Part shown: positions 1-64,000 of the stretch, piece after piece
Position numbering within the stretch: position 1 is the first letter of the stretch
Layout of the letters: every line of letters begins with the position of its first letter
NCBI RefSeq assembly: GCF_003918875.1
Contig: NW_025767035.1
Span: forward strand, 1,488,001 to 1,552,000
Reading direction: 5' to 3'
DNA: 64,000 bases
Origin: Haliotis rubra
Taxonomy: Eukaryota
Program-made: the position numbers and the translations under genes
The notes under the pieces: generated by a model
Database searches by the model: none
Told to the model about the DNA's origin: nothing
Seen by the model: only the letters and a program-made list of their open reading frames with translations

Positions 1-185
1 AATGTGTCTGAGTGGGGTATTCATGCTTCACTGCGGCATGATATCTCAGTGGGCTAGCACTATAAAACCAGCTTCCGTCTGGGCTAGTACACGCAGACGC
101 ACATACACATACACACACATGCACGTCGTCATATGAGCGAAATATTCTCAAGCACGACATTAAACCCAATTTCACCTCACCTCAT
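1..185 (+). mobile_element. 3' half of a tRNA-derived SINE (same family as 62577-62920), cut by the window edge
   Basis: 1-185 closely matches 62748-62920 (aatgtgtctgagtggggtattcatgcttcactgcg...aaacccaatttcacc). Confidence 0.8.
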
Positions 186-309
186 GTTAAAGACATAGAC
201 CATGTCACATGTATGTAATTCAAAATTAATTTCAACCATTCAGGAGCAATCTTTATAGTTGTCATAGTTTAATTGTATCAGATCAAATACATTTGCATAA
301 CCATTACAG

Positions 310-479
310 TCTTGTATGGAGAGGCAGGCACACAATTCCACAGGTGAGTCTGTCCTGCTACTGAGTCTTTAAGCTGTTTTCGCAAGCACCCAGCGTCGTG
401 AAATGTATTTTAATTATCAGTTATGATATTTCAATCCTTTTTTTTGCCCTTTTCCAGTGAGAATTGCTTCAAGGTATAA
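310..479 (+). CDS. Possible last two small exons (310-343, 458-479) of an upstream gene of unknown function
   Basis: ttacag|...cacag|GTGAGT donor, a strong pyrimidine-tract acceptor at 457 and AATAAA at 530. One consistent frame gives LYGEAGTQFHSENCFKV*, but the frame is ambiguous. Confidence 0.3.
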
Positions 480-952
480 CCAAACTGCTAACTCTCTAAC
501 CTTGACGTTTCATACTGATATATCCTGATAATAAAAAAGCAACATCTGTCACTATCTTGTCAGTCTTCACAGTCACCATTTACGTCAAGTTTACAATGCC
601 ATATTCTATTCAACCTGGGTACAACCTTGAGTAGACATTAAGCTTACTCTCTCAGAAACATTGACACTGAAACATATCTTCATCGGCGATATTACCGACA
701 GCAAGTTGGGGGACACCCGATTTGATTTGGGGTAAATGAGAGGGTCCGGGGTGCAAAAGGTTTACACAAAAATAAGCAACTAGAAAATGCCTGTATGTAT
801 GATAAATAGTTATCCTGCTGACAGGTGATGCCGTCACGGTTTCCTGCTGTCCCATCTATCATCAACTATGTTTGTACAGACAGAAGAAGATAAGTGGGGC
901 TGTGTTCAATCACAATCTTCTACGTCAATCAATCAGGCCCATCAAGGTCGAC

Positions 953-1007
953 TATATATGTTCTCTTCATAAAGAACAGCTTCACAAGAGACCTGAGAAA
1001 GAAACTA
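953..1007 (+). promoter_or_regulatory. TATA-like box and putative non-coding exon 1 of Kunitz gene K1
   Basis: TATATAT at 953-959, GTAAGT donor at 1008, and acceptor tctctccacag ending 1347, four bases before the ATG. Confidence 0.6.
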
Positions 1008-1351
1008 GTAAGTAGCATTTCCTCTAGATATTTCTGAATGTTTTTAATTATTATTTCCTTTTTCACATGAGGTAATTGTTACGGTCAATGAATATTCTCA
1101 GCTCAAAATATTAACCCTTTCACAACGTTTACTCATTAAGTTCTGTTGTGGCAACGCCTTGTACACATTTAAAATATGTATTTAACAATTAATTCCTTCA
1201 ACCACCTGATGATGGTTTTTAAAATTACAAAATATCCATTACGCTTGGTGATGGAAAGGCACAGATATACTTACATATTTTATACTTAATTAAGATATGT
1301 ATAAGATATGAATGTACATTATCAGTATATAAACTGTCTCTCCACAGCGAG

Positions 1352-2854
1352 ATGGCGCTTCACGGTATAACTCTGGTTGCTGTCCTTGCTGGGCTTGTTC
1401 TTCTCACCTCAGCCCAGTACCACCGGTACCCGTACCGGGACCAGTACCGGGACCAGTACCGGGACCAGTACCGGGACCAGTACAGCTGCCAGCTTCCCAA
1501 GGACCCAGGTCATTGTTTAACCTCGATGCCCCGGTACTACTTCAACTACCGACTTGGTATATGCGAGAAGTTCATCTACGGAGGCTGTGCTGGCAACTCG
1601 AACAACTTCCACACTCTGACTGAATGCCGCGCTGTCTGTGGAGGTACGTGATGATACAGTACATGGTTGTATAGTTCTTCTGGGGTTCTTCTTACCCATC
1701 AGTCAATATCAACTGTGACTAAATTATTCATTGGGATTCGCTCAGCTCAAATTCATCTATTTCTGCATGTGTAATGATGAGTGTATGGTTGAATTTAATT
1801 TTACGCCGCACCCCAGCTATGTGGAGGCCTATAAGTCAGCGGTCTGTAAACCATCGAGTCTGGAGAAGACAATCCACTGATCAACAGCATGAGTATCGTC
1901 CTAACCTAAGCAGTTTGGATACGATGACAATTGTCAACCAGGTCAGCGAGCCTGTCCACCCTATCCCGTTAGTACCCTCTTACGACAAGCATGGGTTACT
2001 GAAGGTCTTCCCGGGTCGTGTCACTGAATCATGACATGGAGTGTAGCAAGTTATTCACACTATCATATTCCGAATATGTGAATACATACCTGGGATTTTT
2101 GTTTTCAGGGACTCTTCACATGTACAGGACAGACCTAATTCAAAATCATAATTATCGATTTTTCTTGTTTGTATATAAGTCAGTATCTCTCGTCCGTGGA
2201 TTAAGGTCAGGACTGGCCTGCCATATGGTGCCAATACTGTTGTGCAGCTTCAGGCTACAAACCCTTATTATTTGCCTACCTGTCCACCAGGGCACGGTGA
2301 CCCATTTCGCGAACACCTTTTGTCATCATTCATTTTCAGTGATCATCGCATGATTTTGCCCATTTCAACTGAATTAAAGAAGGAAGTGTTTAGCGATCTG
2401 TTATGCCTGGATAATTAAAGCATGCCGTCAAAATTCAACTGCATAAAATAGATATATTGCTGGTGCTTTATGACGACAGACATTGTATTAATATATAAGT
2501 AAATTTAGCAGCCTAAACTAAGAAAATTGTGACTGCCAAAATATAGATTGTGACGTCATCATTTACTGTGACGCACATGCGCAGAATAGAACCCGGCGAA
2601 CGTTTTCATCAAACTAGCACCTTTGCACCACCCTTCACATTTCACATGTTATTTGTAATTATACTTTGTCTGATTTTTTTTCAGGAGAAAACCTTTGTTT
2701 GCAACCTGTTCTTCAAGGTATTGGCCAGGGCTACTACCCTCGGTACTTCTATGACTATCAATCTGGCACCTGCCGAAGATTTGTGTACGGAGGGAGAGGG
2801 GGCAACTGCAACAACTTCCACACTCTTCAGGACTGTCAGTTCCAGTGCTGCTAA
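1352..2854 (+). CDS. K1: secreted double BPTI/Kunitz-domain protein, 153 aa; exons 1352-1643 and 2685-2854
   Basis: Signal peptide [21 protein letters not shown], then (YRDQ)x4, then Kunitz 1 [37 protein letters not shown]...C. A phase-1 GT-AG intron leads to Kunitz 2 [61 protein letters not shown] at 3001. Confidence 0.92.
1433..1483 (+). repeat. Coding 12-bp minisatellite (taccgggaccag)x4 encoding YRDQ repeats
   Basis: Four perfect units read directly from the sequence. Confidence 0.97.
1780..2017 (-). mobile_element. SINE-like family 2 copy in the K1 intron
   Basis: Reverse complement of the ~250-bp repeat at 40576-40832. Confidence 0.8.
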
Positions 2855-4418
2855 ACTGGAGGAAGCACCAATCAGAATGGGTTGCGGAAGTTCCTGGTGT
2901 TTCCGGCGAGCCAACTTTAACGTGGAGTCGCCATTGCATATTCAGATAGATATACTCTTACTACGACACTTGGTTGGAACACTACTCAAATATTTTCTAT
3001 AATAAATGTTATAAGTTATATCCGTACTTGTCATATATGTACAGCGCCTCCTTGGTCGAATGGACTGAGAGTCTGGAATTTGTTCAGTCTATCCCTTTTA
3101 TGTTAGGGTGCGATGTCCTCGAGGATTTACTCCCTAAATACTGTAATGTGCTCATCAGCTCAAACGGCACAAACGTCTTTCATTTGTACAAAATGGCGTT
3201 TCTTTATGTCGTCGCAGTTGCAAAGAGACGTTATGTTGACATATTAGCAACATTCATTTCACGACACACATTGAAACGATATACGCGTGACGTCAATCTA
3301 GGGTAAGACGCTGTTTATTATTTGGACAGCTACCTCAGTTTGAGTTAGCCAGATATGGACCAGATGGGCTAAATGTGGAAGTAGCACACATTCGAAAAGT
3401 TATACACGTTGCGTCAATCTAGGGCAAAACGTTGATTACTGTTTGGACATATTTCATGTTCTGGAGCTGCACCAAAACGAGGCTAAATGTTCAAACACCT
3501 AATTTGTGTTCAACCTGAATAAGGTTGCAGTTCGAAGACGATTACAAATGAGAGTGCTACGTCACAATAGCGCATTGAATCACGCCCTGACACATTTAGG
3601 TCATTATGAAGGAATGATGATCGATTGTCATTTGTGATGCCCTTGCACAAGGAAAACATGTCCTGTTATTACCTGATGACGTAGATTGTAGCTTAAGGCT
3701 GTTTAGGGGCGCAACAAGTCATCGATGTGACACTCTTGTCAAGCACTGGCTTAGAAGCTGTAATACATGCACATGAGCATTAATCAAGCACCACCCACCT
3801 TCTTTTTTGTGAGAAAACACTACATGATGTTTCATATGCTTTGAAATCCGAAACCGCATATTAAAATGGTATGTGTAAAATGTTAGGAGGAAATTTCAAA
3901 AATCTTAGACCTTTAGCCTTTCAGTGAAACTAGCGAGTTTGATACCGACAAAGCTAAAACATAATCGTTTTTAACCTTGCATTCGAACCTCTCAGAACAA
4001 AGACGACATGTATATTTCACGGTTATAAGGTGTTTAATGACTGTTGTACTTAACGACAATGATATATCATTTATTACCATGACATACACAATCAGTGTGT
4101 ATGATATATGAAGTATTGACAGTCACACAGTAAACGACAAGAGTTTCTCAGAATACTATAAAAATGCAATAAGTGGCTGGGTGAAAGATAAAGTCATCAG
4201 AAACGCGGACCCCAATTTTAATTCCAAAAGTATTTATATTTATATTTTAATCGCGAAAACAGTTTGACCATTATGCAAAATATTGTTTTTGCGTTAGTTT
4301 TCGCAATTAAACATACTTATACGTTGAGTAACCGTGTCATTACTAATGTGCTTGAGGCAAAGGGTGCACTAGTGCCATAACTTTATATATGACATTCTTG
4401 ACGTTTATACTGTCGTGG

Positions 4419-4647
4419 ATGAAAAAGTTTCGTATTGTGGTGTTTGGTTTCATTTGGTGTCAGGAACTGTTCATGGCGACAAGGTGTGTCACCAACACAT
4501 GAGACAGGGGGGATGTCGTCGTCGCTGCTGTCTATGGCATCACAGTTTAACACACACACACACGTCGGATGCAGTAATAGATGTAGTGGTTGCTGCGGAC
4601 GATGGATGAACTGGAAGGCGTCAATGACGGTAACTGTTGGAGACTAG
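4419..4647 (+). pseudogene. Perlinhibin-like secreted Cys/His/Arg-rich miniprotein gene with two frameshifts (pseudogene or assembly indels)
   Basis: Adding one T to the T-run at 4453-4455 and removing one CA unit from 4550-4563 gives MKKFRIVVFGFILVSGTVHG|DKVCHQHMRQGGCRRRCCLWHHSLTHTHVGCSNRCSGCCGRWMNWKASMTVTVGD*. TATA-like tttatatat at 4382-4390. Confidence 0.7.
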
Positions 4648-5015
4648 TCAATGTGTTTAGCAGTGACATGGTTTGGATGATGCACCTATAGATTCAGGTT
4701 GATGATCTTACTCGTCGGTTTGGCTTCATCTTGTAGTTTTGTTTGTAAAACAGTTGTTGTTTAACATCCCAGCTATATGGCGGCGGTCAGTAAATAATCC
4801 AGTCTGGACCAGACAATCCAGTGATCAGCAATATGCAAGTGGATATATTGAGGACGGAGCTCCCTCCGAACTACAGACGAACAAGCCACCTGTACATAGG
4901 GTAGTTAGTAAAGAAAAGAATCCATTAAGAATTACTATTTATTCACAGTTTTCATCCTGTCACCCTCCTTTTGCGTATTGTTTAAACTTTTAGCATCATC
5001 TTAAGGTCAGGACCA

Positions 5016-5260
5016 TATGGAATCCTGGAAGGGACATTGTCGCGTTGTCGCATTGTCGCATTGTCGCCCTCTCAAATACAAGCAAAATAAGGCAAAGTAA
5101 CCAAAACGCGACACGCGACACGCGACAACGCGACAAATGGGCGAAATGTCGCGTTGTCGCGATGTCGCGTGTCGCGTTTTGGTTTATATTGCCTCATTTT
5201 ACTTGTTCTTGAGAGGGCGACAATGCCACAACGCGACAATGTCCCTTCTCGGAGTCCATA
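5016..5260. mobile_element. 245-bp fully palindromic MITE, IS3EU-like termini
   Basis: TATGGA...TCCATA ends, arms complementary along the whole length with tgtcgc sub-repeats, 6-bp TSD GGACCA (5010-5015 / 5261-5266). Confidence 0.88.
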
Positions 5261-5714
5261 GGACCAGGCTCACAATACGACAACCCTGTCTGAATAAACC
5301 CTACAGCACGCTGGAGGAGGATTGTTGGTATACTACAATTAGGAGATAACCCTAGTGTGTTTGAAAATCAGAGATATGCTTTACTGAATTGATGGCGACT
5401 AAATTTCAATTGGAACCGAACGCGTAGCGTTCTAGTTACCTATTCTGTCTGTAAACACATACTGAAAACAGCTGAACCAATACCCTTCTTCCTGACCCGT
5501 GATCTCAATGCGGTGCATTAGCTCAAAAATTGGGGTCGCTGTTATTAAAAAATTCAAAAACCAAAAGAAACAAAGTTTAGCCAAGAGAAATATTACTTTA
5601 ATGTCTATTTGAAAACCCTAACTCTCAAATGCGATAACAACTAGAATCACAAAACAGTACTTCAAAACGTATACAATACATACGTAATATTATCATATCA
5701 GCTAAACGGTTAAA

Positions 5715-6289
5715 TAGATGTGCCACTCATCTACAACCCGTGAGGATCCAGGGTAGAAATGGTCTTCAGTAATCCATGCTTGTCGTAAAAGGCAAGTAAC
5801 GGGATCGGGTGGTCATGTGGTCTGACTTGTAGATGTGCCACTCATCTACAACCCGTGAGGATCCAGGGTAGAAATGGTCTTCAGTAATCCATGCTTGTCG
5901 TAAAAGGCAAGTAACGGGATCGGGTGGTCATGTGGTCTGACTTGTAGATGTGCCACTCATCTACAACCCGTGAAGATCCAGGGTAGAAATGGTCTTCAGT
6001 AATCCATGCTTGTCGTAAAAGGCAAGTAACGGGATCGGGTGGTCATGAGGTCTGACTTGTAGATGTGCCACTCATCTACAACCCGTGAGGATCCAGGGTA
6101 GAAATGGTCTTCAGTAATCCATGCTTGTCGTAAAAGGCAAGTAACGGGATCGGGTGGTCATGTGGTCTGACTTGTAGATGTGCCACTCATCTACAACCCG
6201 TGAGGATCCAGGGTAGAAATGGTCTTCAGTAATCCATGCTTGTCGTAAAAGGCAAGTAACGGGATCGGGTGGTCATGTGGTCTGACTTG
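5715..6289 (+). repeat. Tandem repeat, 5 x 115 bp, built from the flank plus the 5' part of a family-2 SINE
   Basis: Units start at 5715, 5830, 5945, 6060 and 6175 and are near-identical; the SINE body resumes after the array and ends near 6600. Confidence 0.95.
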
Positions 6290-6621
6290 GTTGTCACATG
6301 TCATCGTATCCCAGTTAATACAGTTAATTTGCATTCATGTACACGCCATTATACAGGTCCAGAGAATGATAACGACTGTTTGACAGGAGAATAAATGTGT
6401 CTAAATTATACATTATATGACAATATGGTATACGACAATATAATCTATGCACGATATTTCCCAAATCGTATCCCAATTGTGTAGCATGATGCTCATGCTG
6501 TTGATCACTGGATTGTCTGTTCCAGACACGATTATTTACAGACCCGCCGCCATATAGCTGGAATATTGCTGAGTGCGGCGTTAAACAACAATCCAGCCAA
6601 TTAACTACTCATATATCCTTA

Positions 6622-6784
6622 GGGACGGAGCGGTAGCCTAATGGTTAAAGGGTCGTCTTGTCACGCTGAAGACCCGGGTTCGAATGCCTACATGGGCACA
6701 ATGTGTGAAGCCCATTTCTGGTGTCCCGTGCCGTGATATTGCTAGAATATTGCTAAAAGCGGCGTAATACCCAACACTCACTCA
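6622..6784 (+). mobile_element. tRNA-derived SINE family 1 (~165 bp)
   Basis: Box A (tagcctaatgg), box B (ggttcgaatgcc), tail gatattgctagaatattgctaaaagcggcgtaa..(ctca)n. About 20 copies in the window, e.g. near 12050, 13950, 16430, 17705, 19615, 22565, 23840, 24226, 32788, 42543, 44141, 49058, 49448, 49760, 50278, 50695, 53480, 53935. Confidence 0.9.
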
Positions 6785-7251
6785 TCTACTCGACATACTA
6801 GACATGAACTGTTACGTTAATGAAAGTTTAATTTTCTGTCACCTACTTACCACACATCACCATACTAAGTCAGTAATACCCACCAATCTTTTCATTGTTT
6901 TTAGTGTAAGGAACACACATGTCTTGAGTACGCATAGTGGTTTGGGAAAATGATAAAATGTAAAAAAGCTATAAATGCTTTTAGTTGAGTCCCATTCGGC
7001 GATTAGGAGCCTGACTCAACCCCCAAAAGGTAATAAAATCTGTACTTTACTAAGTCAGCGTAATCCCCAATATTACATACGTTACACACATGTTGCCACG
7101 GAAACCTGAAACATTAGACTTGGAAAAGGTATAGTATGCTCAGAAAAAAGTCACGAAAACTCATGTGTTGTTTCTTGTAATCATAATATGGTGAAGAGGA
7201 ACACAACAACAGCCGCTCCTGGTATACGTGTACGTGCATCGTAATGACTAA

Positions 7252-8905
7252 AGCCACCCTGACACTTGCACGAATTTTGTCCCCGCACTGGTACGCAATT
7301 TTGCGCGCCAATGAGTAAATTCGGCGTAAACTGTTGTGAAGTGTGCATAAACTGTGCGGGGCTGCGTACTATTGTGCAAAGAAAATTTTGAAACGTTCAA
7401 AAATTCTGGTACGCATAATCTTCCTGCCACTCGCGTGAACTAGTCGTTTTTTCCAGCCCTGCGCGCATTGACACGCAGTGTCACGCATTGGCCTGCTTCG
7501 ATCACGCATTGTGTGCGACATGGTCGCGACAGATTGCGCACAGTTCATGCCTTCTCACTTGTCGTGAAGCGGGCGGGCGGGACTGTATTGTCCCGACTTG
7601 TTCACGTGGTCATGGCACGACGAGTTCCCACATAGTTTGCACACGACACGAATACTTGCGCTAGTCACGAAATTGATACGCATTGGGCACGCCTACTTCA
7701 CGCATTGTTGGCGTACGAATCAGCGACGACATAAAAGCGTGCCATTCGCCAGCCCCTACATTCATCAACTCGACAGCGATCAGTCAACAAGATGCCAGCC
7801 AAGAAGAAGTAGACAACCGGAGGAAGAGCAGAAATGGTGGATAGAATACTGGAAGAAGATACCGGACAAGAAACAGACAGAGAGTGAGAGGGATATTTCT
7901 TCCCCTCCCACTCGAGTGCTGATGTTTTTGCACCAAGTAGAGCCCCAAGAAGAGTCCCAAACACAGCAGAAACAGGGATCAGAGTTAGCAATAAGAAATA
8001 CCGGACTACAAATGAATGGATGAGGGAACTATGAAGCCGGCCGAATTTGTTAAGCAGCGCCGCCAGCTGTTCGACAAGAAACAGAAGCATTGGCTGAATG
8101 TCACTGCAGAGACCCAATTATGGACATCGAAATGATATGGCTCAGGCTTGTCATCATTAGGGAGTGGAGCTGGTCCAGGCAGTCCGGCTCGGTTGTCCTC
8201 GACAGCTTTGTGCAAAGTACAGTTCTTCATGTCCCTCCATCTGAAGCACCACCTTCTGCCCCAATATCAACATACAAGAACTTGTATCAAACATCTACAT
8301 GGGCCATGAGCACAATGCTGTGGAAGCCCTTATAATTTTAGCAATATGATCCAGCTTTGGGTGGCTTCTTCATAGCAACGTTCTTGCCGTCCACAGCCCC
8401 CAGGCAGTTGTGGTAGTTCCATCTGGAACTAAAACCTTCAGCAACCTCCTTCCACTCCTCTTCAGTTTTGGGGTATCTGAATACTTCGTCCTTGTAAACC
8501 TCAATGATGGATTTGCAAACCTCTGTTCAGAACTTGCCGTTTGTTTAGCTTCAACTCTGAAGCTGTATTGTAGACTTGCATAGGAATTACCAGTGGCTAG
8601 GAAGCGAAGAATGGTTGCCAGCTTGAGTCGCAGCGGTTCTCTCATGAATGTGGTCTTCTTCTCAAGACGAGGGGTTAACATCTCCACCATGTCTTGAAAC
8701 AAGTCAACGCGTACCAATGCGTGCCAATGCGCACCATTTTCCGTCACGCATTGCGTGCTAAGTGTGCAACTTGTGCGTAAACAGGACGCGAACAGTGCGC
8801 AAATTCGGTTTCACGCGTTCATGCTTACCATTTAAATTACACGCATTGCCACGACGAATTGCGCGGCAGTGCGGGGACAAAATTTGTGCAAGTGTCATGG
8901 TGGCT
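7252..8905 (-). mobile_element. Decayed, internally deleted PIF/Harbinger DNA transposon
   Basis: ~38-bp TIRs agccacc(c/a)tgacacttgcac(g/a)aattttgtccccgcactg with TAA TSD. Broken HARBI1-like transposase on the minus strand at ~8120-8700 (KLATILRFLATGNSYASLQYSFRV; CLGAVDGKNV; NYKGFHSIVLMA; YKFLYVDIGAEGGASDGG) with stops and frameshifts. Confidence 0.93.
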
Positions 8906-9144
8906 TAACAGTAACCAGTGAGGCTAGATCACTTTTTGTAAATCTATAGTTGTCTTTTGATTGTTGTTCAAAAGCGCATTCCATCGGCGGTCAAACGGTG
9001 GTCTGTAAGCAATTGAGTCAGGACATTCCAGTAACTGGCGTCATAAGCATCGATTTTCGCAACTGGGATACGGTGACATGCATCAACCAAGTCAGCGGAC
9101 CTTTCCACCCAGTACCTGATGCTAGATTATCACTTATACTATTA

Positions 9145-10413
9145 CTGAAACACATTAGAAACGCATCACAGGCCACCATTTGCGGAGAAAACAGATACAC
9201 TTGATCTTTTCACAGATAAGATCATCCTCCTCATGAAAGCTTGACTATGGTATCTGACGGTATATTTGTTACAAAGCGAGTTCAAAATCATGGACGTTAT
9301 TCGGTTGAGCCCCAGCAGAAAGTCTTCGCCCCATCTCGTCCCACTAATGTTCAGTAGGCGCTAGATCCACAGAAATGTTGTTTTTCTGAAGAAGATTCAT
9401 GCTGTGTGTATTAGTAGGGGGTCGAATCACACCAATCCTGCGCGAGTTACATTGTCTTCCTGTACAGCAACGAGTCACCTATAAGCTGCTTTCTTTCACA
9501 CATTCAGTCCTGAATGATCCCACTGCTCCCGAGTATCTAAGACGCCTCATTTCATACAAAACTTCGATCCAGCAGCGCTTTAAATGATCTTGCCGTCCCC
9601 AGAACCACCACTAAAATGGAGGAAATGTGTTTTACAGTCCCAGTGTTGTAGAATGAACTTCCAGCTGAACTGGAAATTGCAAAATCAAAGGATTCATTCC
9701 AGAAAAAAATTAAAACACACCTTTTCAGACTATTTTTTGGCTTTGAGCACTCTGCATAACAGTGCCCGTTGCTGTCGGTGTTTCTGAGTGAGTATCGGAC
9801 AAATATGGGGTCTACGCGCACGCAGTCCCCGATGACGTCATCGCCGGTTTACCGTCTACGGACTGATGATACCCCTTCGTCAAAGACTTGTAGGGGTGTT
9901 CTGGACGCTGGTTTCAACCTGTTCCTGAAATGTGTATGGATGATGTGACGATCTTGGGCCGGGACCGTTGCTCATGGTGGTCATAGCCGTGGTAAATCAC
10001 GTCTTCTGCCAGTGATAACCTGATTATTGTTGAAATGTGACAATTAAACCTTCTGGCCACTTGACCTATGGACAACCCCGGAGTAACCGTGTAACGGGAC
10101 AGCTCTTTCTCTCCAAACAACTGATAAACGTGGCATTATATAAAGTCAACAATTGAATGCTGTTCAAAATTAGGATGTGATTGTTGAATGATCTGTGAAT
10201 GTGTTATGTAACCGCCACGCTTTATGCATTTTCTCGTGATTTGCAGTGAAACGCTGATTTTCAGCAAATGGTGGGTCACATAGGGAAGCACGTGCTTCTC
10301 CGTTTGCATCACGTTCATCTGTCATAGTCAGATTACTTAGAGCAGAGTTTGTGGTCAAAATTCCTTTTGCAAGATCAATGGTAATAGGGCGATGCGTTTC
10401 TAATGAATTTCAG
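9145..10413 (-). mobile_element. Decayed Tc1/mariner element containing a LINE fragment
   Basis: Imperfect TIRs ctgaaaNNcattagaaacgcatc at both ends, each flanked by TA; HTH remnant GLSIGQVARRFNCHISTIIRL at ~10020-10080. Confidence 0.7.
9420..9745 (+). mobile_element. 3' fragment of an L2/CR1-group LINE ORF2
   Basis: ITPILRELHCLPVQQRVTYKLL..APEYL and SFQKKIKTHLF motifs typical of L2 ORF2 C-termini; frameshifted. Confidence 0.8.
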
Positions 10414-10631
10414 TATTCTTAGCTAATTCAAACTTTGGGCTCCATAACCAACTAAACAAAATCCTGTTTATCATGTCCGTGGCCACTCTCACAATTAGAC
10501 TCTACGTTCAGATATTGACGGTTACCAAGGTGACAAATCGATTCCCTATGTTGAGATGTGCCATATGATGAACACTTTACTTCCATTTCCACCTGTTTGT
10601 ATCGGTTGGTCAGGATACGCTCACCGCAAAC

Positions 10632-11139
10632 TAGGGCTGGGACGGGTACTCGGGTACTCGAATCCGGGTCGGGTACAGCTGGAATCAAGCACCCGGAAAA
10701 GGAGAGAATTCTGTAATGGCAAGGGCAGATAATACCTTGTTTTTTTCATGATTGACGAAGCAAACATTTGCAGCATTGGTATTGTCCGATTAAGAGGTTA
10801 TTATTAACGACTATAATATATCTGCGCATGAGCAGTGAGTAGTCAAGTTACAGTAACAGCAGGAGCGAAAAGTTCAATCTGTGTTTTAAGGAGGAATGTA
10901 AGTAATGGTGTTACTCTCTATATTGTTTAAACAAACGCAAATTATATAGCCTAAGTTCAGTTTCAGTGTCTTATTGCTATCATTTCAAGTTTTCTTCAAA
11001 AATGTCTGTCAACTCGTGATTGAATATTCAGAAAGTTGACAGAAGCGCTTTATTCCTTACATTTCCGGGTACTCGATTCCGATTCGGGTAAGTACATGCG
11101 GATACTCGATTCCATTTTTTCCTACACGTCCCAGCCCTA
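10632..11139. mobile_element. Non-autonomous hAT-type element (TAGGGCTGGGACG termini)
   Basis: TIR tagggctgggacg / cgtcccagcccta, perfect 8-bp TSD CCGCAAAC, gggtac subterminal repeats. Confidence 0.92.
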
Positions 11140-11333
11140 CCGCAAACACGTGGTATCATCATTATTTTACATTAATTTATAAACACGCTTATGATATAAC
11201 CTGAATCTGATAGATATATATACAGTATATTTTGCGTTGAAAAAAGATTTACCCGCCTCCGTTTATAATTACAGATTGATTAGTGTGTTCAGCACTGCTT
11301 GTAATTCATACTATACCCCAACTGTTATTTCAG

Positions 11334-13055
11334 TGTGCCTTCTGCCCAAAGACCCTGGAAATTGTTATGGTTACTTCCTTAAGTACTACTTCAACAGCAG
11401 GACGTGTCTCTGTGAGAAGTTCGTGTACGGAGGGTGTCCGGGGAATGCCAACAATTTCGACACTCTAGAGGACTGCAGGCGTAGATGTGGAGGTAGAGTA
11501 CTTTAAACCGTTGACTTTCCCAAAAATTGACAGGTTTTTGCCAAAGTGTGTTTCAACACTACACCGTCACCCGTCACTAGACACACGTCAGTCGTGATTG
11601 AACGATGTTCCGGCGCACTGTCTTGATCAAATATCGTTTTAACTGTTATTAAGTTCAATGATATTGCATTTTAAAGATCATTGTTATCATGTTAACTAAT
11701 TTTAATACACTGTTCCATAAAAGATAGTTTTGTTGTATGTTAAAGTGATTTTATTTTATGAGGTACTATTATCATAGCGAAGTTATGTTATTACCGCTAG
11801 AGAAGTTAGCTTTAATACGCACATGAATACGAATCAGCTATTAGAGGTCACAAGTCCTGTCACCGGGTGTTTTTTATTTCGTGGTTCTTTTTTTTAAATT
11901 ACATTATGGGTAATAAATAGAATAACCAACTCGGTACGAGTGATTACGGGAAATATGTCCTATATGTACCTCGCTGGTTATTCTTTAAGTAATATGATAC
12001 ATTGTATTGTGTGAAATACGTAAAGGTTGTTACTTACAAATAGCAATGGGGGTAACCACATCTTTAAAGCGTTCGCTCGTCACGCCGAAAGCCTGGGTTC
12101 GATAACGTGTTTATAACGTGGAATATTGCGTTTAGCACGCACTCACTCACTATATTACTAATTTTCGGCAAATTGTATTAAAATGACAGAGGTACTTCCA
12201 GTGATTGTATAATTACTCAAACACATTATGTCCGTAATGATAGACGTTTTAAGTTTCCCGAAACCATAGGTCTGTTTGTGTTGAGGTACATACACATCCC
12301 TCTTGATTATAATTAGTTGGACATAATGAGAATGATAGAATTCTTTAGTGTCTACTACTTCAGCACATCTAAAAGGGGATTACACCATGGAAATACAAAA
12401 ATGAATTAATATAAGAAGACAAATGATAATGATATTGAAAATATAGAAAAATACATGCAAGGAAAGACAACTTACAAGTTACTTCTTTCTAAACCTCTCT
12501 TTAGTATAATTCATTTTATGGTTACAGTGTTTCTCATTATTCTATTCATAATATTCTTTGTTTAGATCGGGGATAATCTACAGCGTCTTCTATTCTCCCT
12601 GTTTAGATGTACGATATAACAATAGAACAATATCATTATTTATAAATTTATGTTTCCCTGGCGCTTTCTTGTGTTTTATGTTGCTGTTTTGTGTGCGCGT
12701 GCGTGGTTGTAGTTGTGATGGTGGTGGTGTGGTCGTCATAGTGTTGGTGTGCTCGTCATGGTGGTTGTTGTTGTGGTGGTGGTCGTCGTCATGGTGGTGT
12801 GGGTGGCGTTAATCTTGGTAGCTCTTCAACACGTTTTAATACAACATATTCCTCTCCCTTTCGTGTCCAGGCGGTGTCCTCTGCAGCCTCCCCAGAGATC
12901 CGGGTCCTTGTGACGATGACATCCCCAGATGGTGGTACAACAAACGTACAAACAGATGTCAGAGATTCAGCTATGGAGGCTGTGAGGGGAACGCCAACAA
13001 CTTTAAAACACTTTACGAGTGTCGCTTCCAGTGTCGGAGAGGATGGGCATATTAA
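11334..13055 (+). CDS. K2: double-Kunitz gene, exons 11334-11492 and 12871-13055; signal-peptide exon not found
   Basis: Both exons are open and phase-1 compatible: [120 protein letters not shown] near 13128. Confidence 0.82.
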
Positions 13056-14924
13056 GGCTTACATATCCTTAAACAATGTGCAGCTGTAACGAGAGCGTCT
13101 GTCCAGAAAGATTTGGACGTTGTAACCAATAAAACTCAATTGGTGTAATTCCCAGTGTGTTTTGTGATATGTTGAGAACCCAAAGTCAACCGGTTGTTTA
13201 ATGAGTCAAATATTTCTTTGTGTTGGTGCTTCACTTATAATTTGCCTGTTATAATATACCTTTGCGACCGATACAATGAACATACACATAAATATGCCCT
13301 GGGTGAAGGTTCCTGCAATGATACATACTAATACTGAAAATAAACACTGTTCCCGGGATATAAATATCACAGGTAGTCCAATCGGAATTTATTTAAGCGC
13401 ACAGGGCGATTAACGGGATCGGTTTGTTGAAGCATGTCATCGTATTCCAAATGTCAGTAACTGTAGTCCCCTGTCCAGACTCGATTACAGACCTCCACCA
13501 TGTTGCTGGAAAATTGCTGTCTGCGGCGTTCAACAGCACACACTACCGGTATAAAGATGTCCTTGCTACCGAAACCTTGTTTTCGTAGTGCTTACTTTAG
13601 GGACGAAGACTTCCCCAAACGGTTCAGCTGTAGCTTCAATTTATTTCATAGACATTCATGCACGTACGTCCAGGCATATAAACATTATCGTAAAACCAGG
13701 TTTGATTCTGTTCAGTCAAGTTGAGGGTACACAGCCATATGGATAATCAAGACTATGAACAACGTGAAGCATTTCCACTCGGTCTAACCCTCCACATTTA
13801 AACAGTTATGTTATATCCATTCTGTATAATGGTCATACATTTTCAAACAAGCATCAGAATTACCTTCCCTTATTATGGAACAGGCTGGTTATGTGTCATG
13901 ATATGAATATCGCCTTTGTAATATTTCTAGTTAAAGAGTCATAATTTGGATGGGGTCGGTGGAGTAGCCGAGTGGTTGAAATGTTCTCTCTTCACGCCCC
14001 AAAACCGGGTTCTATTGACCATGTGTCAACAATATTCCAGCAATATCACGGCGGGGGGACACCAGAAATGGGCTTCACAAGTTGTACCCATGTGGGGAAT
14101 CGAACCCGGGCCTTCGGCGTGACGAGCGAACGCTTTAACCACTAGGCTACCCCACCGCCCCACTCCATGCCAGGTGTCCTCTGCCGTGATATTGCTGGAA
14201 TACCGCCAAACACGGCTAAAACGTCATAAACCCATACTCGCCTACGCACTCATTCATTCACTTAATGCATTAAAAACAAAATCACATGTGTGTGTGTGCC
14301 CGTGCGTGCGTGCATTAGAAAAAGTCTCCCCAATTCCAATAACACATAAGTTTATAATGACCTCACCGCGAAATATACAACTTCAGTGTTGAGGCGAAAG
14401 ATACAGTGTTGTTTTATGCCGTTGTTTCCATAAATCAGGTCTACAACGGCATGTAGATAGCAAATTTTTCATGAATCTTGTCAATCGTATCAAAGGGGCC
14501 TACTCCAAAGATGTAATGATCATTATGCAGCTTATGTGACAGAAATGTAATTTTTTACATTAAAGTATATATTTTTACTAACGATCGATTCGCGCGATAG
14601 CCAATTGTTGATAAACTAAATTCAATGCATTTTCCTTAACAATTTTGGACAGTTACAAAATGTATTATGCTATTTTGTAAGAAGTAATTTGTAAGCAACT
14701 GCCTTTAGCCCATATTTCAGTTACACCCTGAAAGACAAACAGGATGTTTTGGAGACATTTTTTTGCCACAGTCCAAATATTGATATTCATTATTCATAAA
14801 GTGCACTCCTATCTTCCACGCCAGCGTGCTGAGATGTAACACGGAAATGCGTCCACTGTCATGGGAAAAAATAATAATATATCATTTATAATTGTTGCAT
14901 GTGGCACGCAATGAAAGCAGACCC

Positions 14925-14977
14925 TATATAAATGTCCTCACTATACCTATGTGCATCCTGTTGCCCGACGTTTGCCG
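14925..14977 (+). promoter_or_regulatory. TATA box and short non-coding exon 1 of K3
   Basis: TATATAAA at 14925-14932 and GTAGGT donor at 14978; same arrangement at 21037 in unit 2. Confidence 0.65.
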
Positions 14978-15536
14978 GTAGGTTTGAAATATATTTCTGT
15001 TTCTCTCATGCAAGTGGCCATCGGCCTCATACTGATTCACGTTTCGTTTCGTTACTCTACAGTATTCAGCATTCAGCCTCAGTACTTCTTAAGTTTTCAA
15101 GTAATCATGTCCAGAACATGACGTACGATACAGTTATGTATACATAACTTGTATCCTAATGTATCTTGGCTTGTTAATGATGAGGTCACCGGTCGGGCAG
15201 GGTACACGTTTTCACCCCTCATTATTCGACAGTTTTCTTATGATATAGTTGAATTTGTAGTGGACTTTCTTGTGATTATGGAAAGGGTTTTGACGTGTCT
15301 ACTTGTATGTCATGCCACTGACTGGAATATATACACTCTTGTATATCTGTACACATCCGTATTCAACAGTCACACATCTCGTCATTTCCAAGGGACGCAA
15401 CTCTTGACAGTGCAGTGCCTCGCTTCAAACGACAATGCCACCCTTGTCCTTCTGCCAGCTGGGTTTGGTGTTGGTATTGGTTGGTCTGACCTCAGCTAAA
15501 TATCATGATGGTAAGTACACCTTTCCTAGTTACCTA

Positions 15537-15750
15537 TTCATTTATACTAATATTTGTATAGCGCCAATATCCAGCTCAGCTGCTCAAAGCGCTTTGTGTT
15601 TCCCTCTATCACTGGATGTCAATTGTATTTGCAATCCCAACTCCCTGGGGATTATAGAACTCATGCAGCCACTAGGCACACCAAGTTAATGTAGCTTTCC
15701 CATCCCTACAGGGTACCCATTCACAGCTGGGTGGACTGGGACACATAGCC
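15537..15750 (-). mobile_element. Deu/Nin-domain-like SINE with an L2-type tail (duplicate at ~21673-21886)
   Basis: Minus strand reads ccagtccacccagctgtgaatgggtaccctg ... aagcgctttgagcag..ggcgctatacaaata, motifs I recognise from Deu/Nin SINEs and L2 3' ends. Confidence 0.6.
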
Positions 15751-16428
15751 ACATAACTTTGTCCACGTTTTACTACACGTTGCCGAAACCGAAACTAGGT
15801 GTTTGCTCGTATTTATGTGGCCACCATCTGGTCAATTACCAACGAATCCGTGGGTTCTTTTTCAGTGCACAGTGTTGTGTACTGTACACTAGCGGTTGTG
15901 ACAACACCGAAAGAGTCAGCACACATAGTTCATTCCAAGATTTTTACACCCGGTAACAAGTGGAATATTTATCTTTGGGAAAGAATTTACCAGCCTCCGT
16001 CTTTAATTACAGGATGATTAGTGCTTCATGCACTGTTGGAAATTAATATACACACCGTGATTTCAGTGTGCCAGCTGCCCAAAGACCCCGGTCCATGCAG
16101 AGCGTACTTCCAAAAGTACTACTTCAACAGCAGGACGTGTCTCTGTGAGAAGTTCGTGTACGGAGGGTGTGGGGGGAATGCCAACAGATTCGAAACTCTG
16201 GAGGACTGCAGGCGTAGATGTGGTGGTAGAGTAATGTGTAGTAATATATGTCTATTCCTTACGTGGGTATACCGTGTTGAGCCTTAATATTCCTGGATAT
16301 GTCTCTGTGTGTGTGCGTGCGCGTGTGTGTGGAAATTTTGGGTTAGTTCGTTAGTTTGGGTTATTGATTCCTCACATGGGTATAACGTGTTGAGCCAGGT
16401 GTCCCCGCCTTGATATTCCTGGATACGT

Positions 16429-16584
16429 GGGGCGGTGGGGTAGCCCAGTGGTTAAAGCGTTTGCTTTGCTCACGCTTGCTCGATTCCCCACATGGGTACA
16501 ATGTGTGAAGCCCATTTCTGCTGTCCAACGCCGTGATAGTGCTGTAATATTGCTAAAAGCGGCGTAAAACCAAACTCAGTCAGT
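16429..16584 (+). mobile_element. SINE family 1 in the K3 intron (duplicate near 22565-22720)
   Basis: Full-length copy flanked by the direct repeat tcctggatacgtg. Confidence 0.9.
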
Positions 16585-18554
16585 CCTGGATACGTGTGTG
16601 TGTGTGTTTGTGAAAGTATGGGTTAGTTATTGTATGAGGAGGGTGGTGGTGGTGTTAATCTTGGTGGCTCTTCAACAGGTTGCATACATGTTTCTCTCCC
16701 CTCTAGGCGGCTACCTCTGCAGCCTCCCGTAAGATCCGTGACGGTGACTTCCCCAGATGGTGGTACAACAAACGTACAAACAAATGTCAGAGATTCATCT
16801 ATGGAGGCTGTGAGGGGAACGCCAACAACTTTCAAACACTTTACGAATGTCGTTTCCAGTGTCGGAGAAGATCGACATATTAAAACTTACATATCCTTAA
16901 ACTATATACAGTCGTAACACCGGCGTCTGTCCAGGAAGAATTGTACGTTGTAACCAATAAAACCTGTTTGAAGTAATTACAAGTGTGTTATGCTGAGTAC
17001 CCAAAGTCAACCGGTTCTTTATTAAGTCGAATATTTCTTTGTCTTGGTGCTTTACTTATAATTTGGCCTTTGCAACCGATACGATGATGCATGACAGAAA
17101 TATGCTCTTGATGAAGGTTAATCCAATGATACACACTGATAATACTCACTGCTCCCGCGACATGAATATCACAGGTATTACTGTGTAGTCCAATCGGAAT
17201 CTATTACAGTGCACAGGGCGACTAACGGGATCGGGTGGTTGAAGCAGGTCATCGTATCCCAGTTTCAATAATGGATGCTCATGATGTCGATCATTGAACT
17301 GTCTGGTCCAGACTCGAATACATGCAGCCGTCATGTGGCTGGAAAATTGCTGATGACGGCGTTAAACAACAAACAGTATTAAGAATTCCACCGGGCAGTC
17401 GGACAATTCTGTACTTGGGATGCAAACTGCATTTCGCAGTTGAGGTCCGCACATCTGTCATAGGGGACAGACAATGTCATGATATTACTGATTTCATTTG
17501 TTTTATATACATGTAAAAGGACATGGCTGTGTGCAGGACTATTCCAAATACGTTTCATAATTGTCATGTTTCCTTTATACATATTGGGTCGTAGCATGGA
17601 TGGCGCCAAAACCACATAGTGCAGATGGAACAGTGCTGAGTTCAACGTTAAACAACAAACAAACACTAAGAGATAAGCATCAAATACCTTTCTTTAGCCA
17701 AATGGGGACGGTGGGGTAGGCTCGTGGTTAAAGCGTTCGCTCGTCACGCTGACGACCCGGTTCTCTTCACCACATGGACAAACTGTGTAAAGCCCATTTC
17801 TGGTGACCCCGCCGTGATATTGCTGGAACATTGCTAAAAGTGGCGTAGAACCAAACTCACTCACTCACTCACTCTTTAGCGAAATACATGACGTTTATAT
17901 GTATACTGTACATGAATGTCAACAGAATAAGAGGTGATTCATTTTTAAGAACTTTTTTTTATTGTACGATCATATGAGACACAAAAATAATGAGAGGCGT
18001 AGGAACGCTTTTACCACTAGGGTACCCCAACGCACTTGTCATGAGGGATCATTACATCTGTAAAGAACACACCAAAAAGTAATTATACATAACTGATGTA
18101 TTTTTACGGAAGATGTATAATATATCATATAGAGTACTGTATAGTCATCTGTTTTGAAATCATTATTAAGTACAGTCTGTAAGTGTACATTATTACCTAA
18201 AATGATAATGAAATTACTGTACAAAACACTTGACTTAAAACACTTGGCATTTGACTTCAAACAAATTTCCAAGTCCTTGTTTGTAAACAGCTGACATGTA
18301 TGTCATTAAAGCGATCACAAAAATATATACACGAAGCGAAATTCTAACGTTATCCTTGATTTATTACTAGACAGAATGTCACTGAAAGTCCTTGTTACCC
18401 TTAGAGACCCCCACAAATCATGCTGTAAAACACTTTGGGCAACATTTAGGGTTTATAAAGCAGCGAGTCCTCTATTTGGATTGACATAACAAAAACATAT
18501 AAGAAAATATTGGCTTTTTCCAGATTTGCTCCAGAATATTCCTTTCGTGTCCAG

Positions 18555-18737
18555 GCGGTGTCCTCTGCAGCCTCCCCAGAGATCCGGGTCGTTGTGACGA
18601 TGACATCCCGATGGTGGCACAACAAACGTACAAACAGATGTCAGAGATTCAGCTATGGAGGCTGTGAGGGGAACGCCAACAACTTTGAAACACTTTACGA
18701 GTGTCGCTTCCAGTGTCGGAGAGGATGGGCATATTAA
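18555..18737 (+). pseudogene. Orphan duplicate of the K2 terminal Kunitz exon
   Basis: Near-identical to 12871-13055 but with a 2-nt deletion (atccc[ca]gatgg) that shifts the frame; lies at the duplication junction with no upstream exons. Confidence 0.9.
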
Positions 18738-21036
18738 GGCTTACATATCCTTAAACAATGTGCAGCTGTAACGAGAGCGTCTGTCCAGAAAGATTTGGAC
18801 GTTGTAACCAATAAAACTCAATTGGTGTAATTCCCAGTGTGTTTTGTGATATGTTGAGAACCCAAAGTCAAATATTTCTTTGTGTTGGTGCTTCACTTAT
18901 AATTTGCCTGTTATAATATACCTTTGCGACCGATACAATGAACATACACATAAATATGCCCTGGGTGAAGGTTCCTGCAATGATACATACTAATACTGAA
19001 AATAAACACTGTTCCCGGGATATAAATATCACAGGTAGTCCAATCGGAATTTATTTAAGCGCACAGGGCGATTAACGGGATCGGTTTGTTGAAGCATGTC
19101 ATCGTATTCCAAATGTCAGTAACTGTAGTCCCCTGTCCAGACTCGATTACAGACCTCCACCATGTTGCTGGAAAATTGCTGTCTGCGGCGTTCAACAGCA
19201 CACACTACCGGTATAAAGATGTCCTTGCTACCGAAACCTTGTTTTCGTAGTGCTTACTTTAGGGACGAAGACTTCCCCAAACGGTTCAGCTGTAGCTTCA
19301 ATTTATTTCATAGACATTCATACACGGACGTCCAGGCATATAAGAATGATCGTAACACCAGGTTTGATTCTGTTCAGTCCAGTTGAGGGTACACAGCCAT
19401 ATGGATAATCAAGACTATGAACAACGTGAAGCATTTCCACTCGGTCTAACCCGCCACATTTAAACAGTTATGTTATATCCATTCTGTATAATGGTCATAC
19501 ATTTTCAACAAGCATCAGAATTACCTTCCCTTATTATGGAACAGGCTGGTTATGTGTCATGATATGAATATCGCCTTTGTAATATTTCTAGTTAAAGAGT
19601 CACAATTTGGATGGGGTCGGTGGAGTAGCCGAGTGGTTGAAATGTTCTCTCTTCACGCCCCAAAACCGGGTTCTATTGACCATATGGGTACAATGTGTCA
19701 ACTCCATGCCAGGTGTCCTCTGCCGTGATATTGCTGGAATACCGCCAAACACGGCTAAAACGTCATAAACCCATACTCGCCTACGCCACTCGTTCATTCA
19801 CTTAATGCATTAAAAACAAAATCGCATGTGTGTGTGTGTGCCCGTGCGTGCGTGCGTTAGAAAAAGTCTCCCTAATTCCAATAACATATAAGTTTATAAT
19901 GACCTTACCGCGAAATAAACAACTTCAGTGTTGAAGCGAGTGATAAAGTGTTGTTTTATGCCGCTGTTTCCATAAATCAGGTCTATAAAGGCATGCAGAT
20001 AGCAAATGTTTCATGAATCTTGTCAATCGTATCAAAGGGGCCTACTCCAAAGATGTAATGATCATTATGCAGCTTATGTGACAGAAATGTAATTTTTACA
20101 TTAAAGTATATATTTTTACTAACGATCGATTCGCGCGATAGCCAATTGTTGATAAACTAATTTCAAAGCATTTTCCTTAACAATTTTGGACAGTTACAAA
20201 ATGTATTATGCTTTTTTGTAAGAAGTAATTTGTAAGCAACTGCCTTTAGCCCATATTTCAGTTACACCCTGAAAGACAAACATGATGTTTTGGAGACAGG
20301 TGACCCACGCGCGGTTTATTCTTAGAAATTCTCACTGATGGCGGATACAAGAACAAAAAGAAAGTATTTTTCAGTGTGTTTCTCTGTGTTATGGTTGTTT
20401 TGGAAAAGTAAGCCAGTTATGTTAAAGAAGTTCTGTCTACTGTGGGAGAGAACCCACCACCACGGGGAGAAGAGGATTTACACGGACAAAGAGTCACTGG
20501 ATGACTGAATCGGGATTCGAACCCAAGTCTGACGCTTCCAGAAATATGAAGGACGCACCTCTACACGTTTATCACAGGACACCTGACTACTCACTAATTA
20601 CAGGATGACATGAAACGATTCCTGAAGTGTTTGGGCTTGGCTTTGATGGCGTGATCTAGGACAACCTTCAGCAAACCATGTTTCGTGGGCATTGTATGCA
20701 TAATGGTTACTGAACACACACACATGCAGGCAAACACTTTCAAAGGCATAACTTGAAATGCAGGACTGTTTTGCTCGAATGGCATCACCTAAGGCAAGCA
20801 TGTGGCATTTCTTTTTCTTTCTTTTTTTTGTTGTTGCTATATTTATCTTTCTTATCTGTTTGGGTGGGGTGGGGTTGCCACAGTCCAAATATTGATATTC
20901 ATTATTCATAAAGTGCACTCCTATCTTCCACGCCAGCGTGCTGAGATGTAACACGGAAGTGCGTCCACTGTCATGGGAAAAAATAATTATATATCATTTA
21001 TAATTGTGGCATGTGGCACGCAATGAAAGCAGACCC

Positions 21037-21089
21037 TATATAAATGTCCTCCCTATACCTATGTGCATTCTGTTGCCCGACGTTTGCCG
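21037..21089 (+). promoter_or_regulatory. TATA box and non-coding exon 1 of K4
   Basis: TATATAAA at 21037-21044, then ccg|GTAGGT donor. Confidence 0.65.
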
Positions 21090-21570
21090 GTAGGTTTGAA
21101 AAATATTTCTATTTCTCTCATGCAAGTGGCCATCGGCCTCATACTGATTCACGTTCCTTTTCGTTACTCTACAGTATTCAGCATTCAGCCTCAGTACTTC
21201 TTAAGTTTTCAAGTAATCATGTCCATAACATGATTGACGTGTCAAAAGCCGACATGACGTACGATACAATTATGTATACATAACTTGTATCCTAATGTAT
21301 CTTGGCTTGTTAATGATGAGGTCACCGGTCGGGCAGGGTACACGTTTTTACCCCTCATTATTCGACAGTTTTCTTATGATATAGTTGAAGTTGTAGTGGA
21401 CGTTCTTGTGATTATGGAAAGGGTTTTGACGTGTCTACTTTCATGTCTTGCCACTGACTGGAATAGATACGCTCTTGTATATCTGTACACATCCGTATTC
21501 CCCAGTCACACATCTCGTCATTTCCAAGGGACGCAACTCTTGACAGTGCAGTGCCTCGCCTCAAACGACA

Positions 21571-23031
21571 ATGCCACCCTTGTCCTTCTGCCAGCTGGGT
21601 TTGGTGTTGGTATTGGTTGGTCTGACCTCAGCTAAATATCATGATGGTAAGTACACCTTTCCTAGTTACCTATTCATTCATACTAATATTTGTATAGCGC
21701 CAATATCCAGCTCAGCTGCTCAAAGCGCTTTGTGTTTCCCTCTATCACTGGATGTCAATTGTATTTGCAATCCCAACTCCCTGGGGATTATAGTACTCAT
21801 GCAGCCACTAGGCGCACCAAGTTAATGTAGCTTTCCCATCCCTACAGGGTATCCATTCACAGCTGGGTGGACTGGGACACATAGCCACATAACTTTGTCC
21901 ACGTTTTACTACACGTTGCTGTACCCGAAACTAGGTGTTTGCTCGTATTTATGTGGCCACCATCTGGTCATTTACCAACGAATTCGTGGGTTCTTTTTCA
22001 GTGCACAGTGTTGTGTACTGTACACTAGGGGTTGTGACAACACCGAAAGAGTCAGCACACATAGTTCATTCCAAGATTTTTACACCCGGTAACAAGTGGA
22101 ATATTTATCTTTGGGAAAAAATTTACCAGCCTCCGTCTTTAATTACAGGATGATTAGTGCTTCATGCACTGCTGGAAATTAATATACACACCGTGATTTC
22201 AGTGTGCCAGCTGCCCAAAGACACCGGTCCATGCAGAGCGTACATCCCACAGTACTACTTCAACAGCAAGACGTGTCTCTGTGAGAAGTTCGTGTACGGA
22301 GGGTGTGGGGGGAATGCCAACAGATTCGAAACTCTGGAGGACTGCAGGCGTAGATGTGGAGGTAGAGTAATGTGTAGTAATATATGTCTATTCCTTACGT
22401 GGGTATACCGTATTGAGCCTTAATATTCCTGGATATGTCTCTGTGTGTGTGCGTGCGCGTGTGTGTGGAAATTTTGTGTTTGTTCGTTAGTTTGGGTTAT
22501 TGATTCCTCACATGGGTATAACGTGTTGAGCCAGGTGTCCCCGCCTTGATATTCCTGGATACGTGGGGCGGTGGGATAGTCCAGTGGTTAAAGCGTTTGC
22601 TTTGCTCACGCTTGTTCGATTCCCCACATGGGTACAATGTGTAAAGCCCATTTCTGCTGTCCAACGCCGTGATAGTGCTGGAATATTGCTAAAAGCGGCG
22701 TAAAACCAAACTCAGTCAGTCCTGGATACGTGTGTGCGTGCGTGTGTTTGTAAAAGTATGGGTTAGTTATTGTATGAGGAGGGTGGTGCTGGTGTTAATC
22801 TTGGTGGCTCTTCAACAGGTTGCATACATGTTTCTCTCCCCTCCAGGCGGCGACCTCTGCAGCCTCCCCAAAGATCCGGGTCAGTGTGCGGCCGCTATCC
22901 GCAGATGGTGGTACAACAAACGTACAAACAAATGTCAGAGATTCATCTATGGAGGCTGTCCGGGGAACGCCAACAACTTTCAAACACTTTACGAATGTCG
23001 TTTCCAGTGTCAGAGAAGATCGACATATTAA
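21571..23031 (+). CDS. K4: intact secreted double-Kunitz protein, 139 aa; exons 21571-21646, 22203-22361, 22847-23031; resembles a Haliotis shell-matrix Kunitz protein
   Basis: [139 protein letters not shown]. All introns are phase-1 GT-AG; AATAAA at 23104. The similarity to the H. asinina shell protein is from memory. Confidence 0.95.
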
Positions 23032-24225
23032 AACTTACATATCCTTACACTATATACAGTCGTAACACCGGCGTCTGTCCAGGAAGAATTGTACGTTGTA
23101 ACCAATAAAACCTGTTTGAAGTAATTACAAGTGTGTTATGCTGAGTACCCAAAGTCAACCGGTTCTTTATTATGTCGAATATTTCTTTGTCTTGGTGCTT
23201 TACTTATAATTTGGCCTTTGCAACCGATACTATGATACATGACAGAAATATGCTCTTGATGAAGGTTACTCCAATGATACTCACTGATAATACTCACTGC
23301 TCCCGCGACATAAATATCACAGGTATTACTGTGTAGTCCAATCGGAATCTATTAGTGCACAGGGCGACTAACGGGATCGGGTGGTTGAAGCAGGTCATCG
23401 TATCCCAGTTTCAATAATGGATGCTCATGATGTCGATCATTGTATTGTCTGGTCCAGACTCGAATACAGACAGCCGTCATGTTGCTGGAAACTTGCTAAT
23501 GTCGGCGTTAAATAACAAACAAACAAACAGTATTAAGAATTCCGTACTTGGGATGCAAACTGCATATCGCAGTTGAGGTCCGTATATCTGTCATAGGGGA
23601 CAGACAGTGTCATGATATTACTGATTTCATTTGTTTTATATACATGTAAAAGGACATGGCTGTGTGCAGGACTATTCCAAATGTGTTTCATAATTGTCAC
23701 GTTTCCTTTATACATGTTGGGTCGTAGCATGGATGGAGCCAAAACCACATAGTGCAGATGGAACAGTGCTGAGTTCAACGTTAAACAACAAACAAATACT
23801 TTGAGATAAGCATCAAATACCTTTCTTTAGCCAAATGGGGACGGTGGGGTAGGCTCGTGGTTAAAGTGTCGCTCGTCACGCTGACGACCCGGTTCTCTTC
23901 ACCACATGGGCAAACTGTGTAAAGCCCATTTCTGGTGATCCCGCCGTGATATTGCTGGAATATTGCTAAAAGTGGCGTAAAACCAAACTCACTCACTCAC
24001 TCTTTAGCGAAATACATGACGTTTATATGTATACTGTACATGAATGTCAACAGAACTTTGTTTATTGTACGATCATATGAGACACAAATATAATGAGAGG
24101 CGTGGGAACGCTTTTACCACTAGGGTACCCCAACGCATTTGTCATGAGGGATCATTACATCTGTAAAGAACACGCCTAAAAGTAATTATACATAACTGAT
24201 GTATATTTACGGAAGATGTATAATA

Positions 24226-24392
24226 CTGACTGGCTGAGTTTGGTTTTACGCCGCTTTTAGCAATATTCCAGCAACATCACGGCGGGGGACACCGGAAATG
24301 GGCTTTACACATTGTACCCATGTGGGGATTCGAACCCGGGTCTTCGGCGTGACGAGCCAACCCTTTAACCATTAGGCTACCCCACCGCCCCC
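24226..24392 (-). mobile_element. Young SINE family 1 insertion specific to duplication unit 2
   Basis: 12-bp TSD agatgtataata; the empty site is present in unit 1 near 18110-18122. Confidence 0.93.
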
Positions 24393-26764
24393 AGATGTAT
24401 AATATATCATATAGAGTACTGTATAGTCATCTGTTTTGAAATCATTATTAAGTACAGTCTGTAAGTGTACATTATTACCTAAAATGATAATGAAATTGCT
24501 GTACAAAACACTTGACTTAAAACACTTGGCATTTGACTTCAAACAAATTTCCAAGTCCTTGTTTGTAAACAGCTGACATGTATGTCATTAAAGCGATCAC
24601 AAAAATATATACACGAAGCGAAATTCTAACGTTATCCTTGATTTATTACCAGACAGAATGTCACTGAAAGTCCTTGTTATCCCTTAGAGACCCCCACAAA
24701 TCATGCTGTAAAACACTTTGGGCAACATTTAGGGTTTATAAAGCAGCGAGTCCTCTATTTGGTTGTCACAACAAAAACATATAAGAAAATATTTGCTTTT
24801 TCCAGATTTGCTCCAGAATTGAAGGATATGACATTGATCTTGCACCTGAAGATGTTTACCCACATGTATTTACGATGCAGGAATAACCTCATTGAAAAGC
24901 AATATCTGGTTACAAAACGGCATGATGTAATGCAGTTTTGGGATACAATTGAAAATGCTTGGCAACCTTGAAAACGACCAAAATCACAAGAGTTACATCC
25001 GTAAATGTATTATTTGCATAATGGCGAATCTGTTAGGTGTCTTCTAATACCAAATACATGGCGCTATACCTATAATTACTCAGCAGTTAACAAAGATGCA
25101 AAGTAAAACATTGAATTTCAAGCAAAAAAAGCAACAAATCAGATTACTGTGACCAGTGCTTCGAGCAACACAAGCAAGCTTAAGACTGATTAAATGTCTA
25201 TTCACAGTGAAGAATTGTCCCTTCATATATAGCAGTGTTCTATCTAAAAAAGCAAGGTTACCATGGAAACGTTAAAAACGGCAGGAGGGCTGACACTTTC
25301 AAATATGGCGACATTGGTTTTAGACATTGGAAACTACAGATTCCAGACTTTCGGACCATATCAATCAAATCTTGCTATACCTCCGGTAGACGTGTTTCAA
25401 TTTACCAGAAACCACTGGGCGGCCATGGTGCAGGCATTGCCTGGGTCAGTGAGTCGCCAGCGCCGCATACATCGAGAACCAGACCGAGGTCTATTTGCGT
25501 AAATGGGTGAACAGCATCTGTTATGCATGTGTAAGTGACGGACAGCTGCAAATTATGAAATGTATTTTGCAATCAGTATCCACAATCTACGGTTGTTTAC
25601 GGGGAATGGGGGTGTACCTGTTGACCGTATGTTGACTTGTGGGAAAGTGTTGGATAAAATCCAGATATGTGATCGTTACTACGTCGACGAATGTTTCCGC
25701 TGTATAAAGTGAAACCTGTCTACCTCTGTTGAGGGACGCGATGTAGATATGATTTTTTATACATATGGAACGGACACGCAAATGAATTTTATTTGATTTG
25801 TTATTAATTAAACAACGACTACTAAATGCAGCGTAGATATGAAAAGGTGGAAAAATCAACTATCATGAACTAACTGTACGATCATTCACAATTCTAACCT
25901 GCTCGAACAGATTTCTAGCTTAAACTCTGTGTTTCGGTTTGGAATCAACCTGTATGTATGTCTAAAATCCCGATCAGTTTCATCGCCTCTAACGACCATC
26001 ATAAGTTGCTGGGCCCTTCTCTCGATTCTGAATCGTTACGGAGACTTTAAAATCCTGCACTGGTGACGGAGCTGTCGACACTAGAGGCCATACATGTCAC
26101 TTTATCGCAGTGTGACGGCCATGGTGCGCACTTAGGTCCAAGAAGTGGCAGCTGAATCGACACCATTCACGAAGAATTACTATACTAAGGTTTCACTACA
26201 CAAGTTTGTCTGATAACATTTGACCGAGTTATACATGATCCAGTAACTACACAGGCGGATCCAGAGAGGGTGCGGGGATGCGCTGTATCTGCCCCTGAAC
26301 AAAATCCGTTTATTATCTCCGCCGACGGCCGAGAGAGTTTTGATGAGTTTATGTCCGCTTCAGTCACTAAATCTTTGCGTCATGTGAGAAAATACGAGTC
26401 GGAATGTGATGTGAACACTTCGATTCAAGTACTGCCTTATAAGATTGAACATCTAAGGAACAAAGTCCCAGGATGTGTTAAATTGCAGTGTTCACAGTCT
26501 GACACATCACACTCAGTACTGTGTGCACTGGACATTACCTTACAATACAAGATTTCAATATTTGTTTCAGCAGTCTTGTCCGATCTCAGAATTGGCTGGC
26601 ATGGTGGGTTGAAATAGATAGAATTTATTTGTTTTTATTCTTGTGTTCCTGGCCTTGGAGCTGACTGAAATACAGATTTTATTGTCACAATGTCGGGAAC
26701 TTAGTAACGGGTAACTGTTCATGCCATTGACCATTGCTCCTGCTGTCAACCACTGGGTAACAGG

Positions 26765-27113
26765 TAGGGCTGGGACGGGTAGGTAATGAGTTGGACCCAG
26801 GTACCCGTCTCAATACCCGGACCCGTTATGATCATGTGACTAATAGATGAAACAATTTTTATTATGTTATTCTTTCTTGATTAAAAGATTGTATTGTCTT
26901 TGAAGATTTAGACATAATTTACAGTCACTTTTTTTAATATAATACATGGTTAAGATATTAAAAAACTTGAAATTTTAACCTCCGAGCTGAAGAATATATT
27001 GCCATTTCTTGCAAATTTTATGTCAGGAATTAACACATAACCAGTATCTCAGTAGGGTAGGGTAATACGGGGTGGGGTACCCGGGTAGAAAATTTGGACC
27101 GGTCCAAGCCCTA
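26765..27113. mobile_element. Non-autonomous hAT-type element
   Basis: tagggctgggac...gtccaagcccta termini, 8-bp TSD GTAACAGG. Confidence 0.9.
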
Positions 27114-29627
27114 GTAACAGGGCCAATCATACAGTTCTGTTACTGGGCTAATTACATGTCACTGTTATGTATTAATGATTCTGTCAGCCATGGGATTCAT
27201 GTTCCAGGTGGTATATCTTGGGTACAATGATGTGCCAGAAACATGGCCCAAATGTCATTGAGTATTGCTCATGCTATCAACCACTGGTTTGAAGCCAAAA
27301 CCCCAAGATACAGCGAGGAAAATACTGACAGGTAAGAAACAACATTAACTCAAAGAGTCATTGTCCTCTTGGCAGTGCCGCCATTATATACAAACATTCT
27401 CTTGCCCAGCCACACCCCCCATGACAAAGTGTCACTGTCATGTTGGAGGGACGCCTGGGGTGGTGCATGTCTCAGGTGTTTACCAACAGCATGGGCATGG
27501 TACCAACAAACCCTGAACAAACCTGGGATGAACTGGAATTTGAACCCACAATCCTATTTGTCACCCATACTCAAGGGAAGAAAGTCTGCATAGAGAATGT
27601 CAGTGTCTAAGACAAGTGGCCCACCCTTGACTCCTTGAATACTGTGCAGAGCAGAATATGCATAAAACATACACTAAGCAATACTCACTTATTCCTAATA
27701 ATCATGCACATGTACCATAAATGTACATATTATTAATAATATATCAGTAGCATCATTTCATTTTAAGGCACCCCATCATCAATTTTGTACGCATGTACTA
27801 GGGTGGGTCAGCAATTTTGTACTTAACATGCACTTACTTTGTACATGTCACTTACTTTGTACATAAATTTTATGGGGGGGTCATTCACATTGTACATGCT
27901 TCTCCATAAAAATCACCCCCAACCCCCATACATTATAAACGGTCCCTTAAAATGAAATGATAATATCACAATTTTCACTGCATCCAACTGATTATGCCAA
28001 GACCTTAGAGTTAGAAAAATGAATAGACATAAACTGAATAAATTGCTGTTTTATTTTAAAATTCAGGCTCACACAGGTAAAATATAAATATTACTGTCAT
28101 CTGAATATATAAAACATAAATCAACAAGGTATCAAATATGGCACAATGTACAACAACCTGCATCCTCTTCACATACAAGAGTATGGGTTACCTTCATCTA
28201 AAATCCGTTCATTTCTGTTCACAATGTTAACATGCTAAAGGTGGACCAAGTCACAGTCCAGTCATCAAACTTGAATCATGTCACTTCATCATGTGAAATA
28301 TCTTAATGATCTGCAATACACAAGTGTCAGCATAAACACTATGCATTGTGATCTGCTAAATCTGAAACAAACTCTTAACTTTAACTGTTTTCAAACCTGC
28401 AAACCAGCAAGCACTCGGTCAAAATTGTTTTAAAAATTGAGCTATCAGATCAGCCAGGTGCTGTGATGCAAAGCCAATGCAACTCTACTACGTGTTTGAT
28501 ATCGTGTCACAACTGATCCTGTCTACATCTTTACTGTTTCCATGATGGTTTTATGGTGGTCAGAATATTGATCAAGTCACACACAGGAATTTGATAACAA
28601 AAAAGCAGTCTGGTATATAGTCGCGATGATAAATCACTAGTCATCTGCTAGCGGGGTGTACATGATTTCATGAGCTGAATGGTCCTATTCACCCCTGACC
28701 TTCAGTATTTTGGTGTTCAAGCTCGTAAAATCTAGCAGCACATGTCACTCATATCATTTACCGCCATTTTCACCTGCAGATTTTTCATCTTAAATGAAGT
28801 AGGCAACCTTGATATAATTTGGTGTTATTTGTCTCCTCTACCTATATCATGTTTACACCATGTTATAGCGGAATATCAAAATATGTAAGATATCATGAGA
28901 TTTCAAATATGTGCTCATGTGCTTGTCGCCCTATATAACTCCAGATAATAGATGTAATTAATATTCTGAAATCTCGCTCTTGTAATGGTCCAGATTCAAT
29001 TTTCCGTACACATGCTCATGTATCGGTACACAGCATAATACTTAAGTCCCATTACAATACACATGAGGATACATAATTCATGTAATTTGCAATGCATATG
29101 ATTATGAAAGAAATTCTCAATTTCAATCCAGCCCAGGTGACAAAACGTTTTTGCTCTCTCCCAGTTAATACATGTATATCACATGATGGGTCATGTTTTG
29201 TCATTACAATACTACATGACTTATAGTATTCATGAATATTATGCAACCACACTTTACACAATTACAATTTACTACTGATAGACTGCGAGGTAACACTATC
29301 GCCTCTGCTAGCAATTCAACATTATCAGACTAGGTTGTTGTGAAAGGTTTGTAACTATTGCTTTTGAAAGTCTCTAACATGGACATGATGTAAAACACAC
29401 AGAACTGGACATGAATTATGTATTGACAGATTGAAATTAATACCCTGCATATGTAGAGTAACATCCATATGCTTTAAGCACAGATGAACAAGGTCAAGCT
29501 TAATGTAAATTCATTATCCAAATCACGGCAAATGGTAAAGTCCTGAATAACAAACAATAATGAATAAAGCAAATGACACAATATACTACTAGTAGTAAAA
29601 ATGTAGTAAGGATGTCGTTCAATATTA

Positions 29628-30587
29628 TCAGAAAGGTTCACTCTTGTCGAATTCAGGATGCCTGTGTGCCCATTCATTTGTAAAATATTTTACAGTGTTG
29701 TCTAGCTTAAGCAGCTTCTCAAAATCACTTGATGACAACTTCCAGTCAAATATATCCAGATTGTCTTTAATTCTCTCGAAATTTTGACTCTTAGGTAAAA
29801 CACCCATACCCTTAAGCAATAAGAAGTTTAACAATATCTGTCCTGGAGTCTTTTTGTACTCAAACGATAATTGTTTCACTTGTGGATCTTCAAGCAGCAC
29901 CAGATCTTCTGGCTTTTTATCAGGCTTAGATGGTGCACCTAGTGGTGAATATGCAGTAAGTATAATGTTTTTCTCTCCACAAAACTCAACAAGCTTCTTC
30001 TGCTGCCAGTAAGCATGTGCCTCGAGTTGAAGATTTGCAGGCTTGATTTTAGCTTTGTCCCATATCCTCTGAATCTGTTCTGGGTTGAAGTTAGATACTC
30101 CAATGCTTTTGGCCCAATTCTGACCATGCATCTGTTCAAAGGCAGACCATGTTTCCAGAAGGTCGTGATGCTTCAACTCACGTTCTCCTTTCGAATTGAG
30201 AGGTTTGAGCGTTCCAACCCCTCTGTTGACATTACCCCAAGGTTGGTGAATTAACAACAAGTCGACATGTGTTTGTTTGAGACTTTCTAGCGACATTTCG
30301 GCACTTTTGATCGCTGCATCTCTTTCCAAATAAGCACATGGTACTTTTGTTGTGATAAACAAATCTTTCCTTTTATTTTTCCCAGCCCTAATCCTATCTT
30401 TAATGACCTCGCCCACTTCAACTTCGTTACCATAGCTTAGCGCTGTGTCGATATGTCTGTACCCCAGGAACAGAGCGTAATCGACCGCCCTTTTCAATGC
30501 GTCACCTTTCATAAGATAGGTTCCAAGCCCGACAGCGGGCATACGTAGGCCATTATTCATAGACAAATAGCTCATAATAGACGCCAT
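29628..30587 (-). CDS. Intronless aldo-keto reductase (AKR1-like), 319 aa
   Basis: MPAVGLGTY, GYRHIDTALSYGNE, LFITTK, DLLLIH, KSIGVSNF, AYSPLG and LPKS motifs; catalytic Asp-Tyr-Lys-His tetrad present; single uninterrupted ORF. Confidence 0.96.
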   Translation of the reverse strand: MASIMSYLSMNNGLRMPAVGLGTYLMKGDALKRAVDYALFLGYRHIDTALSYGNEVEVGEVIKDRIRAGKNKRKDLFITTKVPCAYLERDAAIKSAEMSLESLKQTHVDLLLIHQPWGNVNRGVGTLKPLNSKGERELKHHDLLETWSAFEQMHGQNWAKSIGVSNFNPEQIQRIWDKAKIKPANLQLEAHAYWQQKKLVEFCGEKNIILTAYSPLGAPSKPDKKPEDLVLLEDPQVKQLSFEYKKTPGQILLNFLLLKGMGVLPKSQNFERIKDNLDIFDWKLSSSDFEKLLKLDNTVKYFTNEWAHRHPEFDKSEPF

Positions 30588-32664
30588 TTTATGGTCTTCG
30601 CAGATTAACTTCTAGTGTATCAGGGATAGATAATCACACAGTGCTTGGAATCACGCAACAACGACATCCACATGCAAGCATTTGTTTACAAACACACACA
30701 CGTGAAAACAAACCGGAAGTGGGAAATCGAAATACGGTTGTCGTAGACGACTGTCGGGGAATCCTTCAACTTAGTGTAGACTGGCTCCTGTAACCAATGT
30801 GCCTAGTTCTGTGTTTAACTAACTCCGGGTGGCCAAAATGCAAGTGATTTGCTTTATGTTAGCGCATATACATGTATAATGTTTGCGACAAACATACACG
30901 CACGTCAAGCATTCGGACCCAGTCGGCAAATTCCGCTAGTTGCATTTTCGTGTATCTTCGGATACATTTAGCCACCTTTATGTTTATGTTTGTAGATAGA
31001 CGGTTAATGCATGGAAATACATGATTTCTACAGAAACACACAACTGTATTTAAATTGGAAATGTGCCCAAATCAGAGCCAGAAGAATATCTAGGCATGCT
31101 TCATTCATGGGTTTTGCATTATAGAAAGTACTGGCTGGAACGGAAAATAATATGCATATTATATGGTTCAGGGACTGTGAGGCCAGAGACCATATAATAA
31201 AAATAATTTATTTTGTGGTCTATGGTTAGACAGGGTGCTCTGTTTCGTGTGTATGTACTTATAATCATCAGGGCACTTGACATCTCCATTTTGTCGAACA
31301 TTCCTTTTAAAATTATATTCACGAGTACATGCAAAAGTTCATATCTATGTTAATTATGCGTGTTACGTAAATTTTGAACGCTTTCTGTGAATTCCATATG
31401 ACCGCATTTATGGATACAATGTATTTGTGCATGTTATTAGAGTATGTTTGTTTATTTGTTGTTTAACGCCATTCTCAGCAATCATCCAGTTATGTGACGA
31501 TTATTTGTAAATAATGGAACCAGACAATCCAGTGATCAACACCATGGGAACTGATCTACGTAATTGGTGTTATTAGTGAGTAGATACATATTTATGTAAA
31601 CATTTATGTAAGTGTGTTGTGGGTGCGAGTCTGTATGAATGTCAATTACACAATGTAGTTTTATCTGGCTAAATATCGTATACTCTACGTGTAGATGTGC
31701 TCAGTGTTTATATTCATATTTGCATATACAATACCACTAGCATATTTAGTAGATATTCTGACAAGTACAGTTTAGAATCACCCGATCATTCGTGAATGGT
31801 ATTTAATATTATTTTAAGCCACTGTTTAGCTGTTCAGTTGTAGCTGAAAACCTAGTGAGAGACTGAATGATCATCGTACTACTGGAAATAATACCTTTTG
31901 AGATTTTGGAATGACCATACAATATGGAAGATCCAGTCGCCATTTTAAAATATTCTGTATCACTAAAGTTTTTGATATAAATATACATATTATCCTAATT
32001 AATTCTGTCAACTCGAAGAGTATTATTCGTAAACTACTGAACTATTGTCGGTGTCAGCAAGGCAAGTACCAAGTAAAATGAATAAAGTGTCCTTGTTTAT
32101 TTAAATCAGAGGATTAAAAGATTAAATTACTGATTCAGACGTCGGCATAATGTAAACTGTAGGTAAGGGGAGACAATCTTAGACAATGTTGTATTTCGAT
32201 AACAGCCTAACTTGAGTAATTTCCGAAATACATAGGAATGTATAGGGAGTTAATTTTTTTAAGTTCCGAGTTTTCCCCAAGTTCTTTCAGCATTGTTTCA
32301 AGGGGACAGATCATCCATAATCAATATAAAAAACAAACGAGGCCATGTTCAATTCTTGAGTCTGACGTCGGTTTCTGTGTGTCCCTCCGGAAATTATGAA
32401 TGGATAGTGTGTATGAACTCTACCTAAATCAGCATAAAGCAAACGTTAAGAGAGGACTACTAAAAACAATTCCTTTAATATTTCACCTCCAACGTGTAAG
32501 ATTCATGTATTGTCCTTGCCTCCACAATGAACTAATGATTTAGATGCCAAGGCTAGATCACATCAAGTAAAACCAATATCGGTGTATCCATGTTCGAATA
32601 ATGGTCTTCCTCATGATAAGCTTCACCAATACAGCTTCACCACTGTGCCAGCTTACTCTGTGTC

Positions 32665-32767
32665 CAGTCTAAGTAAACTTAGGCTCAGTATTATTCGTTA
32701 CACTGCTATACTGAGACTCAGTATAGCAGTGTAACGAATAATACTGAGCCTAAGTTTACTTTGACTG
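32665..32767. mobile_element. 103-bp near-perfect fold-back MITE
   Basis: Perfect 45-bp arms around one central base (32671-32761), CAGTC...GACTG ends, 9-bp TSD CTCTGTGTC. Confidence 0.9.
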
Positions 32768-33499
32768 CTCTGTGTCTCACGCAGGTAGGGGCGGTGAGGT
32801 AGCCTAGTGGTTAAAGTGTTCGACACGCCGTGGACCCGCGTTCGATTCCCCACAGGTGTACAATGTGTGAAGCCCATTTCTGGTGTCCCCCGCCGTGATA
32901 TTGCTGGAATATTGCTAAAAGCGTGTAAAACTAAATGCACTCACTGTAAACTTTAGATAAAGTAGGAAGACATTCTTGGTGTTAAGATGTTAAATAGTTG
33001 TTGTACAGTTCAGGGCTGTGCTTGGGAATATCAAGGGGTTGGTTCTACAGATATGTTTTGCTACATGATATTGCTACACGCAGCGTAAAACACAAATCAC
33101 TCATTCATTCGCCTAATGAAGGCAAGACAGTTGTGTCCCAGTTTAAGAATATTAGCGCATTTCCTTACATACGTCATGTGCAACGTTTTCGATTGTATAA
33201 CCATATACCAACAACGATCCAGATTGCTGATTGTAGTTAAACAGTTTTATATCTCGTGGAAGACTGTTCATCTGGAACATACTGTTCTGGTATTTTTCAC
33301 TTACTTCAGCTATACTTGTGTATTTGACAAGAAGTATATAAGTGTGAAAACAGAAGGGGTAAGTCATCCGCTATTTGAAAGTAAAAGGCCCTTATCCCTC
33401 TCACTCCTTTCCAGATTAATATGTGGATGCGTGCGTGTCTACGTTTGTGGGTGCTAGGCCACTGAGATACCACGCCTCACTATAACGTGTCTAGACATA

Positions 33500-33574
33500 G
33501 TCTAGCTAAGATACATAGCATTCACTGACATAAACAGCGTTCATGTCAGTGAACGCTATGTATCTTAGCTAGAC
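33500..33574. repeat. Short inverted repeat (hairpin), probable MITE remnant
   Basis: gtctagctaagatacatagcattcactgacat...atgtcagtgaacgctatgtatcttagctagac. Confidence 0.8.
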
Positions 33575-34638
33575 ATAGTCCCCCACTATGCGCCCGACCA
33601 GCCCTGGCTTCAACTCCGGTATAGCGCCAGGCTGGGTAATCACACGTTTTTAACGTCTTTGGGTGTGGCCTCTTCCATTTTGGATCGAGCCCTCGACTTT
33701 GTTTTTCGGGCAGACTGTCTACCGAGTAGAACACGGAGGCGGTGATAAGCGGCAGCAATCTGGCGAACTCGTCATTTAAAAAAAATACACTTGTTGCAGT
33801 ATAAAAATCATTTATTACATATTGTGTAAATCGTTCAAAAAGCCAATTTCGTCCAGAAATATACACATTCGTACATATCACAAATACGCATACCTTAGTT
33901 CCTCAGTTAATGACCCAAACCCTAATGAGCATTTTTCTGTAAGACCCGACACATAGTAGAAGCCTTTTTTACTTTCGTGTTGTAAAATATTTGTATTGGA
34001 ATCAGATGAGGGATAAGAGGAATAAGGAATACCAGTAAATGATGGTGGTGGATTTCTTACATGGACTTTAGGACATGTCCAATATGTCTACCAAATATCT
34101 CAACAGCGTCCGTATTACACATGTACAATCCTTGCTTGTTTGACAACCAGTGTTTACTAGCTGAAAACTTTTTAAGGTGTTCCAAATTATATTATGCTCC
34201 AGTCTACCTAATTAGACCTAATATCAATAAGGTAAATCGCTATGATAAAGATGTACACCTAACGTTAATGGTGTTATATGTTTACGAGTACCAGTGAAAT
34301 GTGTAACAACATACAATGAACTCATCAAGTCAAACTTGAACGACTGGAAGACTTATGTAACACTTGGCCTAAACATGTAGGCATGTTTTTGTGTGATTAA
34401 TTCCTCTATCTGTGCCATTCAGATGTACATATTAATGAAGAATATCAATTAAATAAGTAAACAGTGTAAATCCGGTTGTGTTTGGTACAGAAGTCTACAC
34501 CTACTTTCACCGATGGGAGGTTACCTGTTACAGGTTTCTATGTTAATATAGCCTGAGGTATTGATGTCATATTCTTGAGCCTAATGATAGAATTAACAGC
34601 ACTGTAACTGCATGGAGCTAACTGACCAGGAATTGTTC

Positions 34639-37600
34639 TCAATATACAGGCTGTTGAACACGCCGACACACGCGATGGCACTCTTGCAGAGTTTTGAAGT
34701 TGTTGGCGTTGCCACCACAGCCGCCGTATAGAAACTGCTCACACTGGCCGCTGGCAGGGTTGAAGAAGTAGCGACGGAAGGCAGCCCGACAACGTCCGAT
34801 CACCATCGGAAGACTGCAATTGTCTGGAACAGACGTATCAAAGACATGATTTGGAGGTTAGGTGATAACTCTCTTCGGTATTTGAACGATGTATTTATTT
34901 CGTGACCAACATCGTGTTATCGTGTTATCGTACAAGCCGAATAGGGATCTTATTGCGGGTTGCGGAAAGAGGCGAGTGCTGATGGATATTTCCCAAAACT
35001 TTCAAAAGAGCAGTAACTCTCTTTTTAATGTGACAAAACTAAATGTTGTTATCCACCCTTGCTGATATCGCACTCGTAAGAAACACATCTGTAAATAGCG
35101 TTGGTATACCTACCATCAACCATGACGGGTCTGCGTGTAGGGCGGACACCACCGTATGTGTGGAATGCAGGAACACACACAGTTCTTCCATAGCGCTCCA
35201 CGCACCGGGAATTCTTTCCACATCGCGTGAACTGTAATATTTGATGCATACATTATGTTTGTTTGCCTCTATGTTTGTTTCTTGTTTAACGCCGTGCTTG
35301 CAATTTTTCAGCTGTAACAAAATGAGTCTGGACCAGACAATCCAGTGACTGATATCATGAGCATCGATCTACTCCGCTGGGATACTGCAACATGCATCAG
35401 ATATTACACCCAGGCTCGTCACTACCCGTTAGTCACCTCTTACGAAAAGCATGGGTTTCTGAAGACCAGTTCTAAAACAGGTGTCGCGAAAAACACTCAT
35501 TTACTCACATTGTTTACACAATGTTCAGCGTAATACACAAGCAAGCGTTAAAGAACGTATACTGTTTAGTATTAATTTAGAACTTTACCCGAAGATGCAA
35601 TATAACATACGCGTTATCTTTGTATGCAATTATAAACATATCTGAAAATAGTGAGCGAACTGTATTTCATTTTTTTTTTTCAACTAGAAAACAAATGTTG
35701 AAGAATAGCCCGCAGATGTTTCAGAAAAATGATAAGAAAATAATGATCACTGTTTTACAAACCAATAATCACAAACAAAGCTAATATTATTGATAACATT
35801 ATTGAAATTACGACAATATATCGCCGTGCCTAATGCCCTTGCCCGTGGCCATGCCACAACAATCAATCATTTCTGCTGAAAAGGTCTACTCCCATTTGTG
35901 AGAACTCCCAGTTGTGAGACTCCCAGTTATGAGACAGTGGAGTAGGTAATTAACAACGAAAACACACCATGCTCCCCTGTCTGATAGAATGGATTCACCC
36001 TAGCTAATTACTGATTTGCTATGTAACTGAATCTTGTGGAGGTAACTTAATGAAACTTTATAGGATAAATTGATTAACATACTCAGGTAAATGTCTTTAA
36101 TAATTAAACACTTTGTGTAGGTAACTTCGTGATCAAAGAGAAATTAATTTACCTACTCAGATTTACTCCGTCTCCGAAACTACAAGCTATAGTTTGAGAA
36201 ATAACTCTGAAATTACTCTGAAATTTACAGTCGAAATGCCCCTTATGCCAAACCCTTTCTACCCGACACAATACATTTAGTGAATGCCCTACCAAATTCC
36301 AAAGAGTCATGCAGTCTCAAAGAATTTTAAAACCTAATTACAAAAAAACGAAAACAAGATTTATATTGATCTTATATATTTTTGAACGGAAACAAAGAAT
36401 TTACTCCTTGTGTAAACCAGAAAATAGTTGAATCCGTCCACGATTATATCATCAAGACACAACCTTCATGTTTCACAGGGAAATACTGAAATTAACTCAA
36501 TCTTCTCGTGATTGATTTATATTAATTATTACAATAGATTGTTACTTAGAGAATAGTTGTATTTGATGTAATCTGTATATATTTATATGTATAAAATAAA
36601 AATGTGTTATCATAATTACATATTCTTCTGAATAAATAAAATACTCAATGAACTATGCCTCCTGTGGGTACTGGGCTGGGCTGATCCCACTTTCATTGTA
36701 GGGATGTGGAAACACCACCTATGTGCACTGAACCATTAATTAATGTGTCTCACAACTGGGAGTTCTCACAAATGGGAGGACACCGCTGAAAATACTACCC
36801 ATCAAAAGTTTAGACTCACTTAAAGCACTCACTATATATATATATATATACACATAACATATATTCATGTGTAAACAGTACTTTTAAACAGTATGGAATA
36901 TTTTGCATATCTAGTTTAGAACAGTTGACTGAAGTAAGTGGCTACATCTACACTAGTGAGTCTAAACATTTGATGGGTATATAGGAAAATACTGATTAAT
37001 CATTTGCTACTTCCTTACCAAGCAGCGTGGTGAGACTTTGGGGTGTGTCCTGTCGCTGGGGTTGTCCAGCAGGCTGCCACCAAGGCTGGGCCACGTGTTA
37101 CACTTACACTCTCCGGGGACCATACCATTGAGGCAAAACAACAAGCATCTTGGAACCGGTTCTGAAAACACGAGTGATTTCTGTGAAGTAACACTACGAT
37201 TCGACTACGGATTCTTTAGATGAAGATGTGATTCCAAACTTTATATCCTTGACATTACCGATTATTATCGTCGTTCAATATGTCTCCAACTACGGTGAAA
37301 TCGAGTTACTAATGTCTTTATAAGACTGATCGCACAGTGATGGAGATGTTCATGGAATGAATATCAGTCATAAGCGCACCTGTCCACAGGATCATAAGAT
37401 GCCAAAAGTAAATACCAATTAACCAATAGTTTGAAATAGGTATGCCGAAAAGTGTCAGTATGAGAAAGGCAGGTCAGTCTCATGCATTACAAATTTATGA
37501 TTTTTCCTGTCGTACTGCATCCGTATACCGGTTCAGGGCCAACTGTTCATTTGGTCAGAATGGGGCGTATTTGTGTACTTTCGTTTACCCGGAAAATTGT

Positions 37601-37831
37601 AACAATGTCCACTTGGCATTAGCGCTAGGAATGATTGTTATTTAATCGACCGCAAACTTTGTTGAAAGTTTAGGAATTAAAAAATTGTAAGCCACAATGA
37701 AATGCAACCGCTTTGAGAAAAGAATGGTCTTTGGAAACGAAATTGAAATGGTCAATGTACGTACCTATAAACGAACTCGCTTCAACTGCGGCGAGAACAG
37801 CAATGGCACACAGGACTGTTTTGATGTCCAT
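34639..37831 (-). CDS. K5: secreted 170-aa protein, signal + 4-Cys module + FOLN-like 4-Cys module + Kunitz; exons 37831-37765, 37161-37019, 35231-35114, 34823-34639
   Basis: Four GT-AG exons with matching phases (1,0,1): [170 protein letters not shown]. Confidence 0.88.
35883..36784. mobile_element. ~900-bp non-autonomous DNA transposon in a K5 intron
   Basis: Inverted repeats ctcccatttgtgagaactcccagttgtgagac, GG..CC ends, 8-bp TSD GCTGAAAA (Merlin-like features; superfamily uncertain). Confidence 0.85.
36795..36979. mobile_element. Tc1-type MITE
   Basis: TIR tacccatcaaa(a/t)gtttagactcact at both ends, flanked by TA. Confidence 0.8.
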
Positions 37832-38644
37832 ATTGTTATCTGCAACAACAAACGTTGGGATAGTTTATGACCTTTCGTTTCATCTGACACAACGCCTTAG
37901 ACCATGTGTCACCTGTCAGTCACAACGGTACAGGTGTCTCCGACTGTGAGGTAAGTGTGGCTTAGCGTGCTAGGGGAACGTTTGTCAGTAACACCCTCAG
38001 GTAAATATGTACTTGCACTTACTCTTGCATTCTTTGAGCTTATAATAAAAAATTCTTCTGTACGAAAATCGGTCAGATATATTATTTTAGAAATATAGAT
38101 GAGATTGAAGAATTTACTAGTTTGTGACTTTGAATAAGTTAGTTGAATCTAACTAAAATATAGTTAAAGGTATAATTGTATAAGGCGACCTGTGTGTCTT
38201 TATGTGTTTATCATCTTCAAGAAGGAAACCGGACGGGCCGGCGAACCAAAGACAATATATCACGTTTTCACAAGTCTTGTTACTTGTTTTATGATAATGC
38301 TAATAATGTTTAAATTTATGTTCCCTCGGAATTTTATTTGAAATAAATATAGTTCAATGATGATCAAGCTGAGCTAGCGAGGGGGTATGAGAGTGCAAGA
38401 GTAAGGGTATTGTTTCATCATATCGGGGCATTAATATTCGCAGTACCGAGAACAATTGAGATAGAAAACCATATTTTAATTCACATCGGAATGAAATTCA
38501 GGGTGGGCAGGAGGCGGGTTACTCAAAACAAATATGGACAACGTAAACCGCAAAACTGAAATGAGATTTATCATAACGTACAGATGGGTCTAATTCATTA
38601 TACATGTGTACTTAAATAATTGAAATATTATATTTAAATCATAC

Positions 38645-38880
38645 CTGGTCGTTGTAATATGTCGACACCGTGCGAGATTCGGCAGAAAGGTCTTGTTATG
38701 AGAATCAAGTCGCTGTCAGCGTCTTTATATACACCAGATAGGTAATAACTTGGGAAACTATACACAGAGTGTCACGACAAGTAAACGTTTTCTGAATTCT
38801 GATTGGTTGAAGAGATGTGACGTCAGCTGTCCATGTCTGACATGTCATTCTTCAAGTGAGTTGTCTCCTGCATGCGTCAG
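38645..38880 (-). promoter_or_regulatory. K5 non-coding exon 1 (~38700-38645) and promoter
   Basis: Minus-strand TATATAAA at 38731-38724, cag|GTATGA donor at 38644, CCAAT near 38802-38806, palindromic CRE TGACGTCA at 38818-38825. Confidence 0.7.
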
Positions 38881-39254
38881 TTGCAACGTAAACACCATAC
38901 CATCAGGCTGTTGTTATTCACTTGAATGAAAGTTGGCATCAATCATTTTCGCATCCACCAGCACAACGTGACACCGACACACTTCCGCATCCGAAGTCGC
39001 TTAATTATGTCAACACTCGTCAGCCCCTGTCTCCTGTATACAGCGCTGCACATCGTCATAGGTAGTCTTAGGTCTCCTTATGACGCGACGTTTCTTTAGA
39101 AGACCGCATAGGCGGATCCAGAGGGGGGTGGGGGGGTGCGCACCCCCCTTATGTGCTGAAAGTCTGTTAAATGACCATTGAAACGCCCCTGAGACCTATA
39201 TAAACCGAGAAACAGCTCATAGACCTATATAGCTCTATTTAGATCCTTATGATG

Positions 39255-39975
39255 TAAGGCTGGGACGGGTACTCGAATCCGGGTCGGGTACCTATTTCTA
39301 GGAATCGGGTACCCGGAAAGGGAAAGAGTTCTGTAATGACAAGGGCAGAGAATAGTTTGTCTTTTTCATTTTTGACGTAACACACATTTACATCATTGAG
39401 TGACTGAGTGAGTTTAGTTTTACGTGGCACTCAATATAAATAATCGAGTCTGGACCAGACAACCCAGTGATCAACAGCATGAGCATCGATGTGCGCAATT
39501 GGGAACCGATGACGTGTCAACCAAGTCAGCGAGCATGACCACCCGATCCCGTTAGTCGCCTCTTACGACAAGCATGGGTTAATATTCTAACCCGGACCTT
39601 CACGGGTTTTTTACATCATTGGTATTGTCCAATTAATGGAGCATAGTTTTAATGACTAATTTATCTGTACATGAGTTGTGAGTAGTTAAGTTACAGTAGC
39701 AGCAGGAACAAAACGTTCGTTGTTATAACGAGGAATGTAAGTAATGGTGTTACCCTCTATATTGGTTAAACAGGCGTAAATTAAATAGCTTGAAGTCAGT
39801 TTTAATGTCTTATTACCACCTTTTCAAGTTTTCTATAATAATCTCTGTAAAATCGTGATTGAATATCCAGAAAGTTGACCCGAATGTATTCCTTACAATT
39901 CCGGGTACACGATTCCGATTCGGGTAAGTACATACGGGTACTCAATTCCATGTTTTCCTACTCGCCCAAGCCCTA
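39255..39975. mobile_element. hAT-type element of the 10632 family with a nested family-2 SINE (~39400-39607, minus)
   Basis: Colinear with 10632-11139 except for the SINE insert. Confidence 0.88.
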
Positions 39976-40575
39976 TAATATGCTGTTATCAAGCAAGAGG
40001 GTCTTGTTGAAAGGGATAGATTGTTTTAACCGTCGGGTTTTATTTGCAAGAAAATATCTAATTTGGACTCTTAAAAGGCGGCGTATAAATTTTTTATTCG
40101 CTCATTTATCCTTTAGCTGATTGTTAGTTATAGTGCCAACTGTTCGTAACTCTTTGACTGTTATTTAGAAGTCATGCCCATAATGGGGGACGTTTATGGA
40201 TGTCAACTTCTGAAACATGAGGAACACGACGTTTTGGAGTAGAGTAGCTACATCAGGTCGATGAAAGCTGGGAATCAGGTAGCTATAATTGCTCCGGTTT
40301 CTAAACAGTGTGGATATACGCGTTATCCTCACTATATCTGCTGAAACCAACATTATGTAAACTTTCCTTCGTTTCTGAAATATGTTATTCAAGCAAAATG
40401 TATAGCATTTAAGTAGGGTTAAGTACATTTATTTAATCTAGCCAGAGACCTGGATGATAATAGGTCCTTAGGATTCGCTTGTCGATAGACAAACAGAACC
40501 GGTGGCCAGGTGGTCAGACTTGGTCAGTCACAATGCGTGTCATATACCTTGAACATATTTCAGCCCTATCATGGC

Positions 40576-40832
40576 ACCCGTGAAGATCCGGGTTAGAACT
40601 GATCGTCAGTAACCTATGCTTGTCGTAAGCCCACTAAGGGGCGACTAACGGGATCGGGTGGTCAGGCCCGCTGACTTGGTTGACACATGTCATCGTATCC
40701 CAATTGCGTAGATCGATGCTCATATTGCTGATCACTAGATTGTCTGGTCCAGACTCGATTGTTTACAGACCACCGCCATATAGCTGGAATATTGCTGAGT
40801 GCGGCGTAACACTAAACTCACTCACTCACTCA
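40576..40832 (+). mobile_element. SINE-like family 2, near full-length (~250 bp)
   Basis: acccgtgaagatccgggttagaa...ggcgactaacgggatcgggtggtcagg...tatagctggaatattgctgagtgcggcgtaa..(ctca)n; more than 15 full or partial copies in the window. Confidence 0.85.
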
Positions 40833-41440
40833 TTATGTCACTAGACAGACACTATCCTACAGACACAAGCCCAGCCCTGGTTGGTTAATGCGATTGGACA
40901 GTTCGCTATCACATAGGTTGAAAATATTTACAAGTCTCCATGCAAAATGCCTCCCACCACCCCATCCCCGAATCGATTCTTGTGGATTACCAATCAATAG
41001 CGAAAATTCTCAGTATATGCTAGGTGACAGCTTAATAGCATCAACATCAATGTGTGTATGTAATTTCCACCGGCCGGATCTGACAAAAAGAAACATCCTG
41101 TGCTTTCAAGGCAACAAATACTCGTATCTGGCATCAAAGAACTTGTTAGATACTTATAACGGTTCGCCATCGAATCATTGCAAGTTCCTCTTGGAAATCA
41201 GCTGTTGCACTCGTTAATGTAGCTGGATCTCGAATTTGTCGAAGACGTATACGGTGCAAGATAATTACTGTAGAATTGAAGGAAACTGGAAGACTTACTA
41301 CCGACGACACAAATGCACACGGCGCAGAAACATTTAGTTAAACTGAAATTGCCTGTACACAAGACAGCGCGCGCTGTAGACCTCTCTGGTTGATAAGCAT
41401 AAGGTTTATTCTACAGGTGAAACGTGGATAACTACAAGCG

Positions 41441-44400
41441 ATGTATATTTCGTGCTATATCCTAGTTATTCTCCTGGCACCAGTGTATATGATACACACA
41501 GACAATTACCTTCTTCTGGACTCGTGTCCTGGACAGATCATGAAGAGTCAGTTCATATTATTCGTAATTCGTGATGTAAGTAAGTTGGACTGCGGAAGAA
41601 GATGTTCTGAGGACGATTCCTGCAAGTCGTTTCAACACGGTTCCACTTTGAGGATTTGCCATCTCAACACAGATTCTGATCAAGGGGATTGCTCAAAGAT
41701 GGAACCCAGTACGGAAATGATGTACTACGTAAAGGTACGGGTGTACTTCCTGACTTATGCACTACACATATGTGTACTGTCAATGTTTATGTTGCCTTAC
41801 ATAGTTTTCCCGGTCAGAATAGCCCCCGGTATCGTTTATAGGGTCTGCATCAGACTCTTTGCGTCTGACGCTGTGTCCATTTTTCTGTATTGTACTGGAC
41901 TCCAAAGCTCCACAATATCCGTACAAAGGGATAAATATTATTGATGGTTCCGACAGATGGAAAGCCAAATCCCTGTCACAATCCACTGGAGACAGGAAAC
42001 TCTTAGATATTCAATATAAGAAGTTTTTCATAGAGTCATTTACACTAAACGAGAACTACTAAAAATGAAATTGATAGATAATGACCTATGTGCATTATGT
42101 TGTTCAGTAAGTGAGGATATTTACCATGTATACCTTGATTGTCCAACCATCAAAATGTTCTTGGCATATTTTAACAACTGTTGTAGTGGTAACCATTTAA
42201 TTAACCACATGATATTTCTGGCAAAGCGCCATATTTTCGGACAAAAGCCAATGAAAGGACGTTTATGATATTGAGAAATTTATTGATAAAAATGACGACA
42301 ATATGAAACACTTTTACAGAAAATGGAATGTTCTGGATGCAGTCCTGTAATTTAGATTTAGTCTTTCACATTTCCTGTATTACTATGTAGCATCTCAATT
42401 GCAGAATCTATATTTCCAATACGTGGAGTGTTGCGATACATTTTTCCAACTGTATATATTAAATGAAGTAATTTACAATATTTCTTAGTAGTTTATTCTA
42501 TGAAATTAGTTTTGCAATCAAATATATTTCTTAAGTTTTCAAGGGGCCGTAGGGTAGCCGAGTGGTTAAAGCATGCACTCGTGACGCTGAAGGCCCGGGT
42601 TCGATTCCCCACATGGTTACAATGTATGAAGCCCATTTCTGGTGTCTCCCGCCGTGATATTGCTGGAATATTGCTAAAAGCGTGTAAAACTGAATTCACT
42701 CACTGTAAACTTTAGATAAAGTAGGAAGACATTCTTGGTGTTAAGATGTTAAATAGTTGTTGTACAGTTCAGGGCTGTGTTTGGGAACATCAAGGGGTTG
42801 GTTCTACAGATATGTTTATTAAAGTTTTTAAGCAAGTATGACCATCACTTACAGCCCAAACTCGGCAAACAGCCAAACATGATACCTATACTACTGGCAT
42901 AAAGTAGTTGATGCCATGCCATTCTAAATGCAAAAATATAATAACATGATTTGTGGTGTTTTAAGTGTTGACAGAATGATATCGAAATCTGTATGATTTG
43001 ACACTAGGCGTCGTGACACGCCCTTGATGAGATGTGGTGTCAAAAGTCAGTTCACAAATTCAGTAATCGAGTGTGTCCACCAATGGCGTTGATGCAAGTT
43101 TGACAACGACGACGCATAGACGACACACATAAAGCGATTGAAGAAAGCTTTGGGGATGTTGTTTCATGTCTGAACCAACGTGTGTCCCAATTCAGCTAAC
43201 ACCAATGGCTGATCCTAGGCTTGACGTGAAGGTCGCTCCATTTCACCCCAAGCGTGATCCATGGGAGAGAGGTCCGGAGAAACAGCTGGCCAGGGGACTG
43301 TTGGGATGTTCTGCTGTCTCAGGAAATGTGTCACAGCACGGGCGACATGTGGACGGGCATTATCGTACTGAAGCGTAAAGTTACGTCTCTGTCCTTGAAT
43401 GGACGGCTTCACGCGAGGCCCAATAATCTCATCTGACCTGTAAGAATGCCACTGACAATCACAGGCCCTCGTGTCTTTGCGAGGATTAATGATTTAAAAA
43501 ATATTATTTTTGAGATGACCCCCGACTCGAAATGCTTCACAGTAATATGACGAGGCCGGACACTTCGGTGCACGCCGGCCGACTGCTTTGCCGATCGCTA
43601 CGCTACCATCGCATGCACTCGATTAAAACTTAATGTAAACATAATCATGGATGATTCGTTTATCGATATGATATGTTTAAAACTTTTCAATTAACTTGTA
43701 TTTTATGCAATTTTATGTCATGTACAGTTACTTTTTCCGTTAGTATATTATGAATTTAAAGTATTTTTAGAAACAGAAATTTATCGTGTAGATTCCTGGC
43801 CCAGACTCGATTGTTTACAGACCGCCTCCATGTACCTTGAATATTGCTAAGTGTCGCGTTGAACAACAAATAATTCAGTCAAGCCCATGGTAAAGTTTCC
43901 AAAATATTTTAAACATGACATTTGCGATACACATTTCCAAATATCCAAATCAATGACAAAAATTGTGTCTGGTGCAATTTCCGGTGAACTACGCCTTTGT
44001 TTGCGACAGGTTCTACGCTATATGTTTGCGCGAACACTTAATGTTATAAATGTTAAATAGTGAATCAAAATTACATCGAAAACAAACCTATATATTACCC
44101 GCATTATGCAAAAGTTGATTGCAAACCTTTGCAAACTTTAGAGTGAGTGATTTGGGTTTTACGCCGCTTTTAGCAATATTCCAGCAATATCACGACGGCA
44201 GACACCAGAAATGGGCTTCATACATTGTAACCATGTGGGGAATTGAACACGGGCCTTCGGCGTGAAGAGGAAACGCTTTAACCACTGAGCTACCCCACGG
44301 CCCCTTGAAAACTTTAGAAATATATTTGATTGCAAAACTAATTTCATAGAATAAACTACTAAAAATATTGTAAATTAACTTCATTTAATATATACAGTTG

Positions 44401-47400
44401 GAAAAACGTATTGCAACACCCCACCTGTTTTCATAGTATCAGTATGTTACCATTTACTATAGCAAAGAACATAACCAACCTCAGTTTGACTTACTATCTG
44501 GATAAATTGACCCTCAAGTAATAATTAAATGGCAAATATTAACACAAAAAGAATGAAAAACTGCAGTTTATTCAGAGAAGTATTCATGGCAACAAACTGA
44601 CTCATTTCGTAGAGCTGACAACTATGGTCGTATGACGGTAACAAATGCGATGATTTTCAAGATTTTGAGGTATATAATCTGACCAATAGGCTGATAGTCG
44701 ATGGATGACAACCATCATCTCTTCGAACAGTGAGATGCCAAAATTCCGCATACCAAAGACTTGCAATCTTTGAGCAGTTGTCACCCGAGGAGACCCCACA
44801 AGCAAAGAAATCAATTGATTATCGAGCAGTGAAAACAGTTTACTGAAACTTAATACCTGCTTAATAACGAGTACATGTATTGCACGTGATGCTCGCCTTT
44901 GATCGCCACACGTGCACATCTATAATCAATGTATGGTACGTGCGAAGGGACAAAATAATCATACAAACAAACATATGTATGATATGAACATAAATGGCGA
45001 AATGCGAACTACTAAATATAGGTGTTGCGATACGTTTTTCATTTTTTCATGCATACATTTAGAAAATGATGCATTCAATCGTAAGGAGCTAAATGTATGA
45101 ACAAAACCTGAATTTCAATGGTTGGCGACGTTTCGATAAATGTCCAGAATCCCGCTGAAGTGGTTAAAAACTGGAAATATATCCCAGTGATCGCGTGGAT
45201 ATTTTGCCCATCTCAATGTTCAAGCTCCCTGCGGCGCAGGGGCTTCCCGTCGTGCACAGGCAAACTGTAGCGCAAATAAGGCTGCGCAACAGAGAGAAAA
45301 ATGAATGTATACATTATATATGGATGCCCATAATGCATAAACATAAAAGAACATCGTCTTGAACAGCAAACCGCATTCCACTTGTGATGGGTCAACATCT
45401 ATTGAATATTACTTTAATTACTTGTAGGTGTAATATCTTTTCATTGGTAAGCTCGGTCATTTGCTGTGTATTATCTATATTTTAGGCTCAAGAATGTGAA
45501 AATGGCGGTATTCTACAACCCGACTCTACCTGCCAGTGCGTCAATGGTTACGTGGGTACGAAGTGCGAACGTTTGATGACAGGTAAGTGTAACAGTCTTG
45601 CCACTATTCTTCTCTCTTTAACAGCGTATAAATTTAATCATTAATAACATTAAATAGACCATCATGTTGAAGTTACTTCAGAACATGAAAAGTTTACTTT
45701 ATCCCGGAATATGTTATTCATCCGCGTGTGTCGGTACGGCTTCCTGCGCTGAGTTGTGCTATGATCCGTTAGAAATACCCTACTTATGATCCATGGTCTA
45801 TAGGTACGATGCCATCGAAATATGGTAACGGACCTGTCTCCTCAAATATTTCTATGATTTCGAAAAATGTATCTAAAATACTGTTAAAGTTGCTGGAAAC
45901 CTGTGTTTGACAGCAGGAAGGAGAAACACTGACAAAGAATCAGTGAAATAACTAATTACAACTGGTGTTCGTAGCATGGTATACATCAGACCACCATTTA
46001 AAGAACTAAATTAAATCAACATGTGTTCACTTCTGTCATAAATAACTAAAATCAAGAAGCTTTCAAAGATTGTCTTGATTCTAAAAAGCTTTATACCACG
46101 CTCACAACAAACACTTTCCCCTTTTGAGCTTTTTTCATATCTTGATTGTCTGACTTGCCGTCATCACGTGTTGACCACGCGGCGTCAAGCCAGGGGTGAA
46201 ACTACCATTGTAACATGAAAAGCATTTGCTCACATCTCAAAAAGAGCAAAAGTTGTGTTTACTCGTAAAAAGGGCACAATAATATGTTAAAATAAAGCCA
46301 CTTTACCATCTATGCAGTATATTACTAATTTAAGCTCTCCACGGTCGAACATAATTTTTTTGGTTTAATTTGAAAATTGGAATATTTCGGCTTTAAAGGA
46401 TTTGGTAAATGCTTTATGATGTTTCAAGAGTGGTGTCCCTTTGTTGGCGCGGCGCACGTTGTAAATAGTTCTAAATACAGATCGTCAGAAAGGCTGGTTT
46501 AAATCATCGTGACATTCCATTGCAGATATATGACAAACCGATGAGTGCTCTGGAAGTAACTTAAGTCTTTTTAACATGATATTCTGAATTAATTATCCTA
46601 AAATGAGTAGTGCTGGTGCGATTGATCGAATGGTCGGTCAATCAAGTTATTTACTGTCACAGACGGGGTCTTAGTACTATACCAAAGACCCCGTTTGTGA
46701 TAGCTGTGTATAACTTGATGGCAGTTTTTAGAGTTACAAGCCCCTGTGTTCTTATCGATATTCATAAAATATGAAACATCAAATCAAACTTCAGAGAGCG
46801 TGTTTCTTATTTTTGTTTCGTTTGTACAGTTTTATGATAGTGTTGCGTTAATTGCCTAGATGAGTTTATTGGTGGGGTTTACGATTACAATAGATTTTTG
46901 ATCGATTGCTGAGCTCCTATTATCGAGCAATGACCAGCACTAAAATTAGCAGCAAAGCGAATTAAGTGGTGCATTATAGAACAATCGATTCTTTGGGCAA
47001 GGGAGAAAGTGTTAAAAACCAAAACCACCATGCCGAGCGATTCCAACATAACAGACTCACCCATAGAATCAGCTTCAGAGCCTACAATGGCAGATACTAT
47101 TAAAGTTTATGAAGGAAAGGAATCTTGTAAAGGAACCCACATAGGTATTTATAGACTGCTGTGCCATACATGTGCTACAGACTTCGGAAGATCACTCGAA
47201 AATTATTCGGAGCAATGCGGCAATATCATTTGATAGCAATTTTCAATTTCCACAAAGACATATTTTAGGCGTCTAACTGACTCTTACTCCAAAGGTATTC
47301 CGGGGACACCAATGGCTCAGACACCCTCCATCAAAAGATGGTGTAATATGTTATGCATGTGCTCACTTTTCACACGACTAGAAATCAAGCCCGTCTCATA

Positions 47401-50400
47401 CATTGGTATCGTGCATAAGGTTGGTTGGTTGGCGGGTTACCGCCGCCCATAGCAATGGTCCGGCTATATGTGGGCTGTCTGAAAATAATCACGTCTGGAC
47501 CAGACAATCCAGTGATCAACAGCATGGGCAGCGATCTACGCAATTAGGATGCGATGACATGGGTCAAGTGTTTCTCTTTGATAGCTGATGAAGCTTCTGG
47601 TGTCTTCAGTGTTCATTTCAAAGTTGAATTAAAAAATACAAATACAACATTTGCTGTATTTTAAGATCATCTTGCTTTGAGATATCAGTAATGAAGTAAT
47701 GAGATAAGGAAATAAGTATATATAACTCCATGTATACTTATTGTTATTTCATTCAGGCTAGCAGGTAGCCCTTCATAGTGAGTGTTTTACAAAGTAAGCA
47801 AACCGCGCTCTCACAAATATTGTCATTATAATGATAGGTCGTCTCGTTTTAAAAATGAAAAAAAATATATAACATGTGAAAAAACATACAATTAATAATT
47901 TCGTGTTAATGTTCAAACGTCAATTTTCATCACATGTTTCTTGAATGAAAGTCGAAAATGTGTCCGTGAAATACGAATATATTTAATTTAAAAATGATAA
48001 ATACATTTCCACTATTTGTTACAAATAAAATCTAACAGCATGTTCGGGCTCTTCACGCCTTTGGACAATTGGTTTTGCTTACTCTTGAAAATAACCTAGT
48101 TGCGCCCATGCAAGTAACGAACAAACCTGTTTATTTCATGCACATTGGCGGATGACGGGTGCTAAGGAAGGAACTTATTCAAAAGTATCAAGATTCCAAG
48201 ACGTTTTTAACTTGAACATTTTGCTACACTCATATATAACATCAGCCTACAACACATGACAAACAATCGCCTCGCCCTACTTAAAATGTACGGAACTGTT
48301 TCCCCCCTTGGCTCCAGGCCATAGTATGACCCCCATGCGTGCCTTAGAGACTCAACTCTGTTTAAGGTTCCATGAACTCTCAGTCACATAAACTGGGTAT
48401 ATCGACCAAGTGTTACTCCTTTGTGTACTGACGTTCTGTAAATCGGTTATTGAACTTAGTATTGGCTCAGATATAATAATTATATATTCTAAAGAAATGT
48501 TCGTATCTCTACATTGATGTTGTCAAGGTGGCCGATCAAACTCCGATAACGATGTATTTATCAGAGCATTGATATTGTATTGAAGGTATACTGTAGATGT
48601 ATATATGCACTACGTTCCCTCTACATACTTGAATAGGGCCTTTTATAACCTTCGTGTCGTATACTATAGGGTTTAAACATTTTGCAAACTGTACCACTGC
48701 CCGATATATTGAAGCATCTTTTAGCGCTGATTGGTCGAAGAAATCGCTGGAACCAGTCGTCACTTGATTCGAAGATATGCAATTGTTCCCCTCGGAATAG
48801 TTAGAGCCACTATGTGTGGTGATTAGAAAATTAAAGTAGACTTTTACAGAGCAACTTCTTTGGGTGGCATTTAGAAGAAAGTATGATGACTTGCTTGATA
48901 AAGGTGTCAGCATCTACAGCTAACCGTCGCATCCATTGCTATAAAGAACTTGTCTGTCCATAAAATATCGTTCCTGTTAACAGAGATACGCATGTGTATT
49001 CACGGGTGGCGGAGGAACATATTGTTTACAAACCCGTGGCGATGCTGTAGATTACGACTGACTGAGTTTAGTTTTACGCCGCTTTAGCAATATTCCAGCA
49101 ATATCACGGCGGGGACACGAAATGGGCTTAACACATTGTGCCCATGTATCCCTTTCGGCGTGACGACTGCCACTAGGCTACCCCACCGCCCCTGCGATGC
49201 TGTAGATAACGATATACACGTGTATAGGTATCCCTTTGGGTGGACTGCTGTTAGATTTGGGCGTTATACTATAAGGATGGTGAAACCATTCTTGTCAATC
49301 AAAACGAAATCATACATGAATTCATTTACATATTTAATGGAAATTATTGTAACCTAGAGAATGTATTATTCATGCAATCTCTACACACATTTGTAATGGG
49401 GGAAAAGTATAACATTCGTATTGTTTCGTTAACTGCCATTGCAAAGTACTGACTGAATTTGGTTTTACGCCGCTTTTAGCAATATTCTAGCAACATCACG
49501 GCGGGGGACACCAGAAATGGGCTTCACAATTTGTACCCATGTGGGGATTCGAACCCGGGTCTTCGGCGTGACGAGCCAACGCTTTAACCACTGGGCTACC
49601 CCACCGCCCCCATTGCAAAGTAACTAGTACTTAGTAGTTCGTACTGTTGCCTGAGCTTATGATGCCTCTTGGGGTGTGTGCTGTATGATTGTGCGCCAGG
49701 AACATTGAATTCATGGAGGCCAATGGGATTCCTCAACCAGTGTGAGTCATGCCAGTCATAGGGTAGCCTAGTGGTTAAAGCGTTCTCTCGTCATACCTAA
49801 TACCCGGGTTCGATTCCCCACATGTGCACAATGTGTGAGCCCATTTCTGGTGTCCCCCGCCGTGAATAACGCTAAAACGGCGTAAAACTAAACTCACTCA
49901 CTCATGCTAGTCACAAAGAAAAACAACCATTTGTAAAATACCATGAGTTTTCTACATACTTTTGAATCCTTAATCAACTGAAGGAAAGTTGAACGCTTTA
50001 GAAATAATCCCCATGCTAAGAAAATATACATTAATGTTATATTTTCAAAATACGAAATACAGAATGTGTCTTTAAAAAAACAGTCCGACATCCAGAAGAC
50101 ACAAAGGCCGAATTCTCGCGAAGTGTTTTCATACGTTAATGGGAATCGTTCCTTAAAGGGACATTCGCAATGACTAACCCTGAACTGATTTTCAGGAACC
50201 TATGCTTGCAAGAGGTGACTAACAGGATCGGATGGTCAGACTCTCGGACTTGGTTGATATGCTTGTCATCATATCCACTGACTGACTGACTGACTGAGTT
50301 TAGTTTTACGCCGCTTTTAGCAATATTCCAGCAATATCACGGCGGGGGACACCAGAAATGGGCTTAACACATTGTGCCCATGTGGGGAATCGAACCCGGG

Positions 50401-51824
50401 CCTTCGGCGTGACGAGCCAACGCTTTAACCACTAGGCTACCCCACCGCCCCTCATCATATCCCAGTTGCGTGGATCAATGCGCGGGATATGAATCACTAG
50501 ATTGCTTGGTACAGACCCCAGGATATAGATACAATCTTACAGTGGTCTTTTAAACAAAGGAAGCAGAAAACCACGTTCGCTATGACAATCGTTAGTTATG
50601 GGTAAAGAACAGGACGAATCCTTTGTGGAACAAGTGTAGGTGTCTTGCACGTAATGTTGACGTAATGTGTCCGTAGTTCCGTGGCCTCGTTATCAGTCAG
50701 TGTGTATGGTTTTACGCCGCTTTTAGCAATATTCTAGCAATATCACGGTGGGGGACACCAGAAATGGGCTTCTTACATTGTACCTCACGTTTTTTTCATG
50801 TTGAGTGATCGAACTGACGAGCAAAGACTTAACCACTAGGCTAACCCACCGCCCTATCGGTTATCAAATATATCAACTGCCCATTTCTTCTGACCCCGGA
50901 ACCATATGCCCCCACCACTCCTTTGTTCTGAGACATTGAACCATTGAAATGTAAAGACATTATAGGAATTATTTCAATAGATAATGCTTCCCCAAAGTAT
51001 TTAATTGCATTCATCAATTTTTCATATATTTTAAATTCTAAAGTATATTAATCATGTTTGACTTGATCGTGCCGTCATAAATACCAGGACATATTGTAAC
51101 ATACGTACTTCTTCCCTCCTCCTGTGTTTGTGTTGTTGTCGTTGTTGTTATTGTTGTTGTTGTTGTTTCAGATTGCAGTGAAGGATATTATTCTGGTTTC
51201 GGCTATCCCGACGGCTACTACAGCATCCAGCCAACGTCTACATCTACGCCGTTTCCGGTGAGATGTATCATGGGATTTAATGGAAGAACATTTATCCAGT
51301 ACCGTATGGAAACACCAATTGCCACTGTCGACTTCAACCGGAGTTGGGCAGAATATCGTGACGGTTTCGGGTTGACCGACAAAGATCACTGGCTGGGACT
51401 GGAGAAGTTGTACCACATTTGTAAACCTCGGACCTTTACACTGAAGATTGAAATGAAATTTGGTGATAATTCTTTCAAGCAACAGTACTACTACAACTTT
51501 TACCTTTCAGACGAGGCAGATGGTTATCGTATGTACTTTTCGGAGTCACGTGGCAACAGAATGAGACCAATAGGAGACTGTTTAACTCCGCTAAAAGGTT
51601 CTGCATTCAGCACATACGACAGGGATAACGACAATGATGCCGGAAGTTGTGCCGTCAAATACGGAAGCGGATTTTGGTTTGACGCATGCGCAGAGTGTAA
51701 TCCCAATGGTCGTCTGCTTCGTCCACTGGACGAGAAACGAACAAATGTTTCGTCAGAGGTGTTCTGGACACATGACCTTGGGGACAAGGTACCCTACAGA
51801 ATGCAAATGTGGCTGACGGTCTGA
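41441..51824 (+). CDS. Secreted fibrinogen-related protein, signal + PAN/apple + EGF-like + FReD, 347 aa; exons 41441-41734, 45486-45582, 51172-51824
   Basis: Exon 1: hydrophobic leader and DCGRRCSEDDSCKSF..ICHLN (PAN). Exon 2: CENGGILQPDSTCQCVNGYVGTKCE (EGF). Exon 3: DCSE..DGYYSIQP..VDFNRSWAEYRDGFG..HWLGLEKLY..FSTYDRDND..CA..GFWFDAC..CNPNG (FReD). Phases 0 and 1 match; AATAAA near 52038 and 52055. Confidence 0.92.
41900..42350 (+). mobile_element. Decayed L1/Tx1-type LINE ORF2 C-terminal fragment
   Basis: CCHC zinc knuckle CALCCSVSEDIYHVYLDC followed by NHMIFLAKRHIF and FYRKWN; broken frame. Confidence 0.7.
42423..44425. repeat. Inverted duplication of ~290 bp (120-bp flank + SINE family 1): ~42423-42712 and ~44134-44425
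   Basis: The unique flank ccaactgtatatattaaatgaag...caatcaaatatatttc occurs in reverse complement at ~44310-44405. Confidence 0.9.
43150..43500 (-). mobile_element. Tc1-like transposase C-terminal fragment
   Basis: LQYDNARPHVAR..WPAVSPDLSPMDHAW motif (decayed DD34E region). Confidence 0.85.
49448..49610 (-). mobile_element. SINE family 1, full length
   Basis: Flanked by the direct repeat cattgcaaagta. Confidence 0.92.
50278..50451 (-). mobile_element. SINE family 1 nested in an older family-2 copy (~50175-50520)
   Basis: TSD tcatcatatcc; family-2 sequence continues on both sides. Confidence 0.9.
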
Positions 51825-54800
51825 TTTCAGACGAATACATACGAGATTCTTAATAGCTGTGCCTTACAAACTGCTAACAGCAACACCCGAAAGCTGAATA
51901 GCGAAGGGAATACCATCAAAGAAATATATGTGTCCAGCCTGGGTTGACTTTGGGGGCCTCAAAATCCACTATCCTTTGTCATTCCTATAGGTGACAAGGC
52001 CTGTTAATAGTATCCGCAGCTGATCTCAACGCAGGCAGAATAAATGTAGTATCGAAATAAATCTTTTAATGAGATCGAAAATTGTTCAATGTCTTCTCCC
52101 TCAAAGCCCATCAAATTTACAGCTGCCAGACCAAGGCAATGGCACCTGCCATCCTGAATTCAAAGATGGCGGCATCTTAACTTTCACTTGTCGTGTTCCA
52201 CTTTTTTTTATATAATCAGAGACATCCTCTGCTATAATAATCCCTAATGTTTACACGAAATGACGGCATTGAATGAAGAAGGTTGCATGGATTTATGCAA
52301 CATGGAACTTAGAAACCATTCACCTCCAGTTCTCCTTTAAAACGTTGACATAGGCAGTGCCTCACCATTGTGTGGAACGGTCTCCAGCTCTGCATATTGG
52401 TCCTCTACTGAAGCCCCAGCCTAAAAATACGCGATCTATCAAACATATCTTTTTCCCCAGGAATATCCCCAAAGTTATTTATATGTCGCATGGCCGCCTC
52501 GGGTTTCGGCCTGTCGCATTATAAACAGATCCTAGTTCTCGCTATACCGCTAAACAAGATCCGAGTACATCCAGTTACGGCTCACGTAAGAACAACCGTT
52601 TTCACACTTTGATCAAGCAATGAAATGGCTAAAAAGATTCCGATATTAGCTAATTAGAAAGCAGCTCTCTCAAGCTATACGTCACTAGTTTCAAACTGGC
52701 GACTCCCAGTCCACTTAGGAAAATATTTTGATTTCTACGCCGTTTTAACTTTTTCTGATTGCATGAAAAAACATTCTGACTACCATTTTCTGATCTGGTT
52801 TCCTGAATATCTGATTTGGCGGCTGAAAGATCGGTCTGACCCATGTCGGGGTGTCCTCAGAACTTTAGCGGAAGCGAGACCTAAGATGTGGTTTAATGAA
52901 ATTAGTGTTTATACAAAGTGTATTTTATGTACCTTCTGAAATAGATGGGATATTAATATTTTTTCAATATTCACCACCAATCTCATCGATCTTCTCACAA
53001 AACATTATCTAGTTTCTTACACTGCTTAACTATACCTGGCCTGAAAACTGTTTGATGCAAGTATCAAAAAGGAATTTCCTTTAAATGTGCAAAAATCTAT
53101 GTACTGACTCAGTGGGAAAATCAATGGCATCAATAAATATACGGAGACAATTTTCTAGGCGTGAAGCGCAAAACTATTCCCCTAAAGAAAATAGATGTTA
53201 ATGATTTATACGGCGGCGTCTCTTCAGAAATCTGTATTTGAAGTGTGCAAACATGCTGTAGTTGTTCACATCAGGTAAAACATGACCCGAGCACATATAC
53301 TGATCGAAGAAGGACAGCAGAAAATGAAAACGACTTCAATAGAAGTTGAACTCAATGACGCACCAATAACCTTGTGAACATCTAGTGTCAATAAATTGCA
53401 TACAATCATCTGTGAGGTACTGCGGAAATGTAATACACTGGTGAAAAATGGTCCCCTCCTGACTGTCGTCACACAAATCGGGGTGGTTAAATGGCCAAAC
53501 GGTAAAGCGGTCGCACTGAAGGCGTCTAAAGCTCAAGTTCTACTCCCGAGACATGCACAAGGTGCGAAGCCCGTTTCTGGAATCCCCAACCGTGATATTG
53601 TAAAACTATAAGCTCGGTCACTCACTCATATAATGAATACTCTTCAAACACTCACCTGAATATCCGTTCAATATTTCAGGAATGCATTAGACAGCCCCTT
53701 CGGACTTGTCTTCAAACCCCGTCGAAGCGGACGTAAAGATTTTAAGAATTTTTCTGGTTTAAAGTTTTTAAACGGGAAAATGTCTTATATCTAGGAGTTC
53801 AAGGCGTTGTGCAGAATGTACTGGATATGGATATCATAATCAGACTTCGTGTACGCAACATATTGTATAAAAGCAAACGTTACAAACACTTTGAATAAAC
53901 TGACTCAATATCGCCTACACATTTATTTAAACGACGTTTAGCCTAATGGTTAAAGGTTGGCTCGTCACGCCGAGACCCGTTTTGGGCACAATGAGCTCCT
54001 TTCTGGTGTCCCCGCCGTGATGTTGCTGGAATATTGAAAAGCGGCGTAAAACAGATTCAGAGAAGGGTGGCATTTTGAGGTCCCCTCGGAAAGAAAACGG
54101 ATTGACATTACACGAACAACGTACTCTAGACCAGTTTGTCAGTCTAGAAGTATCTATTTATACCGTCGTCATATTTCTGGCAAATATTTAAGGAACGATA
54201 CAAAGAGTTGTGCGTTAAGCTTGCTGCCTTTTCATCGCATCTCAGATGATCGTAGATGGGTGTTGTGTGATGTTTGTCACTGGATTGTCTGGTCCAAACT
54301 AGACTATCTACACACCTGCGTCATTCACCAGTACTGAGTAATATTACAGAGTACGACCTTAACTGCAACCAAACTTACGGCCCGAATGATAACAACTCAC
54401 AATTTTAGAAATATATATATTATTTAAAGATTCATTATAGATTTATAAAAACAATTGTAGAAAACATGTTGATATACTATATATACATACATGAATGAAA
54501 AGACTTATTGTGCGTTTGTAACGAGGTAGTATCCATTTGAAACCATCAAGAATGTTCGGTAAGTGTATCATGATCGAGTGCTTTCGACATTTTTAGATTT
54601 TCAATATCTACATATAACGTAACAATATATAACACAGATGTGGAGAATGTATCTCATATCAAGCAACGAAGTAGTGCCTGATCATTCCTTGGGCAAATGC
54701 TGAACAAGGAGAATCCGGGTCTACATGACAATGATATCGCCACACTGGTAGAATGTTGGAGGGGCCTTCGGGTTGTTCGTCATGTACTGCGTCTGAAATA

Positions 54801-55182
54801 CAGGTATATAGTTATCACTGTATCTACGTGATGAGTATGTACATATATACACAGTTGGTGACAAGGTGTGGTTAACCGATGCTGGGTTTGGGTTTTTCAC
54901 CCCCCTGGGGGCTATATGTGTTAACATATATACAACGGTAAATACGTGAAATAACACTTGACACAAGGATGATACTTACCTGAAGAATATATCCTTTACC
55001 GGGCCTGAAATGTGTGAAATGAAAGTAATCAGAGGATATTTAGAGGACGGTAACAACACTCCCGTACACAATATAGAGGCTTGTAACCTACAGTTTTTGT
55101 TTCTTCAGAGATCATTCATCTGTATTTAACGAATACAGTACGATATATAATGAGTATATGGTGGTCTCCCGAGCATTTGTAA

Positions 55183-55402
55183 AGTGAGTGAGTGAGTTTA
55201 GTTTTACGCCACACTCAGCAATATTCCAGCTTTATGGCGGCGGTCTGTAAATAATCGAGTTTGGACCAGACAATCCAGTGACTAACAGCATGAGCATTGA
55301 TCTGCGCAATTGGGAACCGATGACATGTGTCAACCCGATCCCGTTAGTCGCCTCTTACGACAAGCATGGGTTACTGAAGATCAATATTCTAACCCCGACC
55401 TT
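55183..55402 (-). mobile_element. SINE-like family 2 copy
   Basis: Reverse complement of 40576-40832 with a small internal deletion. Confidence 0.85.
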
Positions 55403-55860
55403 AATTGGTGGGTCGATTCACTTCCATGCGATATTCCTCCGCTGTTCTTATAGCTTAGACTAGTGAACAGCAATGGGTCAAAAACTTTTTATGATAAAGT
55501 TCTGTATCGTAAAATTCACAATTCGGATAAAAAAAATATGGATTACGGTCGCAAAATATTTTACTTATTCCTGATATAATAGTTTTGAAATCCAAAAAAA
55601 ACCTCTGCTAATCATATATATTGCAAATAAAACTCTGCTAATCATATATATTGCAAATAAAACTATACCTACCCACCATACACTTGGTTATGCACAGACA
55701 TCAAAGACACAGATGGTGCTGTTACAACCTAGTGTGCATTTCACACAGTGCCAGTTACATATGTTTGAGGAATACATAGGATTCCAGTCAAACATCACTA
55801 TCGCTTTGTCATCATAGAAACATTTCTGAATCATATACAGAGTTCAGTACTGACAATATT

Positions 55861-58800
55861 CTACTTGAGACGGTATAATCCCAGACACTGGTGTACTTGC
55901 TGGTCTACAGTGGACCTTGGCCAGGGTTGACTAGGGTGTACATACTTGTCAGTTGGTATGGTGACGTTCACAGAGAAAAGTGAGAGTGAGGGCTGGCCCA
56001 TGTCCGGTATCCTCACTAGCTCCTTTAGGGGCATTGTCTCCAGGCCCCACATGATGGAGAAGTAGCCCTGGAACATCACAACATCATTATTGCAGGAATA
56101 GATACCGGTGGGAGAACCAGTGACGGACACTAACAGAATGGATCAGTGACGACACCAGGTGTTCGCAATTTAGGTAAACATGCTTTCTTCTCACACAATT
56201 TGCACAAAAGATGTGCGTATGTTGGCCATCACTGCCCCCACCAATATGCTATACAGCCATACATTAACATGATATACAACCATATAATCATATACCATAT
56301 ACTTATGCCATACAGCCATCCATTAATATGATATTCAACCACATACCAATATACCCTATACCTATACACCAATATGCTATACAGCCATACATTAACATGA
56401 TATACAACCATATACCAATATATCCTATACCTATACATCAATATGCTATACAGCCATACATTAACATGATATACAACCACATACCAATATACCCTATACC
56501 TATACACCAATATGCTATACAGCCATACATTAACTGACTGACTGAGTTTTAGTTTTACATCACCTATACAGCAATACAGCAATATACCAATACCTATCCA
56601 TCAATACATCAATACACCATACATTAACATTAACACATTGTGCAATATATCCATGTACACCTAATCAATGCCTATCTTAACGGATATACGAACCAATATC
56701 TTTATAACCACTACCTACACTTATACATCAATATGCTATACAGCCATACATTAACATGATATTCAACCACATATCAATGTACCCTATACCTATACATCAA
56801 TATGCCATACATTAACATGATATACAACCATATACCAATATACCCTATACCTATACATCAATATGCTATATAGCCATACATTAACATGATATACAACAAT
56901 ATACCAATTTACCCTATACCTATACATCAATTTACTATACAGCCATACATTAACATGATATACAACCACACATCAATATACCATAAACCTATACATCAAT
57001 ATGCTAGACAGCCATACGTCAGCGTATATCCCAATTTCGTAGGTTGATGCTCAGGCTGTTGTTTACTGGATTGTCTGGTCTAGACTTGATTATTTGCCGA
57101 CTGACGCCATATCGCTTGAATATTGCTGAGTGTGGTGTTAAACAATAAACCAAACCAAAACCATACATCAATATGCTATACAACCATACCATACAACCAT
57201 ACATCTATAAACTACATAACCCCACATCAGTTTACTATACAATACATCAATATACCATACAACCACACATCTCTATACCATACAACCACACATCCGTATA
57301 CTATACAACCACACATCTGTATACTATACAACCACACATCTGTATACCATACAACCACACATCTGTATACCATACAACCACACATCTGTATACCATACAA
57401 CCACACACCTGTATATCATACAACCACACATCTGTAGACCATACAACCACACAACTGTATACTATACAACCACAAATCTGTATACTATACAACCACACAA
57501 CTGTATACCATACAACAATCCACACACACATCTGTATACCATACAACCACACACCTGTATACTATACAACCACACATCTGTATACTATACAACCACACAT
57601 CTGTATACCATACAACCACACATCTGTAGACCATACAACCACACATCTGTATACCATAAAACCACACACATCTGTATACCATACAACCACACACCCACAC
57701 ATCTGTATACCATACAATTATACAACCACACACCTGTATACCATACAACCACACATCTGTATACCATATCTGTATACCATACAACCACACATCTGTATAC
57801 CATACAATCTGTATACACATCTGTATATACCATACAACCACACTGTATACCATACAACCACACATCTGTATACCATACAACCACACACACTGTATATATC
57901 ATACAACCACACATCTAGATCATACAACCACACAACTGTATACTATACAACCACACACATCTGTATACTATACAACCACACAATTGTATACCATACAACC
58001 ACACATCTGTATACTCCATGTATACATACAACCACACACCTGTATACTGTATACCATACAACCACACATCTGTATACTACATACAACCACACATCTAGAC
58101 CATGTATATACTATACAACCACACATCTGTATACAACCACACATCTGTAAACCATACAACACACATACTGTATACCATACAACCACACACACTGTATACT
58201 ATACAACCACACATCTGTATACATACAACCACACATCTGTATACCATACTACCACACATCTGTATACCATACAACCACACATCTGTATACCACAACCACA
58301 CATCTGTATACCATACAACCACATCTGTATATTATACACCTAATACCTGTATACCATACAACCACACACCTGTATACTATACACACCACACATCTGTATA
58401 CTATACAACCATACACTATAATAACCACACATCTGTATACCATACAACCACACACATGTACAACTACATCTGTATACTATACAACCACACATACTGTATA
58501 CTATACATCAACACACACCTGTATACCATACAACCACACACCTGTATACTACATACAATATTATACCACCATACATACCACACACACATCTGTATACCAT
58601 ACAACCACACATCTGTATACCATACAACCACACATCTGTATACTATACAACCACACATCTGTATACTATACAACCACACATCTGTATACCATACAACCAC
58701 ACATCTGTATATTATACAACCACACACCTGTATACCATACAACCACACATCTGTATACCATACAACCACACATCTGTATACTATACAACCACACATCTGT

Positions 58801-61800
58801 ATACCATACAACCACACATCTGTATACCATACAACCACACATCTGTATACCACATACAACCACACACATCTGTATACCATACAACCACACATGTATACTA
58901 CAACTACACATCTGTATACCATACAACCACACATCTGTATACCATACAACCACACATCTGTATACCATACAACCACACATCTGTATACCATACAACCACA
59001 CATCTGTATACCATACAACCACACATCTGTATACCATACAACCACACATCTGTATACCATACAACCACACACCTGTATACCATACAACCACACATCTGTA
59101 TACCATACAACCACACATCTGTATACCATACAACCACACATCTGTATACCATACAACCACACATCTGTATACTGTATACCATACAATCTGTATACATACA
59201 ACCACACACCTGTATACCATACAACCACACACCTGTATACCATACAACCACACATCTGTATACCATACAACCACACATCTGTATACCATACAACCACACA
59301 TCTGTATACCATACAACCACACAACTGTATACCATGAAACCACACATCTGTATACCATACAACCACACATCTGTATACCATACAACCACACATCTGTATA
59401 CCATACAACCACACATCTGTATACCATACAACCACACACCTGTATACCATACAACCACACATCTGTATACCATACAACCACACACCTGTATACCATACAA
59501 CAATACATCAATATACTATACAATAAATGTATAGGGAAGAGTTTCTCCAAAATACATGAATGTGAAGAAGACAAGGCCCACACAGTTTGAGGTGGAAGGG
59601 CACCTGTCATTAATACTTACTGGTGTTGCTTTAACCCAGTGGTCAAGGTGGAAGGGCACCTGTCATTAGTACTTACTGGTGTTGCTTTAACCCAGTGGTC
59701 CAGGTGGAAGGGCACCTGTCATTAGTACTTACTGGTGTTGCTTTAACCCAGTGGTCAAGGTGGAAGGGCACCTGTCATTAATACTAACTGGTGTTGCTTT
59801 AACCCAGTGGTCAAGGTGGAAGGGCACCTGTCATTAGTACTTACTGGTGTTGCTTTAACCAAGTGGTCAAGGTGGAAGGGCACCTGTCATTAATACTTAC
59901 TGGTGTTGCTTTAACCCAGTGGTCAAGGTGGAAGGGCACCTGTCATTAATACTTACTGGTGTTGCTTTAACCCAGTGGTCAGGGTGGAAGGGCACCTGTC
60001 ATTAGTACTTACTGGTGTTGCTTTAACCCAGTGGTCAAGATGGAAGGGCACCTGTCATTAATACTTACTGGTCTTGCTTTAACCCAGTGGTCAAGGTGGA
60101 AGGGCACCTGTCAGTAGTACTTACTGCTGTTGCTTTAACCAAGTGGTCAAGGTGGAAGGGCACCTGTCATTAATACTAACTGGTGTTGCTTTAACCCAGT
60201 GGTCAAGGTGGAAGGGCACCTGTCATTAGTACTTACTGGTGTTGCTTTAACCAAGTGGTCAAGGTGGAAGGGCACCTGTCATTAATACTTACTGGTGTTG
60301 CTTTAACCCAGTGGTCAAGGTGGAAGGGCACCTGTCATTAATACTTACTGGTGTTGCTTTAACCCAGTGGTCAGGGTGGAAGGGCACCTGTCATTAGTAC
60401 TTACTGGTGTTGCTTTAACCCAGTGGTCAAGATGGAAGGGCACCTGTCATTAATACTTACTGGTCTTGCTTTAACCCAGTGGTCAAGGTGGAAGGGCACC
60501 TGTCAGTAGTACTTACTGGTGTTGCTTTAACCCAGTGGTCAAGGTGGAAGGGCACCTGTCATTAATAATTACTGGTGTTGCTTTAACCCAGTGGTCCAGG
60601 TGGAAGGGCACCTGTCATTAATACTTACTGGTGTTGCTTTAACCCAGTGGTCCAGGTGGAAGGGCACCTGTCATTAATACTTACTGGTGTTGCTTTAACC
60701 CAGTGGTCAAGGTGGAAGGGCACCTGTCATTAATACTTACTGGTGTTGCTTTAACCCAGTGGTCAAGGTGGAAGGGCACCTGTCATTAATACTTACTGGT
60801 GTTGCTTTAACCCAGTGGTCAAGGTGAAAGGGCACCTGTCATTAGTACTAACTGGTGTTGCTTTAACCCAGTGGTCAAGGTGGAAGGGCACCTGTCATTA
60901 ATACTTACTGGTGTTGCTTTAACCCAGTGGTCCAGGTGGAAGGGCACCTGTCATTAATACTAACTGGTGTTGCTTTAACCCAGTGGTCAAGGTGGAAGGG
61001 CACCTGTCATTAATACTTACTGGTGTTGCTTTAACCCAGTGGTCAAGGTAGAAGGGCACCTGTCATTAATGCTTACTGGTGTTGCTTTAACCCAGTGGTC
61101 AAGGTGAAAGGGCACCTGTCATTAGTACTTACTGGTGTTGCTTTAACCCAGTGGTCAAGGTGGAAGGGCACCTGTCAGTAGTACTTACTGGTGTTGCTTT
61201 AACCCAGTGGTCAAGGTGGAAGGGCACCTGTCATTAGTACTTACTGGTGTTGCTTTAACCCAGTGGTCAAGGTGGAAGGGCACCTGTCATTAGTACTTAC
61301 TGGTGTTGCTTTAACCCAGTGATCAAGGTGGAAGGGCACCTGTCATTAATACTTACTGGTGTTGCTTTTAACCCAGTGGTCAAGGTGGAAGGGCACCTGT
61401 CATTAATACTTACTGGTGTTGCTTTAACCCAGTGGTCAAGGTGGAAGGGCACCTGTCATTAATACTTACTGGTGTTGCTTTAACCCAGTGGTCAAGGTGA
61501 AAGGGCACCTGTCATTAGTACTTACTGGTGTTGCTTTAACCCAGTGGTCAAGGTGGAAGGGCACCTGTCATTAATACTTACTGGTGTTGCTTTAACCCAG
61601 TGGTCAAGGTGAAAGGGCACCTGTCATTAGTACTTACTGGTGTTGCTTTAACCCAGTGGTCAAGGTTCTTTTGAAAGGTCACTGTGAAGTTTTGGCCTCC
61701 ACTGAAAGTAAGTTGGACCTTATCAGAAAACAAAATATCAGAAAATCCCAACTTGAACACTGGAATAAAAACATTTGTCAGGAATATAATATTTACCTTG

Positions 61801-63673
61801 TTCTGGTATAAAGTAATCAAGATGCTTATTACTGATTCAGAGCAGTTAATGTTTCGTGCCAACAATCTAATTACATGTACGTGAAATGGTCAGTCACTAC
61901 TCCCTCTACCATACTCCCTCTCAGCAGCTGTCCACCTTGGCAGAATGTTTGGTTACAACCCATTCTGCCTACAATCCGAATTTGCCTACATCCCAGTTTG
62001 CCTAAAATGACCGTAGGCAGAATGGGAAATGATTTTTGACCTATAAAATAATGGAACAACCCATTTACAAGTCACTGAAGGGTAATTTGCTGGGTTTGGA
62101 GAATGAGTTATTAATGCAGTTTCACTTAAATTAAATGACATGATGATATTGGCGATAATGAACATTGATGAATGGCAAATTAAAGTTTCGCAGCATTAAC
62201 CTTACTTCCTGATCACTGGACCGTATCATGTTGTTTTAATGTGTTGGCAGGATGGGAAGACACCAATTTCTTCAACATACACGATGGGACAATAAGAAGA
62301 AAGGTTGGTGCCCATCAGATGAAGTTATTTGAAAATATCCCTGTTAGTTCTTGTCTGATTGTAATAAAGTATCTCAGCAGCAGCTGTAAGCTGGACTGAC
62401 TGACTGAGTCGGATTTTCTGATGCGGGGATACCAGAAATGGCTTCATGGTACCCATGATGACTGGTGTTCGGCATCAAATTTTAGATCTGCCCCCTGTGT
62501 TTTTTACCTCGATATTTAATCATGTCATGTAACAATGTGATGTCTATTGACCTAATGATATGCCTTTCATCTTCCTTACCGCCTCTGTGGTGTACTGGTT
62601 AGAGCGTCCGCCCAGAGAGCGGAAGGTTGCGGGTTCCATCCCCGACCGCGTCATACCAAAAGACGTTAAAATATGGTTCTTGTTGGTCCCTGCCTGGTGC
62701 TTGGCATTAATGGGTACAACAAGGACTGGTCGGCTCGGAGTCAGTATAATGTGTCTGAGTGGGGTATTCATGCTTCACTGCGTCATGGTATCTCAGTGGG
62801 CTAGCGCTATAAAACCAACTTAAGTCTGGGCTAGTACAAGCAGCTATACAAACACACGCATGCACATCGTCATGTGCGAAATATTCTCATGCACGACGTT
62901 AAACCCAATTTCACCGCACCTTTCATCTTCTGCTGACAAAGACACCTGTTCTGTGTCATTTAACAGTCTGCTGGTAATTTGCAAGAAATATATATAACAT
63001 TATAACTGGTGATAGTTTCTCAACTGGTCACGTGACTGTTTCAGGTTTTTCACATTGATGTATGCTAAACTTCATTGGTCACCCAGGATAGCACACCTGA
63101 CAACTGTTTGCATGATGTCCACCATTCTTTAAAAAAGTAATATCCTTACTTTATGTGGATATTGATCTTTGAGCATGGTAATACCCTGATATAATTGCTA
63201 TATCTTCAATCGGTTTTAATATTTTTAAAATATTTTGTTTTTATTCATTTGTTGTAGAATTCAACAATTTGGTGAGACAGACAGCATATATACACTAGGT
63301 CACACTAATGGGCATGTGTGTGAAATATGATTTACATAGGCAATCTATAAAATGTCTATAATTTGTAGTCATCTTTTAAATTCACTAAAAACAGACTGTG
63401 TACTTTTTATGAATTTCCAAAATGCATACAAATATTATAATAAATTAATTAAGAACATAAGACAAAAATATATAGACGTACATTGACTTCTTCTTTTTTT
63501 CAGTCCTAACATTTTGTACCACTGGCAAGAACTTCAAAATGTTCTCATATATTATCATCATAATAATGAGTGAAAAAGGTGATATATACAAGATGTCCCT
63601 TACGTGAGAGCCACTGCAGGACCCACTGCCCGTTTCCCGCACGGTCCAGCAACCAACATGCAGTCAACAGCTC
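55861..63673 (-). CDS. 3' part of an unidentified gene; exons 63673-63604, 61759-61638, 56067-55861; continues beyond the window
   Basis: Three GT-AG exons with compatible phases (1,0): ELLTACWLLDRAGNGQWVLQWLSLFKLGFSDILFSDKVQLTFSGGQNFTVTFQKNLDHWVKATPGYFSIMWGLETMPLKELVRIPDMGQPSLSLFSVNVTIPTDKYVHPSQPWPRSTVDQQVHQCLGLYRLK*. Family not recognised. Confidence 0.72.
56240..57017. repeat. 69-bp higher-order satellite (3 x 23-bp diverged subunits)
   Basis: Period 69 (e.g. aatatgctatacagcc at 56371 and 56440); subunits tacagccatacattaacatgata / tacaaccacataccaatataccc / tatacctatacaccaatatgcta. Confidence 0.9.
57165..59520. repeat. 23-bp minisatellite (tacaaccacacatctgtatacca)n, roughly 100 units
   Basis: Directly visible; most regular at 58900-59500 and indel-rich at 57650-58600. 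Confidence 0.97.
59591..61663. repeat. 56-bp tandem repeat, 37 units, containing an exon end and a GTAAGT splice donor (minus strand)
   Basis: Unit ggtggaagggcacctgtcattaatacttactggtgttgctttaacccagtggtcaa; the last unit overlaps exon 61759-61638. Confidence 0.97.
62577..62920 (+). mobile_element. tRNA-derived SINE family 3 (MetaSINE-like core)
   Basis: tRNA-like head (tggtgtactggttagagcg..gggttccatcccc) followed by gtcataccaaaagacgttaaaatatgg..cctgcctggtgcttggcatt, which resembles the Meta domain as I recall it; second copy at 1-185. Confidence 0.75.
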
Positions 63674-64000
63674 CTGCAACACAGACAATACATGCAAGGC
63701 AAGGCTGGAAGATATCACTTAAGTCAAGTCCGCAGTCTAAATTAATACTGTTTCCGTAGACGCGTATATGAACAAAATGTCAGAAAGATTAAAGTTCATC
63801 TATCATTTTTTTAGACTAAAGAAAACAAATATGTAACAAGACTAGTGACATTGTGAGTCAGAGATTCAAAGACATGTCATATCTATCTACATATAGGTGA
63901 ATAATAAATACATCAATGCAAGTATAATACCTAGACTAGTCAATGGGCGTGTAATCTCCATAATACTTAGTTAGCATATATTGAAAACCCATACAGAAGT

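What the first reader, a model, noticed from the sequence alone, without database searches (positions are those of the whole stretch)
1352..38731. Putative abalone shell-matrix gene cluster: five Kunitz genes plus a perlinhibin-like gene
Seen: within 38 kb there are K1-K5 and a Cys/His/Arg miniprotein gene. All but the 5'-incomplete K2 have a signal peptide and a TATA-like box, and K1, K3, K4 and K5 share a short non-coding first exon. From memory: K4 closely matches a double-Kunitz protein reported from the Haliotis asinina shell proteome, and perlinhibin is an H. laevigata nacre protein. Inference: a physically linked biomineralisation locus pairing a crystal-growth modulator with diversified protease inhibitors that protect the organic matrix. 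I do not know of this linkage being described.
Basis: partly seen in the sequence, partly recalled or inferred. Interest (0 to 1): 0.85.

Follow-up and report, generated by a model that had tools for sequence, protein, structure and literature searches.

The report
Abalone shell Kunitz-inhibitor gene cluster
This stretch of the blacklip abalone genome holds a tandem family of Kunitz protease-inhibitor genes, three of them copies of the known shell-matrix protein KCP, but the proposed perlinhibin-like partner gene finds no support, so this is an ordinary, already annotated gene family.

Summary
The window is Haliotis rubra contig QXJH01000036.1 (GCA_003918875.1), positions 1488001-1552000.

**Kunitz genes: confirmed.** The five genes are real. 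There are seven intact Kunitz domains (Pfam E 1e-16 to 1e-21), one with changed cysteines, and two dead second-domain exons. NCBI already annotates these genes.

- **X, Y and Z** are tandem copies of the known shell protein KCP. Z is about 84% identical to H. asinina KCP.
- Mass-spectrometry peptides from H. laevigata shell match X and Z exactly. This suggests the three KCP "variants" in that proteome are separate neighbouring genes.
- **State in this assembly:** X has no signal-peptide exon, Y's second domain carries a stop and an 8-bp deletion, and only Z is fully intact.
- The reactive-site (P1) residue differs among domains: L, Y, D, R, R, A, R.
- The order K1, KCP, KCP is kept in H. rufescens.
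- **K1 and K5:** none of the tryptic peptides I searched for was found in the held files of the H. laevigata shell proteome.

**Perlinhibin-like gene: not supported.**

- Its Cys/His/Arg bias comes largely from two simple DNA repeats.
- It has no homologue among 1.84 billion proteins, and no counterpart in the syntenic H. rufescens interval.
- No contig from the two probable RNA runs covered it.
- It partly overlaps the first exon of NCBI's model for gene X, in another frame.
- I could not obtain the perlinhibin sequence for a direct comparison.

Mantle co-expression could not be tested.

The parts
953..2854 (+). Gene K1, 153 aa. TATA at 953. Predicted non-coding exon ends at 1008. Exon 1348-1643 (ATG at 1352) encodes the signal peptide, a (YRDQ)n repeat and Kunitz domain 1. 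Exon 2685-2854 encodes Kunitz domain 2, which has lost Cys2 and Cys4 and carries two extra Cys.
   Evidence: NCBI product of 153 aa over 1352-2854. H. rufescens orthologue P0003, 154 aa, 66% identical to the first-exon query.
4157..4609 (+). The 'perlinhibin-like' candidate. TATAAAA at 4157. Formal exons 4273-4327 and 4464-4609 give 67 aa. Cys/His/Arg-rich frame at 4463-4606. Simple repeats (GTC)3(GCT)2GTC at 4515-4532 and (AC)7 at 4550-4563. Judged not to be a gene.
4602..4629 (+). First coding exon of NCBI's 123-aa model for gene X (MDELEGVND, no signal peptide). It is read in a different frame from the Cys/His/Arg frame and joins to 11334.
   Evidence: P0001 sequence and gene range. Coordinates read.
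11334..13055 (+). Kunitz-a exon 11334-11492 (P1 Tyr). Kunitz-b exon 12871-13055 (P1 Asp). No promoter, first exon or signal exon is present in this assembly.
   Evidence: 111 of 114 residues identical to H. laevigata shell protein CLC_148 (by eye). Peptides DPGNCYGYFLK and CGGGVLCSLPR are exact matches.
14925..16885 (+). TATA at 14925. Exon 1 ends at 14977. Signal exon 15370-15510 (ATG at 15435). Kunitz-a exon 16067-16225 (P1 Arg). Second-domain exon from 16707 has an in-frame TAA after 8 codons and an 8-bp deletion.
18541..18737 (+). Orphan copy of X's Kunitz-b exon, left by the roughly 6-kb tandem duplication. It carries a 2-bp deletion that shifts the frame.
21037..23110 (+). TATA at 21037. 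Exon 1 ends at 21089. Signal exon 21506-21646 (ATG at 21571). Kunitz-a exon 22203-22361 (P1 Arg). Kunitz-b exon 22847-23031 (P1 Ala). AATAAA at 23105.
   Evidence: 5'UTR splice matches H. laevigata transcript comp84928. Shell peptides [31 protein letters not shown] and [12 protein letters not shown] are exact matches. About 84% identity to KCP_HALAI (by eye).
12857..24819 (+). Tandem duplication of a roughly 6-kb unit: copy 1 is 12857-18540 and copy 2 is 18541-24819, 94-98% identical. It produced Y and Z and the orphan exon.
29628..30587 (-). Intronless aldo-keto reductase gene (319 aa). It lies between the KCP genes and K5 and is not part of the family.
34639..38731 (-). Gene K5, 170 aa. TATA at 38724-38731. 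Predicted non-coding exon ends about 38643. Signal exon 37839-37765 (ATG at 37831). Two Cys-rich exons, 37161-37019 and 35231-35114, with no Pfam match. Kunitz exon 34823-34639 (P1 Arg).
   Evidence: NCBI product of 170 aa over the same range.

Best explanation
This is a tandem family of secreted Kunitz-type serine-protease-inhibitor genes in Haliotis rubra.

**The KCP genes.** The middle three genes (X, Y, Z) are recent tandem copies of KCP. KCP is the double-Kunitz protein already known as a major component of both the nacre and the prismatic layers of abalone shells. Each Kunitz domain sits on its own exon, flanked by phase-1 introns, so exons and whole genes duplicate easily. A roughly 6-kb duplication made Y and Z.

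**Divergence and decay.** The copies differ mainly in the reactive-site loop, which decides which protease a domain binds. P1 residues are Arg, Tyr, Ala and Asp. The copies are also turning over. In this assembly X has lost its promoter and signal-peptide exon, Y has lost its second domain, and Z is fully intact.

**Shown and inferred.** Shown here: domain identity, gene structures, orthology to shell-proteome proteins, and synteny with H. rufescens. Inferred: the proteins are secreted by the mantle, built into the shell matrix, and inhibit a range of serine proteases there. That would either protect the matrix or control its processing.

**Flanking genes and the Cys/His/Arg frame.** K1 and K5 are more distant Kunitz genes with no shell evidence of their own. 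The Cys/His/Arg-rich open frame at 4463-4606 is most likely non-coding sequence whose composition reflects simple repeats. At most it is part of a 5' exon captured by the damaged gene X.
For: - **Source.** The window is identical to H. rubra QXJH01000036.1.
- **Domains.** All eight domains pass Pfam Kunitz_BPTI at E 1e-16 to 1e-21.
- **Annotation.** NCBI products named 'BPTI/Kunitz domain-containing protein-like' cover K1, X, Y+Z and K5.
- **KCP match.** The H. asinina KCP sequence is about 84% identical to Z, with the same two-domain layout and the same C-terminal RRSTY.
- **Shell peptides, gene X.** The H. laevigata peptides DPGNCYGYFLK and CGGGVLCSLPR match X exactly. The peptide YHDVCLLPK matches only at its last six residues; YHD comes from the signal exon that X lacks here.
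- **Shell peptides, gene [32 protein letters not shown] and [12 protein letters not shown] match Z exactly.
- **Published context.** Mann et al. 2018 (PMC6003135) list CLC_148, CLC_77 and comp84928 as major proteins of both shell layers. They note that these could be different gene products.
- **Duplication.** Tandem duplication at 94-98% identity.
- **Substitution pattern.** Y and Z differ at 5 of 153 bases in Kunitz-a, all non-synonymous and three of them in the reactive loop, while the signal exon shows 0 differences in 76 bases. X-b and Z-b differ by 15 non-synonymous and 2 synonymous base changes.
- **P1 spread.** Shown in the domain alignment.
- **Synteny.** K1-like, KCP-A and KCP-B lie on one strand within 26 kb in H. 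rufescens.
- **Against the miniprotein.**
Against: - Mantle expression in H. rubra was not tested. The H. laevigata KCP transcript comp84928 comes from a haemolymph and tentacle database (caption), so expression is not mantle-only.
- Protease inhibition by KCP has never been assayed, to my knowledge.
- The excess of non-synonymous changes rests on small counts and is not statistically significant on its own.
- Contigs of run X1, probably from the same species, differ from the window by about one indel per 500 bases, at places the tool did not show. Some apparent gene damage could therefore be assembly error. A nonsense substitution plus an 8-bp deletion is unlikely to be.
- X's missing signal exon conflicts with its H. 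laevigata orthologue, where peptide YHDVCLLPK shows that the exon is used. It could be a real deletion, a haplotype difference or a misassembly.
Confidence: 0.8

Rival explanations
1. This is a co-regulated biomineralisation locus in which a perlinhibin-like crystal-growth modulator gene (about 4157-4609) is linked to five shell-matrix Kunitz genes.
For: - A formal model exists: TATA box, signal-like exon, intron, then a Cys/His/Arg-rich exon.
- The 48-aa frame has 7 His, 4 Cys and 4 Arg, with acidic residues balancing the basic ones (sequence).
- Joining it to the next frame across the (AC)7 repeat would give 8 Cys.
- One undisplayed indel lies somewhere in 4236-4795 in the X1 contigs.
- The segment at 4401-4600 is single-copy.
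Against: - No protein shares three 5-residue words with it.
- phmmer against 1.84 billion representatives returned only a spurious repeat protein from a moth.
- No Pfam match.
- H. rufescens homology stops at about 4155 and resumes at 5536, so the segment is not conserved.
- No contigs from the probable RNA runs X9 and X10 lie on it.
- NCBI annotates only a 28-base first exon of gene X here, in another frame.
- Substitution divergence from organism B is about 3.3%, the same as in flanking non-coding DNA (table 8).
- The Arg/Cys run and the His/Thr run are read from simple repeats.
- The model is one of 37 formal splice combinations.
- None of the K1 or K5 peptides searched for appears in the held H. 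laevigata shell proteome files.
Confidence: 0.04
2. The 4160-4629 segment is a real, newly captured 5' exon of gene X. After X lost its own promoter and signal exon, transcription starts near the TATA at 4157 and splices from 4629 to 11334. The Cys/His/Arg frame is then an upstream open reading frame. The Kunitz product is either non-secreted or untranslated, so X is on the way to becoming a pseudogene.
For: - NCBI's model P0001 joins 4602-4629 to the Kunitz-a exon in the correct phase.
- H. rufescens keeps promoter, exon 1 and signal exon exactly where H. rubra has the replaced segment.
Against: - I could not see whether RNA-seq supports NCBI's intron; the pipeline may have added the exon only to find a start codon.
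- No RNA contigs lie on the exon in runs X9 and X10.
- The H. laevigata orthologue clearly uses a canonical signal exon, although organism B's DNA also carries the 4175-4776 segment.
Confidence: 0.15
3. This is a general-purpose cluster of protease inhibitors for immunity or haemolymph. Some products end up in the shell only incidentally, and none has a dedicated role in mineralisation.
For: - The H. laevigata KCP transcripts comp84928 and comp51373 were assembled from haemolymph and tentacle libraries.
- Fast change in the reactive loop is typical of inhibitors facing pathogen proteases.
- No peptide searched for from K1 or K5 was found in the held shell proteome files.
Against: - KCP variants are among the major proteins by abundance in both shell layers of H. 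laevigata, and are present in H. asinina shell.
- The H. asinina EST came from libraries of calcifying tissues.
Confidence: 0.2

Closest known systems
[quoted passage not shown] 2010, PMC2989941)
   Same: - Two consecutive Kunitz domains follow a signal peptide ending ...GLTSAKYHD.
- It has the same extra Cys in domain 1 (TCLCEKF) and the same C-terminal RRSTY.
- Identity to gene Z is about 84% by my count.
   Different: - It comes from a different species.
- H. rubra has three tandem copies with different reactive-site residues, and two of them are damaged in this assembly.
H. laevigata shell KCP variants CLC_148, CLC_77 and comp84928 (Mann et al. 2018, PMC6003135)
   Same: - CLC_148 matches gene X at 111 of 114 residues over the Kunitz exons.
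- Peptides of CLC_77 match gene Z exactly.
- The spliced 5'UTR of comp84928 matches the exon 1 to exon 2 junction of Y and Z.
   Different: - The paper pooled the three as variants of one protein, while allowing that they might be different gene products. Here X and Z occupy separate neighbouring loci.
- CLC_148 has a signal peptide that gene X lacks in this H. rubra assembly.
H. laevigata minor prismatic-layer protein CLC_1047 / comp51373 (53.7% identical to KCP according to the paper)
   Same: It has the same layout as K1. Its second Kunitz domain carries the same two extra cysteines (GNCNNF and a C-terminal extra Cys).
   Different: It is clearly a different gene from K1, at roughly 60% identity by eye, and it is not encoded in this window.
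Perlinhibin (H. laevigata nacre miniprotein; Mann et al. 2007)
   Same: The only shared feature is a loose enrichment for Cys, His and Arg.
   Different: - No sequence match was found.
- The frame has 4 Cys, against 8 Cys in 41 residues for perlinhibin (figure from memory of the abstract).
- There is no evidence that it is expressed.
- I could not obtain the perlinhibin sequence for a direct alignment.

Membership tests
Kunitz/BPTI (Pfam PF00014) | Profile match above the curated cut-off (21 bits) | tested here: met
   Eight domains score 58-77 bits, E 9e-16 to 2e-21.
Kunitz/BPTI (Pfam PF00014) | Six cysteines with canonical spacing | tested here: met
   Seven domains pass the spacing pattern. 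The eighth (2687-2851) lacks Cys2 and Cys4 and has two extra Cys.
KCP shell-matrix protein group | Signal peptide followed by two Kunitz domains | tested here: met
   - Fully met for Z.
- X has both domains but no signal exon.
- Y has the signal exon and domain 1 only.
KCP shell-matrix protein group | More than 80% identity to KCP_HALAI, the level the paper gives for the major KCPs | tested here: met
   Z is about 84% identical to the sequence. This is a by-eye count of 18 differences in 114 positions, not a computed alignment.
KCP shell-matrix protein group | Protein physically found in the shell | tested here: inconclusive
   Exact peptide matches come from the H. laevigata shell. No H. rubra shell proteome was available.
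KCP shell-matrix protein group | Expression in mantle | not testable with these tools
Perlinhibin | Sequence similarity to perlinhibin or perlinhibin-related protein | tested here: inconclusive
   No hit in the word-based search or in phmmer against 1.84 billion representatives. I could not confirm that the 41-residue perlinhibin is in those libraries, and the paper (PMC1929040) is not held.
Perlinhibin | Miniprotein of about 41 residues with 8 Cys, 7 His and 6 Arg (from memory of the 2007 abstract) | tested here: not met
   The 48-residue frame has 4 Cys, 7 His and 4 Arg. Eight Cys appear only if two reading frames are joined across the (AC)7 repeat.
Perlinhibin | Expressed, secreted product | tested here: inconclusive
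   No contigs from two probable RNA runs. No NCBI gene model. No peptides in the shell proteome supplements.
Perlinhibin | Inhibits calcium carbonate crystallisation | not testable with these tools
   This needs a bench assay.

The most novel reading that the evidence does not exclude
The single-copy segment at 4160-4629 is shared with organism B of the run search, probably H. laevigata, but absent from the syntenic H. rufescens interval. It might encode a real, lineage-specific Cys/His/Arg-rich secreted miniprotein. Its true frame could be hidden by an assembly indel or by length variation in the (AC)n repeat. If so, this could be the never-cloned gene of perlinhibin or of the perlinhibin-related protein, lying next to the KCP genes.
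Probability: 0.03. Interest if true: 0.7.

Novelty: new member of a known kind. Interest (0 to 1): 0.3.

Why it matters
The useful result is modest. Mann et al. 2018 pooled three KCP "variants" from abalone shell as one protein. Two of them, CLC_148 and CLC_77, match separate, tandemly duplicated genes here (X and Z). These genes differ chiefly in the residue that sets protease specificity.

- This makes the old and untested idea that shell Kunitz proteins inhibit particular proteases directly testable, domain by domain.
- It shows gene gain and loss within the family.
- It removes a tempting but unsupported claim that a perlinhibin gene lies beside the Kunitz genes.

Tried and rejected
- **Perlinhibin paper.** I tried to read it (PMC1929040) to get the sequence, but it is not held. 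Two other papers that cite perlinhibin do not give the sequence.
- **Searches with the Cys/His/Arg frame.** The word-based search found nothing. phmmer found only a repeat protein of Spodoptera littoralis that matches the HTHT stretch 13 times, which I rejected as low-complexity noise.
- **Frame argument, corrected.** I first thought no in-frame signal-like exon could be spliced to the Cys/His/Arg frame. Enumeration showed that 37 formal GT-AG models exist, including 4273-4327 + 4464-4609. I therefore dropped that argument and rely on the other evidence.
- **Assembly indels.** I considered that a homopolymer or (AC)n assembly error might join the frames. The X1 contig has one indel in 4236-4795, but the tool did not show where.
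- **RNA evidence.** The run search for 4380-4660 returned only runs of unrecorded kind from organism B.
- **Signal exon for gene X.** I looked for it across the whole window and found none.
- **H. rufescens counterparts of K5 and the reductase.** I looked in the 10 kb downstream of KCP-B and found none. The locus may simply not reach far enough.
- **First Pfam call.** It failed on a frame error and was repeated correctly.

Full report
**Source of the window.** The H. rubra protein P0001 was found with the second Kunitz exon of gene Z. Its genomic locus L001 comes from GCA_003918875.1, contig QXJH01000036.1. From its position 5400 onward, L001 is base-for-base identical to the window. The window is therefore Haliotis rubra (blacklip abalone), contig positions 1488001-1552000. 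Contigs of run X1, probably from the same species, agree with it apart from about one indel per 500 bases. The tool did not show where these indels lie.

**What is in the sequence.** A cysteine-spacing scan of all six frames finds seven intact Kunitz domains. Pfam confirms them, plus an eighth altered one, at E 9e-16 to 2e-21. I built gene models from canonical splice sites:

| Gene | Window range | Product | State in this assembly |
|---|---|---|---|
| K1 | 1352-2854 (+) | 153 aa | intact; second domain has changed cysteines |
| X | 11334-13055 (+) | two Kunitz exons | no promoter, first exon or signal exon |
| Y | 15435 to about 16885 (+) | signal peptide plus one domain | second domain dead |
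| Z | 21571-23031 (+) | 139 aa | fully intact |
| K5 | 34639-37831 (-) | 170 aa | intact |

K1 and K5 have exactly the product lengths that NCBI's annotation gives over the same ranges. NCBI also has a 123-aa model for X and a 280-aa model that fuses Y and Z.

In X, Y, Z and K5, and for K1's second domain, each Kunitz domain is a single exon preceded by a phase-1 intron. K1's first domain shares an exon with the signal peptide. The exon at 2685-2854, which a separate note treats as a Kunitz domain with a rewired disulfide set, is the last exon of K1.

**Duplication history.** A self-comparison shows a roughly 6-kb tandem duplication: 12857-18540 against 18541-24819, at 94-98% identity. It copied the last exon of X together with a whole gene. 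The present order is X, Y, an orphan copy of X's last exon (18541-18737), then Z.

- The orphan exon has a 2-bp deletion.
- Y's own second-domain exon has CCG TAA where Z has CCC AAA, followed by an 8-bp deletion. Y can therefore encode only a signal peptide plus one Kunitz domain.

**Gene X lacks its 5' end.**

- The signal exon ([24 protein letters not shown] in H. laevigata) is found by tblastn only at 15444 and 21580.
- In H. rufescens, the first KCP gene has a TATA box, a non-coding exon ending ...CCCGACGTTTGCCG|GTAGGT as in Y and Z, and a signal exon.
- Homology between H. rufescens and the window runs up to about 4155 and resumes only at 5536, which corresponds to the intron just after the H. 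rufescens signal exon.
- About 6.6 kb holding the promoter, first exon and signal exon has therefore been replaced in H. rubra by about 1.4 kb of other sequence. This is the segment that holds the "perlinhibin-like" frame.
- The H. laevigata orthologue does use a canonical signal exon. The nacre peptide YHDVCLLPK spans the junction.
- Whether the H. rubra state is a real deletion, one haplotype or a misassembly is open.

**Link to the shell.** Marie et al. 2010 (PMC2989941) identified a double-Kunitz protein in H. asinina shell from EST P0012N13_463. Its sequence is in their Table S1.

- Against gene Z I count 18 differences in 114 aligned positions, about 84% identity. The signal-peptide end (GLTSAKYHD), the extra cysteine in TCLCEKF and the C-terminus RRSTY are the same.
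- Mann et al. 2018 (PMC6003135) found three sequences about 83% identical to KCP among the major proteins of both nacre and prismatic layers of H. laevigata: CLC_148, CLC_77 and comp84928. [quoted passage not shown]
- CLC_148 is identical to X over the whole Kunitz-a exon and differs at 3 of 60 positions in Kunitz-b.
- The sequenced peptides DPGNCYGYFLK and CGGGVLCSLPR match X exactly.
- [31 protein letters not shown] and [12 protein letters not shown], all assigned to CLC_77, match Z exactly.
- The 5'UTR of comp84928 reproduces the junction of Z's non-coding exon 1 (ending at 21089) with exon 2 (starting at 21506), with one residue of difference when both are translated. This verifies the short non-coding first exon.
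- At least two of the three proteomic variants therefore correspond to separate neighbouring genes.

**K1 and K5.**

- Searches of the same supplements for tryptic peptides of K1 and K5 found nothing. Several of those files are truncated as held, and the species differ.
- A minor prismatic-layer protein, CLC_1047/comp51373, has K1's layout, including the two extra cysteines of the second domain. It is a different gene.
- K1 has a clear orthologue in H. rufescens (P0003, 154 aa, 66% identical to the first-exon query). That orthologue keeps all six canonical cysteines in domain 2.
- K5 carries two Cys-rich exons without a Pfam match before its Kunitz exon.
- An intronless aldo-keto reductase gene separates K5 from Z.

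**Diversification.**

- P1 residues are Leu (K1), Tyr (X-a), Asp (X-b), Arg (Y-a, Z-a), Ala (Z-b) and Arg (K5).
- Between the young duplicates Y and Z, the Kunitz-a exon has 5 differences in 153 bases. All five change the amino acid, and three lie in the loop just after Cys2. The signal exon has none in 76 bases.
- X-b and Z-b differ by 15 non-synonymous and 2 synonymous base changes.
- The counts are small, but the pattern is the one usual for inhibitor families under diversifying selection.
- In a tree of the exons, the three H. rubra Kunitz-a exons group together, apart from the two H. rufescens ones (support 98/99). This means duplication, or homogenisation, within each lineage.

**Synteny.** On H. 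rufescens contig JALGQA010000003.1, three genes lie on one strand within 26 kb:

- the K1 orthologue at 56471039-56473754;
- a 164-aa KCP-like gene at 56479944-56487101;
- the 147-aa P0002 at 56491429-56496990.

Neither K5 nor the reductase was seen in the 10 kb beyond.

**The "perlinhibin-like" gene.** The strongest Cys/His/Arg-rich stop-free segment in the window is 4373-4606, with the rich part at 4463-4606. A formal model exists: TATAAAA at 4157, ATG at 4273, donor at 4327/4328, acceptor at 4463/4464, stop at 4607-4609, 67 aa. The evidence against it being a gene is as follows.

- It is one of 37 formal GT-AG solutions in about 600 bases.
- No ATG-started continuous frame in 1-39 kb reaches comparable richness.
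- The Arg/Cys run is read from (GTC)3(GCT)2GTC at 4515-4532, and the His/Thr run from (AC)7 at 4550-4563.
- No homologue turned up by word search. phmmer against 1.84 billion representatives returned only a spurious moth repeat protein. There is no Pfam match.
- The segment is absent from the syntenic H. rufescens interval.
- Organism B's DNA contig differs from it by 20 substitutions and 24 gap letters over 602 bases. That is about 3.3% substitutions, as in the non-coding stretch 1988-3805, against 1.9% for the contig that includes the K1 coding exon (table 8).
- No contig of the probable RNA runs X9 and X10 lies on 200-1800 or on 2200-4600, apart from depth-under-2 traces in two bins (3401-3600 and 4201-4400). 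This evidence is weak, because those runs are small, are only guessed to be RNA, and come from the other species.
- NCBI's model for X starts at ATG 4602 in a different frame and splices from 4629 to 11334.

I could not obtain the perlinhibin sequence, so a direct alignment is still missing. From memory of the 2007 abstract, perlinhibin has 41 residues with 8 Cys, 7 His and 6 Arg. The frame here has 4 Cys, 7 His and 4 Arg in 48 residues.

**Mechanism.**

- *Shown:* these are Kunitz-domain genes. X and Z are orthologues of proteins physically found in abalone shell. They arose by tandem duplication and differ at the reactive site.
- *Inferred from established knowledge of the Kunitz family:* each domain binds the active site of a serine protease through the loop after Cys2, with P1 setting specificity. 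Arg suits trypsin-like enzymes, Tyr and Leu chymotrypsin-like ones, and Ala elastase-like ones. Asp is unusual and possibly non-inhibitory.
- *Inferred from the papers' discussion:* in the shell they protect the organic matrix from proteases or regulate its processing. No assay exists.

**Verdict.** The observation of five Kunitz genes is sound, and the KCP match is correct. The "perlinhibin-like" half of the interpretation, and with it the claimed novel pairing, is not supported. What remains is an ordinary, already annotated tandem inhibitor family, with a small new point about the genomic basis of the KCP variants.

Noticed in passing
window 2685-2854: K1's second Kunitz domain has lost both Cys2 and Cys4, the partners of one disulfide, in H. 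rubra. The H. rufescens orthologue P0003 keeps them. Both species, and the H. laevigata shell protein CLC_1047, carry two extra cysteines (GNCNNF and a C-terminal extra Cys).
   Followed up: partly
window 1413-1480: K1 has a (YRDQ)n repeat between the signal peptide and Kunitz domain 1. Organism B's DNA contig lacks 24 bases here (two repeat units, in frame), so the repeat number varies.
   Followed up: no
window 15505-23031: NCBI's 280-aa model fuses genes Y and Z into one product starting at an internal ATG. This is probably an artefact of Y's broken second-domain exon.
   Followed up: partly
window 29628-30587 (-): Intact intronless aldo-keto reductase gene (319 aa, Pfam E 2.5e-46) sits between the KCP genes and K5. 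It is annotated by NCBI.
   Followed up: partly
window 51258-51824 (+) and 41441-41944 (+): An open frame with a fibrinogen C-terminal domain (E 3e-32) and another with a PAN domain (E 6e-7). These are probably exons of unrelated genes.
   Followed up: no
window 57186-59523 and 59590-61666: Two satellite arrays: a 23-base unit in about 100 copies with strong C-over-G skew, then a 56-base unit in 37 copies at 96% identity.
   Followed up: no
window 1-6000: Contigs of run X1, probably from the same species, each differ from the assembly by 1-2 indels per 400-1100 bases and by no substitutions. This suggests residual indel errors in the assembly, so small frameshifts in this genome need checking before being called real.
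   Followed up: no
window 5045-5240 and 5715-6289: A palindromic MITE-like element and a 115-base tandem repeat lie inside the segment that replaced gene X's 5' end. SINE-like high-copy elements lie at 1-184, 1800-2000 and 4770-5000.
   Followed up: no

What the first reader, a model, noticed from the sequence alone, without database searches (positions are those of the whole stretch)
34639..37831. Unannotated gene with an unusual Cys-module / FOLN-like / Kunitz architecture
Seen: a fully phase-consistent 4-exon ORF that the ORF track does not recover. Module 1, [16 protein letters not shown] (C-x3-C-x8-C-x-C), resembles a shortened antistasin-type repeat. Module 2, [22 protein letters not shown] (C-x4-C-x5-C-x8-C), fits the follistatin N-terminal (FOLN) pattern. 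Known: FOLN is normally followed by a Kazal domain; here it precedes an Arg-P1 Kunitz. Inference: an exon-shuffled multi-headed inhibitor that may be undescribed.
Basis: partly seen in the sequence, partly recalled or inferred. Interest (0 to 1): 0.72.

Follow-up and report, generated by a model that had tools for sequence, protein, structure and literature searches.

The report
Abalone Kunitz inhibitor with cysteine-rich extension
This is a real, conserved abalone gene for a small secreted Kunitz-type protease inhibitor carrying an abalone-only, cysteine-rich front part of unknown role; public databases already predict the gene, so it is a modest variant of a well-known family.

Summary
The four-exon, minus-strand model (37831..34639, 513 nt, 170 aa) is correct. 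All introns are GT-AG and the phases fit. Its translation is identical to RefSeq model XP_046577525.1, "BPTI/Kunitz domain-containing protein-like [Haliotis rubra]", so it is unannotated only in the ORF track.

Orthologues of 166-173 aa exist in H. asinina, H. rufescens and H. cracherodii. The two loci I could read have the same four exons and phases. dN/dS is 0.17-0.23. All 14 mature cysteines are invariant.

Exon 4 is a canonical Kunitz domain (Pfam 9e-22) with Arg at P1.

Exons 2-3 encode two 4-Cys modules as conserved as the Kunitz domain (78% and 88% invariant columns, against 14% in the linker between them). I found no relative outside Haliotis and no paralogue in this 1.38 Gb genome.

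Resemblance to known modules is faint:
- Module 2 aligns to this genome's own follistatin N-terminal hairpins over all four Cys, at the bottom of the range of true hairpins. It lacks the fifth Cys and the Kazal part.
- Module 1 scores far below true antistasin repeats.

No transcript support was found in the runs laid. Both structure models were unusable.

Most likely this is a secreted inhibitor of trypsin-like proteases with a genus-specific N-terminal extension. The scan had noted this same stretch before.

The parts
37765..37831 (-). Exon 1: start codon (A at -3, G at +4) and signal peptide (aa 1-22 plus the first base of codon 23). The likely cleavage after V-E-A (aa 18) is inferred.
   Evidence: Hydrophobic core shown. 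Same exon in H. asinina and H. rufescens.
37162..37764 (-). Intron 1 (GT..AG, phase 1)
   Evidence: A related DNA run carries a 40-nt gap at 37696-37735 (table 8).
37019..37161 (-). Exon 2: module 1 (aa 24-46, C-x3-C-x8-C-x-C, coded at 37091-37159), the variable linker (aa 47-60), and the start of module 2 including its first Cys (aa 61-70, coded at 37019-37048).
   Evidence: No paralogue in the genome. No relative among 1.84 billion cluster representatives other than the protein itself.
35232..37018 (-). Intron 2 (GT..AG, phase 0). It is filled with high-copy repeats (about 35229-35590 and 35772-37038) and is much shorter in H. asinina.
   Evidence: table 2: summed contig depths of tens to hundreds of thousands..
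35114..35231 (-). Exon 3: the rest of module 2 (aa 71-92, coded at 35166-35231; the whole module is C-x4-C-x5-C-x8-C with a predicted beta-hairpin at aa 78-91), then a Pro/Arg-rich linker holding a conserved R-P-T-R-(R/K)-P motif.
   Evidence: The hairpin appears in both low-confidence models. No paralogue in the genome.
34824..35113 (-). Intron 3 (GT..AG, phase 1)
34639..34823 (-). Exon 4: Kunitz/BPTI domain (six Cys at 34666-34818; P1 Arg122 codon at 34786-34788), a short basic tail and the TGA stop.
   Evidence: Pfam PF00014 at 9e-22, 77.5 bits against a cut-off of 21. Cys pattern. Closest solved chain is SmCI domain 2, with BPTI and TFPI also matched.

Best explanation
This is a functional, Haliotis-restricted gene for a small secreted basic protein (mature form about 17 kDa, pI about 9.3). 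The protein has a signal peptide, two short disulfide-stapled modules of four Cys each joined by a variable linker, a Pro/Arg-rich linker, and one canonical Kunitz/BPTI domain with Arg at P1. The Kunitz domain most likely binds the active site of trypsin-like serine proteases in the standard substrate-like way. This is inferred from the family and from the G-R-C-R-A-A reactive loop, which is invariant in four species and so suggests one conserved endogenous target. The N-terminal modules are under similar constraint. They most likely act as an accessory part, either an exosite or a matrix or surface anchor, rather than as second canonical inhibitory heads; this is inferred and weak. Module 2 is probably an EGF/FOLN-type beta-hairpin. 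Module 1 has no assignable family. The Kunitz exon is a phase-1 module like its neighbours, which encode the shell-matrix protein KCP. The N-terminal exons were gained or arose within the abalone lineage.
For: The gene model equals RefSeq XP_046577525.1. Orthologues exist in H. asinina, H. rufescens and H. cracherodii. The two readable loci have the same 4 exons, GT-AG sites and phases. dN/dS is 0.17-0.23 overall, 0.21-0.33 for exons 2+3 and 0.10-0.16 for exon 4. Invariant columns are 78% in module 1, 88% in module 2 and 82% in the Kunitz domain, against 14% in the linker. Pfam Kunitz scores 73-77 bits. PDB matches include SmCI, boophilin, TFPI and BPTI, with the reactive loop aligned. Module 2 aligns with genuine FOLN hairpins of this genome over all 4 Cys and the turn Gly. 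Synteny with a single-exon aldo-keto reductase is kept in H. rufescens.
Against: I found no transcript evidence. The probable RNA runs X1 and X2 cover only intron repeats and 35 nt of a paralogous Kunitz exon. No transcript-derived protein fragments turned up in the word searches. Two peptides of the protein are absent from the held H. laevigata shell-proteome supplements, so the tissue and target are unknown. The role of the N-terminal modules is pure inference. Both structure models were unusable (pLDDT 37 and 44.5). All four database proteins are XP-type model records.
Confidence: 0.7

Rival explanations
1. One reading: an exon-shuffled multi-headed inhibitor. Module 1 would be a degenerate antistasin repeat and module 2 a true follistatin N-terminal (FOLN) module, each inhibiting or binding a partner of its own.
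For: Both modules give weak full-length hhalign matches to this genome's own antistasin repeats (score 15.1, P 9e-4) and FOLN hairpins (score 15.3, P 8e-4). Cys-fixed shuffles reach those scores in only 4-5% of trials. Module 2 gives the same weak EGF-type Pfam hits as genuine FOLN hairpins. The modules are as conserved as the Kunitz domain.
Against: Module 1 has 4 of the 6 antistasin Cys and scores far below true repeats (40-78). The Pfam antistasin model, which is sensitive in this genome, misses it. Module 2 lacks the fifth Cys and any Kazal part. The FOLN hairpin is not itself an inhibitory head in known follistatin domains (established knowledge). Module 2 is split by an intron, so it is not a shuffled exon unit.
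Confidence: 0.15
2. A precursor that is cut. A proprotein convertase would cleave at the conserved R-P-T-R-(R/K) motif (aa 100-104), releasing a cationic Cys-rich peptide (aa 19-103) and a free single Kunitz inhibitor.
For: The motif and its flanks are invariant or conservatively changed in four species, inside an otherwise variable linker. The N-terminal part is basic (pI 9.1; module 2 pI 9.9).
Against: The motif is the only evidence. Pro follows the dibasic pair, which disfavours cleavage there (established knowledge). There are no peptide data.
Confidence: 0.1
3. An annotation artefact or a dead gene: the exons are conserved by chance or belong to different transcripts.
For: No RNA support was found in the runs laid. 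All database records are computational models.
Against: The ORF is intact, with the same splice sites and phases, in three genomes I read and a fourth species' model. dN/dS is about 0.2. All 14 mature Cys are invariant.
Confidence: 0.04

Closest known systems
Kunitz/BPTI serine protease inhibitors (Pfam PF00014). Nearest solved examples: SmCI domain 2 of Sabellastarte (4bd9), boophilin, TFPI, BPTI.
   Same: The C-terminal 60 aa have the full six-Cys pattern, a basic P1 after the second Cys, and the G-x-C-[KR]-A loop and YGGC core.
   Different: The protein carries a 92-aa N-terminal extension with eight more Cys that none of these has.
KCP_HALAI, the abalone shell-matrix 'BPTI/Kunitz domain-containing protein' (PMC2989941, PMC6003135), encoded by the neighbouring + strand genes.
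   Same: It lies on the same chromosomal neighbourhood, is secreted and basic, has phase-1 Kunitz exons, and RefSeq names this gene after it.
   Different: KCP has two tandem Kunitz domains and no N-terminal Cys modules. Kunitz identity to the neighbours is only 51-57%. Two peptides of this protein were not found in the shell proteome supplements.
Follistatin-type (FS) domains: a FOLN hairpin plus a Kazal part, as in agrin, SPARC, follistatin and WFIKKN.
   Same: Module 2 has the C-x4-C-x5-C-x8-C spacing, a Gly after the second Cys and a turn Gly. A hairpin is predicted. WFIKKN shows that FS and Kunitz domains can share one protein (own knowledge).
   Different: There is no fifth Cys (a Pro stands there in all four species) and no Kazal part. 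The profile match is at the noise edge.
Antistasin repeats (PF02822)
   Same: Module 1 shares a C-x3-C-x-N-G stretch and a terminal C-x-C with the abalone repeats.
   Different: It has four instead of six Cys and is shorter. The family model does not recognise it, and its score is far below that of true repeats.

Membership tests
Kunitz/BPTI (PF00014) | Profile match above the curated cut-off | tested here: met
   77.5 bits for the exon and 73.5 bits for the whole protein, against a cut-off of 21.
Kunitz/BPTI (PF00014) | Six Cys with spacing C-x8-C-x15-C-x7-C-x12-C-x3-C | tested here: met
   The pattern scan places it at 34666-34818 on the minus strand. It is invariant in four species.
Kunitz/BPTI (PF00014) | Canonical reactive loop with the P1 residue after the second Cys (Arg/Lys for trypsin-like targets) | tested here: met
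   Arg122 follows Cys121. The loop aligns with SmCI and boophilin. BPTI numbering is from established knowledge.
Kunitz/BPTI (PF00014) | Measured protease inhibition | not testable with these tools
   This needs recombinant protein and enzyme assays.
FOLN / follistatin domain (PF09289) | Profile match above the curated cut-off | tested here: inconclusive
   There is no FOLN hit at E up to 10, only EGF-type hits at E about 0.1. As a control, of four genuine FS-domain exons of this genome scanned at E up to 1, one gave a FOLN hit (E 0.074), two gave only odd EGF-type hits (E 0.04-0.75) and one gave no hairpin hit. The model is therefore too short to decide.
FOLN / follistatin domain (PF09289) | Cys spacing C-x4-C-x5-C-x8/9-C of the hairpin | tested here: met
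   Direct reading. hhalign aligns all four Cys and the Gly.
FOLN / follistatin domain (PF09289) | Profile-profile similarity beyond the Cys spacing | tested here: inconclusive
   Score 15.3 with probability 25%. True hairpins left out in turn score 15.9-25.7. Cys-fixed shuffles reach the observed score in 10 of 200 trials.
FOLN / follistatin domain (PF09289) | A fifth Cys (C-x-C) and a following Kazal subdomain | tested here: not met
   Pro91 stands at that place in all four species. No Kazal family appears in any Pfam scan.
Antistasin (PF02822) | Profile match above the cut-off | tested here: not met
   No hit at E up to 10. The same model finds at least 59 repeats above its cut-off in this genome, none on the window's contig.
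Antistasin (PF02822) | Six Cys per repeat | tested here: not met
   Module 1 has four. hhalign scores 15.1, against 40-78 for true repeats.
EGF-like domain | Six Cys (1-3, 2-4, 5-6) and a profile match above the cut-off | tested here: not met
   Module 2 has four Cys. EGF_MSP1_1 and EGF_Pikachurin score 10-13 bits against a cut-off of 27, covering only the first two thirds of the profiles.
KCP-type abalone shell-matrix Kunitz protein | Two tandem Kunitz domains and detection in the shell matrix | tested here: not met
   There is one Kunitz domain. Two peptide strings of the protein are absent from the held H. laevigata shell proteome supplements, some of which were cut when stored.

The most novel reading that the evidence does not exclude
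The two N-terminal 4-Cys modules would be a new, abalone-born disulfide-rich domain pair with an activity of its own. That activity could be a second, non-canonical inhibitory or binding head, or a cationic peptide released at the conserved R-P-T-R-(R/K) site. The gene would then be a recently assembled bifunctional secreted protein next to the shell-matrix Kunitz cluster.
Probability: 0.15. Interest if true: 0.45.

Novelty: new variant of a known kind. Interest (0 to 1): 0.27.

Why it matters
The Kunitz part is ordinary. The mild interest lies in the front part: about 70 residues holding two small disulfide modules. They are as conserved across four abalone species as the inhibitor domain itself, yet no relative turned up anywhere else in billions of proteins, nor elsewhere in this genome. 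If they have an activity of their own, this would be a compact example of a lineage-specific module being joined to an old inhibitor domain next to a shell-matrix gene cluster. The case also shows that very short Cys modules such as FOLN cannot be assigned by profile alone, because genuine FOLN hairpins from the same genome also fail the Pfam cut-off.

Tried and rejected
1. RNA support. The look-up of sequencing runs listed no run on record as RNA. The contigs of X1 and X2 lie only on intron-2 repeats and on 35 nt of the Kunitz exon, with foreign flanks that point to a paralogue. X5 and X6 are DNA of a relative about 96-97% identical that covers all exons.

2. Pfam on single exons and on the N-terminal region found nothing above threshold except Kunitz.

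3. phmmer with exon 2 against 1.84 billion cluster representatives gave other hits, but these are bacterial MBG-repeat proteins and a low-complexity protein, which I treat as spurious.

4. Word searches on the N-terminal region (as a region of the whole protein, as a profile of three species, and as module 2 alone against short proteins) found only the Haliotis orthologues or nothing. The test for a perlinhibin-like miniprotein relative is blank. The perlinhibin paper was not held.

5. The PDB sequence search and the ESM Atlas search with the N-terminal part gave nothing usable.

6. AlphaFold2 on the three-species full-length alignment and on the four-species N-terminal alignment gave pLDDT 37 and 44.5. 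I did not run fold search because such models give meaningless matches.

7. Internal duplication of module 1 into module 2 is rejected. hhalign aligns only the P-R-C-L start, with probability 3.7%.

8. The Pfam FOLN search of the whole genome found nothing, because the model is too short for 1.38 Gb. I collected FOLN hairpins through their Kazal partners instead.

9. No paper cites any of the four accessions.

10. I did not type or search the joined spliced model. The identical database protein returned by the exon-2 search was used by its id.

Full report
**Observation**

The region holds a minus-strand gene of four exons. I read the boundaries from the sequence and checked them by script.

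| Exon | Coordinates | Length | Splice details |
|---|---|---|---|
| 1 | 37831..37765 | 67 nt | ATG with A at -3 and G at +4; donor G\|gtacgt |
| 2 | 37161..37019 | 143 nt | acceptor ttttcag; donor TTG\|gtaagg |
| 3 | 35231..35114 | 118 nt | acceptor attacag; donor ATG\|gtaggt |
| 4 | 34823..34639 | 185 nt | acceptor gttccag; TGA stop |

The intron phases are 1, 0 and 1. The exons sum to 513 nt, which is 170 codons plus the stop. The mechanical ORF list shows the exons only as four separate short ORFs.

**The model is already in public databases**

A phmmer search with the exon-2 peptide, given by reference, against 1.84 billion cluster representatives returned one true hit. This is a 170-aa protein, 100% identical over residues 24-70. 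Its full sequence equals the hand-built model residue for residue.

It is XP_046577525.1, "BPTI/Kunitz domain-containing protein-like [Haliotis rubra]". From this point on I used the stored protein (P0001) by its id.

The other four hits are spurious. Two are bacterial MBG-repeat proteins, one is a long protein with no related domain, and one (P0004) is a low-complexity repeat protein.

**Conservation**

Word searches on the N-terminal part found only three further proteins:
- H. asinina XP_067681786.1, 166 aa
- H. rufescens XP_046375932.2, 172 aa
- H. cracherodii XP_071081358.1, 173 aa

The H. asinina and H. rufescens loci (L004, L005) have the same four exons, GT-AG sites and phases.

Nei-Gojobori counts were made exon by exon and summed:

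| Region | dN/dS |
|---|---|
| Whole gene | 0.17-0.23 |
| Exons 2+3 | 0.21-0.33 |
| Kunitz exon | 0.10-0.16 |

dS between species pairs is 0.31-0.75.

In the four-species alignment all 14 Cys of the mature protein are invariant. The share of invariant columns differs sharply by segment:

| Segment | Invariant columns |
|---|---|
| Module 1 (aa 24-46) | 78% |
| Module 2 (aa 61-92) | 88% |
| Kunitz domain | 82% |
| Linker aa 47-60 | 14% |
| Linker aa 93-110 | 44% |

A single-exon aldo-keto reductase ORF lies downstream (29628..30587, minus strand), as it does in H. rufescens. This is a real gene under purifying selection.

**Transcripts**

This test gave no support, but it does not refute the model.
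- No listed run is on record as RNA.
- Contigs of the probable RNA runs X1 and X2 lie only on the repeats in intron 2 and on 35 nt of the Kunitz exon. The flanks there are foreign, which points to a paralogue.
- X5 and X6 are DNA of a relative about 96-97% identical that covers all four exons. The pieces over exons 2 and 4 have no gaps (table 8).
- Neither of the two word searches whose length range would admit such proteins returned a transcript-derived protein or fragment.

**The Kunitz part**

Exon 4 matches Pfam Kunitz_BPTI at 9e-22. It has the full six-Cys spacing. Arg122 stands directly after the second Cys, in a G-R-C-R-A-A loop that is invariant in the four species.

The nearest solved chains are SmCI domain 2, boophilin, TFPI, bikunin and BPTI. 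The genome holds at least 64 Kunitz exons, and the nearest is 65% identical. The seven other Kunitz domains in this window are 51-57% identical.

All six neighbouring Kunitz exons that I checked have a phase-1 acceptor, like exon 4 here.

**The N-terminal part**

Exons 2 and 3 have no paralogue in the 1.38 Gb genome. Four searches of public databases found no relative outside Haliotis. The PDB sequence search and the ESM Atlas search also gave nothing. The two modules are not detectably related to each other.

*Module 2 against FOLN*
- Pfam gives no FOLN hit, only EGF_MSP1_1 and EGF_Pikachurin at E about 0.1.
- As a control I collected genuine follistatin-domain exons of this same genome through their Kazal halves. 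One of the four exons scanned reached FOLN at E 0.074, two gave only odd EGF families at E 0.04-0.75 and one gave no hairpin hit. The Pfam negative therefore decides nothing.
- hhalign of module 2 against seven such hairpins aligns all four Cys and the turn Gly. The score is 15.3, the probability 25% and the P-value 8e-4.
- True hairpins left out in turn score 15.9-25.7.
- Shuffles that keep the Cys in place reach the observed score in 10 of 200 trials. Full shuffles reach it in 2 of 200.
- The fifth Cys of the FOLN motif is a Pro in all four species, and there is no Kazal part.

Verdict: module 2 is an EGF/FOLN-like four-Cys hairpin by pattern. Homology is neither shown nor excluded.

*Module 1 against antistasin*
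- The Pfam antistasin model finds at least 59 repeats above its cut-off in this genome, none of them on the window's contig. It does not register module 1 at E 10.
- hhalign against eight abalone repeats gives a score of 15.1 (probability 23%). Shuffles reach it in 8 of 200 trials. True repeats score 40-78.
- Module 1 has four of the six Cys.

Verdict: module 1 is not a member of the antistasin family, and the resemblance is faint.

*Structure prediction*

Structure prediction failed, with pLDDT 37 and 44.5. Both models place a hairpin at aa 78-83 and 86-91. I did not run fold searches on such models.

**Exon shuffling**

Exons 2 and 3 together form a phase 1-1 unit, and the Kunitz exon is a phase-1 module. 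This fits assembly from modules. However, the phase-0 intron falls after the first Cys of module 2, so the modules are not single shuffled exons.

**Context**

MS/MS peptides of the shell-matrix protein KCP in H. laevigata include C-G-G-G-V-L-C-S-L-P-R (PMC6003135). This peptide spans the junction between the two Kunitz exons of the + strand gene at 11336-13034 in this window. The neighbours are therefore KCP genes (see also PMC2989941).

Two peptide strings of the present protein are absent from the held supplements of that shell proteome. Nothing places this protein in the shell.

**Mechanism**

What is shown:
- The protein has a secretory leader.
- It has a canonical Kunitz domain with Arg at P1.
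- It has two constrained Cys modules.
- The mature protein is basic, with pI 9.3.

What is inferred:
- It inhibits trypsin-like serine proteases in the standard substrate-like way.
- The N-terminal modules serve as an exosite or anchor.

A conserved R-P-T-R-(R/K)-P motif in the second linker could be a convertase site. This is speculative.

**Verdict**

This is a new variant of a known kind, is already predicted in RefSeq for four species, and is of low to moderate interest.

Noticed in passing
window 11336-13034 (+) and 22205-23010 (+); also 1487-2854 and 16069-16221: The + strand double-Kunitz genes are the abalone shell-matrix protein KCP. The H. laevigata MS/MS peptides C-G-G-G-V-L-C-S-L-P-R and [11 protein letters not shown] span the splice between the first and second Kunitz exons seen here.
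   Followed up: partly
window 38383-39092 and 37832-37843: A block upstream of the ATG is more conserved with H. asinina (82%) than its surroundings. An AG preceded by a pyrimidine-rich run lies 8 nt before the ATG in all three species. This may be a 5' UTR exon with an intron, or a promoter.
   Followed up: partly
window 35229-35590 and 35772-37038 (intron 2): These are very high-copy repeats. Summed contig depths in DNA runs of a relative reach 10^4 to 10^5, with many joints and loose ends. The same intron is far shorter in H. asinina.
   Followed up: no
window 29628-30587 (-): An intronless 319-aa ORF matches in position a 319-aa aldo-keto reductase gene downstream of the H. rufescens orthologue, and the DNA is 81% identical. 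It may be a retrogene, and its position is conserved.
   Followed up: partly
window 57173-59610, both strands: Long ORFs here are made of a tandem repeat that reads as Cys/Val/Tyr-rich peptides in several frames.
   Followed up: no
G000:C2189:378185-544839 (+): A row of at least eight follistatin-type (FOLN plus Kazal) exons spread over about 170 kb looks like an agrin-like gene. I used it as the FOLN control set.
   Followed up: partly
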